DNA of 63,845 nucleotides, filler included, from Pseudovirgaria hyperparasitica (Eukaryota): assembly GCA_010093815.1 (NCBI GenBank). It is 10 parts of 8 records of this genome, joined end to end, with 100 filler letters (N's around TTAATTAATTAA, not from the genome) between each part and the next. Parts side by side here need not be neighbours in the genome. Positions count along the whole stretch, not along the records: positions 22,293 to 50,335 come from ML996568.1; 9 more parts are not named here. One strand, 5' to 3'. The stretch's first letter is position 1, and the number at the start of each line of letters is the position of its first letter. This document shows, piece after piece, positions 1 through 63,845 of this stretch. The translations under genes were made by a program, and so were the position numbers. The notes beneath the pieces were generated by a model that saw only the letters and a program-made list of their open reading frames with translations, was not told the origin of the DNA and did no database searches.

Positions 1-1617
1 ATAATAATTCGATCTAATATATAGAGCCTTCTAAATAATATCGCTATTACTTAAAACTCTTAATAATTATAAGTAGTTCCTAGTCGTGCGTATTATAACA
101 CGTCTCTATATCCGCTATTTTATAGGAAAAGAAAGCGACCGGGTACTATTATACCTTATCTTTTACATCTTTATACGGTTAACTAATAATTCTAGTAATT
201 ACGAATCCTAACGCGTTAGTTTCGACCCGAATATACTTCTTAGGATTAAAATACCTAAGAATCGGCGTAGTTATAAAGTAATTCTTTAACGATCGGAACG
301 TATCTTACGCTTCCGGCGTTAACTATATCTCGACTAACTTAGCTTTACGCTATACTCGCCTACCTATAGAGATTTTACCGCTATTCTCTATAAGTTTATT
401 AAGCGGCGCCGTAATTCGTAAGAAGCCTATAATGAATTTATAATAATAGTTTACGAAACCTATAAATGTTCTAATTTAACATATAGTAGTAGATTCTAGC
501 CATTCTATAATGGTCTTTACACGCTCCGGCTCCATTTTTAGGCCGCTATATATTATAATAAAGCCGAGAAACCCAACTTCTTATTAGTAAAACTCGCATT
601 TAGATAATTTTATATCGAGTTTATACTACCTTAGACGATTTAGTACCGATTTCACGTGTCCTTTATAATTCTATATACTATTAGAGTAAATTAGTATATT
701 ATTAAGATAAACTACGTAAATCACGTTAAGTAATCCTATGAGTATAGTGTTAATATATTCTTAAAACGCTTCTAGCGCATTTATTAGCCCGAATAGTATA
801 ATAGTATACTTAAAATAACTATATCTAGTCCGAAATGCGGTTTTCTACTTATCTCCGTAACGAATTCGAAGCCGGTAATATATATCTCGTAAATCTAGCT
901 TTATAAAGTACTTTACCTTCGTTAATTAGTCTAAAGATTTACTAACTAGTAGTAATGGGTGATAATTCTTCTTAGTTACCGCATTTAGTATCTAATAGTC
1001 GATATATAGACGTAAACTTCCGTCTTTCTTCTTTACGAAGAGAATAGATACGCTAGCTAATGACGTACTATAACGTATCTAGCCTCTTTTAAGATATTCT
1101 TTAATATATTTATAAAGAACTTCGAGTTCTAGTCTCGAAAGTAGGTAAAGTAGGCTATAAGGGACGTCTACTCCCTCTTCGAGCTCGATCTTTAGCTTAT
1201 ACGGCCCGTGATTAGGGAGAAGTAATATATCTCCTACCGAAAACACATCCGTATACTATGAATATACGTCGGGTAGCATGTCTTCGCCCTAATTATTACT
1301 ATTATCCTTATCTTTATCGATAATCGATAAGGATATAAGATAGATTAGTAACGATTAGGTCCGCACGGTAAGGTTCTATACCTCCTTACTAATAGTTACG
1401 ACTTACTAGTATAATTTACTATAGTATTATTAGAACGTTAATATCTCCTTCTAAAAATTAAGGATAGGGTTTAGGCGTCTAAGCTAAGACATCCCTAGAA
1501 TCATATTCTATTAGCTAATATTAGCCACGATAAATTTATTAGATATCTACTATTTTATTATCTTTAAGTTATAAACTTCGTAATTTATTATAGCTTTACC
1601 TAAAGTTCTAACTTTAT
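1..1617 (-). mobile_element. Ty3/gypsy chromovirus family A, RIP-inactivated pol fragment (protease end, RT, RNase H)
   Basis: Reverse complement of ~53400-55014. Minus strand reads RIP-degenerate RT (YLDD as YLNN near 700) and RNase H (ETNALGF for ETDASGF near 210). Confidence 0.9.
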
Positions 1618-1717
1618 NNNNNNNNNNNNNNNNNNNNNNNNNNNNNNNNNNNNNNNNNNNNTTAATTAATTAANNNNNNNNNNNNNNNNNNNNNNNNNNN
1701 NNNNNNNNNNNNNNNNN
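1618..1717. other. Scaffold gap: 44 N + TTAATTAATTAA linker + 44 N (assembly artefact)
   Basis: Same 100-bp cassette at 3692-3791, 14245-14344, 20046-20145, 22193-22292, 50336-50435, 55187-55286, 56772-56871 and 60156-60255. Short N runs at 45350-45363, 51747-51756 and 62920-62929. Confidence 0.97.
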
Positions 1718-1941
1718 AGAATAGGGTTATTAGATAGTAGTATAGTTAGATAGAATAATAGGGTATATTCTATTATAGAACGAATTACTACCGAACCCTT
1801 TTAGTAGGAATCCGAGAGTATATATATAAAGGGACGCCGATCTATCTAGTACGTAACTATTTACCGCCCTTCACGTTACCTCCTAACCCTATTAGCTAAG
1901 GTATATGTAGGTCGGGTCCTACCTAAGGCTAAGTCCTAATA
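1718..1941 (-). repeat. Family A LTR (nearly complete, clipped by gap), junction into family B gag at 1942
   Basis: Matches 48914-49141 and 62596-62823. Sequence from 1942 matches family B gag in reverse complement. Confidence 0.9.
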
Positions 1942-2574
1942 CTAACGCTATCTCTCCGCGTGTAGCTTAGTATATACGTCGTCGTAAGGCGTGGTTAACG
2001 TTAGTCGGTTCTAATAAATTAATTCGTTAACGTTAATAGGGTCTAGTCTTATAGTAAGGATAGGTCTAGTATAGTATAAACTAGACCGCGATAGAGTATA
2101 ATGGACTCCTTCCTTATTATCTAGGTAATCTTCTATAGTTATATAGAATACCGTACTAGTTATTAGTATAATAGCCTATAGGGTATACTTATTAGTAGAG
2201 GTAGTCGTAGGGAGACTATTCTCTTCGTTTAGATTTAGAGAGAGTCTCTTATATAAGGTAGTGTTACGGGTATTATAGCGCGTAGTAGGAGCTATCTCTA
2301 TAAGCTACCGTCGTGCTATATAGAGAGAAATTAAAATATAAAGAGTAAAGACGTAGGATAGTAGTCTAATAACTCATAGAGAGACATAGGAATGTATTTA
2401 TAGAGTAATCTTACTCTTATACGAGGTTAATTCCTAACGAGTAGGAATTGGTTTATACGGTCTACTTATATAGTAACCTCGCTTAACTTAGCTAACTTAA
2501 CCCAGCTCTGGCCACTACGTGGCTACATGGATTAGAATGGTCTATATAGGTCCATTATGGTTCCCGTCCTAATA
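1942..2574 (-). mobile_element. Family B 5' end (5' LTR 2337-2574 plus start of gag), inserted in a family A 3' region
   Basis: 238-bp LTR is the reverse complement of 38516-38753. Sequence after 2574 is the reverse complement of 49142-49627. Confidence 0.9.
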
Positions 2575-3288
2575 ATATTATAATTATTACTAATTTATAT
2601 AGATTATTATAAATTATATTATTACTAGCTAAGGATAGTATAAGAATTAGTAAATTACGTAAATCGTACTAAATTATAGTAAATCTATATAAATCTATAT
2701 TTATAAGGATTAGATAATATACCTAATAATCTAAAAAACTCTATAAAGAGTTAAGAAGTTTTTTAAAGAAAGGAATATTTCTAAGAAAAGATTATAATAT
2801 AGGTAGTACCTAGGCTTACCTAATTATATTATATAATACGCTAGGCCTAATTAGGTAATCTTACCTATATAAGAAGTTAAGATAGATAAAATCTAGTTTA
2901 TTAGGAAAACGCTTATATAAATCTTAGATTAGTAAATATTAGTAAGTATCTAAGATAAAGTATAGAGAATAACTAAGGTCTTACGAGACTTAGAATAGAG
3001 ATATAGAGATAGATAATAATCTAGATCGCTAAGGGTAGCTTCCTAGAGAAAAGGGATAATTATTAGGACTTAGTCTTAGATAGAACCTAACCTATATATA
3101 CCTTAGCTAATAGGGTTAGAAGGTAACGTAAAGGGCGGTAAATAGTTATATACTAGATAGATCGGCGTCCCTTTATATATATACTCTCGGATTTCTACTA
3201 AAAGGGTTTAGTAGTAATTTATTCTATAATAGAATATACTCTATTATTCTATCTAACTATACTACTATCTAATAACCCTATTCTTATA
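2575..3288 (+). mobile_element. Family A 3' region, polypurine tract and 3' LTR (3061-3288)
   Basis: PPT AGAGAAAAGGGATAAT directly before a 228-bp LTR TATTAGGAC...TTCTTATA (TG..CA after de-RIP). Confidence 0.9.
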
Positions 3289-3592
3289 ATAGTTATAAAG
3301 AAACTAATAATGTTATTATTAGAGTTAGATTCGAAATCTAAAATTTTAATAACTTTAGCCTTATTAGCTTTTTATCGCTTACTTAAGGAGTTCTTTTTAG
3401 AAGACTTCTTATCTAACTTATTTTTAGACTTATTATTATCCTTAGAAGTCTTAAGCTTACGGTAGTTCTAATACTTATAGCCTTTAGAAGAGAAGCCGCG
3501 TTTCTTATACTAGGTATATTCGATATTAGAGGTAGAAGCGGAGGTAGAGAAGGAGTTAGACTTCTTTAACTTAGAAGGCTAACTAGACTTAC
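3289..3592 (-). pseudogene. Probable Ty1/copia gag fragment with zinc knuckle
   Basis: Minus strand reads EYT*YKKRGFSSKGYKY*NYRKLK, i.e. CTWCKKRGFSSxGHKYQNCRKLK after de-RIP, followed by a K/S-rich linker. Bounded by two family A LTRs. Confidence 0.55.
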
Positions 3593-3691
3593 TATAAGAA
3601 TAGGGTTATTAGATAGTAGTATAGTTAGATAGAATAATAGGGTATATTCTATTATAGAACGAATTACTACCGAACCCTTTTAGTAGGAATC
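3593..3691 (-). repeat. Family A LTR, partial (cut by gap)
   Basis: TATAAGAATAGGGTTATTAGATAG... matches the start of 48914-49141. Confidence 0.9.
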
Positions 3692-3791
3692 NNNNNNNNN
3701 NNNNNNNNNNNNNNNNNNNNNNNNNNNNNNNNNNNTTAATTAATTAANNNNNNNNNNNNNNNNNNNNNNNNNNNNNNNNNNNNNNNNNNNN

Positions 3792-5142
3792 TCTAACTTT
3801 AAGTTTAGAAAGTAATACTTTTCTTAAATCTAATCTATCTTTAATAAATATTATATATAAATACTTATATCTATAATATATCTTTAAATACTTAGACCTT
3901 AGAATCTATAATTTAATCTAATATTTTTATACTATATTCTATAATCTAATATATTTCTCTCTTTCTTTATCTAAACTTTAATAAATACTATATAATTAAT
4001 TAAGATTTCTAACTAATTAATTCTAGAGACCTATTTAAGTAGATATATACTCTAGAATTAAGCTCTTAAGAGTTCTACTAGTCTAGAGAGTAATCTAGAT
4101 TATCTTTAATCTTCTATATAATCTAGTTTAAATCTATCTCTATTAGATACCTATACTATGGTTAATTTAGATATATATATAGTACTACTTAATAGTAAAT
4201 AGTAACTTATATATATATAGTATAGTAAAGATATATATTATATTTTCTATATACTTCTATACTTATTATTTAGTAAAGTATACTACTCTCTATATCTAGT
4301 AGAATTTCTATATATTTATTATATTTATCTTATATTATAGTAGTACTATATTTATAGCTTTATATATACTAGAGATAAGATAGAGAATATAGTTCTATAT
4401 AGATTTAAGTTTTAGATATCTTATCTATATAAGAGATATATACTAATACTTATATCTATATTTAAAGATAGATTATACTATAGAGATATAACCCTAATAT
4501 ACTTTATTCTAGATAGTTCTTTATATATAGACTATAATCTAATATATAATAGCTTCTATCTTAAGAACTTTAGATATAATATATTATAGAAGGCCGCTCC
4601 TATAGCTCTATATATATATATCCCTAGCTCGATTATATGGCTTTATTATATATTTAAGGAGGGCGTTTTCCTTACTTATTTCGTTTAGTACGCTTCCCCT
4701 ATTACTAATATTTAACTATTTAACTTTTTCTTATATTTATAGGCTTCTATAGGTATTAATTATTAGGCTTAGCTATTAAAGAATTAATTAAGAGTATTAT
4801 ATAGACCCGTTCTATTATATAAGAGAACTAATAAGAAGTTATATATTTAAAGAGAACTTATAATATCTAGAAGAGATACTCGTGAGTTCGTCGCGACTAC
4901 TATACTAGAAATATAACTATTTATAAAAGGGATACACGTAGCGATAGCTTACTATAATATATTATCTATAATCTCTATTTAAGTTTATTATTAATTATTA
5001 TATAAAGTATATATATACTCTATATTAGTAGTCTAGTAAGAATATCTATTCTAGTATATTACTTACTTTCTCTAGTAGTCTAGTAAAGATATCTATTCTA
5101 GTATATTACTTACTTTCTCTAGTAGTCTATTTTCTATAATAC
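3792..5142. mobile_element. Extremely RIP-degenerate relic, possibly a minus-strand gypsy integrase 3' end; interrupted by a family C solo LTR
   Basis: Almost no CpA/TpG left. Faint KI...HISLL-like trace on the minus strand near 4220-4260. ~46-bp tandem duplication at ~5027-5128. Confidence 0.3.
4585..4956 (+). repeat. Solo LTR of family C with 4-bp TSD (ATAT)
   Basis: Matches 59742-60113 and the reverse complement of 26785-27155. ATAT at 4581-4584 and 4957-4960. Confidence 0.9.
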
Positions 5143-7740
5143 TATTAGGTATATTATCTACTAGAGGGTCTCTATATATATAGTAGTTATATATAAGTAG
5201 TTTACTCTATTCTTAAAGTAGTAACTCTTAGATTTAGTTCTTTTATAGTATAGATAGTTAGTATATATAGTCTACTACCTTAAATAATCTTAAAGCTACT
5301 ATAGAGTTATAGATTTAACTCTTAGTAGACTATAAGTAGTCTTAAATTTAAAGCTACTTTTCTAGAGTTCTAAAGATATTAGTATTATAGAGTAGAGTCT
5401 TATAGAGTATAATATTATAGAGTAGAGTCTTTTAGAGTATAGTATTATAGAGTAGAGTCTTATAATACTCTAGTTTAGTTATAGTCTAAGGCTATATATA
5501 TATTATATAATATAGTCTCTTTATAAGTTCTTAGTAATATATCTAAAACTTTATCTTTTACTTATAAGTAGATAGCTAATAGATAGTCTTTAGCTATTAT
5601 AGAGAGAAAATAGTAGCTAATAAGAAAATTCTCTACTATAAATAGAATACTATATTATATTATTACTAGTAGAATAATAATAGAGTAATAATAGAAATAT
5701 ATTCTATTTACTATAAGTAAAGTAGTACTAGTATTAATCTAGGGCTTATATTATATAGTATAAAGATATCTCTCTATAACCTTACCTTTAGCTACTACTA
5801 TTACTACTTTATACTAGAAAGGCCCTTTTTAAAATAACTAAGTAAGTTACCTCTTCTATTATAACTTTATTTCTATATCTTCTATATCTTACTCTACTCT
5901 CTTAGACTACTATAATAGTTATATAGAAGTAGTATAGCTATAGATTAGTATATTATAAATTTTTACCTATAATTTTCTTAACCTTAATATAACTTCTTCT
6001 CTACTCTTATATAGCTAATATTAACTTATAGACCCTTATACTAAGTAATCCCTACTATAATAATAGTAATAGTTAACTATATATCTAGTAGCTATATAAC
6101 TAGTACTTCTAGTTATAGTAGAGATAATAATAGTAGTAGTTATAGCTCTCTAAAGTAGCTACTAAAATTAGAGTTAGAATAACTACTATATCTTATCTAA
6201 GATAGAGAGCTTCTATAAAGATATTAATAGTAAGTATAATAAAGAGATCTTTTATAAGTTAGTCTACTATTATAGTAAGAAAACTATCTAACTCTACGTA
6301 GCTAATAGCCGTAAGAACTTTAAGATATATCTTACTATTAAAAATCTAGAGCGTTTCTACGCTAGAAATAATACTAAGATTAAAAAGTTTCTTCTAATAA
6401 TAGTATAGCTTAATATTATATCTACTAGGTATTATAAGGTTAATCTTAGCTATCTTTACTTTAGGTACTCTACTCTTATCTATATCTACTCTAAGATTAT
6501 TATAAAGGTATATATAATCTATTATAAGAATAAATAGTACTTTAAGTTCTACTATATTTCTCTCTCTAGCCTCTAGATATTATTTAGTTATAGTAGATAT
6601 ACTAATTATAGTATAGCTAGTAAGTAGTTATACTATTTCTTTATAGTAGATAGAAGTAAGTTATATCTCTTTTAGTTATACTATAATAAAGATCTCTAAC
6701 TAGTAATTAGATAAGCTAGCTAAGATTTCTATCTATACTAGTAAAGCCTTATACTCTTATTAGTCTTCTACTACTTCTATATATACTAGTAGACCCTTCT
6801 ACTTATACTAGTTATCTACTATAAAGATTATCTCTAGTCTAGTTATACTACGCTATCTTATAAAGAAGTCTAATCTTTAGACTATTATCTAGATACTTAA
6901 CTCTAAGAATACTAAAACTATATACTACCGCGTCTATAAACTTTATAATATTATAAAGAAGATAGAGGAACGTACTAATAACGCTAAGGCTAATACTAAC
7001 TTTATAAGTTTCTCTAAGTAGATAGTACTATTACTATATAGCTAGTTAGTTAGAGTAGTAGTAGTACTACTTTATATTATAACTATACTTCTATATAGAT
7101 AAATACTAAGCTCTTTCTCTAATATCTATTCTATCTAGATAATTATTATAAGTCTTATAATTCTAAACTTTTTAGCTATATAGTTATAAAGTCTATAAGA
7201 TATAGCGCTAACCTAAAGAAGAATAGTTTAGAGTATTAATTCTATTACTATATAATAATATATAACACCTAAAATTAAAAGAAACTTCCTCTATCTATAA
7301 TATTCTATTATATAGATATAATAATTATTTAGCTCTACCGCTAGTATAAATAATAGTAATCTTAATTTTAGTAGCTCTATATATATTACTATATCTATAA
7401 CTATTATAGAGTATCTAAGCTTATTATAATTCTACTAATTAATATATAACTTGAGTACTAGGGTAGTTATATAAATATACTAGTAAGTATATTCTATAAT
7501 AGATATAAGAGAATATTATATAGATAGAAGGTAGAGTATCTAGAAAAACATCTAATTAAAATACTAGAAGTATAATAGAATTTAAATATAAGTAAGAATT
7601 AAAGAAAATTTATATTATAGATATTAGTAATAGTATCTATAATAATATAGTACTAGAAGAGAAGAAAATACTTAAGACTATTATAGAGTAGTTTAAGTAA
7701 GACTAGCGTTATAGCTAGATAGAAAGAATATTAGAGTATA

Positions 7741-10279
7741 CCTATTCTATATACTTTAGAGTTATAATCTCTAATATACTTCTAACTTAAACTATATATA
7801 TATACTTTAATAGTACTATATATATATAAAATAAAGATAGCTATATTAATATAGCTAATACTATATATTTATTACTCGTAGACTTCTTTCTAGTTATCTA
7901 GAAGTTAAGTACTTATATTCTAGTTATATTCCTTAGTAGTAGGTACCTCTAAGGTCTAACTTTAAGCCTCTCTAGCTACCCTCTAAGTATCTCTCTTAAT
8001 AGTACTTATATACTTCTTTATAATAGTAACCCTAGAGTCTCTAATATTAAAGGGACTATATTTACTAATACTTTTCTTTATAGAAGGGTTATATCTAGTA
8101 TAATTAATAGCTACTTATTAATTATTATATAATTTATTATAATAGAGTTTATACTTAATAGAGAGTATATAGGTTAATTTATATAGTTTACTCTATAGTT
8201 TCTAATTAGCTTTAGTAAATCTACTCTCTTACTATAGTTTATCTATTTTCTAGAGTAACTAGTAATAAGATTTAGGTAAGTATAGTATTAATAGAGTTAC
8301 TAATAGATTTATAGATACCTTAACGTCTATTTTAGTACGTATCTAATCTAATATAATATTAGAATTAAAAGAAATTAACCTAGTCTTTCTAAAGGCGTTT
8401 CTAATTATATCTAGTTTAAATATAGTAACTCTCTATAAGTAGATTCTATAGAGAAATTTAATCTTATTAAAGTCTAAGTAGCCTTCGTATATAGCTATCT
8501 TAACTCCTATTATATAATAGTATTTATATATCTAAAAATAGTTAATATTAAGTAGCTATAATACGTAACTACTATAGAGAGATAGACTAAAGAGAAGTAT
8601 TTAATTCTTATTATAATACTTAATAAATTCGATAGTCTAAAGAGAAGTATTTAATTCTTATTATAATACTTAATAAATTCGATAGTTAAATAGAATACTA
8701 CTCTATCTAGTATAATAAGTTAATAGACGCTAAGTATATAAGATTTAATATATTTATTAAAGTATTAAATCTATAATAGGGCTAGCTAGTTATTTATATA
8801 GCTAGATTCTAAGTAGGATACTTTATAGACCTAATACGTTATAGTCCTATATACTATAGAATATATAGAACTACTTAAACTTTATAAAGAAGCCCTTTAT
8901 CTCTACTATATCCTCTATTATAATATATATAGACTCTTATATTTTCTATTTTACCTTTTTATATTTAGAATTACGTGCTAGCTATTATATAATCTAGTTA
9001 TATCTAATTAGACGTAGTATATAGTTAGAACTAGGCTTAGTACTATATATAAGAATACTCTTTATAGTACTCTAAATCTACCTAATTAAAATAGATATAC
9101 TAATCTTATTATAGTAGTATATATACTTCTTAAGGGTAAGCTTCTATCGTAGATTAAGTCTATTAGAAGTCTTAGTTTATATAGCTTTTAGTAGTTATTA
9201 GGCACGTGCCTACTAGTTAATTATATATATATATAGTAGTTATATATAAGTAGTGTGCTCCACCCTTAAAGTAGTAGCTTTAAGATTCGGTCCTTTTAGT
9301 ATAGTTAGTTAGTGCGTAGAGCCCGCCTCCTTATATAATCTTAAAGCTACTACGGGGTTACGGGTTTAACTCTTGGTCTAGTTAACTATTATTAAATTTT
9401 ATATAATTTCGTTTAGCTTACCACGTTACGTGTACTTTATATATATAATAGATAATATAGTAGTAACGTTACTACGGTAAGTTAGCGTGTCTAGTACTAG
9501 AGGCGGTATTATAAGTATTAATTAGGTGTATACATGATTCGTTTATACTAGGCCCGTTACAGCTAGTTTAGTTTATCTTTCGTAAGGTAGTATACCCACG
9601 ACGCGTAAGGGTACACGCCTTCGAAAAGGGAAGATATTATTAGGCACGTGCCTACTAGTTAATAATATATATATATAGTAGTTATATATAAGTAGTGTGC
9701 TCCACCCTTAAAGTAGTAGCTTTAAGATTCGGTTCTTTTAGTATAGTTAGTTAGTATATAGAGTCTATCTCCTTATATAATCTTAAAGCTACTACGGGGT
9801 TACGGGTTTAACTCTTAGTCTAGTTAACCATTATTAAATTTCGTACGATTCTATTTAGCTTACTATATCACGTATACTTTATATATATAATAGATAATAT
9901 AGTAGTAACGTTACTATGGTAAGTTAGTATATCTAGTACTAGAGGCGGTATTACGAGTATTAATTAGGTATATATATAATTTATTTATACTAGGCCTATT
10001 ATAGCTAGTTTAGTTTATCTTTTATAAGGTAGATACCCACGACGCGTAAGGGTACGCGCCTTTAAAAAGGGGAGATATTATTAGGCACGTGCCTACTAGT
10101 TAATTATATATATATATAGTAGTTATATATAAGTAGTGTGCTCCACCCTTAAAGTAGTAGCTTTAAGATTTGGTCCTTTTAGTATAGTTAGTTAGTACGT
10201 AGAGCCCGCCTTCTTATAATATATATAGTTTAAGTTAGAAGTACTTTAGAGATTATAACTCTAAAGTATATAGAATAGA
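7741..10279 (-). mobile_element. pogo/Fot1-like (Tc1/mariner superfamily) DNA transposon relic with ~60-bp TIRs and TA flanks, internally deleted
   Basis: 7741-7800 is an inverted repeat of 10220-10279, with TA on both outer sides. Minus strand reads YSSYVL*LLNINYF* (HSSHVLQPLDVNCFQ de-RIP, ~8530-8576) and NAFRKTRLISFNSNIIL (~8350-8400). 50-bp tandem duplication at ~8588-8686. Confidence 0.7.
9196..10218 (+). mobile_element. Tandem TRIM: LTR-internal-LTR-internal-LTR
   Basis: Three 140-bp LTRs (9196-9335, 9638-9777, 10079-10218) separated by ~300-bp non-coding internals, each ending in a PPT (AAAAGGGA/GAGATAT). Confidence 0.9.
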
Positions 10280-13200
10280 TATAATATTTCTTAGTATACT
10301 ATCTAGTATATACTTATTATTATTAGATAGAATAATATAGATACCCTTAGAGTTTATAATATAGCTAATAGTAATATATAGCTAGCTATAGATAAATACC
10401 TTATAATCTAAGAGAAGGCCTATATTCTAAAGACTCTAGCCCTACGACTTATTATTTATTATAGTAAATACTAGCTTAACTAGAAATTAGTATTACTTAA
10501 AGACTATTCTATTCTTTAGCTTCTCTATAATAAAGGGTATCTATAGAAGTTAGACTAATTTTCTATATTATTATATACTAAGAATCTATACTATAATAGT
10601 TCTAGAATTAATATCTAATACTTAAAGTTATGTACTATTATAGAGATAATTACTTAGATTAATATTAGGGTTAATATTATAATATATCTAATCTTAAATT
10701 ATAGCTTATATAGTAGAATTCCTAGTATCTTAAATATATTTATCTACTTAAGTATTATAAAGCTAGTACTATTATTATTCTTTAGTTTATTAACTAAGTA
10801 CTAAGTTATAACTTATTCTAGTATCTATAATAGTAGATATTTATTTAGTATATCTACTTTCTAGTTATATATAGTAAGAATAGTAGATAATTAGAGGGAC
10901 TCTAAGGTAAGACCCCTAGGCTATTATATAGTAGAAAAGATTCTACTTACTAATATATTAAGGCTATAACTAGATATAAAGTACTAGGTACTCTAAGTAG
11001 TATATCTATTATAGCTAGAGTAATTTCTAATATTAAGAATCTTTACTATAAATTACTCTATCTTATTATAATAATACTCTATTATTCTAGGTATAAAAAG
11101 ATATATATTTATAGTAAGATATAGTATATAGATCTAGGGCTAGAGATATAAGTTCTTTAGATATAACTAGATAATCTATAACTAAGTACTACGTAGAATA
11201 ATTAGAAGAGACTATTAAAAGTTACTATAGAAGTATATTATTATACTACTAAACACCTTTATATTCTAATTATAGATATTATATATAGTTTAATCTTCTA
11301 CCTTAATAGAATATTAATATAATATTATATATTTATTCTAGAAATATATATCTATAGTATATAGTATATAGCTAAGATAGATACTAGTACTAATATTATA
11401 GCTAGTATTAATCTCTACCTAGAGGGAAACCTTAAAATAGAAATATACTATTATACTACTATATAGAAGAATCATAGTAATACTAGAGAAGGTAGCTACT
11501 AATATAACTTTTCTAGATAGTTATAGTATATCTAATACTAGATTCTATACTAGTATCTTCTCTATTCTACTAGGCCTATTAAGAAAGAAGACTTCTCTAT
11601 AACTAGCCTCTATAGCACCTAATAGAGTATTATATATATATTACTACTTCTAGTTTAGACTAGAGAGATACTATATAATAAACTATACTAGATTATTATA
11701 ATACTAGTTTATCTACTTATAAAGAAGATAATTTCTATCTAGTATAGTTATATAGACCTAATTAAAGGCTAGTATAGAGAGTATAATATAGTTTATATCT
11801 ATTTCTATATATTAGAGATAGTTATAAATATAGTTAAGTACTAGCTTATATTATTATATAACTACTAGTATAGAGACCTAGAAGTACTTATAAAGCTAGT
11901 AGATATAGTTATTACTAAGAGTATCCTTAAACTAGTCCTAGAGATCTTAATTACTACCTTAGTTATTAGCTTATACTATAATAGTAAATATCTATTATAG
12001 ATCTACTATAGACTAAGTATCTATAATCTCTATAAGTACTAGCTAGTATTTACTATTATTATAAAGTAGCCCTTATATAGTATATATATTACGGTATTTA
12101 GAATATACTATTCTAAAGAAATTATTAAAAGATATAATATTTTTACTAGCTCTTACTAGCGTCTTACTAGAATTATAATAAAAAAACTACCTTTTACTAT
12201 ATATTAAATTAACTAGACTCTAATTTAAGAATCTAGTCTCTAGTTTTATAGCTCTATCTATAATAAGTATTTTTATATACTTTTTACTCTCTATAGAGCT
12301 ATACTTATAGATAAGATAGATTTATAAGTCTCTAGAGTTATATATAGTAAGTAGATAATAGATCTAAGAGTTAAAAATTTAACTTAGCCGTAGATTTTCT
12401 AGTATATCTTAGTACCTTAAATTAAGACTATATATAGTCTACCAGCTATAGACTACTCTAGTACTATTATATATTCTTATATTATTAAATAATATCTATC
12501 TAGAGATATAGAGAAGTAGAGTTTATAGATAGAATATCTCTTCTACTATCTATAGTATCTAGAGAAGATAACTAATTAAGAACCTACTATATTACTTATA
12601 CTATACTTTATTCTAGATCTAGATATAATACTAGAGAAACTCTATATAATAGAGCTATAGTAGCCCTATAATAGTATACTACTAGTTTATAATAAAGAAC
12701 TTAGTTAGTATTATATTTCTAGTCTATACTAGAATAGATATATTCCCTAGTAGATTATTATTACTATATTAGAAAATAACTATTTACTAATTCTTCTTAT
12801 ATATAGTAAGTATCTATATAGAGAGGAACTAGCTATAGAATAGTAGATTTATAATACTATAGATAGCCTTATAGCTAGAGAGATAGTATATATTAATAAA
12901 GATCTTTATCTTATTAAGAATCTAATTCTAGAGAGAAGACTCTACGCTAGTACTATAATAACTCTATTTCTATTAATAACTAGCTTAAGTATAACTATAG
13001 CTATAGCTATAATACTATATACTATCTATATCTATCTACTACTCTAGGTCTAGATATAACCTAGAAGAATTCTAGTTATCGCGCTATATAAGAATATTTA
13101 CTATATCTAGGCCCTTATATATATACTTAAATATATACTTAAATATATCTATACTATAGTATAACTTAATATTAATATATATATTATACTATTTTAAAAG

Positions 13201-14674
13201 ATAAGAATTATATAGTATAATATTATAACTTAAGTAGATATACTAATTCTTATTCTTCTAATAGATATATATACTAGTATAATACTAGTAGAATAGCTCT
13301 TTTCTAACTAGTAGTAATATCTTATTTATATATAGAAAGAGAAACTAATAGTAATACTTATAGTAAATAGAGTATCTTTTACTTATTATTATATATAGAC
13401 TTAATAGATTTATATTACTATAAGACCTATATAGTATAGTATAATAGATAATTCTAAATAGTACTAGATTAGAGCTTAGGTCTAAAAGCTCTATATATAT
13501 AGTAGTATTAATCTTTTTATTAGAAGTAGCTTAATTATTAGATATTATAATAATAAGAATATAGATATATAGTAGTCTATACTTCTAAAACTTAATAGAG
13601 TAGTAGTATATAATATACTTTCTAAGGATATAGCTCTTTATTAGATTATATAATAGCTATACTAGCTTTATATAGAAAACGTAATAGTAGAGATTAATTT
13701 AGTCTATTACTAATTCTTCTAGTACTAGCTTATCTATTATCTTATACTAGACTAGATTATACTATAATAATAAAGAACTCTAGCGGTCTACTATATACTA
13801 CTATAGCTATTATATTAAAATATAGCTCTTATATAAACTAAGAGCCGCTATATAAAGTCTTTCTAAGTATAATAGTACTTTCTAGCTTATAACTAGTTAT
13901 ATTAGAGTTTCTAAGCATCTCTAAAAGTCTAGTAAAGTATATATAATAGATCTTACTCTAGTTTTACTACTACTAGATAAGATAATTTCCCTAGATTAAT
14001 ATCTATATATCTATTATAATCTTATAGAATAGATATCTAGTATAGAGTACTAGGTTAAGAGAATTAGATTAATACTATAGAAAGTAATTCTACTATATCT
14101 ACTAGTTAATATACTTCTACTTATATCTATAATAGCTAAACTAAGATCTATATCTAGTAGTAATATTCTAGATTAGAGTCTACTTATCTTTAATAGTATA
14201 ATTATAACTACTATAACTATAACCTTAACTATAACTATAACCTTNNNNNNNNNNNNNNNNNNNNNNNNNNNNNNNNNNNNNNNNNNNNTTAATTAATTAA
14301 NNNNNNNNNNNNNNNNNNNNNNNNNNNNNNNNNNNNNNNNNNNNAAACTATATATATATACTAGCTAGAGGGGTTTATAGACTCTAATTACCCTAATAGA
14401 GTCTATAAATTAAATAGAGCTTTATATAGACTTAAATAAAAAAACTTCTCACACCCTAACGGACCAAACTGGTCAATTCGGGGTAAAACAGCGATTTACA
14501 TACATCAAACGATAGAGTATACTAAGTATAATAACCTCCGACACACGTGCGTACGTATAGTATATAATACGCGATAATACCGACGTGTAGAGACACTATA
14601 TATATACGCTCGAAGACTCTTTAATAATATAAGCATAGACCACATCTAATAAACGCCGACACGCCGACCCCCTT

Positions 14675-14705
14675 TTATTAGTTAAGGGCTACCCTTAACT
14701 AATAA
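14675..14705. repeat. Palindrome copy 1 (TTATTAGTTAAGGG-CTA-CCCTTAACTAATAA), immediately before the LINE ORF1 ATG
   Basis: 14-bp perfect arms, seen directly. Confidence 0.9.
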
Positions 14706-14707
14706 TT

Positions 14708-16189
14708 ATGGCGGCCTTAGGCACCGACGTACCCCGGCTTCCACCGGGTATACCCCTAACACTAGTACGGTAGAAACGGCTATATAGCGGTATATCCTAG
14801 GACGATTAAACCCCCGTCTAATAAATAACGAATAACTAAGGGCGTATAACGCTATAGATAATAGAGATAGAGGGGACCCTACCCGGGGAGACCCTCCCGG
14901 ATAAGATTAACTACTAGGTAGCACGTGTAGAGAGGGAAGTTAAGAAGGGAGAAACGGCCCTCCTTAGTATCTTCCGGAACCTCGTCCGGAATATTAGAGA
15001 GCTTACCGTAGGAGTAAAATAGGCGCCGGAATTAGACCCGGAATCTAGACTAGATCGTATAGAGGCTAGCCTATAGAGGATCTAGGAGGGCCTCGCCTAG
15101 AGAAAACGCCCTAGTATATAGGCATAGGTCGCCGCACCTATAAGCGGAATAGCCATATTAGCTAAAACACCAAGGGCACCTATAGATAGGGCATGTAGTA
15201 TACGAGTCGCTATCTAGGATAAAGAAGTACTTATATAAGTCTAGTAAGCGTCCCTAAAGGATATTATAAATAAGATTAACGAATAGAAAGAGATATAGTT
15301 AAATATAGTGGCTGCTAAACTCACCCTAGGAGATATAGTACTAACTACTACTACTAATACGGCCTAGTAGACTATCTCGCGTAACCCGAACGCAATTAAT
15401 GATATCTTTCCTAGCGCGTCCGTCCGTGTAACCACGTACCTAATATAGATATATACTATCCCCGTCCGAGGATACGTTATCGGAGAAGATAATATCGAGC
15501 GAATAGAGTAATCTAATAAACCGAAGTACCCCGGGATTAAGATCGCGAAGGCGTGGTAGAAGAACGTCTAAGGGATTAAGATAAAATTAAAAAAGCACTC
15601 TACTATAATAGTAGAGCTTAGGGACCCCGCTCTCGCCTATAGGATAACGTAGGAGGGCTTCCTAGCTAAAGGAGAGCTACTCACGGCGGAACCATAGAAT
15701 AGGGCATAGGTAATAACGTAATACTTTAACTATTAGGGATATAGGTATACTAGGTAGAGGTGCTCTTAGAAGACCGCCTATAGGTGGTATAAATAGGGCC
15801 ATAATACTAAGGAATACCCTTATAAGACGTAGAGCGACGAGACGCGAGATAGGGACACCGCTAAGTACTCTAACTATGACGGGAAATATCTATTCTAGTC
15901 GGTAACGTATACGAAACGTAAGTAGGTCGTAGAATATATTAACGCGATAAAGATAAGAGGAGCAAGGTAGATATACTAAGCTATAAGGCCCTCGCTACCC
16001 TCGCCGCCATCCCTAACTTTACTTATGAATCTAGTAACCACCCCCCGAAGGGGAGAGGATAACGCGTAATAGTATACTATATAGAGAAAGATAGGCCGAC
16101 CCCGGGGTATACTTAAAGCCGCTACCGCGCGAGGATAATCACGCCTTAGCGCTACTAATATATAGACTCGAACTTTCCCTAGCACCTAA
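14708..16189 (+). pseudogene. LINE ORF1 (gag-like, three CCHC zinc knuckles)
   Basis: ATG at 14708. De-RIP motifs CFNCQGYGHTGxRC, CxWCKQGHNTKEC and CSNCDGKHxxWSxxC at ~15720-15910. In-frame TAA at 16187-16189. Confidence 0.8.
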
Positions 16190-19100
16190 TAAGGGTATAA
16201 GATATACTTATTATTATATAGGCAAACGTATAATATAAATGAGAAAACTAAGCGACGCTCCTAGAAGAGATAGAAGCCGTAATAATAGCTATCTAGGAAC
16301 TATATAAATACTACTAAACTAATAAGCTAATAATACACCTAGGATACTATACCATCCACCCTACGGACCCGGATAGGAGAGTCATGTTTTATATATATAA
16401 GTCGATCCCGCTCTTAGAATAGTCTTATACCGAACGTAATGACCTCCGGATAACGCTACATCTCTAGATAAGTATAGGGCCTATCTATATCTATAATATC
16501 TATAATTAATAGCGATCGCTTACGCTAGATAATATACTAGAGGGCACTATAACGCCGGGATAATATATCCTCCTAGGCGACTTTAATCTCTACCATAGGT
16601 GGTAGGGAGGCCTAGCCGTCGCGAGAGAAGAACTTAGAGTAAGGGAACTATATATACGGTGCCACGACTTCCTATACCTCCTTATACCTATGGGGTAGAT
16701 TACCTAGAGGAAATATAAATAGGATAAGGACGGGTCTACGCTCGACCTTACCCTCGCTACTAAGTATATTAGCTATAGAGTATAGTACTACCGCCCGAGC
16801 CGGATATAGACGGACTCCGACCACGAATGTATGGAAACTATAATAGACGTCTCCACTCTTAACAAATAACGTAGGAAATGGCTATAGAAGGACACCGATT
16901 AGGATAAATACCTAGAGGACCTAGAATCGGCGATTCTAGACCTCTCTATAGTCGACGTATCTAACGGCCTAGCTATAGATAAGGCCGTGTAAGTCCTCCT
17001 TTAAGCATACTAAGTTACGAGAGATAAACACGTGCTATACTAAACGTATAGACCCCTAGAAGCGAGGGGTATACCTTAAATACGAGAGTATAGAAGAGAC
17101 GCCCGTAGACTATATACACGTGTATACTATATCCGGACGACTAAGGCGTGGGAAGAGTAGAAGGAAGTAGTACGATATCGTGATAGGGCTCTCCGTAATG
17201 AACGACGAAAGTAATAGTATATAATTACTAATAAATATACACGGTAAGCCGTAGGGCTATGGCGTATAGTAAAGTAGGCTAAGGGTGTAGACGCGCCGAT
17301 ACCGCCGCTACTAATGCCTCCCCTAATATACTAAGAGAGGACATACTCTATAAGCCCGGAGAAGATAGAGATCTTACGTGAAGTTATATTCCCCCTCCCG
17401 GAGCTAGTAGACCTATTAGATATTAATAATACTAAATACCTAGACGTAATTAATATCCCCTAAGAGGTTACCGAGGAGGATATACTTAACGCTATTAAAG
17501 TACTCCCGAATAATAAGGTACCCGGACTAGATAGGATACTAAATAGGTGCCTTAAACGTACTATACTAGCTACCCTACCGCTTATTAGTTATATATTTTA
17601 AGTATGTATTAAGAACGGATACCACCCCTAAAGCTTCCGGGCTACCTATACCGTTATACTCCCGAAACTAGGGAAGAACTCTAACTCCCCGAAAGGATAG
17701 AGGCTAATCGCCCTTCTCTCCTATCTCGGGAAGATACTAGAGGCTATAATCGTGAAGAAGATAAGCGCCGTAGTATAGGAATATAACCTCCTCCTAGTAA
17801 ACCAGAAGGCGAAGGCTAGAAGCTCCCTAATTACTACTATCTAATATATCCTCGAAGTCGTCTAGGCCGTATAGAAGTAGGGACGTATAGTAACGCTACT
17901 CTCCCTCGATATGGCCGGCGTATTTAATAAAGTAAACTATATAAGACTTATCTATAACTTATAGAAGAGGCGTATACCCGCGTGGATTACGCGGTTTATA
18001 TAGTCCTTCCTCGCTAAAAGAGTTACCTAGATATATATCCCCGGATATCGAAGTAAGTACGAGAAGACAGCTTACGGTATCCCATAAGGAAGTACTATCT
18101 CCCCGATCCTATTCCTCTTCTTTACTATAGACCTTCTCTAGGGAATATAATGTATAGAGGTAGTAGGGTACGTAGATAATATATACCTTCTAGCTATCGA
18201 TAATAATACTAGCTAAATATATAGATAACTCGAATAAGACCACGGGAGATGCGTCTAATGGGCAAAGCGCTATGGAGTAAAGTTCGCCCCCGAAAAGTAC
18301 TAACTTATATACTTTATTAACCGCCGTAGGAAATAGACTACTAGGGAAGGCGAGCGACGCTCTAGAATAGACGCCTTCGACGAACCGCCGATATAAAGTA
18401 TACGCGCACTCGGCGTTATAATCGATAATAAGCTTAAATAGAGACTATAGGTAGCATACGCCGTTTCTAGGGCCCTCTAGATAGAAGCCGCTATACGACG
18501 GATTACAGCCTCTATATAGAGAACCGCCTAGGATAAGGCACGCTAACTATATATATCTATAGCACGACCCGCCTTCATGTACGGACACGAGTACTAGTAT
18601 ACGGCCCTTATATAGACTAGGCGAATGAAGCTTAAATCTATATAGAACCGTATACTCCGTCTTATATTAGGCGTATATAAAGCTACTAACACGGTACTAC
18701 TACGACGCGAGATAGACGTTATAAGTATATATAACTTCTACTAGATATAGAGGGTGGTATACTTTACTAAATAATAAGTATAGGAACGTGTAGAAAAAGT
18801 AGAATATACCTTCGCCGTGCTACGCGCGTAAGTTAGCGTATACTACTAAGTACTCTTATATATAGGCCGGACTTAACTATGGTATAAGTACCTAATAGAA
18901 ATAGACTCGAACTAAGTAGTATAAGAGATTAAGGATAACCTAGATACCCTTCTAGACTAATAGAGTCTTTAAGAGCTCGGACGAAGTATACGGTCGTGGA
19001 TCTAAGATAAGTAGAAAGAGACACTCCGGGCCTAGTAGGCCTCCTAGTAGGATAGGTACCTAGAGTAGATCCGAGGACTATAGAAGGAGCTAAGTAAATA

Positions 19101-19512
19101 GATATATAAAGGGCTTATAAAGGCCTAGGTATCTATACTCCTCTAAGCCCGAACGGGCGCTATAGGACTTCTATACTACCTCTATAAGAGAGGCGTCCCT
19201 AATATATCTCTATAGTATAAGGCGTGCGGCCGGAGAGGTATAATACGCTACTATCTTATAATATACCCCGATCTTCATACGTAAAGGTAGAAGCTTATCT
19301 ATATAATAAGAACCTCTAATATCGTATAATAGCTTAATAAGTACCCTAAGGACGTCGCCCGGTAGATAATTATATATCTACTACTCCTCTAATTCTAGTA
19401 GACCCGGAAATATATGCCGGAAGAGACCCGGTACACGCTAGTAGTAACCCGATATATACCGGAAGAACCCCGGGAGAACCCCGATTATTAGTTAAGGGCA
19501 GCCCTTAACTAA
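16189..19512 (+). pseudogene. LINE ORF2 (APE endonuclease, RT, C-terminal Cys/His motif)
   Basis: One frame throughout: AI*EL, LGDFNLYH (16573), DSDH (~16813), PGLDRI, GIP*GSTISPILF (~18076), GYVDN (18166), CG...H...CP trace (~19215-19270). The start overlaps the ORF1 stop (TAAT[G>A]). The end is inferred. Confidence 0.85.
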
Positions 19513-19515
19513 TAA
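19485..19515. repeat. Palindrome copy 2, at the end of LINE ORF2
   Basis: TTATTAGTTAAGGGC-A-GCCCTTAACTAATAA, 15-bp perfect arms. Confidence 0.9.
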
Positions 19516-20145
19516 CCTCCGTACCTATACGTGCTACCTAAGGGTAAAATAACGGTAATATAGGCTATAGGCTAATAGGCGTACCCTATAGCTATATACT
19601 TAAGACGAAATAGAGGCTTAACAAGATATAGTTATAGACATAAGGAAGTTTTTCCCTATAGGGTTTCTTCTTACATAGTAGCTTAGACTAGAGGAGGCAT
19701 AGGCCTGTAGAGTACTACTCTACCTAGTTATATAATATTATTATTATTATTATTATATAGACTTAAGTAATTAGCTAGAGAATAGTAAGACCTACTTAAG
19801 GATATATTAATATCCTTAAAATTCACTTAAATTATAGCTGAAAATGCAGTCTATATTAGAGATAATCTAATTATTTCAGCCTATGTAGACGATATATTAG
19901 TTTTTACACCTAATACTAAAGATATAGATAACTTCTATTTAGAGATAACCAAGTACTCTAAATTAGATATATCTAATCTAGGGTAAGCTAAATATTACCT
20001 AGGAATAGAAATAAAGAGAGATATAACTAAAGGTTCTATTATATTNNNNNNNNNNNNNNNNNNNNNNNNNNNNNNNNNNNNNNNNNNNNTTAATTAATTA
20101 ANNNNNNNNNNNNNNNNNNNNNNNNNNNNNNNNNNNNNNNNNNNN

Positions 20146-21769
20146 TATATCCTAGCTACTAGTACTTATAGTATATAACTAACTTAGTATCTATATTAGT
20201 ATTCGGTGGTTTCCCTAAGCGGCACTCGGGTACTATATAGTCTATTCTACTATAGGTATAGTAGGTGACTTTAGGTTATTTATATAAGTCGTTTCTCGCG
20301 TCTCGATATATCGACTAGTAGAAAGATCCGTGGTACGGGCCTCGTCTTCTTAAGTTTATAGAGTAGTAGCGCCCACGAGGTATTCCGCGTGATCTATTAC
20401 TAAACCGGTCCTCTTTAGATGATTTTATATTAGATTAGATTAATAGGGATAGTTATACGCCTATATAACGTTAGTTATTTATTATACGCTAATATCGTTC
20501 TACGAGATTCGCGAGTACCTAAAGGTTAGTAGGGGTAGACGTTATAAGGTCGATGCGTTTCTTTACGCTTAGGTTAAGAGACCTTTTAAAGTCATCGTAT
20601 TATTAAACTATACGATCTTCCTTAGCTTCTCTTCTAAGAGGTCGGAGGTATTTAAGGAGTTATAACGGGGATTATCTCTCTCGCTATTAAGTCTTAAAGA
20701 TATAGCTCTAAGCCTATTTATGTCGCTCGGCTCTATCGCCGAAGTATTAAAGAAGGAATTTAGTAAACGTGTCCTAGTTATACGCATTCTTAGAGTATTT
20801 AATTCGATATACCATCTAACGTTTAGATAGCGTTAGGTCTAGGTAGTTCTATATAAACCTAATCTTATTACTATTATTCGTGAATAGGTGGAAGAATTAG
20901 CTATACTAGTAAGCTTATTCGTAAAAGCTCCTCCTAGTTTTACCGTCGAAGTAAGGTAGTTTCTTAGACCGAGGTAACTAGAATAGTAATAGACTTAGTT
21001 AGACTATTTCGGCTTAAGTTAATCTATATTAGTATAGATTAGTTACTACTAGTACTAAAGCGCGTAGTATAGCTTTAAGTCTAGTAGTTCGTCCTCGCGC
21101 TTTATTAAGTTCGCGAAGTTACTACTCGAGCTAAGTCTAACGCTACCTCTCCGTATATAGCTTAGTATATATATTATTATAAGGTATAGTTAATATTAGT
21201 TGGTTCTAACGAATTAATTTATTAACGTTAATAGGGTCTAGTCTTATAGTAAGAATAGGTCTAGTATAGTATAAACTAGACCGCGATAGAGTATAATAGA
21301 CTCCTTTCTTATTATCTAGGTAATCTTCTATAGTTATACGGAATACCGTACTAGTTATTAGTACGATAGCCTATAGGGTATACTTATTAGTAGAGGTAGT
21401 CGTAGGGAGACTATTCTCTTCGTTTAGATTTAGAGAGAGTCTCTTATATAAGGTAGTACTATAGGTACTATAGCGCGTAGTAGAAGCTATCTCTATAAGC
21501 TACCGTCATACTATATAGAGAGGAATTAAAATATAAAGAGTAAAGACGTGGGATAGTAGTCTAATAGTTTATAGAGAGATATAGAAATATATTTATAGAG
21601 TAATCTTACTCTTATACGAGGTTGATTCCTAATAAGTAGAAATCGGTTTATACGGTCTACTTATATAGTAACCTCGCTTGACTTAGCTAACTTAACCCAG
21701 CTCTAGCCACTACGTGGCTGTATGGATTAGAATAGTCTATATAGGTCCGTTATGGTTCCCGTCCTAATA
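20146..21769 (-). mobile_element. Family B 5' part (gag plus 5' LTR 21532-21769), inserted into another family B pol
   Basis: Reverse complement of 38516-40140. Flank at 21770 matches 26261 onward. Confidence 0.9.
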
Positions 21770-22192
21770 AACTAGGTAAGGTTAATTAGATATTTACGCC
21801 GGGCATTATCGCCCTTCCCGATAGCGCTAATAAACGGCCTACTAGGGACTTCGGTACCGTGTCTTTAGTTACCGGCTTCGGTCTTAGAGATTCGATTACT
21901 AGTATTAACGTTAGTATCTTACTAATCGCCTAATAACTTAAAATCTAACCTCGTCCTTAAGAGTTAGGCCTATAGCTACTCTAGGACCCTATAGCTACTA
22001 TAATTCTAGGCGCCTTCTTTATAGTTAGGTCTTCTTAATATTCTATTAGCTAGGTTTATACTTCTAGGTCGATAGTAGATTATAAAGTAAAAGTTTATAA
22101 GCTACTTAGTCTATTAGACCTATTAACGGTTTAAAACTATTATACTTATAAACCCCTTTAAGTTATAGTAATTAGTTAGTAACTTAACGTTA
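21770..22192 (-). mobile_element. Family B pol fragment (RNase H-integrase linker)
   Basis: Near-identical to 26261-26683 and to the reverse complement of ~41993-42416. Confidence 0.88.
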
Positions 22193-22292
22193 NNNNNNNN
22201 NNNNNNNNNNNNNNNNNNNNNNNNNNNNNNNNNNNNTTAATTAATTAANNNNNNNNNNNNNNNNNNNNNNNNNNNNNNNNNNNNNNNNNNNN

Positions 22293-23916
22293 TATATCCT
22301 AGCTACTAGTACTTATAGTATATAACTAACTTAGTATCTATATTAGTATTCGGTGGTTTCCCTAAGCGGCACTCGGGTACTATATAGCCTATCCTACTAT
22401 AGGTATAGTAGGTGACTTTAGGTCATTTATATAAGTCGTTTCTCGCGTCTCGATATATCGACTAGTAGAAAGATCTATAGTATAGACCTCGTCTTCTTAA
22501 GTTCGTAGAGTAGTAGCGCCTATAAGGTGTTCCGCGCGATCTATTACTAAACTAGTCCTCTTTAGATGATTTTATATCGGATTAGATTAATAGGGATAGT
22601 CATACGTCTATACGACGTTGGTTATTTATTATACGCTAATATTATTCTATAAGATTCGTGAGTACCTAAAGGTCGGTAGAGATAGATATTATAAGGTCGA
22701 TGTGTTTCTTTACGCTTGGGTTAAGGGACCTTTTAAAGTCGTTACATTATTAAACTATATAATCTTCCTTAGCTTCTCTCTAAAGAGGTCGGAGGTATTT
22801 AAGGAGTTATAACGGGGATTATCTCTCTTACTATTAAGTCTTAAAGATATAGCTCTAAGTCTATTTATATCGCTCGGCTCTATCGCCGAAGTATTAAAGA
22901 AGAAATTCAGTGAACTTATCCTAGTTATATATATCCTTAGGGTGTTTAATTCGATATACTATCTAATGTTTAGATAGTATTAGGTCTAGGTAGTTCTATA
23001 TAAACCTAATCTTATTACTATCGTTCGTGAATAGGTAGAAGAATCGGCTATACTAGTAAGTCTATTCGTAAAAGCTCCTCCTGGTTTTACTATTAAAGTA
23101 AGGTAGTTTCTTAGGCTAAGGCAACTAGGATAGTAATAGACTTAGTTAGACTATTTCGGCTTAAGTTAGTCTATATTAGTATAGGTTAATTACTACTAGT
23201 ACTAAAGCGCGTAGTACGGCTTTAAGTCTAGCGGTTTATTCTCGCGCTTTATCGAGTTCGCGAAGTTACTACTTAAGCTAAGTCTAACGCTACCTCTCTA
23301 TATATAGCTTAGTATATATATTATCGTAAGGCGTGGTTAACGTTAGTCGGTTCTAACGAATTAATTTATTAACGTTAATAGGGTCTAGTCTTATAGTAAG
23401 GATAGGTCTAGTATAGTATAAACTAGACCGCGATGGAGTATAATAGACTCCTTCCTTATTATCTAGGTAATCTTCTACGGTTATACGGAATACCGTACTA
23501 GTTATTAGTATGATAGCCTATAGGGTATACTTATCGGTAGAGGTGGTTATAGAGAGACTATTCTCTTTATTTAGATTTAGAGAGAGTCTCTCGTATAAGA
23601 TAGTGCCACGGGTATTATAGCGCGTAGTAGGAGCTATCTCTATAAGCTACTATCATACTATATAGAGAGGAATTAAAATATAAAGAGTAAAGACGTGGGA
23701 TAGTAGTCTAATAGTTTATAGAGAGATATAGGAATGTATTTATAGAGTAATCTTACTCTTATACGAGGTTGATTCCTAATAAGTAGGAATCGGTTTATGC
23801 GGTCTACTTATATAGTGACCTCGCTTAACTTAGCTAACTTAACCTAGCTCTGGCCACTACGTGGCTACATAGATTAGAATAATCTATATAGATCTATTGT
23901 AGTTCCCGTCCTGATA
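22293..23916 (-). mobile_element. Family B 5' part (gag plus 5' LTR 23679-23916), inserted in the 3' region of the host family B copy
   Basis: Near-identical to 20146-21769, but with a different flank (GGTACCTTTT, the reverse complement of ~44144-44153). Confidence 0.9.
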
Positions 23917-25080
23917 GGTACCTTTTTTTAGGTTCTTAGTCCTATGTTTTTCTTATATATAATAGTCTATATTAGTCTATTCTAGACTCTTCTATATTAT
24001 TCTATTATAGTATATCGCGTCGTGTTCCTAAAATAGTTATTTACGCTTTCTTCGCGTCTAGTAACCGTATAATACTTAAATTATAGAGCTACTATATAGA
24101 GTTTTCCTAGTGGGCGTCTAGATTTCCTAGTTTAGTACTTCGTTCTCTATAGTATCCTTCTTCTTTTTATAATAACCATGACGTTACTATACTTATATTA
24201 ATAATATACTATTCTATATCTTTTACTTATACGCAGCTATTATAGAACTTAAGATATATACCGCTAGTTCCTAGGTATCCTTATCCTTAGTATAGTTCTT
24301 CTAATAGATTCTATATTTCTAAATACCGTCTTTATTAATTCTATATTCGATAATATAGTTTACTTTAAATACGTCTAGTCTATCTTAGAGTATAATAGAG
24401 TATAACTATACGTTCGTGCGGCTATACACGTTAGGTTAAAATCTTTCGAGTAGTAAGACATAGAATATATTATAGATTCTTATATCGCTTCCTAAGTCGA
24501 GCTCGTAGACTCTTATACCGATATAACGTTTAATTCGGAAGGGACTAGCTATTTTATAATTAAGCTTCTTATTTACTCGCGATATTTATATATTATAGAT
24601 ATTAAGAAGGACCTTATCGCCCTCCTCGTACGTCTAATCCTTAGCTAATCTATTATAGTACTTCGTATACGAGTTATTTACTTATTAGATTATAGCGCGA
24701 TAGTTATATACGGTTTTAAAGATTTTAATTACTAATTCCTAAGTATAGATATTCACGTCTATTATTCGATTAAATTAGACCGTCTAAGGCTTAAAACCTA
24801 TCCTTAGACTACGTCCGAGGTTCGCCTAGAAAGGTATAATATCTATCATACTATAACGACTATTATTATATATAAACTCTACTATACTTAGTAGGGAGGC
24901 CTAGTTATCCTACTTAAAATTATAGAATACGCGTAGATACGCCTTAAGCGTCTAGTTCTATCGCTCTATCTAGCTATCCGTCTAAGGATAAAATACTATA
25001 GATATATTTCTATTTATACTTACTATTTCGTAGAATAACGTCTAGAATTTAGACGTGAAGGTACTTCCTTAGTCTATAAC

Positions 25081-25681
25081 TATAAGAAGGCGGGCTCTAC
25101 GCACTAACTAACTACACTAAAAGGACCGAATCTTAAAGCTACTACTTTAAGGGTGGAGTACACTACTTATATACGACTACTACACACATGTATAATTAAC
25201 TAGTAGGCCACGTGCTCCTCACGTGCCTAATATTATCCCCCTTTTTAAAGGCGCGTGTCCTTACGCGTTATAGGCATACTACCTTACGAAAGATAAACTA
25301 AACTACCCGTAACGGGCCTAGTATAAACCATATATACACACAACCAATACTCGTAATGCCGCCTCTAGTACTAGACACGCTAACTTACCGTAGTAACGTT
25401 ACTACTATGTTATCCGTTACGTGCATAAAGTACACGTAACGTGGCAAGCTAAACGAAATCGTGCGAAATTTAATAACGGTTAACTAGACCGAGAGTTAAA
25501 CCCGTGACCCCGTAGTAGCTTTAAGATTATATAAGAAGGCGGGCTCTACGTACCAACCAACTACACTAAAAGGACCGAATCTTAAAGCTACTACTTCAAG
25601 GGTGGAGTATACTACTTATATACGACTACTATATACATGTATAATTAACTAGTAGGCCACGTGCTCCTCACGTGCCTAACA
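25081..25681 (-). mobile_element. TRIM, complete 601-bp copy (152-bp LTRs at 25081-25232 and 25530-25681, 297-bp internal)
   Basis: Direct LTRs, PPT complement TTATCCCCCTTTT at 25233, and a 5-bp TSD ATAAC/ATAAT inside the B integrase. Confidence 0.92.
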
Positions 25682-27300
25682 ATAATAATCCTTTTTAGTA
25701 TACTATAGACCTTAATAATCTCGTTCTAGAATACCTACGCTAGTTCTTTAGATATAATCATCTTCTATACCGGGATATACCTAGATATCTTTATAAGTCT
25801 ATCCACGATAATAAGAATAGAATTATAACTTATTCTAAGTATCTCGCTTAGAGATAAGTTAACTATAAAGTCTATAGTAACGTCTTCCTATATAAAGAGG
25901 GGAGCTAAAAGAGGCTATAAATTCCTATATAGCTTATACCTAGGGGCCTTCGTTCTTTAATGAATCGGATAAGTAGCTATCTATTCTTTAATATACTTAG
26001 GTATATCTTCCTAAAAATAGTACTAACGAATTAAGCTTAGGGTACATATATACCTAAAGTATTCTACTAGGTTAGCGTTATAGTATCGGCTAACTATATT
26101 AAATCGTGTATTACCTATTAGTATATAGTACTTTCTATTATAGTAAAGTAAGCCGTCTACGAAGGTCTACTTATAGTCTACTTTAGTCCGTAATAACCTA
26201 TCTTACTATATTTTATATAACTTTAAAACTATTAGGTCTATCTTCTATAGATCTATAATTAACTAGGCGAGGTTAATTAGATATTTATGCTAGGTATTAT
26301 CGCCCTTCCCAATAGCGCTAATAAATAGTCTACTAAGGACTTCGGTACCGCGTCTTTAGTTACCGGCTTCGGTCTTAGAGATTTAATTACTGGTATTAAC
26401 GTTAGTATCTCGCTAATCGCCTAATAACTTAAAATCTAACCTTATCCTTAAGAGTTAGGCCTATAGCTACTCTAGGACTCTATAGCTACTATAATTCTAG
26501 GCGCCTTCTTTATAGTTAGGTCTTCTTAATATTCTATTAGCTAGGTTTATACTTCTAGATCGATAGTAGATTATAAAGTAAAAGTTTATAAGCTACTTAG
26601 CCTATTAGATCTATTAATAGTTTAAAACCATTATACTTATAAACCCCTTTAAGTTATAGTAATTAGTTAGTAACTTAATATTATATATAGTACCTTTAAG
26701 ATAATATCGCTACTATTTAAATAACTCTACTATTACTAGTAGCTCTTAGTTATAGATAGTATATCTAGTCTTAATATTAACTATTGTGGTGAGCTATCGC
26801 CACGTGTGTCCCTTAAGTAAATGGCTGTGTTCCTAGTATAGTAGTCGCGACGAACTCACAAGCATCTCTCCCAGGTATTATAAGTTCTCTTTGAACGTAC
26901 GACTTCTTATTAGTTCTCTTTTACGATAGGACGGGTCTATATAATACTCTTAATCAATTCTTCAATAGCTAAGCCTAATAATCAATACCCATAGAGGCCT
27001 ATGAACGTAAGAAAAGGTCGAATAGTCGAATATTAGTAATGGGGGAAGCGTGTGGAGCAGAATGACCGAGGAAAACGCCCTCCTTAAATATATAATAAGC
27101 CATATAATCGAGCTAGGGACACATATATATAGGGCTGCAGGAGCGGCCTTCTACATATACCTCCCCGGCCTATAGAACTACTACCCTTAGTAGTGTAGTA
27201 ACCGTATAAGAAACCGTATGAAGAACGCCCAAAAGAAAGACCTTAATATAAATAAAATGCGCCCCTAGTAAACCCCTCGGCGCGGGTAAACCTTAGCCCG

Positions 27301-27335
27301 GATTATTAGTTAAGGGCAGCCCTTAACTAATAATC
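27301..27335. repeat. Palindrome copy 3, at the end of family C ORF3
   Basis: GATTATTAGTTAAGGGC-A-GCCCTTAACTAATAATC, 17-bp perfect arms. Confidence 0.92.
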
Positions 27336-30287
27336 AGGCAGGTTTTTAGGCGCCTAATCTTAGTACTTAAGGTCGCGAGCTAGCTCCTAAAGAATCATGT
27401 CGCTTATCTTAGAGAGGTTAGATTCCTCCTCGTCGGATAGTTCATTAGGCCTCTTCTATCCGTAGAAGTTCTCTTCGACGTTATCTAGGCCCGCGTCGGG
27501 CTCGAATTTCTTAAAATTAATTAGCCGCTTAGTAGCGCGCGCCTCGTTAAATTCCTTCTAGAACGACCTATCCCTATAGACCAGCCTTTCCTACCTTACT
27601 ATTTTCTTAAAGGTCTCCACGAATACCCTCGAGCCCTCCTTAAACTAGGCGTCTACCTTAGCTTTAAGTTATTAAGGACTTGCGTTAAGCCACGTAGCTG
27701 CCTCTTCTTTCACCTCCTAGCTGTCCTATCTTTTACAGCCGACTAATACGTTACTAACGGCGTTAAAACTCGGGAGTTAAACTGCGACTAGGAAGGCAAA
27801 AGGAATCGCGCTATATTTATTAGAAAATCCTAACGGAGACGTAGGTCCCGGAGTTAAATTCCTATAAGCTGCTACGAGTTATTCCTATGTACCTATTTTA
27901 GGCACTTCTATTATCATGTAATTAGGGCCAATCGCGATATACCATAGAAGTATCATGCGTCTTCCACCCTTTACGGGACCCTAGGTGCCGTGCATTATTA
28001 GTAGGCTAGAGATACGTACTTTAAGGGACTAGTAGGGGACCGGGACGAAGGGACTAAATCGTTTCCTATCGTCCGTATTATAGATCTTATCGTTAATAGC
28101 CGTAATTATACCGTTTTGATTAACCCCCTCGCGGAGCTTAGCCTTCGACTACTATTCGTTTAAGAACTTATAGGAGCGGGGAACGATTATAGTATAGTCG
28201 TCACTTCGTTCGTCGTCGAGACTAATACTCCCCTAGATTATATTAAACCCGTATCTATCGCTGGGATCGAGGATTCGATTAATGGCGTTATCGAGATGCT
28301 TAAAACCCGTCTTATCGCCCCTATCCTAGGACTTCGCATAGTACGGGTACGAGATTAGATAGTAGTTAAGATCGGGCCGAAGAGCGATATAGGTGAGCTA
28401 GTAAAGTGGGCATTACCTAATAAACTATTAGATATAGGAGTGGTATATAGTTCGTAGCCAGCCGTAGTTCGATTTCTTATTAAATATGCGCTGGTAGTAC
28501 TTGTATATATTAAATTCATCCCTCGCGAGTTCTAGGATACTCTTATTAAGTATAGAGGTCGTCTTTTTAAGTGGCTCGAAGAGCCCTTTAATATTAATAC
28601 TTCCGGTACGTTCCCACTCGTCGAAGAGTTACCTACCTATTCTACCGTCCTCCTTCTAAATTACAAATGCGATACTAGTAAGGATGGTTTTAATATTAAT
28701 AACTTGCTTCGGGGTCTCTAGGGCCTAGTAATAATAGACACCTAATATCTCTATCGGATAAGGTGGCCGCGCGTACTTCGCGAACCAGGTATAGCGGTCC
28801 TTATAAACTTTAAGGGCCCCCACGTTATCTCTAAACTTATATACTATTTTAAGTCTCGCTACTAGGTTTAAGTAGGACACGCTAACGAGCATATTATTCT
28901 TTCTAGCCACGTCTTAGTAATACTTATAGTAGACTTTATACGGAACAGCCATGTTACCTATCTACGCTTTCTAGCGTACTAGTAGGGCTATTCCCTTAAT
29001 GCTCGTGAAATTCTTCTTTAATAATGTAGCTACCTTAAAAGTCTTCGTCACTAAAGGCGCGTATCGACACTTCTTAGGCTCGTCCTCTTCCTTAACTAAT
29101 GCTATCGTCTTAGGGTACGAACTAAGAACAACCGGGGATTGCCGTATAGGCGCCCCTGGTAATTACTAAGGGCCGGTAGATGAGGCACGCCCGCGAGTGG
29201 GTTTTATTAGCGTGGCTATAACGGGCACTAAAGACGTTCTTACATGGCCTAGTAAGGGACGTTTACTAGTGGTAGTGGGAGGAATACTTACTTTAAACGG
29301 ACGACTAGCTTCGAAGAGACGACGTGCTACTAAACTAGAAGGCGTACTTCGTGGAGGGGACTTTACCGCGGGCGTTACCTACGCTGGTTTTAGCGACGGT
29401 AAGGTCTAAGGCGGAGGCAATGCACTCATCTCTTTGATTTATAGGTAGTGTTCGACGGGCCTATAAACCATTCTACTTATCCGTGACTATTAACTAGCGG
29501 GGATAATAAGTCCCGTCTTATTATAGAACGTTAGTTTATTTTATTAGCTAGGGTAGTTTAAGAGTTACTAGAGAGATAGGCCGTCCTCGTTACTATCGCT
29601 AGCTAGGGCGGCATTAATATTAGAGCTCTAAAGATATGCCTTAATTCCCCTTCCCTTCTATCCCTGGCCGATTCGGGACTATAGGGATACGTTTAACTAG
29701 TTCCTCGCTCTCGCCCATGTTCGCACTCGTAAGAGCGCTACTAGCTTTTCCATGAAGTTCTATGTTTACTAGAGCTATCCGAGGGCGGATTAGAGTAACT
29801 AGCCGTCGTTATTAGGGAGGTCTTTTCGCTAGTTTTATAGGATTATATTTTTAGCTTTTAGGATACGGGAGTTAGTATCTCTTCCACGACGAATTATCTC
29901 GTGGACTTCTTTCGGAATAGAGGAGTTAATCTTTGCCTTACTATACCCTATTACGGCTTCTACTTCCTGGAAGAGGTCGACTATACTACTTAAGAGCTAT
30001 TCTACGAGGCTAGTGATGTGAAGGAGATTATTAAACATGTCTAGAATATAGTCCCATCGCTCTTACGGGTCCTGGATAGCGATAATTCGGTTAATAGTGG
30101 ACTTATTTATTTCTATAGCTTCTATAGTCTATCCGTGCGGAGTAGTAGATGGCCTTAATACCACGATAGCCGTCGATAGCCCTACTTTAGCACTTACGAC
30201 TCTTAACTAGGACCGCGTCTATCTTATTAGTGCTTAACGATCTTATAACTCTTTATAGGTAGGCGTTTTCTTCTTCGGCGGGGCTAT
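27306..30287 (-). pseudogene. Family C ORF3, ~990 codons, with a C-terminal PhyH-like 2OG-Fe(II) dioxygenase domain
   Basis: Frame conserved from a putative RIP-mutated start (M)APPKKKTPTYK (30287), through GWLRTIYHS, LISYPYYAK, TGFKHLD (HLD 28290-28298), I*GSISLDDERSDDYTIIVPRSYK and MHGT (H 27990-27992), to GRRMILLWY. Confidence 0.75.
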
Positions 30288-33200
30288 TATTATTATTAGT
30301 TCTATCGGCGAGTTACGTTCTAAGAAGAGGTGGTTTAAGCGAGGCGGAAGTAGAGGAGGAGGTTTTATTAATTAAGGAGGTATAGAGAGGTGTAAGAGGG
30401 AAGAGTTATATACTATCTTAAGTTCTCTTTTTATGCCTCCTCGAATACCGGGTATATGGTAATTTTTATAAATGATTCTTACTAACGGCCGTAGGCCCGT
30501 ATACGTGTCGAATCTATGAATGAATATATACTAGGTATATAGGAAATCTATGAATGAATGTATCTACCGGGTATATGGCGGAATCTATAAATGAATAGAT
30601 ACCGGGTATATTCTTATCCCCATGAGACTTCCTATAAGTATCTTTTTCTCTTATACCTCCTCCTTCTTTTCTTCCTTATTAGTTCCTAATGGGGCCCGTT
30701 CTATAGTAACGAAATAGGCCTTCGATGGGTAGGCTTCGATTATACGACCGGTTTTAATATATGGTAGGTAGAATTTCGTGTAAATGCCATTATGTCTTCT
30801 TTCGAGCATTACTTACTTTAATAATGGGTTTTATTATTTTATAGTAATAATAGGGTTTATTATCCTCTTTCGATGATAGAGTTTATCGTCATGAGACTAC
30901 TTTTATAAGTATCCCTTCCCTCCTTAAAAAAACTTCTGTCCCCTAGAAGGAGATATCGATTCTAGGGAAACGTAAATATTCCTCTCTATTGAAGTCTTAT
31001 AGAGTAGGAATCACTACTTCTACCCGGGTTCGTGTGGCGTCGTCGAGGTGTTCCGTAAGTTATTTATAATAGTTTTTCTTATCGCTACTCTCCTTATTTT
31101 CCTCGGTAATTCTTCTGATTGGTGGTCGTAAGGGCTCGTCGTGACTCTCGTTACTTATATTTCTCATGAAATATTTCTTTAACCTGTGGCTAGGAAACGT
31201 CCCTCTAAGCATGGCTCTATTAAGCTCCGCGAGCTTATAAGTGTAATTAAACACGGACTAGATTCTATATGGCCCCCTCTAATGCTACCTTAGCTTTCGC
31301 CCTATATCCTTCTATCGCTACGAGTCGTATAGAAGGATAATCGTATCGACTAGTAACGACTCTTAACGAAGGTAATGGTCGTTATTCCATGCCTCTCTTA
31401 ATTCCTTACGCGTTCGTGTCGCGTGGGCATGGGCCTCCTTAAGATCCTCGGATCTTCTCTTAAGTTATCTAGCTCGAAGAGCGAGTAAGTCGGACGTTAA
31501 TCGCACCTCGTTCTAAGGGAGCATTCGGAGCGACTCGAATTTAACTTTAATAGGTATGATTAGTTTATAGCCGAGCACGAGGTATACGGTATTATACCCT
31601 ATACTAGCACGTGTCGTTATTCTATCTACCTAGACGACCGTATAGAGGTGGTCGGGCTAGTTCTTGAATCCGCCATTAGTCATCTTCGCGAGAGTATTAG
31701 CGAGTAGTATAAAACTTCTCTTAATAATCCTATTTACTCGGGGATTATACATAGATATAACCTTCTAATAAATTCTATAGAGTCGGAGGAGCTCCTCTAT
31801 GGCATCTATATTTTCTCTACCACCGTTATAGGTGATTTTAGGAATGATTCTATATCTATAGATCACGTTCTTAAAGAGGAACTTTGCGACGACTATGGAC
31901 GTGGCCACCGTATATGCCTCCGCCTTAGTCCATCCGCTTAGCTATTCTTATATAGATACTACTTTACTATACCCCATGGAAGGTAGTAGTGCCGTTACGT
32001 CTAAGTATATTCTTTACCAAAGAACAGGCGTTATAATATAGTAGAGCCCTTTATTAAGACCTCCGAGGAGCTTACTTCGTCATTAATATTTATTATAGGT
32101 TTTCACGTGCTATCGCACGTCTCTACGTATACCTACCTACTAATACTTATCCTTAATCCTTCCGAGGGTCCCTTTGCTACCTCTATAATCTATCTCGTCG
32201 TGAGTAGTAGTAATTATACGCGCCCTAGTATTCGGATCCTTAATTACTCGTGTATATTAGCGATACCTATCTCCTCTCCGCTAGAGTATTTAGTCACGCA
32301 TAAGGAACTTTAGGTAGTCGGTTATAAAGGCCTTATACGCTCGGTCGGTTAGGTTAGTTAGCCTCTTAAGTATAGTAAGATACTTCGTAATCCTCTACTA
32401 TTTATCGCTATATTCATCTATTAAGGGAGACTTAATGGCGGTATAGTCGAGTGTCTCTATCGTGTAATCTCTCCTACTAACGGGCTTAATTAACGACGTC
32501 TCTAGCACGTCTATATATAGAGCTATATCCACGAACTCGTCTAGGTTAAAGGTAGGAACGTCTAGTGGTTCTTCTCCTTCGTATATCCGTGAGATACTAT
32601 TAGCGACTACGTTGCGCTTTCTAGGTATATACCTAACTATGAAGTTCTATATCTAAATCCACGCGAGCCACCTAGTAACGAGCGCCCCTAGTAAGTTAGT
32701 TACGGTGTGGTTAATTTAAGCGACTAGAGTATTCGCGTCTATTTCTATAATAAAGTGCGTGCTATAGAGGTATTACTAGAACTTCTATAACGCGTGGAGG
32801 AGGGCTCGGTACTCTAGCTTCATGGTGTCGTAGTTTCTCTTAGCTTTTAACTATATTCCTCTATTATACCGCGATAGCTAACGTTTATAATTCTCGTTCT
32901 CCTATATTAACGTAGCTCCCTATCTAACGTTACTAGAGTCTACTACTAGAATTATATCTTCCATACCTGTCCCGTACTATAACGTTATTAGTACGGGAGT
33001 AGTAGTTAGAGCTATCTTTAGCGCGTCTATCGAGGTCTACTCCTTGGCTATCTACTACTAGGCCGATTTATTCTTTAATAGTATAAATAGCGGCGATGCG
33101 ATAACAGCGTACCCGGGGATCTATATCCGGAAATATATATAAACGCCAAGGAAGGCTCGCACATTCATCGTGTTTTTATAGGGTTTCTAGTCCCTAATAG

Positions 33201-34575
33201 TAGTAACCTTTTTATTACTCGGTCGCCTCCCTTTAATATCGCAGACGTATCCTATAACGTTAGCGGCTTTAACACACCACTAAGTCTTCTTACTACTTAG
33301 GGCGTATCCAGCGCGCTCTATATCCGCGAGAACCTTATCCACGTTAATTAAATGTTCTAGGATATACCTACGAATTCTAGGCAGGGCCTCCTTAGAGTTA
33401 TATTTCGTCGTAGGTCCTTTAATGCCTAAGTCATCTAGAAATAGTAGAGCCCTCTCCGGGATGTATTCTTATATAATAGTTAATATAATCCTAACGAACT
33501 AAGCTACTAAATTAGTGGCCCCTTAAGGTAATATTATCCTATATAGTAATCCTAGGGGCGTTATAAACCCCGTTAAGTCTTGGTAATACTCTACTAATGG
33601 AATCTAATCGTATCCTAAGAAGAAGTCGGTAAATGTTAAGACGGCTATCCCCGTGAAGTACTCTAAGAACTCTTTATACGAGGGCGGCGTGGCCGCATTA
33701 TGAATAGTAACTCGGTTGATTTCTATCACCGAATTAATTAACCTATGATCTCGTTCCTTATTAGCTTCCTTCTTCTTTTCCACGAGAAAATAGGCGTTTC
33801 GATAAGGACTACTATAGGGCTCGAGCCTTCTACTATTAAGACGCTCTTTTAGGATCGTGAGTACCTTCCTATAAAGGGCTCTAGGAATGTTAAAGTTCTT
33901 AGCCTACTATATCTTATGTTCTACCGTTCGGATCTCCTACGGAGGTACCACCTCCTCGTTAAATTTACTAAGGTATAAGAATTTCTATGCTAGTACTTCC
34001 TCGCGATATAATAAGATTATATATAGTAACTTGAGTTCCGCGGGACGTAGCTCTATTCTAATCTTTAGCTAACTTATACGTAGAGGCGTTAGACGTGTTC
34101 CTAGCGGGATAGTTACCCTTCGAGGCTCTATTAGCCTATTAAACGCGTTAAGGCCTAGGTGGACGGCTGGAAGAAGTGCCTGCTATGCGATTGCTCGTTC
34201 ACGCTAGTCTAGATACCCTAATAGATTCCTAGGAACCTTTCGGTGGGCTTCGGAGTTATCCACGGGGTGTACTTTAACTCCCTTTCTTTTATATATGGTG
34301 GCTATACTAAATCCCTTTAATACCCCGGATGAATACCGTCTTTAGAGGCCGGTGGAGCCTACTATAAGCCGTTCTATTATCATGCCCTATTTATATACGA
34401 AGGCAGCGTACCTTGCCGCCGTAACTAGGGCGGCTAAGTCATCTTTTCTCGATAACCGAGTAACATTTTTAGGCCGGATTTTCTCGGAAAGTAACTCTAT
34501 ATAACTCATTTCTATATCTATATAAAAATATAGTCTATCCCCTTCGTTAGTGGGTTTACCGGACTCTATTTAGTG

Positions 34576-34614
34576 CGGATTATTAGTTAAGGGTAGCCCT
34601 TAACTAATAATCCG
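34576..34614. repeat. Palindrome copy 4, inside family C pol between protease and RT
   Basis: CGGATTATTAGTTAAGGG-TAG-CCCTTAACTAATAATCCG, 18-bp arms. Confidence 0.92.
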
Positions 34615-37294
34615 GCTCAACTCCGGCTTCCGGCGACATGCTCTACTATATAGTTAGTCTCTAGCCACGGAGTTACCCTTCTTCTCTAAGACTAGAATAT
34701 ACTCGTCCGGGCTGGTTTCAAAGGTTATACGTTCTTATCTATATACGGAGTAGACTATTAAGAGTACTTACCCGGAGGCTAACCTCTACACCGTAAGTAA
34801 GGCCTATCTAGCATATGGCTCCCCTAGGATAAGGTTATAATTAAGTTCGCTATACACGAATATCGAAGTAGCCGTAACGATCCGACCTATACGGATAGGG
34901 TATTACTATACTATTCCTACGAATAGAGTACTATACTAAGTAGCGCTAACTAAACTCGAGTTCTTTATATATGGTAGAAGCGAAGATATCGCTAGCCCGA
35001 GACGCCTCGTAGTATCTAGTCGAATACTATTTACCTATGCGCCACTATCGAATAGTACTATACTAGTCGCCCTTTTAGGACTAACTTCTACGGGGTACCT
35101 CGGATACTCGGCCACTAGCCTTACTATCCCTTCCTTAAGCTAATTAATATCTTATTACGTAATAGCCGTCCCCGTGGCATAGAGGGGTACTAATATATTA
35201 AGTTTATTTATCTCGGGAGCCATAGTATAGTCGTTTCTTCCTTTCTTCTCGGCTCTCTCTTCTCGAGCCTTACGGACCTCTCTAGCTATAAAGTCGGGGG
35301 CGCCCTTCTCAAATACCGCGCGACGTAAGTCGCTATTAAGGCTTAATAGTTCGCTAATAGTAATATTTATGGTTGTCCCTAGAACGCGCACTAGCCATGC
35401 TTCGCTAGCTTCTATACTTAGCCGCTATCCTTCGCGTAGATAGTTATTAAGCTTAACGCCTTAGATACGTGCCTTTTAACTAGGATTTAGGCCATCCCCT
35501 TTATCTATCTTATCCTCCGGCGCTATTAGCTCTTATTTAGACGTTCCCTAGTCGCTACTCTTCTCGCCGTCCTCCTATTCCTCGATAATCCTTATATACT
35601 ACCCTTCACGCATTCCGCGGAGACGGGCGATCTTTCTTTCCTTAGTATGATTAGGTGTACTCTTCGTGATCCCCCTTCTAGATATTATAAGTATAGCGGG
35701 CTCTTCTAGGGCCATCTCCTCGTGGATATATCTATTACTAGCCACGTTAAAGCGTTCGTGGAATTCTATATATCTATCTTTCTTACTCTCGGGCGACGTG
35801 ACTTCTTCTTCCGAATTACTATCCGCCGAGGCCTGGTAGAGACCCTTCGTAGGTTTTATACTAATACTATATACCAGCACTCCCTATGAAGCGTTAATGT
35901 TTACTATAGACGTGGAAACCTTCACTCCTCCTCCGTACTAGCTTAGGCCGTTTTAAACCGTTACTACGTAGTTCCGGATAGCTTATAGAGTAGCTTATAG
36001 CCCTACTAAGGAGGGTAGTAATAGGATTTCTTCTCTATTCGCCCTAAAACGCCCTCGGAATACTCACACCCCGTTAATATTTAGTAATCCGTCTCTAATA
36101 TATCCTACTATCTCCGGACATCTATATATTAGGTAATCTTCTCCGTACGTGATGCATACGATCGGTCTTCAAGGCCTATCCTAGGCTATAACACCTTCTT
36201 AGGAGTCTCGGGTAGAGACGTATTCTCTATTCTATATATAATTCTATGGATAAACTTGCGTTAGTTCTATAGGTATGCCTCGTGCTTAGGGATGTGCTAA
36301 AAGATTTAGCCTTCGCGCCTACTAGTTAATAATAGCCGAAAGTAGCTTAGGTTCGTACTTCTTAAGGGATAGGAATAAGGGATTAGAGGTAAAGTAGGAC
36401 TTTATCTTAATTAACGTGAGGTCTAGTTTACTAAATCTTTCTACTATCTCGTTAAACTTATCCAATCCTAGCGTGACGTGTACTACGACTAGAGAGGGGT
36501 GGTTAAATTCATTAGTTCTTCTTTCTTCATATAACTACTCTTCTAAGCCGGTCTTCTTACTCCCTATCTTTAATTTATAGTATATGGCTATGGCTAGCTC
36601 TTGTGCGGCTAAGTGCTTATTAATACGAGCTAGTTCCTTAAGTGCTCTAGCCTTTCGTGATACGAAGCTATAGATAATTACCTAGTCGTAACTATATGCT
36701 TCTATCGTAAGTTAACATTTCTCTATAGCCCGAGCCTTAAGACTATTAGGTAGCCCTTCTAGGAAGAGCTCTATTCGCGAATACGAGCTTAGGCTTCCTT
36801 TAGCCGTAAGTTTCTCCGTAATAACATGATACCGGGAGTAGTATATGGGGAGAGAGTAGGATGGGTCTACTTTAACCATTTCCACGTATTTTCGGATAAA
36901 GTAGATGGTGCCTTCCTCGAGGGTAGAGTTAAATAGAGAGAATTCCTTTAATAATTCTTCACGTAGCGTGGCCCACTACTATTTCTAAAACCCACTTATT
37001 CCTTTAATAGTAGGACGGAGATGGTCCTCGTAGTATGACGGTAGGGAGGTTATCTTCTTATTAGGCGGAACTTCGTAGTTTATATACATGTCCTCGTACT
37101 TCCGAAGGAAGGCCGTGATGTTTATTCCTTTAAAGCGCTCGGGGGCTAGGGTAGGTAGAGGTACTATCCTTCCTTATCGCGTAAATACTACGAAGAAGTC
37201 AAGCATCTCTCTATGAGTTACTAGGTCGTTGTTTTAAGCTCCTATCGTACTATTACTAGTAGTAGGTGTGCTAGTAGAGACGCTGGGGGTAAGG

Positions 37295-37322
37295 TTATTA
37301 GTTAAGGGATTACCTTAACTAA
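37295..37322. repeat. Palindrome copy 5 (degenerate), inside family C gag
   Basis: TTATTAGTTAAGG-GATTA-CCTTAACTAA. Confidence 0.75.
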
Positions 37323-37805
37323 AGGTTGGCCCAATGCGCCTACCTATAACACCTATCATCCCTTCTCTATGTTAACTAATCCCTTTATAAGGTGAACTAT
37401 TACTATCGTCTTCATTAATATAAGGTTCACGGTACTCTACTTATATTATTATCTTCGTGTGAGGCGTTCCTAAAGTGGTATACTCGTGTGGCCGTATTTA
37501 TGAATGACAGCTATAGTAGCACTAAACAGGTTATATTTGTCGTTTTTGAACTCTTCTTTACTACTTCATCTAGCCCTGTTTTATATTCTATTCCCCTAAG
37601 ACATTTTCGAGTCGCGCTATCACCCGTATTAGTATGCGCATGCTTTTTACGGCTTCTTTTAAGAGGCTAGCCCCTAGCGACTCCGGACTCCCTGTTTTCC
37701 GGACTCGTGGCTTTAATCTAGTAAGTCTAGACTACCTTATTAGGCACGCTATATACTTCCCCTAAGCTAGTTTCGGAGTCCTAATCTCCCCCTATAAGTT
37801 CGTAG

Positions 37806-37822
37806 TCCGGGTACGACCTCTA
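37806..37822 (-). promoter_or_regulatory. Family C primer-binding site, tRNA-type (possibly tRNA-Gln)
   Basis: Plus strand TCCGGGTACGACCTC[T]A reads like a tRNA 3' end ...ACC-U-CCA after one RIP reversion. It lies 4 nt inside the 5' LTR. Confidence 0.5.
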
Positions 37823-38909
37823 AAATTATGGTAAGCTATCGCCACGTGTGTCCCTTAAGTAAATAGCTATATTCCTAGTATAGTAGTCACGACGAACTCA
37901 CAAGCATCTCTCCCAGGTATTATAAGTTCTCTTTAAACGCACGACTTCTTATTAGTTCTCTTTTACGATAGGACGGGTCTATATAATACTCTTAATCAAT
38001 TCTTTAATAGCTAAGCCTAATAATCAATACCCATAGAGGCCCATGAACGTAAGGAAAGGTTAAATAGTCGAATATTAGTGATGGGGGAAGCGTGTGGAGC
38101 AGAATGACCGAGGAAAACGCCCTCCTTAAATATACAATGAGCCATGTAATCGAGCTAGGGACACATACATGTAGGGCTGTAGGAGCGGCCTTCCACACTA
38201 TTTTACGTAAGAAGAACGTAACTAGATACTATTAGACCTTTTTAGACTTAGTTAGTCTAGGCTAGAAGAGAATATCTAAGATTATAAATTCTAACGCGTC
38301 GGTTTTAATACGGATAGATTTAGTCGGGTTAAAGTATACTAGTAATAGGGTAGTTATAAATACCTCTTTGATTTTCTTAAAGGAGGCCCTTTCGCCTTCT
38401 AATAATTCTATAGGCTATAATTTAATATTATACTATTTCTATCTACCGCGGACCGTAATAGACGAATCTATAGTAGTAGTATACGCGTTAAGTAGTGCTA
38501 CTAGCCGGGAGAAATTGTTAGGACGGGAACCATAACGGACCTATATAGACTATTCTAATCCATGTAGCCACGTAGTGGCTAGAGCTAGGTTAAGTTAGCT
38601 AAGTTAAGCGAGGTTACTATATAAGTAGACCGTATAAACCGATTCCTACTCGTTAGGAATTAACCTCGTATAAGAGTAAGATTACTCTATAAATATATTC
38701 CTATATCTCTCTATGAACTATTAGACTACTATCCTATATCTTTACTCTTTATATTTTAATTCCTCTCTATATAGCACGACGGTAGCTTATAGAGATAGCT
38801 CCTACTACGCGCTATAATACCCATAGTACTACCTTATACGAGAGACTCTCTCTAAATCTAAACGAAGAGAATAGTCTCTCTATAACCACCTCTACTAATA
38901 AGTATACCC

Positions 38910-40177
38910 TATAGACTATCGTACTAATAACTAGTACGGTATTCCATATAACCGTGGAAGATTACCTAGATAATAAGAAAGGAGTCCATTATACTCCATC
39001 GCGGTCTAGTTTATACTATACTAGACCTATCCTTACTATAAGACTAGACCCTATTAATATTAATGAATTAATTTATTAGAACTAACTAACATTAACCACG
39101 CCTTATAATAATATATATACTAAGCTATACACGGAGAGGTAGTATTAGACTTAGCTCGAGTAGTAACTTCGCGAACTTAATAAAGCGTAAGAATAAACCG
39201 CTAGACTCGAAGCCGTACTACGCGCTTTAGTACTAGTAGTAACTAATCTATACTAATATAGACTAACTTAAGCTAAAATAGTCTAACTAAGTCTATTACT
39301 ATCCTAGTTACCTTAGCCTAAGAAACTACCTTACTTTAACGGTAAAACTAGAAGGAGCTTTTACGAATGGGCTTACTAGTATAGCTAATTCTTCTATCTA
39401 TTTACGAACGATAGTAATAAGATTAGATTCGTATAGAACTATCTAGACCTAATACTATCTAAACGTTAGATAGTATATCGAATTAAACACCCTAAGGATA
39501 CGTATAACTAGGATACGTTCACCGAATTCCTTCTTTAATACTTTAGTAATAGAGCTAAGCGACGCGAATAGGCTTAGAGCCATATCTTTAAGACTTAATA
39601 GTAAGAGAGATAATCCCCGTTATAACTCCTCGAATACCTCCGACCTCTTTAGAGAGAAGCTAAGGAAGATCGTATAGTTCGATAATATAACGACTTTAAA
39701 AGGTCTCTTAACCCGAGTGTAAAGGAACGCATTAACCTTATAACGTCTATCTCTACTAACCTTTAGGTACTCGCGAATCTTGTAGAATAATATTAGCGTA
39801 TAATAAATAACTAACGTCGTATAGGCGCACGACTATCCCTATTAATCTAATCCGATATAAAATTATCTAAAGAGGACCGGTTTAGTAATAGATCGCGCGG
39901 AATACCTCGTAGACGCTACTACTCTACGAACTTAAGAAGACGAGGCCCGTACCGCGGATCTTTCTACTAGTCGATATATTAAGATGCGAGAAACGACTTA
40001 TATAAACGACCTAAAGTCACCTACTATACCTATAGTAGGATAGGCTATATAGTACTCGAGTGCCGCTTAGGGAAACCACCGAATACTAATATAGATACTA
40101 AGTTAGTTATATACTATAAGTACTAGTAGCTAGGATATATCGCGCCTAACTACCTAGTATACGATATAAAAAACTAA
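38910..40177 (+). pseudogene. Family B gag (start approximate), ending at a -1 frameshift heptamer AAAAAAC (40168-40174)
   Basis: PKKLPYFNGKTRRSFYEW motif (~39317) and CCHC knuckle CYKCQQPGHIAPNC after de-RIP (~40112-40153). Confidence 0.75.
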
Positions 40178-43100
40178 CTATCTACGAGGAACCCTCGTAA
40201 CTTATAGATATAACTAAAATAGAGGGATAACTAGCTAACTAGTATATTAAACTATAGGCTAGGCCTATCGAGGTCCCTCGTAGATAATATTAGACCATAA
40301 TACTTAATAGCGGTTTAGCTACTAATATTATATTAACTTAACGAGCACGAGAACTTAACGTCGATATTTAAGTACTAATAGATACTACCTTCTATAGTAT
40401 TAATAGTCCTATTAAATTATAGGGTACCTATACTATTAAATATAGTATCTAGGATAGCGGGGGGAAGTAGAAACCCTACTACTTAACCTTTATTATGGTA
40501 GATAGTCCCTTTAATATAATTCTCGGTATACTATAGCTCGAAAAATATAACCCGAAACTAGACTTTATCTAGAAAACAGCTAGCTAGCACATATACCTAC
40601 TATAATAGAACCTAGTATAGCTAATCAACGACGAATAATTCTAGAAGGACTACGAAAAGGTAATCTCCGCTATCTACGTCCTCTTACTTACTTAAAATAG
40701 AGAGCTTAGTATTAAAGTAGACGAAAATCTACTATATTAGTATAAAATATACTAATATATCGCGTTAGCAATCGACTCGTCCAAATTACCTTAATACTAA
40801 TCTACTAACCTTACTATTAACCTCGAAGACGGTTAATAACCCCTATATAGACCTATCTACCCTCTATTAGAACCCGAGCTATAGGTCCTCCGAGAATATA
40901 TTAAAAAGAACCTTATATAAGGATAGATTAGGCCTAGTATATCCCTAGCTAGAGCTCTAATCCTCTTTATAAAGAAGAAGGATAGAAGTCTCTATCTATA
41001 TATTAACTACTATAGCCTAAATAATATTATACGAAAGAATCGTTACCTACTACCTCTTATCTCCGAGTCTATTAATAGACTAGGGCGCGTAAAGATCTTT
41101 ACTAAGCTCGATCTATATAACACCTACTACCGCTTACGTATTAAGAAGGGCGATAAGTAGAAAACGGCGTTTAGGACCCGTTATAGATACTTCGAGTATA
41201 TAGTAGTCCCTTTTAGACTAACTAACGCGCTAGAAACCTTCTAAGCATATATTAATAATGTACTAGTAGGCCTACTCGACACGACGTATATTATATACCT
41301 CGATAACATTCTTATCTTCTCTAATAATAAAGAAGAATATATCTAGCACGTACACGTAGTCCTAGATAGGCTAGAAAAATATAAGCTATATATTAAGCTA
41401 TCTAAATACGAGTTCCACTAGGACCACGTTAACTTCCTTAGCTTCGTTATTACTAATTAAGATATAACTATAGAAAGGGATAGGGTCGCTACTATTATGG
41501 ACTGGCCTAAACTAAAATCGGTTTAAGATATACGTGTCTTTATTAGATTCGCTAATTACTACTAAAAATTTATTAAGCATTTCTTCCGGCTAGTAGCACC
41601 GCTTAACGCGTGTACTACTACTATAGATTCGTCTATTACGGTCCGCAGTAGATAGAAATAGTATAATATTAAATTATAGTCTATAGAATTATTAGAAGGC
41701 GAAAGGGCCTCCTTTAAGAAAATCAAAGAGGTATTTATAACTACTCTATTACTAGTATACTTTAACCCGACTAAACCTATCTACGTTAAAACCGACGCGT
41801 TAGAATTTATAATCTTAGATATTCTCTTCTAGCCTAGACTAACTAAGTCTAAAAAGATCTAATAGTATCTAGTTACGTTCTTCTTACGTAAAATAGTCGA
41901 TATTAAGACTAGATATACTATCTATAACTAAGAGCTACTAGTAATAGTAGAGTCGTTTAAATAGTAGCGATATTATCTTAAAGGTGCTATATATAACGTT
42001 AAGTTACTAACTAATTACTATAACTTAAAGGGGTTTATAAGCACGACGGTTTTAAACCGTCGATAGATCTAATAGGCTAAGTAGCTTATAAACTTTTACT
42101 TTATAATCTACTATTAACCTAGAAGTATAAACCTAGCTAATAGAATATTAAGAAGACCTAACTATAAAGAAGGCGCCTAGGATTATAGTGGCTATAGGGT
42201 CCTAGAGTAGCTATAGGCCTAACTCTTAAGGACGAGGTTAGATTTTAAGTTATTAGGCGATTAGTAAGATACTAATATTAATACTAGTAATTAAATCTCT
42301 AAGACCGAAGCCGGTAACTAAAGACACGGTACTAAAGTCCCTAGTAGACCGTTTATTAGCGCTGTCGGGAAGGGCAATAATGCCCGGCGTAAATATCTAA
42401 TTAACCTCGCCTAGTTAATCGTGGATCTATAGAAGATAGATCTAATAGTTTTAAAGTTGCGTAAAATATAGTAAGATAGGTTATTACGGACTAAAGTAGA
42501 CTATAAGTAGACCTTTATAGACGGCTTGCTTCACTACGATAGAAAGTACTATATACCAATAGGTAACGCGCGATTTAACGTAGTTAGCCGATACTATAAC
42601 GCTAACCTAGTAGGATACTTTAGGTATATACGTACCCTAAGCTTAATTTATTAATACTATTTTTAGAAAGATATACCAAAGTACGTCGAAGAACAGATAG
42701 CTACTTATCCAATTTATTAAAGAACGAAGGCCCCTAGATATAAGCCATATAGGAATTTATAGCCTCTTTTAGCCCCCCTCTTTATATAGAAAGACGTTAC
42801 TATAGACTTTATAGTTAACTTACCTCTAAGCGAGATACTTAGAATAAGTTATAATTCTATTCTTATTATCGTGGATAGACTTATAAAGATATCTAGGTAT
42901 ATCCCGGTATAGAAGACGATTACATCTAAAGAACTAGCGTAGGTGTTCTAGAACGAGATTATTAAGGTCCATAGTATACTAAAAAGGATCGTTACGGACC
43001 GAGGAAGTACCTTCACGTCTAAATTCTAGACGTTATTCTATAAAATAGTAAGTATAAATAGAAATATATCTATAGTATTTTATCCTTAGACGGATAGCTA

Positions 43101-43900
43101 GATAGAGCGATAGAACTAGACGCTCGAGGCCTATCTACGCGCATTCTATAATTTCGAGTAGAACGACTAGGCCTCCCTACTAAGTATAGTAGAGTTCATA
43201 TATAATAATAGTCGTTATAGTACGATAGATATTATACCTTTCTAGGCGAACCTCGGACGTAGTCTAAGGATAGGTTTTAAGTCTTAGACGGTCTAATTTA
43301 ATCGAATAATAGACGTAAACGTCCACGCTTAGGAATTAGTAATTAAAATCTTCGAAACCGCACGTAACTATCGCGCTATAATCTAATAAGTAAACGACTT
43401 GTATACGAAGTACTATAATAGATTAGCTAAGGATTAGATGTATAAGAAGGGCGATAAGGTCCTTCTTAACGTCCGTAATATACGAACGTCGCGAGTAAAT
43501 AAGAAGCTTAATTATAAAATGGCTGGTCCCTTCCGAATCAAACGTTATATCGGTATAAGAGCCTACGAGCTCGACTTAGGAAGCGATATAAGAATCTATA
43601 ACGTATTCTATATCTTACTACTCGAAAGATTTCGACCTAACGTATATAGCCGCACGAACATATAGTTATACTCTATTATACCCTAAGATAGACTAGACGT
43701 ATTTAAAGTAGACTATATTATTAAACATAGGATCGATGAAGACGGTGTTTAGAAATATAGAATCCGTTAGAAGAACTACACTAAGGACGAGGATACCTAG
43801 GAACTAGCGGTATATATCTTAAGTTCTATAATAGCTATATATAAGTAAAAGATATAGAATAGCGTATTATTAATATAAGTATAGTAACATCGCGGTTATT
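40170..43900 (+). pseudogene. Family B pol: protease, RT, RNase H, integrase, chromodomain (end approximate)
   Basis: [25 protein letters not shown] (41296), TDALEF (41791), integrase core, AGPFRI, and chromodomain FKVDxIIKHR...YRIR*KNYTKDEDT*E (~43700-43805). Confidence 0.9.
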
Positions 43901-44499
43901 ATAAAAAGAAGAAGGATACCGTAGAGAACGAAGTACTAAACTAGGAAATCTAGACGCGCACTAGGAAAACTCTATATAGTAGCCCTATAATTTAAGTATT
44001 ATATAGTTACTAGACACGAAGAAAGCGTAAATAACTATTTTAGGAACGCGACGCGATATACCATAATAGAATAATATAGAAGAGTCTAGAATAGACTAAC
44101 ATGGACCATTATACACGAGAAAAACATAGGACTAAGAACCTAAAAAAAGGTACCCTACTATAGAATTAAACTCTTAACACGAAATATAAAAGGTTAGAGT
44201 ACCCGAACTAATAACTACTAGGCTACTAGTTTAGGTACTCTAATAGAATTTATAGAGATAAACTAATTTATATACGGTACCCACACTTAGGTAACTTAAG
44301 GAAAATTAGAATATAGAAACCGATAGTTATAAGCTAAGCGAGCGCATATATAATATCGTTAAGTTAAGAATTAAATTATTAGAAACTAGCCGATAGGTAT
44401 CTAAATAGTCTAAAAAGGACTAAAATAGATAAAAGCTAGGTAAATAGAGCCGGCGCGCACTACCTATAGTAGATCTAGAATATATAGAGCCAGGCATAG

Positions 44500-45640
44500 A
44501 GCTAATATATAGAGCTAGAACTATAGAGCTACTCCTCTATCTTATTATCCGTTCTAATCTCTAGTATAGTTCTCTCTAACTATATAATATAGCGGCGGAG
44601 GACGATAACCTTAGCCTCTAGAGTAATAACCTAATCCGTTAGAGCCTAGAGGGAAGAGTCTTAAGCGCCGGAGCGTAGCGACTAGGTCTAAAGTTAGCTA
44701 ATACGATCTAGAATAATCTAGAAGGGAATATATACCCTCTTATAAGGCGACTTAGAGGGAGAAATAGTAGACCTCTTACGAGATCCGTTAGTAGCGCGAG
44801 ACGGACGGAGGGGGATAGAGTAAATCCTCTCTACGGCCTCTATAGCTAGGATAGACTCTCTAGAATAGATAGCCTAGGCGCTAGAGATCTCGCGGCGGCT
44901 AGAAAAATCAATAGGTATTAAAAATAATTAACGTGCTTATAACTTATACTTTAATAACCTCTAGAAAGAGCTTATAGCGCTCCCTAAACTCCCTCTTTAT
45001 AGTAGGTAGGCGGCTATAAGAACCCCCGAGGGTCTCACGGACGCGAAGATCGTTATATATATCTTATATATATATAGGAACCTAAGAATGTATTAGCGCG
45101 GACCACTTTAGATCATACTAGATTAAGATAGCCTATTATACTTACCTATAGATAAGTCTTACTAGTTATAGTATAGCGGTAGTAGCGGGTAGATAGAGTA
45201 AAGATAGGGCGTATAGACCTATCGCGGTTAGTAGAGTAGTAGCTAATACTAGAGTTAGAGCGAAAGAGATATTTAGAGCCGGCCGTATAGCCCTTAATAT
45301 ACTTATAGTATATTAAACCGTAGTTCGCTATTTTCCTATAGCGTAAACTNNNNNNNNNNNNNNNCGGCGTGCGCTTTAGAGCGAGAGGAGAACCTACGAC
45401 TACTTTATCTATAAGTTTAGTACTAGGATTACCTAGATTAGAGCGACTAGTAGCTATATTAGTAGTAGAGGTAGTAGTAGTAGTAGCCCTAGCTACTCTC
45501 TTCTCCAACTTAGAGCGCGCCTTTATACTACCACAATAGATAGACTTCTTAGCCAGCGTAGCCGGGGAGGAGGCGATACCTTTAGAGCGAGTCTTACAAG
45601 AGAAGGAGGTAGGCTTAGAGATAGGACTAGTATTAGATAT
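44500..45640 (-). pseudogene. Antisense, intron-containing Cys-rich gene in the family B 3' region (3' end approximate)
   Basis: The frame of the tracked ORF 45146-45508 extends up to 45640. Intron 45145-45082 (GTAAGT...GCTAAT...TTAG) joins ...KTYL* to VP... Confidence 0.6.
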
Positions 45641-48600
45641 CTATATATATACGTTAGCTAGAGATCTAAGGAAGGAATATTCGTCTACCCTTAACGGCGA
45701 TTAACGAAGCTAAATTAGTAACCGTAATAACGCGAATAGATTATATAGGACCGGTTCTAATAAGAATAGACCACTATAGACCCTTCTAAACCTAAACTAG
45801 GGAAGATAGTATATAAATTAATAACTTACCTTAAGAGCGAGGTAGATATACTAGAGAATAAAATTAAAGGCGAGCGAAGCTAAATATATACTTAACTAAA
45901 GTAGCGATTATATATTCTAGGTAGTAGCTATAAAGTAAGGGATAAGCGTGTACATAAACTAATAAAAGTAAACTAGAATCTCGAGTTTACCTATATTAAG
46001 GATAGTTATAACGTTATAGAAACTTAGTCACGGATATATAGGTATACGTTAGATTATAGAGACTTAGAATTATATATACTTAAGTGCTTTAGGGCGAAGC
46101 ATAAAAAGAAGAAGGATATTATTAGGACGGGAACTATAACGGACCTATATAGACTATTCTAATCTATGTAGCCATATAGTGGCTAGAGCTAGGTTAAGTT
46201 AGCTAAGTTAAGCGAGGTTACTATATAAGTAGACCGTATAAACCGATTCCTACTCGTTAGGAATCAACCTCGTATAAGAGTAAGATTACTCTATAAATAC
46301 ATTTCTATATCTCTCTATGAACTATTAGACTACTATTCTACGTCTTTACTCTTTATAGAAATACTTAATAAATTTTCGGTAGTAATTAGTAAATCTAATA
46401 AAGACACGTATATCTTAAACCGATTTTAGTTTAGACTAGTCTATAATAGTAGTAACTCTATCCCTTTCTATAGTTATACCTTAATTAGTAATAACGAAGC
46501 TAAGAAAGTTAACGTAGTCCTAGTGGAACTCGTATTTAGATAGCTTAATATATAGCTTATATTTTTCTAGCCTATCTAGGACTACGCGTACGTGCTAGAT
46601 ATATTCTTCTTTATTATTAGAGAAGATAAGAATATTATTAAGGTATACGATGCACGTTATATCGAGTAGATCTACTAGCGCGTTATTAATATACGCTTAG
46701 AAGGTTCCTAGCGCGTTAGTTAGTCTAAAAGGGACTACTATATACTCGAAGTATCTATAACGGGTCCTAAACACCGTTTTCCACTTATCGCCCTTCTTAA
46801 TATATAGACGGTAGTAGATATCGCGTAGATTAAGCTTAGTAAAGATCTTCACGCGCTCTAGTCTATTAATAGACTCGGAGATAAGAGGTAGTAGGTAACG
46901 ATTCTTTCGCGTGAGATTATTTAGACTATAGTAGTTAATATATAGACGGAGACTTCTATTCTTCTTCTTTATAAAGAGGATTAGAGCTCCGGCTAGAGAT
47001 ATACTAGGTCTAATCTATTCTCGCGTAAGGTTCTTTTTAATATATTCTCGGAGGACCTATAGCTCGGGTTCTAATAGAGGGTAGATAGGTCCGTATAGGG
47101 GTTATTAACCGTCTTCGAGGTTAATAGTAAGGTTAGTAGATTAGTATTAAGGTAATTCGGACGAGTCGATTACTAACGCGATATATTAGTATATTTTATA
47201 CTAATATAGTAGATTTTCGTCTACTTTAATACTAAGCTCTCTATTTTAAGTAAGTAAGAGGACGTAGATAGCGGAGATTACCTTTTCATAGTCCTTCTAG
47301 AATTATTCATCGTCAACTAGCTATACTAGGTTCTATTATAGTAGGTACATACGCTAGCCAGCTGTTTTCTAGATAAAGTCTAGTTTCGGGTTATATTTTT
47401 CGAGCTATAGTATACCGAGAATTATATTAAAGGGACTATCTACCATAATAAAGGTTAAGTAGTAGGGTTTCTACTTCCCCCCGCTATCCTAGATACTATA
47501 TTTAATAGTATAGGTACCCTATAATTTAATAGGACTATTAATACTATAGAAGGTAGTATCTATTAGTACTTAAATATCGACGTTAAGTTCTCGTGCTCGT
47601 TAAGTTAATATAATATTAGTAGCTAAACCGCTATTAAGTATTATGGTCTAATATTATCTACGAGGGACCTCGATAGGCCTAGCCTATAGTTTAATATACT
47701 AGTTAGCTAGTTATCCCTCTATTTTAGTTATATCTATAAGTTACGAGGGTTCCTAGTAGATAGTTAGTTTTTTATATCGTATACTAGGTAGTTAGGCGCG
47801 ATATATCCTAGCTACTAGTACTTATAGTATATAACTAACTTAGTATCTATATTAGTATTCGGTGGTTTCCCTAAGCGGCACTCGAGTACTATATAGCCTA
47901 TCCTACTATAGGTATAGTAGGTAACTTTAGATCGTTTATACAAGTCGTTTCTCGCGTCTTAATATATTAACTAGTAGAAAGATCCGTGGTACGGGCCTCG
48001 TCTTCTTAAGTTTATAGAGTAGTAGCGCCTATAAGGTATTCCGCGCGATCTATTACTAAACTAGTCCTCTTTAGATAATTTTATATCGGATTAGATTAAT
48101 AGAGATAGTCGTACGCCTATATAATGTTAGTTATTTATTATACGCTAATATCGTTCTATAAGATTCGCGAGTACCTAAAGGTTAGTAGAGATAGACGTTA
48201 TAAGGTTAATATGTTCCTTTACGCTCGGGCTAAGGGATCTTTTAAAGTTATCGTATTATTAAACTATATAATCTTCCTCGGCTTCTCTCTAAAGAGGTCG
48301 GAGATATTTAAGGAGTTATAATAGGGATTATCTCTCTTACTATTAAGTCTTAAAGATATAGCTCTAAGCCTATTCGCGTCGCTCGGCTCTATCGCCGAAG
48401 TATTAAAGAAGAAATTCGGTAAACGTGTTCTAGTTATACGTATCCTTAGGGTATTTAATTTAATATACTATCTAATATTTAGATAGCGTTAGGTCTAGGT
48501 AGTTCTATACGAACCTAATCTTATTACTATCGTTCGTGAATAGGTAGAAGAATCGGCTATACTAGTAAGCCTATTTATAAAAGCTCCTTCTAGTTTTACC

Positions 48601-48913
48601 GTTAAAGTAAGATAGTTTCTTAGGCTAAGGTAACTAGGATAGTAATAGACTTAGTTAGACTATTTCGGCTTAAGTTAGTCTATATTAGTATAGATTAGTT
48701 ACTACTAGTACTAAAGCGCGTAGTACGGCTTCGAGTCTAGCGGTTTATCCTTACGCTTTATTGAGTTCGCGAAGTTACTACTTAAGCTAAGCCTAACGCT
48801 ACCTCTCCGTATATAGCTTAGTATATATATTATTATAAGGCGTGGTTAACGTTAGTCGGTTCTAATAAATTAATTTATTAACGTTAATAGGGTCTAGTCT
48901 TATAGTAAGGATA

Positions 48914-50335
48914 TGTAAGAATAGGGTTATTGGATAGTAGTGTAGTTAGATAGAACAATAGGGTGTATTCTATTATAGAACGAATTACTACCGAACTCTT
49001 TCGGTAGAAATCCGAGAGTATATACATAAAGGGACGCCGATCTATCTAGTATATAACTATTTACCGCCCTTCACGTTACCTCCTAACTCTATTAGCTAAG
49101 GTATATATAGGTTAGGTCCTACCTAAGGCTAAGTCCTAATAATTATCCCTTCCCTCTAGGAAGCTACCCTTAGCAACCTAGATCATTATCTATCTCTATA
49201 TCCCTATCCTAAGTCTCGTAAGACCTTAGTCGTTCTCTACGCTTCGTCTTAGATACTTACCGATATTTACTAATCTAAGATTTATATAAGCGTTTTCCTA
49301 ATAAACTAGATTTTATCTATCTTAACTTCTTATATAGGTGAGATTACCTAATTAGGCCTAGCGTATCACGTGATGTAATTAGGTAAGCCCGGGTGCTACC
49401 TATATTAAAATCTTTTCTTAGAAATATTCCTTTCTTTAAAAAACTTCTTAACTCTTTATAGAGTTTTTTAGATTATTAGATATATCACCCGATCCTTATA
49501 GACATAGATTTATATAGATTTACTATAATTTAGTACGATTTACGTAATTTACTAATTTTCGTACCGTCCTTAGCTAGTAATAACATAATTCGTAATAATC
49601 CGTATAAATTAATAATAATCTTAATATGGTTTCCCGAAATCTCGACGCTCTAAAGTAATTAGTACGGAAATAGGCGCCTTCGAATAATCCCTATCTTATA
49701 TACGTTACCGACATGTCGAAAGCCATTAATCTACCCCGACCTAGGCCGGGCTCTAATAATCTAGCTATATATTATTATAGTTATCGCTTTCCGTCGTATA
49801 TTACTTACGGTAGTACTAAATCTATAATATATAGTACTTATATAACTAAGAAGCGTTATTACTTATAGGTATTTAAGTAAGTTCGAAGAACTTTACATAG
49901 ATTTACTTATATCGGTATAGATTACTACTAGGCCTCTAGTAACCTCTACCGATAAGAAGCGTGGTACTACTAATCGCAACGCCTTAGAGAAGGCTTTCTA
50001 TAAGCTATATACCTAAGGTAAGTACAGGTAAGGGTTACGCCTAGGAGTATAATTCTAATAAGATCCGTAAGGATTTATCGGAATCTACTATAGCTATTAT
50101 TACCGCGATTACTAGGTAATATCATTTTTCTTAAATCGTTATAGATTCTTACTAATATATATTAATCTCTATAATAGTGCTAAAATCTCTACCACTTCGG
50201 ACTTCTTTCTATATACTAGTAATATTAGAATTCCTAGAAAAGGTTCTAGTAAAAAGGCTAAGGTTCCTTCCTCGCGCGTGCTAAAGAGCCGTAAATTTAG
50301 GGAAGATAGCTCTAATCTAGAAGTTTCTATACTAA
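48914..50335 (-). mobile_element. Family A 3' end (3' LTR 48914-49141, PPT, long 3' region), inserted in gag of the host B copy
   Basis: TG at 48914, a 228-bp LTR, and PPT complement ATTATCCCTTCCCTCT at 49142. Confidence 0.9.
49713..50335 (+). pseudogene. Putative antisense, intron-containing Cys-rich gene in the family A 3' region
   Basis: ATG at 49713 (MSKAINLPRPRPGS), a Tyr-rich (de-RIP Cys/His) stretch ending YSTYITKKRYYL*, a candidate phase-0 intron at 49869-49920 (GT...TAG), and a further GTAAGT donor near 50018. Confidence 0.45.
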
Positions 50336-50435
50336 NNNNNNNNNNNNNNNNNNNNNNNNNNNNNNNNNNNNNNNNNNNNTTAATTAATTAANNNNNNNNN
50401 NNNNNNNNNNNNNNNNNNNNNNNNNNNNNNNNNNN

Positions 50436-50619
50436 ACGCGCTAAAGATAGTATATAGCTATATAAAATTCGTTAGAAAGGATATAATCCTAACGAAGATA
50501 CTTAGGAACCTATAATAAATATTAGTAAAGTAGTAATATTAGTATATAAGTAGCGATTAGTAAAGGAAGCCGCGGAATCATAGAGAATTATACTAAAGTA
50601 TAGTAATTCGATGTTTTTT
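50436..50619 (+). mobile_element. Family A chromodomain-coding fragment, interrupted by family B
   Basis: Matches 56647-56771 (YKIR*KGYNPNEDT*EP). Confidence 0.85.
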
Positions 50620-51474
50620 TGTTAGGACGGGAACCACAATAGACCTATATGGACCATTCTAATCCATGCAGCCACGTAGTGGCCAGAGCTAGGTTAAGTT
50701 AGCTAAGTTAAGCGAGGTTACTATATAAGTAGACCGTATAAACCGATTCCTACTTATTAGGAATAAACCTCGTATAAGAGTAAGATTACTCTATAAATAC
50801 ATTCCTATATCTCTCTATAAACTATTAGACTACTATCCCACGTCTTTACTCTTTATATTTTAATTCCTCTCTATATAGCACGACGGTAGCTTATAGAGAT
50901 AGCTCCTACTACGCGCTATAATACCCGTAGTACTACCTTATATAAGAGACTCTCTCTAAATCTAAACGAAGAGAATAGTCTCTCTACGACTACCTCTACT
51001 AATAAGTATACTCTATAGACTATCGCACTAATAACTAGTACGGTATTCTATATAACCGTGGAAGATTACCTAGATAATAAGGAAGGAGTCTATTATACTC
51101 CATCGCGGTCTAGTTTATACTATACTAGACCTATCCTTACTATAAGACTAGACCCTATTAACGTTAATGAATTAATTCGTTAGAACCGACTAACGTTAAC
51201 CATACCTTACGATAATATATATACTAAGCTATACACGGAGAGGTAGCGTTAGACTTAGCTTAAGTAGTAACTTTACGAACTTAATAAAGCGTAAGGACGA
51301 ACCGCTAGACTCGAAGCCATACTACGCGCTTTAGTACTAGTAGTAACTAACCTATACTAATATAGACTAACTTAAGCCGAAATAGTCTAACTAAGTCTAT
51401 TACTATTCTAATTACCTCGGTCTAAGAAACTACCTTACTTTAACGGTAAAACTAGGAGGAGCTTTCACGAATAG
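50620..51474 (+). mobile_element. Family B 5' LTR (50620-50857) plus gag start, interrupted by family A
   Basis: TGTTAGGACGGG start, collinear with 38516-39370. Confidence 0.92.
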
Positions 51475-54400
51475 TATTAGGACTTAGTCTTAGGTAGGAC
51501 CCAACCTACACGTACCTTAGCTAACAGGGTTAGGAGGTGACGTGAAGGGCGGTAAACAGTCACGTGCTAGATAGATTAGCGTCCCTTTATATATATACTC
51601 TCGGATTTCTACCGAAAGGGTTTAGTAGTAATTCGTTCTATAATAGAATACACCCTATTATTCTATCTAACTATACTACTATCTAATAACCCTATTCTTA
51701 TATTCGAATTACTCCCTATATAGTACTATAGTTAAGATAGTCTAACNNNNNNNNNNTATTCTATCTAACTATACTACTATCTAATAACCCTATTCTTATA
51801 TTCGAATTACTCCCTATATAGTACTATAGTTAAGATAGTCTAACTAGAACCAAGAAGGTCGATACGATCTACTATAGGGATAAGTAATACTATATTAAAT
51901 AATAGGGATCCTCCATAATCGGCATTAATCCCGGCCGTTTCTAACCGAGAAGTGGAAATATTAGACTAAATCATGGAGCTTTTAGACGAAGAAATAGTAG
52001 ATATACTAAGTAACTTCTAATAATATAAAGCCGGATAACGAGTCGTGGCGGAGCCACGTAAGGTATTATAATAAACCATCGCCGAACTTTAGAAATACGT
52101 CGCAAATTAGACTCGAGAGATTTAAACCCTTAAAGAATAGGTAGAACGCGCGAAACTCCTTATAAAGAGACGAGAACTTAAGGAGTCTCTTAAAGAACTA
52201 CGCCGAACGATAGTAGGTGGACGACTTCCTATACTAATTCAGGCGGAATTAGTTCACCTACTATTAGAGTTGCGATAATCCACCGTATACCTAGCCGCTT
52301 CGTTACCGATTTACTCTACTCCTTTCCTAGGTATACTAAAATCTAAAGACCCGACTATATTTATAGGGAAGAACTAAAAGGAGTAGAAAGACTAGAAGAG
52401 AGACTACGAAAAGTACTTCCTTAATAACCCTCTACTCTTTTCTACTAAAGTATAACGCATTTCGTTCGGAGAATAATACCTAGACTTATAATCCCGCGAT
52501 TAATGGGATAGATAGAAGGAAGTATAGCTACTATCTACGATAACCTAGAAACATTTAGCTATATTTATACTAAACACCCTCGGAACGGATAGAGAACGTA
52601 AAAGAAAGACACTATCTAAGTTAAGAAGCGTGGTATAACGACCGAACTAGACACCTACTTAACTACTATAATATCTCTAAAACCTATAGAATAATATCCC
52701 TACGCTATAGGAAAATATTTATATATTCTAGTTTCGCGAAGTACTACTTCCGTTAATCCACGAAAGACTAGGAATAGTATTATTAAGTTTTAACTATCTA
52801 CACGAATTAGAGGAGAAAGCTAATAAACACTACCGCATTCTTAAGGAACGCGGCTCTCTAGGTAAAACCGACGAACCCTATACGGGTTAGAAACGAGGTC
52901 GATCGAATACGTTCGATTAAGAGTAATCTTACCGCGATTAGCGCTAGAAGAGTATAAATCGGGGTAGAAACGCGTTAAGAGGATACTAAAATAATTAAGG
53001 CGGTGCTTCTTAACGCGGAAAAGGATAAGGTATAGACTTAAATATAACGCCTATCGTAAAATAGTAGGATTATAGCGCACTTCGTTACTATAAGTATAGA
53101 GAAATAGAATATATTTCGCCTAACTATAAGAATCCGAAAAAAGAATAGGCTAGTACACGAGACCTAACCGCGTTCTTAGCTAAATTATATATACTTAGGA
53201 GGAGCCGCAGCGCCTTCCGGCGAGTAAAGACCTAATATTACTAAAAGTATTGTTATCTATAGTAAATAGTAATAAAACTATATAGGCTCTCGTGGACACT
53301 AGTATAGAAGATAACTATATTTTATTAATTCTTATAAAGGAGTGTAGATTATCGTACGATCTTAGTAAGGTTAGCCGAACTATCGTAGTTAATGAATATA
53401 AAGTTAGAACTTTAGGTAAAGCTATAACAAATTATAAAGTTCATAACTCGAAGATAATAAAATAGTAGATGTCTAATAAATTTATCGTGGCTAATATTAG
53501 CTAATAGAATATAATTCTAGAGATGCCTTAGCTTAGACACCTAAACTCTATCCTTGATTTTTAGAAGGAGATATTAACGTTCCGACGATACCGTGGTAAA
53601 TTATACTAGTAAGTTATAACTATTAGTAAGGAGGCATAGAACCTTACTATACGGACCCGATCGTCGCTAATCTATCTTACGTCCTTATCGATTATTAATA
53701 AAGATAAGGATGATAGTAATAATCGGGGCGAAGACACGCTACCCAACGTATATTCGTAGTATACGGATGTGTTTTCGGTAGAAGATACGTTACTTCTCTC
53801 TAATCACGGGCCGTATAAGCTAAAGATCGAGCTTAAAGAGGGAGTAGACGTCCCTTATAGCCTACTTTACCTACTTTTAAGACTAGAACTCGAAGTTCTT
53901 CGTAAATACATTAAAGAATACCTTAAAAGAGGCTAGATACGTCGTAGTATATTATCGGCTAGCGTACCTATTCTCTTCGTAAAGAAGAAAGACGGAAGTT
54001 TACGTCTATGCGTCGACTATCGGGTACTAAATATAGTAACTAAGAAGAATCATCACCTATTACCGCTAGTTAGTAAATCTTTAGACTAATTAACGAAGGT
54101 AAAGTACTTTACGAAGCTAGATTTATAAGATATATATTACTAGCTTCGAATTCGTCGCGGAGATAAGTGGAAAACCGCATTTCGGACTAGATATAGTTAT
54201 TTTAAGTATACTATTATGCCATTCGGGCTAATAAATGCGCTAGGAGCGTTTTAAGAATATATTAACACTATACTCGTAGGATTACTTAACGTGATTTGCG
54301 TAGTTTATCTCGATAATATACTAATTTACTCCGATAGCATATAGGATCATAAAGAACACGTGAAATCGGTGCTGAATTATCTAAGGTAGTATAAACTCTA

Positions 54401-56771
54401 TATAAAATTATCTAAATATAAGTTTCACTAATAAGAAGTTAGGTTTCTTGGCTTTATTATAACATATAGCGGCCTAAAAATAGAGCCGGAGCGTGTAAAG
54501 ACTATCATAGAATGGCTAGAACCTACTACTATATATTAAATTAGAATATTTATAGGTTTCGTAAACTATTATCGTAAATTTATTATAGGCTTCTTACGAA
54601 TTACGGCGCCGCTTAATAAACTCATAGAGAATGGCGGTAAAATCCCTATAGGTAGGCGAGTATAGCGTAAAGCTAAGTCGGTTAAGATATAGTTAACGCC
54701 GGAAGCGCGAGATGCGTTCTAATCATTAAAGAATTACTTTATAACTACGCCGATTCTTAGGTATTTTAATCCTAAGAAGCATATTCGGGTCGAAACTAAC
54801 GCGTTAGGATTCATAATTACTAGAATTATTAGTTAACCGTATAAAGATATAAAAGACAAGGTGTAATAGCACCTGGTCGCTTACTTTTCCCGTAAAATGG
54901 CGGATATAGAGACGTGTTATGACACGCACGACTAGGAACTACTTATAATCGTTAAGAGTTTTAAGTAATGGCGATATTATTTAGAAGGCTCTATATATTA
55001 GATCGAATTATTATTAGATCACGCAAATCTACGTTACTTTATGTTAACTAAGGTCCTTAATCGCCGATAAGTACGTTAGGCTAAGTGGATGTTAATATTT
55101 AACTTTAAAATCTTATATAAAGCTAGAAGAGAGAATAAAGCTAATCCTCTATCGCGGCGTGAAGATTATAAGAAATCGTTATAGAANNNNNNNNNNNNNN
55201 NNNNNNNNNNNNNNNNNNNNNNNNNNNNNNTTAATTAATTAANNNNNNNNNNNNNNNNNNNNNNNNNNNNNNNNNNNNNNNNNNNNGGTATTAAGTAATC
55301 TAAATAAACGTCTAAGAAACTAAGAAAACCCTTAAAGACTTAATTAAATCTACCTAGAATTCCGATATATTAGTAAAGAAAGTTATAAGTATAAAAGGAA
55401 GCGCTATAGATCCGCCGTGGTTATTAAGGTAGGAATAATAATTAGACGCGATCTACTTCTAAGGCCGACTCTACGTACTAGAAGGCGGCTTATAAATTAA
55501 TGTTTTAAGGGAATAGTACGATTACGCGTTAGTAGAGTACTTTAGCGTTATAAGGACGGTTAATTTAATCCGAAGGACGTGTGACTAGCCGGGTCTTTAT
55601 AAATATATAAAAGACTACGTAAAAAAGTATAACGTTTACTAGTATATAAAAGTATATAGATACTTACTATATAGCGAATTAAGGCTATTACCTATACTAA
55701 AGGAAGTATAGAAGGAATTATTAATGGATTTTATTATAGATCTACCCCTAAGTAAGTATTCTAGGTATATTTATAATAGTTTACTCGTAGTTCTAGATAG
55801 ATTTATAAAGATATTATACTATATCCCTATAAGGAAGACGATCTAAGTACCGGATCTTATAGATATACTACTCTATAACGTAGTCCGGCTCTATAGTATA
55901 CTAAACGGTATAGTTTTAGATAGAGGTCTATAGATAATATCTAAATTTTAGAAGGATTTCTACTATACGCTAGGAATTAAGCGGAAATTTAGTACTATGT
56001 TCTATCTATAAATAGATAGATAGATAGAGCGGTAGAATTAGATAGTCGAGGCGTATTTACGCGTATATTATAACTATAAGTAGAATAACTAGGTAAGGTT
56101 AGTCTATATCGCGGAATTCGCGTATAATAATAGCCGATATATATTAACCTATGTAAGTCCGTTTAAAGTAAACTTTAGTTAGAACTATAATATATAGTTC
56201 TTAGAGACTTAGTTTAAAGTAGAATAACCTAATATTAAAGTAATAGAAATTACTATAGAACTATTCTAAACGTAAAGAAGCGTTATAAAGTTACTATAAG
56301 ATACTATGAATTATAGTAAATCGCACTATAATAAGGGTAGAAAACCTATGATCTTTAATATTAGGGATAAAGTTTTACTAAATAGTAAGAATATTCGTAG
56401 TATTAGACTAAAGAAGAAGCTTAACTATACGATAATAGATCTATATAAGATTATTTATATAATTAATAACCAGGTATACGAGTTATAACTCCCTCCTACG
56501 TTAAAGATATATAATATATTCTATATTATACTTCTCGAGCTATTTTATGCCTTATTATTACCGGATCGTTCCGAATAGATACTATATAAAGTAGTTATAT
56601 AAGAAGGTATAGATATCTATAAAGTTAAGTAGATACTTAGCTAGTAACGCGCCGAAGATGGCACGTAGCTATATAAAATTCGTTAGAAAGGATATAATCC
56701 TAACGAAGATACTTAGGAACCTATAATAAACATTAGTAAAGTAGCGATATTAGTATATAAGTAGTAATTAG
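51475..56771 (+). mobile_element. Family A chromovirus: 5' LTR (51475-51702), gag (~51880-53148), pol to chromodomain; contains gaps
   Basis: Knuckle CYKCxExxHISPNC (~53086), slippery AAAAAAG (53137-53143) before the gag stop, ALVDTS protease in the -1 frame (53286), [25 protein letters not shown] (54306), RNase H, integrase and chromodomain (~56618-56725). Confidence 0.92.
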
Positions 56772-56871
56772 NNNNNNNNNNNNNNNNNNNNNNNNNNNNN
56801 NNNNNNNNNNNNNNNTTAATTAATTAANNNNNNNNNNNNNNNNNNNNNNNNNNNNNNNNNNNNNNNNNNNN

Positions 56872-59800
56872 TCCTTCATATTACTAGCCTCATAGAATAG
56901 CTCTTAAGTAGTATAGTTAACCTCTTCTAGGAAGTAGAAGCCATAATAGAATATAGTAAGGTAAAGATTAACTCCTCTATTCCGAAAGAAGTCTACGAGA
57001 TAATTCGTTATAGAAGAGATACTAACTCCCGCATCCTAAAAGCCAAAAATATAATCCTATAAAACTAGCGAAAAGACCTCCCTAATAACGACGGCTAGTT
57101 ACTCTAATCCGCCCTCGGACAGCTCTAGTAAATATAGAACTTTATAGAAAAGCTAGTAGCGCTCTTATGAATACGGACATAGGCGAGAGCGAGGAACTAG
57201 TTAAACATATCTCTATAGTCCCGAATCGGCTAGGGATAGAAGGGAAGGGGAATTAAGGTATATCTTTAGAGCTCTAATATTAATGCCGCTCTAGCTAGCG
57301 ATAGTAACGAGGACGGTCTATCTCTCTAGTAACTCTCGAACTACCCTAGCCGATAAAATAAACTAACGTTCTATAATAAGACGGGACTTATTATCCCCGC
57401 TAGTTAATAGTTACAGATAAGTAGAATGGTTTATAGGCCCGTCGAACACTACCTATAAATTAAAGAGATGAGTATATCGCCTCCGCCTTAGACCTTACCG
57501 TCGCTAAAACTAGCGTAGGTAACGCCCGCGGTAAAGTCCCCTCTACGAAGCACGCCTTCTAGTTTAGTAGTATATTATCTCTTTAAAGCTAGTCGTCCGT
57601 TTAAAGTAAGTATTCCTTCTACTACTACTAGTATACGTCCCTTACCGGGCCATGCGAGAACCTCTTTAGTGCCCGTTATAGCTACGCCGATAAAACCTAC
57701 TTATGGACGTGCCTTATCTACCGGCCCTTAGTAATTACTAGGGGCGCCTACACGATAATCCCCGGTTATTCTTAGTTCGTACTCTAAGACGATAGTATCG
57801 GTCGAGGAAGAGGACGAGCCTAAGAAGTGTCGATGCGCGCCTTTAGTAACGAAGACTTTTAAGGTAGCTATATTATTAAAGAAGAATTTCACGAGCATTA
57901 AGGGAATGGCCCTACTAGTATGCTAGAAAACGTAGATAGGTAATATGGCTGTTCCGTATAAAGTCTACTATAAGCATTACTAAGACGTGGCTAGAAAGAA
58001 TAATATACTCGTTAGCGTGTCCTACTTAAACCTAGTAGCGAGACTTAAAATAGTATATAAGTTTAGAGATAACGTGGGGGCCCTTAAAGTTTATAAGGAC
58101 CGCTATACCTAGTTCGCGAAGTACGCGCGGCCACCTCATCCGATAGAGGCATTAGGTATCTATCGTTACTAGGCCCTAGAGACCCTAAAGTAAGTTATTA
58201 ATATTAAAACCATTCTTACTAGCATTATATTTGTGATTTAGAAGGAGGATAGTAGGATAGGTAGGTAACTCTTCGACGAGTAGGAACGTACCGGAAGTGT
58301 TAATATTAAAGGGCTCTTTGAGCCACTTAAAAAGACGACCTCTATACTTAATAAGAGTATTCTAGAACTCGCGAGGGATGAATTTAATATGTATAAGTAC
58401 CACTAGCGTATATTTAATAAGAAATTAAACTACGGCTGGCTACGAACTATATACCACTCCTACATCTAATAGTTTATTAGGTAATACCTACTTTACTAGC
58501 TCACCTATATCGCTCTTCGGCCCGATCTTAACCACTATCTAATCTCGTACCCGTACTATGCGAAGTCCTAGGATAGGGGCGATAAGACGGGTTTTAAGTA
58601 TCTCGATAACGCTATTAATTGAATTCTCGATCCTAGCGATAGACACGGGTTTAATATAATCTAGGGGAGTATTAGTCTCGACGACGAACGAAGTAACGAC
58701 TATACTATAATCGTTCCCCGCTTCTATAAGTTCTTAAATAAATAGTAGTTGAAGGCTAAGCTCCGCGAGGGGGTTAATTAAAACGGTATAATTACGGCTA
58801 TTAACGATAAGATCTATAATACGGACGATAAGAAACGATTTAGTCCCTTTGTCCCGGTCCCCTACTAGTCCCTTAAAGTGCGTATCTCTAGCCCACTAAT
58901 AATACACGGCGCCTAGGGTCCCGTAAAGGGTGGAAGACGTATAATGCTTCTATAGTATATCGCGATTGGCCCTAATTACATGATAATAGAAGTGCCTGAA
59001 ATAGGTATATAGGAATAACTCGCAGTAGCTTATAGGAATTTAACTCCGGGACCCACGTCTCCGTTAGGATTTTCTAATAAATATAGCGCGATTCCTTTTG
59101 CCTTCCTAGCCGTAGTTTAACTCCCGAGTTTTAACGCCGTTAGTAACGTATTAGTCGGCCGTAAAAGATAGGATAGCTAGAAGGTGAAAGAAGAAGCAGC
59201 TACGTGGCTTAACGCAAGTCCTTAATAACTTAAAGCTAAGGTAGACGCCTGGTTTAAGAAGGGCTCGAGGGTATTCGTGGAGACTTTTAAGAAAATAGTA
59301 AGGTAGAATAGGCTGGTCTATAGGGATAGGTTGTTCTAGAAGGAATTTAATAAGGCGCGCGCCGCTAAGCGGCTAATTAATTTTAAGAAATTCGAGTCTA
59401 ACGCGGGCCTAGATAACGTCGAAGAGAACTTCTATAGATAGGAGAGGCCTAACGAACTATCCGATAAGGAGGAATCTAACCTCTCTAAGATAAGCGATAC
59501 GATTCTTTAGGAGCTGGCTCGCGACCTCGAGTACTAAGATTAGGCGCCTAAAAACCTACCTAATTATTAGTTAAGGGCTGCCCTTAACTAATAATCCGGG
59601 CTAAGGTTTACCCGCGCCGAGAGGTTTACTAGGGGCGCATTTTATTCGTATTAAGGTCTTTCTTTTAGGCGTTCTTCACACGGTTTCTCACACGGTTACT
59701 ATACTACTAAGAGTAGTAGTTCTATGGGCCGGGGAGGTATATATAGAAGGCCGCTCCTGCAGCCCCACATGTATATATCCCTAGCTCGATTATATGGCTT

Positions 59801-60113
59801 TATTATATATTTAAGGAGGGCGTTTTCCTTGGTCATTCTACTCGGCGCGCTCCCCCTATTACTAATATTCGACTATTCGACCTTTCCTTACGTTTATGGG
59901 CCTCTATGGGTATTGATTATTAGGCTTAGCTATTAAAGAATTGATTAAGAGTATTATATAGACCCGTCCTATTATAAAAGAGAACTAATAAGAAGTTATA
60001 CGTTTAAAGAGAACTTATAATACCTGGGAGAGATACTTGTGAGTTCGTCGCGACTACTATACTAGGAACACAGCCATTTACAAAAGGGACATACGTAGCG
60101 ATGGCTTACCATA
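56872..60113 (+). mobile_element. Family C 3' part: second ORF3 copy (to ~59591), PPT and 3' LTR (59742-60113)
   Basis: Reverse complement of 26785-~30025. Same-frame FKYLD (58599, His codon RIP-mutated) and HGA (58905). Confidence 0.92.
59563..59595. repeat. Palindrome copy 6, at the end of the second ORF3
   Basis: ATTATTAGTTAAGGGC-T-GCCCTTAACTAATAAT. Confidence 0.92.
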
Positions 60114-60155
60114 GTATTATAAAGCTAGTACTATTATTATTCTTTAGTTTATTAA
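60114..60155 (+). mobile_element. Fragment of the family D relic (target of the second family C copy)
   Basis: GTATTATAAAGCTAGTACTATTATTATTCTTTAGTTTATTAA is identical to 10752-10793. Confidence 0.75.
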
Positions 60156-60255
60156 NNNNNNNNNNNNNNNNNNNNNNNNNNNNNNNNNNNNNNNNNNNNT
60201 TAATTAATTAANNNNNNNNNNNNNNNNNNNNNNNNNNNNNNNNNNNNNNNNNNNN

Positions 60256-62823
60256 GTAATATATATCTTATAAATCTAGCTTCGTAAAGTACTTTACCTT
60301 TATTAATTAGTCTAAAGATTTACTAACTAGCGGTAATAGATAATAATTCTTCTTAGTTACCGTATTTAGTACCTAATAGTTAACGCATAGACGTAAACTT
60401 CCGTCTTTCTTCTTTACGAAGAGAATAGATACGCTAGCCGATAACGTACTATAATATATCTAGCCTCTTTCGAGGTATTCTTTAATATATTTATAAAGAA
60501 CTTCGAGTTCTAGTCTTAAAAGTAGGTAAAGTAGGCTATAAGGGACGTCTACTCCCTCTTTAAGCTTAATCTTTAGCTTATACGGCCTGTGATTAGGGAG
60601 AAGTAACGTATCTCCTACCGAAAATATATCCGTATACTACGAATATACGTCGGGTAGCGTGTCTTCGCCCTAATTATTACTATCGTCCTTATCTTTATCG
60701 ATGATTAATAAGGACGTAAGATAGATTAGTAATAATTAGGTCCGCACGGCGAGGTTCCATGCCTCCTTACTAATAGTTATGACTTACTAGTATAATTTAC
60801 TACGGTATTATTAGAACGTTAATATCTCCTTCTAGAAATCAAGGATAGAGTTTAGGCGTCTAAGCTAAGGTATCCCTAGAATTATATTCTATTAGCTAAT
60901 ATTAGCCACGATAAATTTATTAGACATCTACTATTTTATTATCTTCGAGTTATGAACTTTATAATTCGTTATAGCTTTGTCTAAAGTTCTAACTTTATAT
61001 CTATTAACTACGATAGTTTAGCTAACCTTACTAAGATCGTATAATAATCTATACTCCTTTATAAGAATTAATAAAATATAGTTATCTTCTATACTAGTGT
61101 CCACGAGGGCCTATATAGTTTTATTACTATTTACTATAGGTAATAATACTTTTAGTAATATTAGGTCTTTACTTACTAGAAGGCGCTACGGCTCCTTCTA
61201 AGTATATATAATTTAGCTAAGGACGCGGTTAGGTCTCGTGTACTAGCCTATTCTTTTTTCGGATTCTTATAGTTAGGTAAAATATATTCTATTTCTCTAT
61301 ACTTATAGTAACGAAGTGCGCTATAATCCTACTATTTTATAATAGGCATTATATTTAAGCCTATGCCTTATCCTTTTCCGCGTTAAGAAGCACCGCCTTA
61401 ATTATTTTGGTGTCCTCTTAACGCGTTTCTACCCCGATTTACGCTCTTCTAGCGCTAATTATAGTAAGGTTACTCTTAATCGAACGTATTTAATCGACCT
61501 CATTTCTAACCCGTATAGGGTTCGTCGGTTTTACCTAGAGAGCCGCATTTCTTAAGAATACGGTAGTATTTATTAGCTTTCTCCTCTAATTTATATAGAT
61601 AGTTAAAACTTAATAATACTATTTCTAGTCTTTCGCGGATTAACGGAAGTAGTACTTTATAAAACTAGAATATATAAATATTTTCCTATAGCGTAGGGAT
61701 ATTATTCTATAGGTTTTAGAGGTATTATAGTAGTTAAGTAGGTGTCTAGTTCGGTCGTTATACCACGCTTCTTAACTTAGATAGTGCCTTTCTTTTATGT
61801 TCTCTATCTATTCTAAGGGTATTTAGTATAAATATAGCTAAATATTTCTAGGTTATCATAGATAGTAGCTATACTTCCTTCTATCTATCCTATTAATCGC
61901 GGGATTATAAGTCTAGGTATTATTCTCCGAATAAAATACGTTATACTTTAGTAGAAAAGAGTAGAGGGTTATCGAGGAAGTACTTTTCGTAGTCTCTCTT
62001 CTAGTCTTTCTACTCCTTTTAGTTCTTCTCTATAAATATAGTCGGGTCTTTAGGTTTTAGTATACCTAGGGAAGGAGTAGGGTAAATCGGTAATAAAGCG
62101 GCCGGGTATATAGTAGATTATCGTAACTCTAATAGTAGGTGAACTAATTCCGCCTAAATTAGTATAGGAAGTCGTCTATCTACTATTATTCGGCGTAGTT
62201 CTTTAAGAGACTCCTTAAGTTCTCGTCTCTTTACGAGGAGTTTCGCGCGTTCTATCTATTCTTTAAGAGTTTAAATCTCTTAAGCCTAATTCGCGACGTA
62301 TTTCTAAAGTTTAGCGATAGTTTATTATAATACCTTACGTAGGTCCGCCACGACTTATTATCTAGCTTTATATTATTAGAAGTTACTTAGTGTATCTACT
62401 ATTTCTTCGTCTAAAAGCTCCGTGATTTAGTCTAATATTTCTACTTCTTAGTTAGAAACGGCTAGGATTAATACCGATTATAGAGGATCTCTATTATTTA
62501 ATATAGTATTACTTATCCCTATAGTAGATCGTGTTAACCTTCTCGGTTCTAGTTAGACTATCTTAACTATAGTACTATATAGGGAGTAATTTAAATATAA
62601 GAATAGGGTTATTAGATAGTAGTATAGTTAGATAGAATAATAGAGTATATTCTATTATAGAATGAATTACTACTAAACCCTTTTGGTAGGAATCCGAGAG
62701 TATATATATAAAGGGACGCCGATCTATCTAGTATATAACTGTTTACCGCCCTTCACGTTACCTCCTAACCCTGTTAGCTAAGGTATATATAGGTCGGGTT
62801 CTACCTAAGACTAAGTTCTAACA
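60256..62823 (-). mobile_element. Family A 5' half (RT start, protease, gag, 5' LTR 62596-62823), inserted in RT of another A copy
   Basis: Reverse complement of 51475-54140. The LTR ends CTAACA, and the flank is family A RT. Confidence 0.9.
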
Positions 62824-63845
62824 GGTAATATATATCTTATAAATCTAGCTTCGTAAAGTACTTTACCTTTATTAATTAGTCTAAAGATTTACTAACTAGC
62901 GGTAATAGATAATAATTCTNNNNNNNNNNGTAATATATATCTTATAAATCTAGCTTCGTAAAGTACTTTACCTTTATTAATTAGTCTAAAGATTTACTAA
63001 CTAGCGGTAATAGATAATAATTCTTCTTAGTTACTATATTTAGTACCCGATAGTTAACGTATAGATATAAACTTCTATCTTTCTTCTTTACGAAGAGAAT
63101 AGATATACTAGCTAATAATATACTACGATATATCTAGCCTCTTCTAAGATATTCTTTAATATATTTATAAAGAACTTTAAGTTCTAGTCTTAAGAGTAGG
63201 TAAAGTAGACTATAAGGGACGTCTACTCCCTCTTCGAGCTTAATCTTTAGCTTATACAGCCTATAATTAGGGAGAAGTAATATATCTCCTACTAAAAATA
63301 CATCTATATACTACGAATATACGTTGGGTAGTGTATCTTTACCCTAATTATTACTATTATTCTTATCTTTATTAACGATTAATAAGGACGTAAGATAGAT
63401 TAGCGATAATCGGGTCCGTACGGCGAGGTTCCATGTCTCCTTACTAATAGTTACGACTTACTAGTATAATTTACTATAGTATTATCGGAACGTTAATATC
63501 TCCTTCTAAAAATCAAGGATAGGGTTTAGACGTCTAAGCTAAGGTATCCCTAGAATTATATTCTATTAGCTAATATTAGCCACGATAAATTTATTAGATA
63601 TCTACTATTTTATTATCTTTAAGTTATAAACTTTATAATTTATTATAGCTTTATCTAAAGTTCTAACTTTATATCTATTAACTATAATAGTTTAGCTAAC
63701 TTTACTAAGATCGTATAATAATCTATACTCCTTTACGAGAATCGATAAAATATAGTTATCTTCTATACTAGTATCTATAAGGGCCTATATAGTTTTATTA
63801 CTATTTACTATAGATAACGATACTTTTAGTAATATTAGGTCTTTA
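62824..63845 (-). mobile_element. Family A RT-protease fragment running off the window
   Basis: Near-identical to 874-1617 and 60256-61170. Confidence 0.88.

Follow-up and report, generated by a model that had tools for sequence, protein, structure and literature searches.

The palindromic elements of Rickettsia, which are bacterial and longer than the unit described here, occupy tolerated sites in more than one unrelated gene, in frame with the ORF. In LINE/SINE pairs of the stringent type, a common stem-loop occupies the 3' terminus, and the partner, being non-autonomous, has no RT of its own. In Arabidopsis, the VANC factor of VANDAL transposons is a TE-encoded, sequence-specific protein that reads motifs, and both motif binding and methylation loss have been shown experimentally (Hosaka et al. 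2017, PMC5735166). The Conserved Hairpin Site (CHS) found in GalEa Copia elements is described as one site, immediately downstream of the 5' LTR, where it replaces the PBS; it has a consensus of 9 nt and an A/A mismatch that is fixed (Donnart et al. 2017, PMC5445492). Dimerisation palindromes, PAL1 and PAL2 of Ty1 and PAL6 of Ty3, are reported as 6-7 nt sequences at the 5' end (PMC6844567, PMC11381356).

The window analysed here, the whole stretch of 63,845 nucleotides (filler included) from Pseudovirgaria hyperparasitica, carries a palindrome common to a LINE and to a Gypsy element, family C, and analogous palindromes are found in relatives of family C. As the VANDAL motifs are described in the source cited, the likeness is that both sets of motifs are short, specific to a lineage and reiterated along a single TE family, in many cases in tandem in non-coding parts, and are entirely different from one related TE to the next; a lineage-specific motif that is repeated, partly in tandem, was found in the relatives L020, L047, L002 and L028. 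Unlike the VANDAL motifs, which belong to a plant DNA transposon, the present motifs are long palindromes that also occur inside coding sequence and are common to an unrelated LINE. With the CHS and 'extended CHS', as set out in the GalEa account, the likeness is a hairpin-forming sequence in fungal LTR elements, conserved above its surroundings, with a free loop and able to be common to different families of one species. The present module is, however, repeated and dispersed, lies at least ~500 nt from the LTR in family C, and does not resemble the CHSeq1 or CHSeq2 consensus as quoted in PMC5445492. The Ty1/Ty3 PAL sequences and the retroviral DIS, as described in the sources cited, are likewise self-complementary stretches of an LTR element's genomic RNA whose function depends on palindromy, whereas the present palindromes are 25-39 nt long, occur as many as 13 times in one element, are distributed over its whole length with the LTR included, and show conservation of the arm sequences in place of covariation. 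The Rickettsia elements are comparable as palindromic units in permissive spots of multiple unrelated genes, but the position-matched copies here are under strong purifying selection and are without an insertion signature. Finally, as in LINE/SINE pairs, a short hairpin is found in two unrelated retroelements of one genome, an arrangement by which machinery could be exploited; in contrast, both elements here encode RT, the copies occupy five internal positions, and conserved LINE sequence continues for at least 68 nt beyond the 3' copy.

Results

Table 1. Location of the palindrome copies and of the elements that carry them, counted from the first nucleotide of the window.
Feature	Position	Strand	Remarks
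RIP-degraded LINE coding region (ORF1 + ORF2)	14708..19491	+	ORF2: RVT_1 E 2.2e-19
Palindrome, LINE 5' side, centre CTA	14675..14705		core and arm scans; RNA hairpin -20.7 kcal/mol
Palindrome, LINE ORF2 end, centre CAG	19485..19515		core and arm scans
Family C LTR/Gypsy: gag-PR and RT-RH-IN in one frame, then ORF3	26782..38197	-	LTRs ~375 bp
Family C copy #3, ORF3 end	27301..27335		core and arm scans
Family C copy #2, 39 bp, plus-strand centre TAG, protease/RT linker	34576..34614		core and arm scans
Family C copy #1, degenerate, 10-bp arms, leader or gag N-terminal part	37295..37322		core pattern
Second, partial family C: ORF3 end and 3' LTR	56872..60116	+	93% identical to 27097-30025
Copy #3 within second, inverted partial family C, centre CTG	59563..59595		core scan

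Searching the window for a 25-nt core, at a tolerance of 3 mismatches or fewer, gave six matches (14678, 19488, 27306, 34583, 37298 and 59567) and none in 100 shuffles, which bears out the original prediction of a palindrome at six positions, the extents of which also match. Five of the six copies were recovered with 0 mismatches by a transition-tolerant 31-mer that missed the degenerate copy at 37295, and a scan for perfect arms found 14-18 bp at five copies and 10 bp at 37298, every other palindrome in the window having arms of 12 bp or less. All six copies belong to the LINE or family C, none being found elsewhere in the window, and a window-wide scan found neither solitary half-sites nor additional decayed copies; the copies at 27301 and 59563 represent one position in two inverted copies of family C. 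There were no matches to Rfam 15 at gathering score on either strand of the whole window, and a transition-tolerant 25-mer scan of metagenome sequence matched no stretch.

Given that the window was built artificially by stringing contigs together with ten N44-TTAATTAATTAA-N44 linkers, and that 31-nt palindromes break k-mer assembly graphs, it could be argued that the palindrome is a sequencing or assembly artefact, or else the joint of a chimeric exchange or recombination between LINE and Gypsy. This is extremely unlikely, and largely refuted, for the following reasons: first, the distance from a palindrome to the nearest linker is 331-561 bp. Second, the copies differ by RIP-type changes, the centres TAG (34583) and CTA (14678) being exact changes of this type from CAG and CTG. 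Third, the LINE 3' copy and its flanks recur in contigs of run X3, which comes from a separate sample and study. Fourth, blastn at word size 7 between the LINE contig and family C gave the palindrome (28-37 nt) as the sole match, all remaining matches having E values of 0.001 or worse, in agreement with the original description of two elements that are otherwise dissimilar. Lastly, analogous palindromes are present among metagenomic loci (58 in 80 loci). Both findings that had been named as fatal to the original prediction, an adapter or assembly artefact and extended LINE-Gypsy homology, can thus largely be set aside.

Within the LINE, ORF1 has CCHC-like knuckles and ORF2 has, besides its reverse transcriptase, an endonuclease-like stretch (Exo_endo_phos_2, 26.8 bits, just below the Pfam cut-off of 27.4). 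The ORF1 ATG is located at 14708-14710, with the core of the palindrome ending 2 nt earlier as originally noted, and the left arm of the 3' copy supplies the stop codon of the ORF2 frame (TAG 19489-19491). The flanks of the palindrome are less mutated in the LINE contig of run X3 than in the window copy, three CpA and one TpG being kept in the 30 nt that adjoin it, and the same contig carries the identical AT-rich 31-mer with centre CAG. At a per-site RIP rate of ~0.51, estimated from two family C copies, the probability that 30 of 30 sites were RIP-mutated is ~2e-9. Together these results argue that the AT-rich form is the native word and not a RIP product, and they contradict the fully de-RIPed ancestor that had been proposed. 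A second case of sharing between LINE and Gypsy was not found in L068 and L060, where the LINE-like ORFs lack the palindrome of their neighbour.

As found in this genome, the word has a stop, TAA or TAG, in each of the six frames and therefore survives only at ORF edges; the placement at ORF boundaries that had been noticed earlier follows from this property. The original prediction had also placed copies in frame within gag-pol: at 34576 this is doubtful, since the native word carries stops, and one open variant is possible there (p ~0.26). The registers given for the two ORF ends were correct, with family C ORF3 reading ...PDY-TAG at 27329-27327 on the minus strand, and an in-frame TAA lies at 34602-34600 on the minus strand in copy #2.

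Family C encodes RT, RNase H and integrase, and the C-terminal half of its ORF3 has a PhyH-like dioxygenase fold. For the N-terminal half, a homologue search gave its own near-identical relative alone, comparison with solved structures gave no match, and the Atlas model is of low confidence (pLDDT 0.50). Copy #1 lies ~500 nt downstream of the 5' LTR and copy #3 ~145 nt upstream of the 3' LTR. Three family C contigs were present in run X3 and none in run X4. Mimicry of an LTR-LTR junction, as an integrase site, was rejected, the LTR termini of family C being unlike the palindrome arms.

The used frame is stopped at three of five window positions (TAG in LINE ORF2, TAG in family C ORF3 and TAA between PR and RT) and one copy ends just before an ATG, which raises the possibility that the palindrome is a form of ORF punctuation or translational control, in which a six-frame stop and a hairpin together would end ORFs, suppress upstream translation, or favour bypass of a stop codon or frameshifting at the gag-PR/pol junction. 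It would be consistent with this that gag-PR and pol are in one frame in family C and overlap with a -1 shift in most relatives, and a precedent is given by the fungal element Tca2, with an in-frame gag stop and a bypass left unexplained in that account (PMC2194720). Nevertheless, this explanation is very unlikely, given that the relatives L020, L025 and L028 translate palindromes in frame inside intact ORFs and that the stops are better explained as the reason why the word is placed at ORF edges only. Stimulatory structures for frameshifting or read-through are situated within a few nucleotides, on the 3' side, of the slippery site or stop; the palindromes of L020 and L025 begin 100-145 nt beyond the ORF1 stop, too distant for such stimulation, and in family C the stop is inside the 5' arm, so that the stem is already opened by the reading ribosome. 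A frameshift stimulator was rejected on these grounds.

Among 80 metagenomic loci encoding relatives of the family C pol, there were 58 palindromes of score 10 or more, compared with 7, 3 and 3 in three block shuffles; these loci are mutually related and the counts are of non-independent events. The palindromes cluster in the PR/RT linker, in the RH/IN linker, after pol, within and after ORF3, in the leader and in the LTR. Against 0/615 size-matched pol windows, a palindrome was present in the PR/RT linker of 12/59 covering loci (p 7e-14) and in the RH/IN linker of 4/51 (p 3e-5), and one lay within 800 nt after pol in 8/33 loci. At any single landmark, a strong palindrome is present in only about one fifth of the relatives, and the module is recurrent, not universal. 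Its sequence is specific to each lineage and entirely different between lineages, at least eight unrelated sequences occupying the PR/RT landmark. Some lineages have the module in the LTR, where L002 carries it twice in tandem. Relatives such as L020, L009 and L013 are intact, whereas the element copies in this genome have been destroyed by RIP.

Reiteration within one element is most extensive in L020, with 13 copies, 10 of them with an exact 15-nt core, and in L047, with ~11-12 copies in a layout like that of family C (leader, linker, post-pol, ORF3 and 130 nt before the 3' LTR); L028 and L002 have four copies apiece, and tandem pairs or triplets occur in L002, L020 and L047. For a transcription factor, sites within coding sequence and as many as 13 copies in one element are unusual, which counts against the reading favoured below. 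Copies are placed in both orientations and in either open register: within the ORFs of L020, copies are read in two distinct open registers and the register with a TGA is never used, and the two copies of L025 differ in register. A peptide repeat was rejected given this variation of register among copies.

Constraint was compared in a clade of five elements with RT 75-83% identical. The arms were invariant at 25/26 columns, the centre at 0/10, the upstream flank at 14/80 and the RT core at 603/984, the difference between arms and RT core having a p of 1e-4. The 10-nt centre is free in sequence and constant in length, and the arm-to-arm spacing is 23 nt in the nine copies for which both arms were found, LTR copies included. 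Arms that are invariant would also be expected of a long self-pairing stem, as a single change breaks pairing. Between L047 and L032, which are 86% identical, all 12 examined L047 copies are matched by position; here the modules are conserved no better than their flanks, and there is no presence/absence polymorphism among the 12 copies, hence no insertion boundary can be read.

It is conceivable that the palindrome is a selfish miniature insert, similar to a MITE or to a Rickettsia palindromic element, carried as a passenger by both elements and surviving where it is harmless. Copies at permissive places only, both orientations with the asymmetry of the unit preserved, and the same word in two unrelated elements without flanking homology would all follow; furthermore, the L014 copy sits in a stretch absent from its nearest relatives, and removal of the 31-mer from the end of LINE ORF2 gives ~13 extra open codons. 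However, this reading is distinctly unlikely. No direct repeat abuts the unit, as a target-site duplication or a MITE would require, at the six window copies or at more than 40 copies inspected in relatives, and no empty-site allele at 5% or above was found for family C in 28,424 and 9,424 contig pieces of runs X1 and X2. In addition, no window copy lies outside the two families, the arms of position-matched copies stay invariant while their flanks decay, and every examined copy of L047 is kept in L032. A neutral reading after the manner of Rickettsia elements, one of those originally offered, is for this reason a poor fit: relatives keep palindromes at shared landmarks, under a constraint greater than that on the RT core.

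A possible but doubtful alternative is that the palindrome is an RNA self-pairing module, acting as a hairpin or by pairing between copies, in cyclisation, as a link between two packaged RNAs, or in allowing LINE RNA to travel with family C RNA. The copies fold as stable RNA hairpins (-14 to -29 kcal/mol, z-scores -2.6 to -7.2), every copy is in a transcribed part, and palindromy is constant between lineages that differ wholly in sequence. Copies in the leader and before the 3' LTR (family C, L047) and at both coding ends of the LINE point the same way, and such positions would suit RNA cyclisation. Short palindromes are, moreover, reported to drive RNA dimerisation in Ty1 and Ty3 (PMC6844567, PMC11381356), but those, as described there, are of 6-7 nt and at the 5' end only. 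Against self-pairing, deviations in the arms over 582 pairs show no enrichment of G.U (16 G.U, 28 A.C and 38 other); non-wobble mismatches are kept in all copies of an element, as in L002, and the asymmetry is retained in the inverted copies of L037. No compensatory pair changes were found in the five-element clade, where the arms are simply invariant, and local hairpins would compete with long-range pairing.

Discussion

The reading favoured here, with a likelihood approaching an even chance, is that the palindrome is a selected and reiterated pair of inverted half-sites for a putative dimeric sequence-specific factor, captured by the LINE; binding by a dimeric protein, of the host or of a TE, was one of the four interpretations in the original prediction. 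The palindrome would then be a local form of a cis-acting module that typifies the Gypsy lineage of family C, in which gag-PR and pol are accompanied by a third ORF whose product has a PhyH-like dioxygenase fold. Each sub-lineage has its own palindrome of 25-39 bp in 2 to ~13 copies, placed at spots that tolerate inserts: the 5' leader, the protease/RT and RNase H/integrase linkers, the spacer between pol and ORF3, disordered parts of ORF3, the LTR and the stretch immediately preceding the 3' LTR. Selection would act on the nucleotide sequence of the arms, neither on an encoded peptide nor on pairing alone, and the arms may be inverted half-sites by which a dimeric nucleic-acid-binding factor, of DNA or RNA, decorates the element. 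Candidates for this factor are a host transcription factor or a protein of the element, and its candidate role is enhancer-like, anti-silencing or a marking of the nucleic acid of the element. Having gained two copies of the word, the LINE would thereby use the same factor. The pattern in the relatives, the strong constraint on the arms, the freedom of register and orientation and the absence of other homology between the LINE and family C are results of the present analysis; the factor, its identity and its action on DNA or RNA are inferred, as is, on parsimony, a transfer from Gypsy to LINE.

A more specific version, which is rather unlikely, is that the clade marks itself with a private palindrome address, present 2-13 times across genes and spacers, and that an element-encoded reader, possibly the N-terminal half of the ORF3 dioxygenase protein, protects or activates only the bearers of the address, with the abundant LINE of this genome having copied that of family C twice and so taking a free ride. 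If true, retroelements would have their own equivalent of the VANC system, combined with hijacking across element classes.

Literature searches returned no account of Gypsy elements with dispersed, lineage-specific palindromes and none of a Gypsy element with a PhyH-like ORF. LTR retrotransposons are generally taken to carry their cis-acting signals in the LTRs, in the leader and in the polypurine tract. The present Gypsy clade retains a long palindrome at many internal sites, genes included, under a stricter conservation than that of its reverse transcriptase. The wholesale replacement of the word between lineages would be the signature of a recognition system that co-evolves with its reader, or of a device for self-recognition, and the LINE with the same word may serve as a natural test case of one mobile element exploiting the signal of another.

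Palindrome copies in the window

The positions originally proposed for the palindrome common to the LINE and the Gypsy element, family C, were borne out by a search with a 25-nt core at up to three mismatches, which gave six matches in the window and none in 100 shuffles. A transition-tolerant 31-mer matches five of the six copies exactly, the sixth being degenerate, and perfect arms of 14-18 bp are present at five sites; no other palindrome with arms longer than 12 bp, and no solitary half-site or further decayed copy, was found in the window. The copies are predicted to form RNA hairpins of -14 to -29 kcal/mol, and no Rfam match was obtained anywhere in the window. Given that ten linkers of the form N44-TTAATTAATTAA-N44 join separate contigs into an artificial chain, adjacency of elements across the joins is meaningless; N10 and N15 gaps are also present, and the sole stop-free frame of at least 150 codons in the 63.8 kb (45146-45640, minus strand) crosses an N15 gap. 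The palindrome is not an artefact, an explanation that the original prediction had considered: the copies lie 331-561 bp from linkers, they differ from one another by changes of the type made by RIP, the mutation process that degrades copies, and contigs of run X3, from another sample and study, also hold the 3' LINE copy with its flanks.

Coordinates of features in the window and in metagenomic relatives (loci L009, L013 and L020)
Feature	Position	Strand	Remark
100-bp linkers	1618-1717, 3692-3791, 14245-14344, 20046-20145, 22193-22292, 50336-50435, 55187-55286, 56772-56871, 60156-60255 and others
25-nt core, match starts	14678, 19488, 27306, 34583, 37298, 59567
Degenerate palindrome copy	37295-37322
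LINE ORF1 start	14708	+	2 nt past 5' palindrome copy
LINE ORF2 TAG	19489-19491		within 3' palindrome copy
Family C, Gypsy element	26782-38197	-	LTRs ~375 bp
Third ORF of Gypsy lineage, window	~27330-30800	-	~950-1240 residues in the lineage
Third ORF of Gypsy lineage, relatives	L009 8746-11595, L013 7462-10419, L020 5713-9423

The LINE ORF2 frame, which ends at the TAG within the 3' copy, encodes RVT_1, at E 2e-19, plus a stretch that resembles an endonuclease and scores slightly below the Pfam cut-off. Directly downstream on the same contig is a Copia-type RT fragment (19753-20026; RVT_2, E 9e-14), so the LINE seems nested in or beside a Copia remnant. Sensitive blastn of the LINE contig against family C recovered the palindrome alone, over 28-37 nt, all other matches having E of at least 0.001; a simple chimeric exchange with extended homology, also envisaged originally, is thus excluded.

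Family C and its relatives

Protease, RT, RNase H and integrase of family C share one frame. Copy #1 lies ~500 nt past the 5' LTR and ~55 codons upstream of the conserved gag core, copy #2 (34576-34614) falls between protease and RT, 10-20 codons beyond where the relatives' ORF1 ends, and copy #3 (27301-27335) terminates ORF3 (...PDY-TAG) ~145 nt upstream of the 3' LTR; the copy at 59563 is copy #3 of a second family C element, partial and inverted. Family C is hugely abundant, with 28,424 and 9,424 contig pieces in two DNA runs at no less than 80% likeness to window 27100-37800.

The proteins nearest to family C pol (41-43% identity) are pols of 1189-1370 residues starting about at copy #2, and an alignment of nine of these led to 80 metagenomic loci totalling 538 kb. 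Intact relatives encode ORF1 (gag-PR), ORF2 (pol) and then an ORF3 of about 990-1240 residues, to which family C ORF3 is homologous. ORF1 and ORF2 usually overlap in -1 (L009 4653-4680, L013 3497-3515, L014 2999-3011, L020 1390-1405); they are fused in L028 as a single ORF of 2168 codons (1918-8424), and gag-PR and pol of family C are in the same frame. The L028 contig begins and ends with the same 167 nt (1-167 and 10054-10220), and its ORF3 runs from the contig end into its start; this record represents one element, assembled as a circle or in tandem. The relatives' ORF3 gives a weak PhyH match, with a PhyH-like dioxygenase fold in its C-terminal half (residues about 500-830); no relatives of the N-terminal half were found among 5.8 billion proteins searched, and no description of a Gypsy element with such a third ORF was found in the literature.

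The relatives carry palindromes of their own, clustered at landmarks: the 80 loci hold 58 of score at least 10, against 7, 3 and 3 in block shuffles. One is present in the PR-RT linker of 12 of 59 loci and in the RH-IN linker, a hypervariable acidic stretch, of 4 of 51, compared with 0 of 615 control windows in conserved pol; the first 800 nt after pol contain one in 8 of 33 loci. The leader, the LTR, ORF3 and the sequence following ORF3 account for the others. Several hold short cores that resemble classical palindromic transcription-factor sites, namely an E-box (L002 7512-7572 and L014 5482-5516), TGACTCA (L060 4959-4984) and ACGCGT (L053 4386-4405). In L032, ~7-8 kb downstream of pol (14156-15258), seven different strong palindromes with arms of 10-17 bp have a common word.

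Every lineage carries its own palindrome word, repeated along the element. Locus L020 has 13 copies of one palindrome, and the 15-nt core is exact in ten of them. ORF1 holds one copy, ORF2 two (covering both linker landmarks) and ORF3 six; a further two immediately precede the ORF3 ATG, and one immediately follows the ORF3 stop. Within ORFs these copies use two registers and never the third, TGA-containing one, and the use of different registers indicates a constraint on nucleotides, not peptide. The ~11-12 copies of L047 cover all three family C positions: the leader has three, the PR-RT linker a single one, and another lies 130 nt upstream of the 3' LTR. Each of the 12 copies examined is matched by one in L032, an element of 86% identity. 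Most differences between these two loci are C-to-T and G-to-A changes in L047, some within palindromes, where in places they make imperfect arms perfect. Four copies occur in L028, one of them 19 nt upstream of the gag ATG, four in L002, two of them tandem in the LTR, and two in L037, mutually inverted with identical internal asymmetry.

Constraint on the palindrome and its native form

Five elements with RT identity of only 75-83% (L017, L019, L023, L025, L026) were compared at the PR-RT landmark. Invariant columns number 25 of 26 in the 13-nt arms and 0 of 10 in the 10-nt centre, compared with 14 of 80 in the upstream flank and 603 of 984 in the RT core (arms versus RT core, Fisher p 1e-4); the distance from arm to arm is always 23 nt in the nine copies in which both arms were found, LTR copies included. 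A serious rival, although on balance an unlikely one, is self-pairing of the RNA, which would cyclise it, link dimers or permit hitch-hiking. However, among 582 arm pairs of multi-copy lineages the deviations comprise 16 G.U, 28 A.C and 38 others; G.U is not favoured, which is not the trace expected of RNA-pairing selection.

RIP is heavy, with an index (CpA+TpG)/(ApC+GpT) of 0.21-0.37, and family C copies in the two DNA runs vary almost wholly by transitions (603 variant places, all transitions except 5). The 31-mer has CpA or TpG at the centre only, where RIP of CAG and CTG has produced the variants TAG and CTA. The original prediction of a GC-richer, stop-free ancestor, in which six arm TpA were RIP products, is contradicted on two grounds: first, two aligned family C copies have 46 CpA/TpG sites intact in both and 97 mutated in one, giving a per-site RIP rate of ~0.51, at which mutation of 30/30 sites in five copies has p ~2e-9. 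Second, the X3 LINE contig keeps three CpA and one TpG in the 30 nt adjoining the palindrome, has an intact CAG centre and differs from the family C copy once, outside the 31-mer. The word is therefore natively AT-rich, with a TAA or TAG stop in each of the six registers, which alone explains copies at ORF edges; that it serves as punctuation is very improbable, since this role suits this genome's version only. Codon 34602-34600 might be open in the family C master copy, mutation of both symmetric sites in one copy having p ~0.26; otherwise family C needs in-frame stop bypass, which is on record for Tca2 with no known mechanism (PMC2194720).

Implications for function

Given that such palindromes are a general habit of the Gypsy clade, it is most likely that the LINE captured the word. 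Placement at permissive sites is uninformative on function, because any tolerated insert would end there. What is informative is that the arm sequence is strictly conserved around a free, fixed-length centre, that register and orientation do not matter, that copies in one element are identical and that the word is replaced wholesale from lineage to lineage. A neutral selfish insert is improbable: occurrence in both orientations and the LINE copies agree with such an origin, but the conservation does not fit. No description of a dispersed, lineage-specific palindrome feature of Gypsy elements was found in the literature, the nearest cases being the GalEa Copia CHS (PMC5445492), the dimerisation palindromes of Ty1 and Ty3 (PMC6844567, PMC11381356) and VANC targets (PMC5735166). 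The tentatively favoured reading, which fits all four informative features, is that the two arms are inverted half-sites to which a dimeric, sequence-specific factor would bind. With its occasional LTR and tandem copies, the module looks enhancer-like or VANC-target-like (PMC5735166).

Follow-up and report, generated by a model that had tools for sequence, protein, structure and literature searches.

An additional gene encoding a predicted PhyH-type Fe(II)/2OG dioxygenase in Ty3/gypsy retrotransposons, and in Helitrons, of filamentous ascomycetes

A Ty3/gypsy LTR retrotransposon of Pseudovirgaria hyperparasitica (assembly GCA_010093815.1) carries, besides gag and pol, a third gene, here termed ORF3. 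Its ~950-aa product is predicted to be an accessory Fe(II)/2OG dioxygenase, and is probably kept because it aids propagation of the element. The stretch of DNA analysed, called the window below, is 63,845 nucleotides long (filler included) and contains one full-length and one truncated copy of this element, both inactivated by RIP.

The full-length copy spans 11.4 kb on the minus strand. Its 5′ LTR (371 bp, 37827..38197; ends placed from alignment and sequence) and its 3′ LTR (26785..27155; placed by alignment to the 5′ LTR and from the sequence) are in direct orientation, have TG…CA ends and enclose the coding region, with 94% identity between the 5′ LTR and positions 26783–27155. ATAG is found on both outer LTR flanks, a possible target-site duplication that, at only 4 bp, is weak alone. 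Gag–pol (31123..37167, minus strand) was identified by tblastn and by Pfam searches with X at stops, and forms a single continuous RIP-damaged frame. Domains for RT (33247–33654; RVT_1, 6.6e-4, below the Pfam cut-off), RNase H (32659–33042; RT_RNaseH, 4.6e-14, and RT_RNaseH_2, 1.9e-12) and the integrase zinc domain (32095–32235; Integrase_H2C2, 3e-3, below the Pfam cut-off) follow in the expected order, on the same strand and in one frame. PR was not detected by Pfam in this frame of the RIP-damaged window copy; in the intact relatives L014, L052 and L063 it precedes RT. In tblastn the window frame matched intact gypsy pol at 20+ loci, with 31–37% identity over ~1,050 aa.

Downstream of the integrase homology lies a spacer (30288..31122, minus strand), none of whose translated frames matched anything; the pol–ORF3 gap in intact relatives is 110–800 bp. 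ORF3 itself (copy 1, 27306..30287, minus strand, 994 codons) is followed by a polypurine tract, GGCCGGGGAGGTATA (PPT; 27156..27170, minus strand), which was read from the sequence and adjoins the 3′ LTR. The earlier note on this DNA had described a Ty3/gypsy element with an extra frame of ~990 codons between pol and the PPT, and both parts of that description hold. The second ORF3 copy, on the plus strand (56872..59591, codon frame from 56874, 906 codons), is 5′-truncated; its region is 93% identical to 30025–26787 on the opposite strand, and the same tract precedes its 3′ LTR (59742..60112, plus strand; approximate ends from LTR alignment). Both copies of ORF3 end ~135 bp ahead of the same PPT and LTR. 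A further LTR of the same family, apparently solo, lies at 4580..4960 (plus strand; 84–87% identical). The window as a whole is a nest of repeats.

The two copies of ORF3 are extensively damaged. Copy 1 contains 62 in-frame stops, all TAA or TAG; within the 906 codons common to both copies there are 56 stops in copy 1 and 65 in copy 2 (63 TAA/TAG and 2 TGA). The copies align over 2,720 nt of frame with 0 indels. They differ at 182 sites, at 179 of them by transitions that lie for the most part in a CpA/TpG context. The RIP indices are 1.79 for TA/AT and 0.35 for (CA+TG)/(AC+GT). The frame that had been reported, minus in copy 1 (30287→27306) and plus in copy 2, is present, its quoted motifs can all be located in the translations of copies 1 and 2, and its stops are of the RIP type without a frameshift. 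What did not stand is the use of stop statistics as proof of the frame. One antisense frame over copy 1 has 55 stops, fewer than the ORF3 frame, and TGA occurs only 0–6 times in each of the six frames because RIP depletes TpG, so that stop counts and types were rejected as frame evidence. Nor does merging copies 1 and 2 give an open frame as had been proposed, since 53 stops are common to both. The codon proposed as a methionine start reads ATA and exists only in copy 1; that it is an ATG changed by RIP is plausible, though unproven.

The identification of ORF3 as a real coding sequence rests instead on homology. A profile of the two copies gave 619 protein hits at E≤1e-3, the best with E 1.4e-78. 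A family HMM built without the window rows matched copy 1 in one piece, over model positions 41–879 of 909 (E 4.6e-129), and copy 2 with E 1.7e-120; none of the other five frames was hit at E≤10. The positions of the stops also fit the family: the catalytic half contains 26 stops, of which 8 fall on columns that are mostly Q or W among 21 homologues (background 6.6%), and four of these eight columns are invariant (Q620, Q621, Q685 and W712). Besides the two copies in the window, no fewer than 26 relatives have been destroyed by RIP; an enzyme that opposes RIP would have failed to protect them.

The ORF3 protein consists of an N-terminal helical domain (~29508–30023 in copy 1, minus strand), a disordered P/S/T-rich linker of 150 residues and a C-terminal double-stranded beta-helix (DSBH; catalytic domain, ~27558–29075, minus strand), with a conserved CxC…CxxH motif ahead of the dioxygenase domain. 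Some family members have basic N-termini. The C-terminal half is, as judged from conserved residues and a predicted fold, a Fe(II)/2OG dioxygenase of the PhyH/DUF1479 structural type, for which turnover is predicted. The putative metal-binding HxD is encoded by the H-L-D codons at 28290..28298 (H664 and D666; minus strand), which align with the family-invariant H and D. The distal His, H766 (27990–27992), and the putative 2OG-binding Arg, R776 (27960–27962), together spanning 27960..27992 on the minus strand, also fall on family-invariant columns, with the Arg 10 residues past the His. All four residues are invariant in alignments A4 (34 sequences) and A8 (51 sequences). Among 79 domain rows, the complete set was kept in 48 of the 51 with ≤2 stops and in one of the 28 with ≥10 stops, this one being window copy 1. 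The changes listed for stop-rich rows are H→Y, D→N, and R→Q or stop; in copy 2 the first catalytic His has become Tyr through a CAY→TAY change.

The window ORF had no Pfam match at E≤10. PhyH (PF05721) was matched by 10 of 34 homologues at E≤0.01, the best at 1e-8, and by 4 of 18 top hits, only one of which (P0016) reached the cut-off (22.5 against 22 bits). DUF1479 gave no Pfam hit in any of the scanned homologues (34+18), the similarity to YbiU and Gig2 described below being one of fold only. Searches of PDB sequences with the two-copy profile, with a 93-sequence profile and with P0046 returned only noise. For the N-terminal domain the ESM Atlas contained no usable feature hit, and structural neighbours only at TM≤0.33.

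An AlphaFold (AF2) model was obtained for the catalytic domain of the intact homologue L014, with which the window copy is collinear. The model is a DSBH with a pLDDT of 96.6, the outcome for which modelling and Foldseek had been suggested as a check. It places HxD on strand E242–245, the distal His on E345–347 and the Arg on E355–358, the last two residues being on consecutive strands and 10 residues apart. The best structural matches (VIA-align) were YbiU (4rgk; Z 21.0, 281 aligned, rmsd 3.2) and Gig2 (6akz; Z 19.6), followed by human PHYH (2a1x; Z 13.8) and PHYHD1 (3obz; Z 13.1), and these four cover model residues 30–436. In all, 47 representatives were matched at Z≥8. Foldseek returned 172 PDB chains at E≤1e-3, of which the ~30 listed are mostly characterised 2OG oxygenases together with putative YbiU/DUF1479-type proteins; SnoN, EvdO1, GriE and EctD were hit at E~1e-6. 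Matches in a viral structure library are PhyH-annotated proteins. Taken with the invariant HxD…H…R and the Pfam PhyH matches in 10 of 34 homologues, the model bears out the earlier assignment of the C-terminal half to PhyH-type Fe(II)/2OG dioxygenases.

Relatives of ORF3 occupy the same place in other gypsy elements. In 17 of 34 testable metagenome loci, a testable locus being one with ≥6 kb of upstream sequence, ORF3 is preceded on its own strand by a gypsy pol that ends <4.5 kb away; three shorter loci and one circularly permuted contig are further pol-linked cases. The expectation that homologues would lie between a gypsy pol and a 3′ LTR was therefore realised in these 17 loci. LTR pairs of 99.6–100% identity (99.6% in L014) enclose gag–pol–ORF3, and ORF3 is intact beside a canonical PR–RT–RH–IN in four pol-linked copies (L013, L014, L052 and L063). 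The intact ORF of L014 occupies positions 7570–10416 of that locus. Between L013 and L014, dN/dS is 0.197 for gag, 0.086 for pol and 0.083 for ORF3, with a value of 0.044 for the catalytic domain; ORF3 is under purifying selection equal to that on pol. The pol-linked loci include 12 or more from one element family in related metagenome samples, and the independent gypsy lineages bearing ORF3 number only ~5. For these 5 lineages the tree of pol does not conflict with that of ORF3, but resolution is poor and there are long branches biased by RIP.

No gypsy pol lies upstream in the other 17 testable loci. Several of these are intact genes in contexts that are mixed or do not look like transposable elements, and some family members may therefore be ordinary genes of the host; reference genomes annotate family members as ordinary hypothetical genes. 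Those named hosts that were looked up belong to the Leotiomycetes, Eurotiomycetes, Dothideomycetes and Candelariomycetes. The same two-domain protein is also carried by Helitrons. In three loci (L064, L073 and L059) Rep/Hel is followed by an ORF for the N-terminal domain and then by an ORF for the dioxygenase; the three units are collinear, with 78–81% nucleotide identity and dN/dS of 0.11–0.19. The Helitron-linked copy in L073 has no stops, yet has Tyr at the first His. Conserved neighbouring ORFs of ~1,280 aa (L016 and L004), as well as other neighbours, had no Pfam match even at E≤1.

A mechanism can be proposed in which the enzyme would be made, in the relatives, from a separate ORF downstream of pol, its message probably being subgenomic or spliced. 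The enzyme would be active, would act in trans on a target common to RNA-copying and DNA-copying elements, and would be retained because it helps the element to propagate. Our preferred candidate for this target, put forward tentatively, is a host silencing or defence pathway, whether through chromatin, DNA or RNA marks or through a host protein. Nucleic-acid and histone demethylases are not among the nearest structures, which are either uncharacterised (YbiU and Gig2) or enzymes acting on small molecules. Somewhat more doubtful is the fuller proposal that ORF3 defines an undescribed Pezizomycotina family of transposon-borne Fe(II)/2OG oxygenases, passing between or retained by LTR retrotransposons and Helitrons, which would serve as a counter-defence against heterochromatin/DNA-methylation silencing, RIP-linked marks or their RNA or protein components. 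Such a family would be the ascomycete, PhyH-fold analogue of the basidiomycete TET/JBP proteins and the first dioxygenase on a fungal retrotransposon.

A more specific alternative sees in ORF3 a nuclear enzyme that demethylates or oxidises 5mC/6mA DNA, m6A RNA or methylated histones, directly countering RIP or methylation silencing of the element. There are precedents, in the parts of the two sources covered, in an orchid gypsy AlkB ORF with m6A demethylase activity (PMC9289625) and in the TET/JBP proteins on fungal DNA transposons, including Helitrons (PMC12730594). The family is common to gypsy elements and Helitrons, whose shared need is expression from chromatin, and the long disordered linker and occasional basic N-termini would fit a nuclear factor. 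The fold, however, points elsewhere: ALKBH3 (8jnr, Z 8.5; 3h8o, Z 8.2), NgTET1 (5cg8, Z 8.2) and JMJD3, a JmjC protein (2xxz, Z 8.0), are far below YbiU at 21 and the small-molecule PhyH-type enzymes at Z 13–15. No AlkB, Tet_JBP or JmjC Pfam hit was found among the 34+18 homologues, no nucleic-acid-binding domain was recognised in the family, and the copies that bear ORF3 are saturated with RIP. We consider this reading unlikely.

Still less likely is that ORF3 is a hitch-hiking small-molecule hydroxylase, a host-type gene that mobile elements captured repeatedly and that is either neutral or of benefit to the host instead of the element. This would agree with the closest characterised folds, whose substrates are small molecules or free amino acids (SnoN/SnoK, EvdO1, GriE, EctD, proline hydroxylases and KanJ), with the half of the testable loci that are not pol-linked and with the annotation of members as hypothetical genes in reference genomes. 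The equality of dN/dS in ORF3 and pol between two diverged subfamilies is, however, hard to explain if the gene is irrelevant to transposition. The pol–ORF3–PPT position moreover recurs in ~5 gypsy lineages with compatible pol and ORF3 trees, and metabolic PhyH enzymes do not typically have two domains in ~950 aa with a disordered linker of 150 residues. Finally, the idea that the frame lies outside the element, either as a host gene caught among nested insertions or as a chance frame in RIP-biased sequence, could appeal to the nest of repeats and to the antisense frame with even fewer stops, but is refuted on these data by intact LTR–gag–pol–ORF3–LTR relatives with LTRs 99.6–100% identical and by an HMM match at E 4.6e-129 in one frame only, and is made highly improbable also by the end of both frames ~135 bp before the same PPT/LTR.

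To our knowledge, two settings have been described for such element-borne dioxygenases: fungal DNA transposons with TET/JBP, and orchid gypsy elements and plant RNA viruses with AlkB. The enzymes of these transposons and viruses are interpreted as means of fighting epigenetic or epitranscriptomic silencing. The TET/JBP dioxygenases on fungal DNA transposons were reportedly described by Iyer et al. in 2014. [quoted passage not shown] As far as that portion goes, the likeness to the present family is a dioxygenase inside fungal transposons of several superfamilies, Helitrons included, with a conserved facial triad and many copies per genome; the two nevertheless differ in fold (NgTET1 at Z 8.2 against YbiU at 21), and the present family has no Tet_JBP Pfam hit. 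The nearest parallel among retrotransposons is in Phalaenopsis, where, in the part of the report covered, Ty3/gypsy elements have an extra AlkB-type 2-ODD ORF, which is taken to oppose surveillance by the host (Alvarado-Marchena et al. 2022, PMC9289625). Both are Ty3/gypsy lineages with a fixed extra Fe(II)/2OG dioxygenase ORF. The orchid elements, as that part describes them, are 25 kb long, in a plant host, with an AlkB enzyme whose m6A RNA demethylase activity was shown (PMC9289625), whereas the present ones are fungal, ~10–11 kb long and encode a PhyH/DUF1479-like fold (AlkB only Z~8) in a protein of ~950 aa with an extra N-terminal domain, which is also Helitron-borne and is known here from sequence and a predicted fold.

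YbiU (4rgk), Gig2 (6akz), PHYH and PHYHD1 have the H-x-D…H…R arrangement in common with the present family, but are stand-alone enzymes of ~250–450 aa without a link to mobile elements, and have no sequence-level PDB match to it. No paper characterising YbiU or Gig2 surfaced in our literature search, and we know of no function for Gig2. An additional gene in a fungal gypsy element is not in itself new: one called brtn is said to be an antisense gene of unknown function. It is listed, in the section of the source covered, as an additional ORF of Boty/BcGypsy1 of Botrytis cinerea (10.1101/2021.04.13.439636), which to that extent resembles the present element in having a gene besides gag–pol. No PhyH-like dioxygenase on fungal LTR elements or Helitrons was found in the portions of the literature covered, including those of PMC3248453, PMC12730594, PMC9289625 and 10.1101/2021.04.13.439636, most subscription journals, Repbase reports and supplements being outside the scope. 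The transposon-borne ORF3 dioxygenases would be a little-known family.

ORF3 represents a third, structurally different family of predicted transposon-borne dioxygenases, fixed in several Ty3/gypsy lineages and in Helitrons, spread over at least four classes of filamentous ascomycetes and held under selection as strong as that on pol. Should its target be a silencing mark or a defence protein, it would offer a direct handle on the fight of transposons against RIP and heterochromatin in the Pezizomycotina, and the DUF1479-like branch of PhyH enzymes would gain its first assigned function. Even as no more than a passenger, ORF3 would clearly exemplify the movement of a gene between elements of class I and class II.

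The window is AT-rich (GC 22–43% per 2 kb) and holds nested repeats throughout, differing from each other almost solely by transitions. ORF3, the third gene of a Ty3/gypsy element, had been reported in the earlier note as a long frame present in two copies. Both were found, copy 1 on the minus strand (30287→27306) and copy 2 on the plus strand (56872–59591, codon frame from 56874), and all of the quoted motifs were located in the translations. Their alignment covers 2,720 nt of frame with zero indels and shows 182 differences, 179 of which are transitions, with A next at 67 of the 106 C/T differences and T before at 38 of the 73 G/A differences. The dinucleotide indices were TA/AT = 1.79 and (CA+TG)/(AC+GT) = 0.35, read against the usual thresholds for repeat-induced point mutation (RIP). 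The transition pattern and the indices are RIP signatures.

Copy 1 carries 62 in-frame stops (40 TAG and 22 TAA, no other type). Over the 906 shared codons there are 56 stops in copy 1 and 65 in copy 2 (63 TAA or TAG and 2 TGA); 53 are common to both, so the proposed merging of the two copies does not yield an open frame. The stops are nearly all TAA or TAG, as claimed, but this says nothing for the frame: one antisense frame has fewer stops over this stretch (55), and TGA is scarce in all six frames (0–6 per frame) because RIP removes TpG. Homology supplies the proof. Searched against 1.84 billion representatives, a profile built from both copies, translated with X at stop codons, matched 619 proteins at E ≤ 1e-3, 101 of them at ≤1e-30 (best 1.4e-78), and many matches were ∼900 aa long and aligned over the same C-terminal 450–500 residues. 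A family HMM of 909 positions, built from 51 relatives with the window rows left out, matched copy 1 in one piece (positions 41–879, E 4.6e-129) and copy 2 at E 1.7e-120, while the other five frames gave no match at E ≤ 10. In the catalytic half, 8 of 26 stops fall on columns that are mostly Q or W in 21 homologues (background 6.6%), four of these columns being invariant, as expected from CAR→TAR and TGG→TAG changes. Judged by this homology, ORF3 is a real coding frame.

The element was mapped on the minus strand as a 5′ LTR (37827–38197), a single gag–pol frame (∼37167–31123, by Pfam on the X-read frame), a 0.8-kb spacer, ORF3 copy 1 (30287–27306, by frame and homology), a polypurine tract (GGCCGGGGAGG…, 27156–27170) and an adjoining 3′ LTR (26785–27155). 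Within pol, RNase H was recognised at 32659–33042 (Pfam E 4.6e-14), and the reverse transcriptase (33247–33654, RVT_1) and integrase zinc domain (32095–32235, Integrase_H2C2) below the Pfam cut-off. The two LTRs, defined by alignment and sequence, share 94% identity and have TG…CA ends, with ATAG present on both outer flanks. ORF3 thus runs in the sense direction of the element, with pol on one side and the polypurine tract on the other, as originally read. Repeat alignment shows copy 2 to be part of a 5′-truncated fragment with the same polypurine tract and, at its end, the same LTR (≈59742–60112, plus strand). A further LTR of the family, apparently solo and 84–87% identical to the element LTRs, lies at 4580–4960. 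A different ∼1.6-kb repeat forms a tandem-like pair (20146–21770 and 22293–23916, ∼91%) and recurs on both strands at 38515–40139, 47802–48916 and 50618–51474; it belongs to the RIP-affected repeats that surround the element.

JGI metagenome contigs were scanned with a 9-sequence alignment; 350 stretches were confirmed, and the 80 best loci (L numbers below) were retained. Neighbouring pol was sought by tblastn with the window element's own pol frame, and linkage was defined as a gypsy pol HSP of ≥300 aa on the same strand, ending <4.5 kb upstream of the domain. Among these 80 loci, 34 have ≥6 kb upstream, and 17 of them are linked, most pol-linked loci being one element family from related samples, which limits their independence; the remaining 17 gave no gypsy pol by tblastn. 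Three loci with shorter upstream DNA (L045, L071 and L079) are also linked, and the circularly permuted contig L063 has the same pol–ORF3 order. The earlier note had suggested looking for homologues between gypsy pol and an LTR, and LTR pairs indeed enclose gag–pol–ORF3 at 15 of 21 loci examined. The LTRs of L014 (127–404 and 10470–10748) are 99.6% identical and those of L013 100% over the part covered by the contig; RIP-damaged relatives have pairs at 91–96%. A sixteenth direct-repeat pair, in L063, was rejected as an LTR, being the permuted overlap of the contig ends (1–167 = 10054–10220, 99.4%). No enclosing LTR pair was present in the contig DNA examined for L045, L052, L071, L078 and L079; the single repeat pair of L045 is placed downstream of ORF3. 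ORF3 is intact in L013, L014, L052 and L063, where it adjoins canonical PR–RT–RH–IN, with a chromodomain additionally in L063. In a tree of 79 domain rows, with long and RIP-biased branches, pol-linked copies are scattered over about five positions (the L013/L014 clade, L010, L052, L063 and the window pair).

The same two-domain protein is carried both by an LTR retrotransposon and by Helitrons. In three collinear ∼9-kb units of 78–81% nucleotide identity (L064:1341-9221, L073:3036-10488 and L059:1-5635), Helitron Rep/Hel, recognised by DUF6570, Helitron_like_N and PIF1, is followed directly and on the same strand by family members, here split into an N-domain ORF (family HMM positions 34–236, E∼1e-14) and a dioxygenase ORF. 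Family members in L038, L061 and L048 likewise adjoin Helitron genes; of these loci, all but L048 fall in one 12-row clade (support 85). The L073 contig is circularly permuted, with ends repeating at 91% (1–785 = 9706–10490); such permutation in L063 and L073 points either to carrier elements arranged in tandem or to several copies collapsed in assembly.

Other surroundings are varied. L028:2245-13251 is bounded by 290-bp inverted repeats (2245–2534 / 13251–12962, 92% identical) that contain two divergent paralogues (4929–8060 and 9755–12712) and a short integrase C-terminal remnant (9028–9443); it may represent a further type of carrier, or elements that once stood in tandem and have decayed. 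No recognisable element was seen in the neighbourhoods examined around intact members in L003, L004, L005, L016 and others. A ∼1,280-aa ORF lies beside family members at three otherwise dissimilar loci (L016:518-4354, L004:4481-8344 and L005:∼19009-19710, minus strand), is conserved at ∼24% identity and matches nothing in Pfam, even at E ≤ 1. The ORF could be a partner gene or code for some unknown protein of a mobile element. L039 has a DUF6589 ORF (12847-14355, E 1.5e-60) just downstream of a family member, in L003 an 'rva_4' integrase-core ORF is found 2 kb upstream, and other mobile-element genes are abundant in several non-gypsy neighbourhoods. Organism names are attached to 16 of the 120 relatives listed, 15 fungal and one moss, all annotated as hypothetical or uncharacterised; the four named hosts whose classes were checked are Leotiomycetes, Candelariomycetes, Eurotiomycetes and Dothideomycetes, all Pezizomycotina. 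Since every other named relative listed is fungal, our guess is that the moss entry (P0185, 49% identity, an unnamed protein of Sphagnum balticum) is a fungal contaminant in that assembly.

An alignment with 21 full-length homologues and an AlphaFold model of the naturally intact L014 ORF3 (949 aa) agree on the layout: an N-terminal helical domain (residues ∼17–205, pLDDT up to 95), a disordered linker of ∼150 residues (pLDDT ∼31), matching the P/S/T-rich linker first described, and a large C-terminal domain preceded by a conserved CxC…CxxH motif, a putative structural zinc site. Modelled alone with 93 sequences, the C-terminal domain reached pLDDT 96.6 and pTM 0.93. Its nearest folds among 48,161 PDB representatives, compared by VIA-align, are two DUF1479 proteins, YbiU (4rgk; Z 21.0, 281 aligned, rmsd 3.2) and Candida Gig2 (6akz; Z 19.6), after which come, at Z 12–15, some twenty 2OG oxygenases of PhyH type, among them EvdO1, proline hydroxylase, EctD, SnoK, KanJ, AsqJ and human PHYH (13.8). 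Foldseek returned the same structural families at E∼1e-6, and PhyH-annotated proteins of giant viruses and phages were matched in a viral structure library. The likeness to PhyH first proposed is seen in the fold, and Pfam PhyH matches 10 of 34 homologues at E ≤ 0.01 (best 1e-8) but not the window ORF3 itself. With these partial matches, and no match of the ORF3 profile to PDB sequences, the family appears to be a remote, unnamed branch of PhyH-type dioxygenases.

The H-x-D, the distal His and an Arg ten residues on show no variation in either of two homologue sets (34 and 51 sequences) and, by strand assignment in the domain model (242–245, 345–347 and 355–358), are at the canonical positions. 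In its catalytic residues and predicted fold, the family protein corresponds to an active Fe(II)/2OG oxygenase. All four residues are kept in 48 of the 51 domain rows with ≤2 stops (79 rows in total), the exceptions being a stop at the Arg (L032), an alignment end (L017) and Tyr at the first His (L073). They are kept in only one of the 28 rows with ≥10 stops, the changes printed for such rows (H→Y, D→N, R→Q or stop) being RIP-type transitions. That one row is window copy 1, which retains H664-L-D666, H766 and R776 (28290–28298 and 27960–27992) despite 17 domain stops, probably by chance; copy 2 has Tyr in place of the first His.

The family protein is under purifying selection within the elements. 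Between the intact elements L013 and L014 (89% identical), ORF3 differs at 231 of 2,847 nt and at only 48 of 949 residues. The dN/dS values were 0.197 for gag, 0.086 for pol and 0.083 for ORF3, with 0.044 for its catalytic domain and 0.08 for its N-domain; the Helitron-linked dioxygenase gave 0.11–0.19. ORF3 was constrained like pol during subfamily divergence, which is most simply read as the mark of a gene that the element needs.

ORF3 is fused to pol in none of the four intact elements (gaps 110–800 bp), which suggests that it is made as a separate product; the enzyme would act in trans. Our preferred, though tentative, reading is a counter-defence role, in which the enzyme would modify a silencing mark or a host defence or regulatory protein; the pairing of carriers favours it, since a retroelement and a rolling-circle element share little beyond transcription from host chromatin and the same genome defences. 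The RIP-ruined window copies and 26 similarly ruined relatives mean that ORF3 gives the elements no immunity to RIP. That a gene shared by these carriers encodes a small-molecule enzyme, travelling as a passenger, we regard as unlikely. A plain AlkB-, TET- or JmjC-like demethylase is disfavoured by the fold, ALKBH3, NgTET1 and JMJD3 scoring Z 8.5, 8.2 and 8.0.

The nearest precedents are an AlkB-type ORF on orchid gypsy elements (PMC9289625) and TET/JBP genes on fungal DNA transposons, Helitrons included (PMC12730594). A partial search of the literature, which took in passages of a 2011 survey of fungal LTR elements (PMC3248453), brought up no account of such elements or of Helitrons with a PhyH-like dioxygenase. 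The ORF3 family falls within the transposon-borne dioxygenases, a kind already known. The window copies are dead relics, and their interest lies in the family that they reveal.

Follow-up and report, generated by a model that had tools for sequence, protein, structure and literature searches.

An extra antisense gene in the interval between pol and the 3' LTR of a fungal Gypsy element, brtn of Botrytis, dates from 2011 (accessible text of PMC7264820). It is carried by chromodomain-bearing Boty-like elements (accessible parts of PMC8365987 and PMC4227169). Plant aORF-3R genes, among them maize Grande gene23 and the genes of rice RIRE2, Silene Retand and bean PvRetro13, are likewise on the opposite strand in this interval, occur in most copies and have their own upstream promoter, as presented in the accessible text of PMC7264820. 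The same text gives GENE23 as nuclear and treats the function of antisense accessory ORFs as an open question. Here we report that the 3' region of a fungal chromovirus, element B, very probably once held a protein-coding antisense gene, which is dead in this copy, killed by RIP. The gene runs opposite to gag-pol between pol and the 3' LTR, a layout already known from Botrytis: brtn occupies the same antisense position, and the likeness drawn here is one of layout. The plant aORF-3R genes share both position and strand with the element B gene, but the accessible text of PMC7264820 gives them no Cys cluster or leucine zipper.

The window, by which we mean the whole stretch of Pseudovirgaria hyperparasitica DNA that was analysed (63,845 nucleotides, filler included), holds nested, RIP-mutated fungal retrotransposons on a gapped scaffold, and element B sits inside another copy of its family, which lies on the minus strand. 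It shows the order RT-RNase H-integrase-chromodomain, two LTRs, a polypurine tract and a target duplication, all as in a chromovirus (Table 1). The 5' and 3' LTRs differ at 11 positions, all 11 by transitions, and GAAAT flanks the element on both sides as a 5-bp target duplication. Pfam E values in pol were 5e-12 for RNase H, 0.054 for the integrase zinc finger, 8e-13 for SH3 and 7e-4 for the chromodomain. Between this chromodomain and the 3' LTR lies the stretch of ~2.2 kb in which the original prediction had placed an antisense spliced gene. The ratio (CA+TG)/(AC+GT) is 0.15 in the 3' region, and positions 44154-46119 are single-copy within the window. Contigs from two of four runs (7368 and 2566 contigs, one sample) cover 30/30 bins of 43900-46200 and differ by transitions almost exclusively. 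Contig depth here is not a copy count and both covering runs come from one sample; the deep multi-contig cover points to a family feature rather than a one-off insertion.

The minus-strand frame with a Tyr pattern that had been predicted from 45640 is present, but it is interrupted by an assembly gap and is not continuous sequence. The gap divides a long exon into 92 and 67 codons. At its edge, contigs (two runs, one sample) carry on with 29 or more other letters. The true gap therefore exceeds the 15 N as written, and a reading frame continuous across it is a candidate only. Introns U and A were both recovered as described, the latter joining L-stop to V-P. The third intron, claimed at ~44949-44898, gives the wrong frame; moving its ends to those of Intron C joins the frame picked by periodicity and by the zipper. 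A variant at 44917 produces a branch-like TAAC in Intron C in 69% of depth. In the last exon a basic Ser/Pro/Arg/Lys patch comes first and a leucine zipper follows. Exon limits and the Tyr/Cys motif were fixed only after the sequence had been viewed.

Table 1. Element B and its antisense gene: features, positions in the window, and the basis or p value (codon-position periodicity) for each.
Feature	Position	Strand	Basis or p value
Element B, full-length Ty3/Gypsy chromovirus, RIP-damaged	38516..46357	+	LTR comparison, Pfam, flank repeats
5' LTR of element B, 238 bp	38516..38753	+	LTR comparison
pol: RNase H, integrase zinc finger (weak), SH3, chromodomain	41701..43830	+	Pfam, single frame
Polypurine tract	46102..46115	+	
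3' LTR of element B, 238 bp	46120..46357	+	LTR comparison
Intron U, 189 nt (5' UTR or first coding intron), GTAAGT, GCTAAC, TAG	45641..45829	-	
N-terminal exon part, Ser/Thr/Lys/Arg-rich, stop-free, strongest periodicity	45365..45640	-	p 2e-10
Assembly gap, 15 N as written, true length >15	45350..45364	.	
Tyr-rich exon part	45146..45349	-	p 1e-3
Candidate Cys cluster in Tyr-rich exon, spacing 2-9-28-2-6	45310-45152	-	
Intron A, 64 nt, phase 0, GTAAGT, GCTAAT, TTAG	45082..45145	-	
Middle exon, starts Val-Pro, charged	44948..45081	-	p 0.19, not significant on its own
Putative Intron C, 49 nt, phase 2, donor read as RIP-damaged GTRAGT	44899..44947	-	
Last exon, 11 RIP-type in-frame stops, 3' end approximate	44500..44898	-	p 0.018
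Five-heptad leucine zipper	44547..44651	-	

Element B is not alone in this layout. The window has exactly two cases of a six-Tyr pattern with a donor no more than 45 nt away, both antisense and in the 3' regions of different chromoviruses; no shuffle out of 100 reaches two cases and 2 reach one. The second exon, in element C, is on the plus strand, antisense to its own chromovirus and just inside the 3' LTR, with an intact ATG at 49713. BLAST found no similarity between the element C and element B exons. A pattern scan of metagenome contigs returned two loci, L001 and L002, which are mutually 97-98% identical and represent one unmutated chromovirus with ~40% integrase identity to element B. 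In its 3' region, L001 carries an antisense exon with C-x2-C-x6-C-x8-C-x2-C-x7-C, then a GTGAGT intron and a coil-like exon; the L002 contig ends inside the antisense six-Cys gene. Pfam scores of the L001 Cys exon fell below cut-off both for DUF3716 (E 0.071; 13.5 bits, cut-off 22) and for Zn_clus (E 0.22). Its nearest Atlas clusters were unnamed ascomycete proteins (0.91), its predicted fold had a mean pLDDT of 50.8, and a word search kept 2 of 11 candidates, near-identical proteins only. No similarity was detectable between the L001 antisense gene and the element B region, and a MAFFT alignment of the two exons did not set Cys against Tyr. The full six-Cys motif was seen in one of ten loci examined, namely L001. 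With a general integrase motif the viral collection yielded eight loci, none of them with the Cys motif and seven with less than 1.8 kb after the match; these eight are more distant from element B and mostly end soon after pol. Scans of that collection aimed at the element B clade gave no matches.

Are the tyrosines of element B damaged cysteines? All six candidate Cys codons read Tyr, and none appears in the listed variant rows (40 of 145). The only codon of the Tyr-rich exon among those rows belongs to the last YY pair, in which the second Tyr is Arg in 73-76% of depth. This variant agrees with the 'RC.RC' reading of the original prediction, but it also shows RIP turning Arg codons into Tyr. 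Among the rows listed (40 of 145), Arg and Tyr codons are linked in three and Cys and Tyr codons in one, and CG -> TA double changes are common among copies. In the pol genes of the window, Tyr stands against Cys in 8/254, 14/246 and 18/326 columns (3-6%), as compared with ~30% for Tyr, 11-17% for His and 7-10% for Arg. Tyr columns being so seldom Cys, the prior for Cys at any one codon is low. The exon nevertheless has too many TAY codons, 13/68 against 12/268 elsewhere in the gene (p 2e-4, or 7e-4 without the Arg-variant codon). TAY and CGY stand at 12:17 in the other exons and the Tyr-rich exon keeps 6 CGY; with the other exons as a ceiling, Arg conversion accounts for ~4 of the 13 TAY. We regard the Cys-rich reading of this exon as likely, with the six key codons as candidate Cys.

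Canonical Zn2Cys6 clusters have the spacing 2-6-(5 to 12)-2-(6 to 8). The candidate cluster of element B misfits it, and the suggestion of a Zn2Cys6-like protein fails on this point; the sole intron-like piece inside the 28-residue linker is 31 nt long and would shift the frame. Pfam gave the element B protein no match to Zn(II)2Cys6 (PF00172), a search in which Tyr for Cys strips most of the signal, and none to DUF3716 (PF12511). Such a linker, unlike that of Zn2Cys6, would suit a real gene without a zinc cluster, whose Tyr would mostly be damaged Arg or His and which would encode a very basic zipper protein that binds RNA or DNA, akin to retroviral accessory proteins for RNA export or nuclear import of the integration complex. 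The common CG -> TA changes and the three Arg/Tyr rows point the same way, as does the Lys plus Arg content of the first two exon parts (17/92 residues in the N-terminal part, 13/68 in the Tyr-rich part). We find this alternative doubtful, since Arg conversion covers only the small share of TAY codons given above and the Y-x2-Y and Y-x2-Y-x6-Y spacing of element B matches the Cys half-sites of L001.

The zipper of the last exon is hydrophobic at 10/10 a and d positions, with Val or Ile at a and Leu at d, and its heptad score was reached by 0/200 shuffles. In the variant rows listed (40 of 145), two Ile codons of the zipper read Val in 57-81% of depth. The zipper frame was first spotted by eye, ahead of testing. 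It holds 11 stops, as against 9 and 13 in the other two frames, and was therefore not selected for openness. The 25 residues upstream of the first heptad include two Arg and no Lys; with no basic stretch directly before the zipper, the protein is not a bZIP. The zipper did not figure in the original prediction.

Introns survive retrotransposition when they are antisense to the genomic RNA, and the introns of the accessory gene would persist for this reason. The same orientation means that a separate promoter on the 3' LTR side is needed; we infer that it lies at the 3' LTR or in 45830-46119. The accessory gene would be a regular part of the element B chromovirus family, with transcription presumably starting on the 3' LTR side and at least three introns removed by splicing. 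From its N-terminus, basic and of low complexity, the product (~340 residues or more) would run through a probable metal-binding module rich in Cys and a charged middle to a parallel zipper at the C-terminus. Taken together, the basic N-terminus, the probable metal-binding module, the second basic patch and the zipper suggest a nuclear nucleic-acid-binding dimer. Such a homodimer may bind the DNA or chromatin of its own element and thereby set the element's transcription, which would be the simplest role for a factor that an element carries itself. A RIP-killed accessory gene for a nuclear dimer that controlled transcription of its own element is our best explanation, and one that we hold, for its conjectural functional steps, with about even confidence.

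The protein might instead have countered host defence on behalf of its element, acting on RNA silencing, DNA methylation or RIP targeting, rather than regulated transcription. Analogous genes in two or more families here, and again in L001, could reflect a selective pressure shared in hosts with strong defences, but the family has been thoroughly RIP-mutated regardless, as the ratio of 0.15 attests, and our literature search met no fungal precedent; we consider this unlikely.

The case that the region once coded for protein rests in part on periodicity. Codon-position base composition is uneven in the exon parts (Table 1) and flat in the non-exon stretches (p 0.45 in intron U, 0.26 upstream, 0.99 and 0.53 in two spacers). 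When the four exon parts were pooled without their TA dinucleotides, so that a preference for stop-poor frames would not bias the result, chi2 was 24.0, a value matched by 0/300 best-frame shuffles. Leave-one-out picked the modelled frame in 4/4 parts among the three same-strand frames (3/4 with TA removed) and in 3/4 among all six (2/4 with TA removed). The preferred frame switches at Intron A and then again near 44950-44900. Both exon periodicity and the heptad pattern of the zipper go beyond chance.

Other signals say less. GTAAGT occurs twice on the minus strand of the element B 3' region and not at all on the plus strand; two such introns arise in 27/500 dinucleotide shuffles, and a looser intron pattern has 19 matches across the window, so that splice motifs taken alone are weak evidence for a gene. 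Stop-free runs of at least 96 codons appear in 13/500 shuffles and of at least 68 codons in 130/500. The six-Tyr pattern, itself fitted after seeing the sequence, is found in 11/1000 shuffles, and the half-motif alone, at chance level with 54/100, was rejected as a signal. A pol-trained codon model ranked the modelled frame first in 0/4 parts, but it also failed 2/2 length-matched pol controls and therefore had no power as a test. A sense-strand env-like ORF was likewise discarded, the longest plus-strand open run being 74 codons, with no GTAAGT and a heptad score of 0.56. The shuffle counts for splice motifs and half-motif, the codon model and the want of a homolog are what one would expect if there were no gene and the Tyr runs and intron-like words were accidents of RIP-made, TA-rich sequence. 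This is improbable given a periodicity that outlasts TA removal, a zipper whose frame is not the one poorest in stops, and frame shifts that coincide with introns. The predicted antisense spliced accessory gene therefore stands on its periodicity, minus-only splice signals, zipper, multi-copy cover and the L001 gene, but not in its frame across the gap or its third intron.

Homolog searches with the element B protein are weak because RIP alters many residues. HMMER against 1.84 billion proteins returned one chance-looking match only, P0003, which we rejected: the match lies in repeated Tyr/Ser/Gly sequence of a protein of 854 residues and has no Cys at the aligned places. Searches of Pfam and PDB with the antisense protein gave no match, a word search with the last exon kept 0 of 62 candidates, and Atlas, queried with the Tyr exon, was uninformative and gave no homolog (recognition 1957, best 0.86). 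A word search with pol found two distant proteins, without context. That a host gene fragment was captured antisense and rode along as a passenger that did nothing for the element, as its introns, its ordinary fungal splice signals and the lack of mutual similarity among the genes of B, C and L001 might suggest, is very improbable beside a place, orientation and architecture that are the same across three families, the multi-copy cover and protein searches in which no host homolog was found.

Fungal LTR elements are usually annotated for gag-pol only. We tentatively raise the possibility that many chromoviruses of ascomycetes are 'complex' elements with three genes, one of them antisense and spliced. 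That gene would encode a nuclear protein, dimeric, metal-binding and quick to evolve, that would recognise its own element and activate it or shield it from host silencing, as a fungal counterpart of retroviral accessory factors. If so, the long-linker cluster and five-heptad zipper of element B would mark a distinct, undescribed branch. Were spliced antisense accessory genes regular in chromoviruses, the regulators of these elements would be element-encoded, and fungal repeat regions would owe many of their orphan Cys-rich 'hypothetical proteins' to element genes. The element B copy, being dead, contributes an example and a new domain arrangement rather than a test; for experiments, the intact gene of L001 is the better choice.

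Among the systems compared, the L001 gene agrees with that of element B in place, strand, basic N-terminus, Cys cluster (a candidate one in B), an intron soon after and a coil-like exon, but it has the spacing 2-6-8-2-7 and is much shorter. Gal4-type Zn(II)2Cys6 proteins (PF00172) resemble element B in the candidate C-x2-C and C-x2-C-x6-C half-sites and in the coiled coil that follows; the middle spacings differ, the element B zipper lies ~170 residues past the cluster, and Pfam makes no match. HTLV-1 HBZ is a basic zipper protein from a spliced antisense transcript of the 3' LTR side. The likeness with element B, by analogy only, lies in a spliced antisense gene on the 3' LTR side for a basic zipper protein, but element B is without a basic region at its zipper. 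The HTLV antisense promoter is located in the 3' LTR, according to the accessible text of PMC7264820. Our search, of literature mostly outside subscription journals, found no account of Cys-cluster or zipper products from such fungal antisense genes, and the words 'antisense' and 'zinc' are absent from the accessible part of PMC3248453. In conclusion, the product of the element B antisense gene appears to be undescribed, combining a known layout with a new domain arrangement.

Nested insertions extend across window positions 23917-48916, where a minus-strand copy of element B, the RIP-damaged Ty3/Gypsy chromovirus, is broken up by an 11-kb element, by the full-length B and by other B copies. 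Because B copies interrupt a B copy, the B family inserts into itself. Of two sets of tandem repeats with a repeat length of about 441 bp, one also sits inside a B copy.

Comparison of source-read contigs with the window around the 3' region of B revealed, among the 40 of 145 variants listed, linked double changes of CG versus TA between B copies at 43997/8, 44426/7, 44779/80, 44821/2 and 45180/1. CpG sites in Pseudovirgaria hyperparasitica are therefore also driven to TpA, and de-RIP readings in this genome must thus allow Arg for Tyr. The contigs further distinguish B copies by short duplications near the 3' end of the probable antisense gene (44462-44519) and by insertions in the spacer (44183) and in the putative promoter region (45865), indicating that the family is probably divided into subfamilies.

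Two copies of the 11-kb element's 3' region lie in the window, at 27155-30025 and 56872-59800, with 93% identity. This region has peaks of codon periodicity (-log10 p 3.0-4.3 in the window scan), hinting that it may hide another gene. The window maximum of three-base periodicity lies at 3301-3600 (-log10 p 9.3).

At L001, the metagenome locus carrying an unmutated relative of B, an additional GTAAGT near 3705, close to the six-Cys gene, may mark an upstream intron and an alternative start of that gene. The adjoining second gag copy suggests that the L001 elements form a tandem array.

Coordinates of features in the window and at locus L001
Feature	Position	Strand	Remarks
Tandem repeats	9195-10247 and 25058-25697		about 441 bp
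11-kb element	26783-38197		LTRs of about 373 bp; inside minus-strand B copy
Antisense exon, second chromovirus family	49713-50335	+	intact ATG, six-Tyr pattern, donors
Second gag copy of chromovirus	L001 1-2870	-	directly after first element
Short palindromic words	L001 3199-3319		repeated
Antisense six-Cys plus coil gene	L001 3735-4311	+	intact; in unmutated chromovirus

In the second chromovirus family, the antisense exon, which is cut by a scaffold gap, reads with a near-canonical six-Tyr spacing of about 2-7-7-2-6 and has donors at 49877 and 50018. The six-Tyr pattern ends in Leu-stop-Val, as it does in B.
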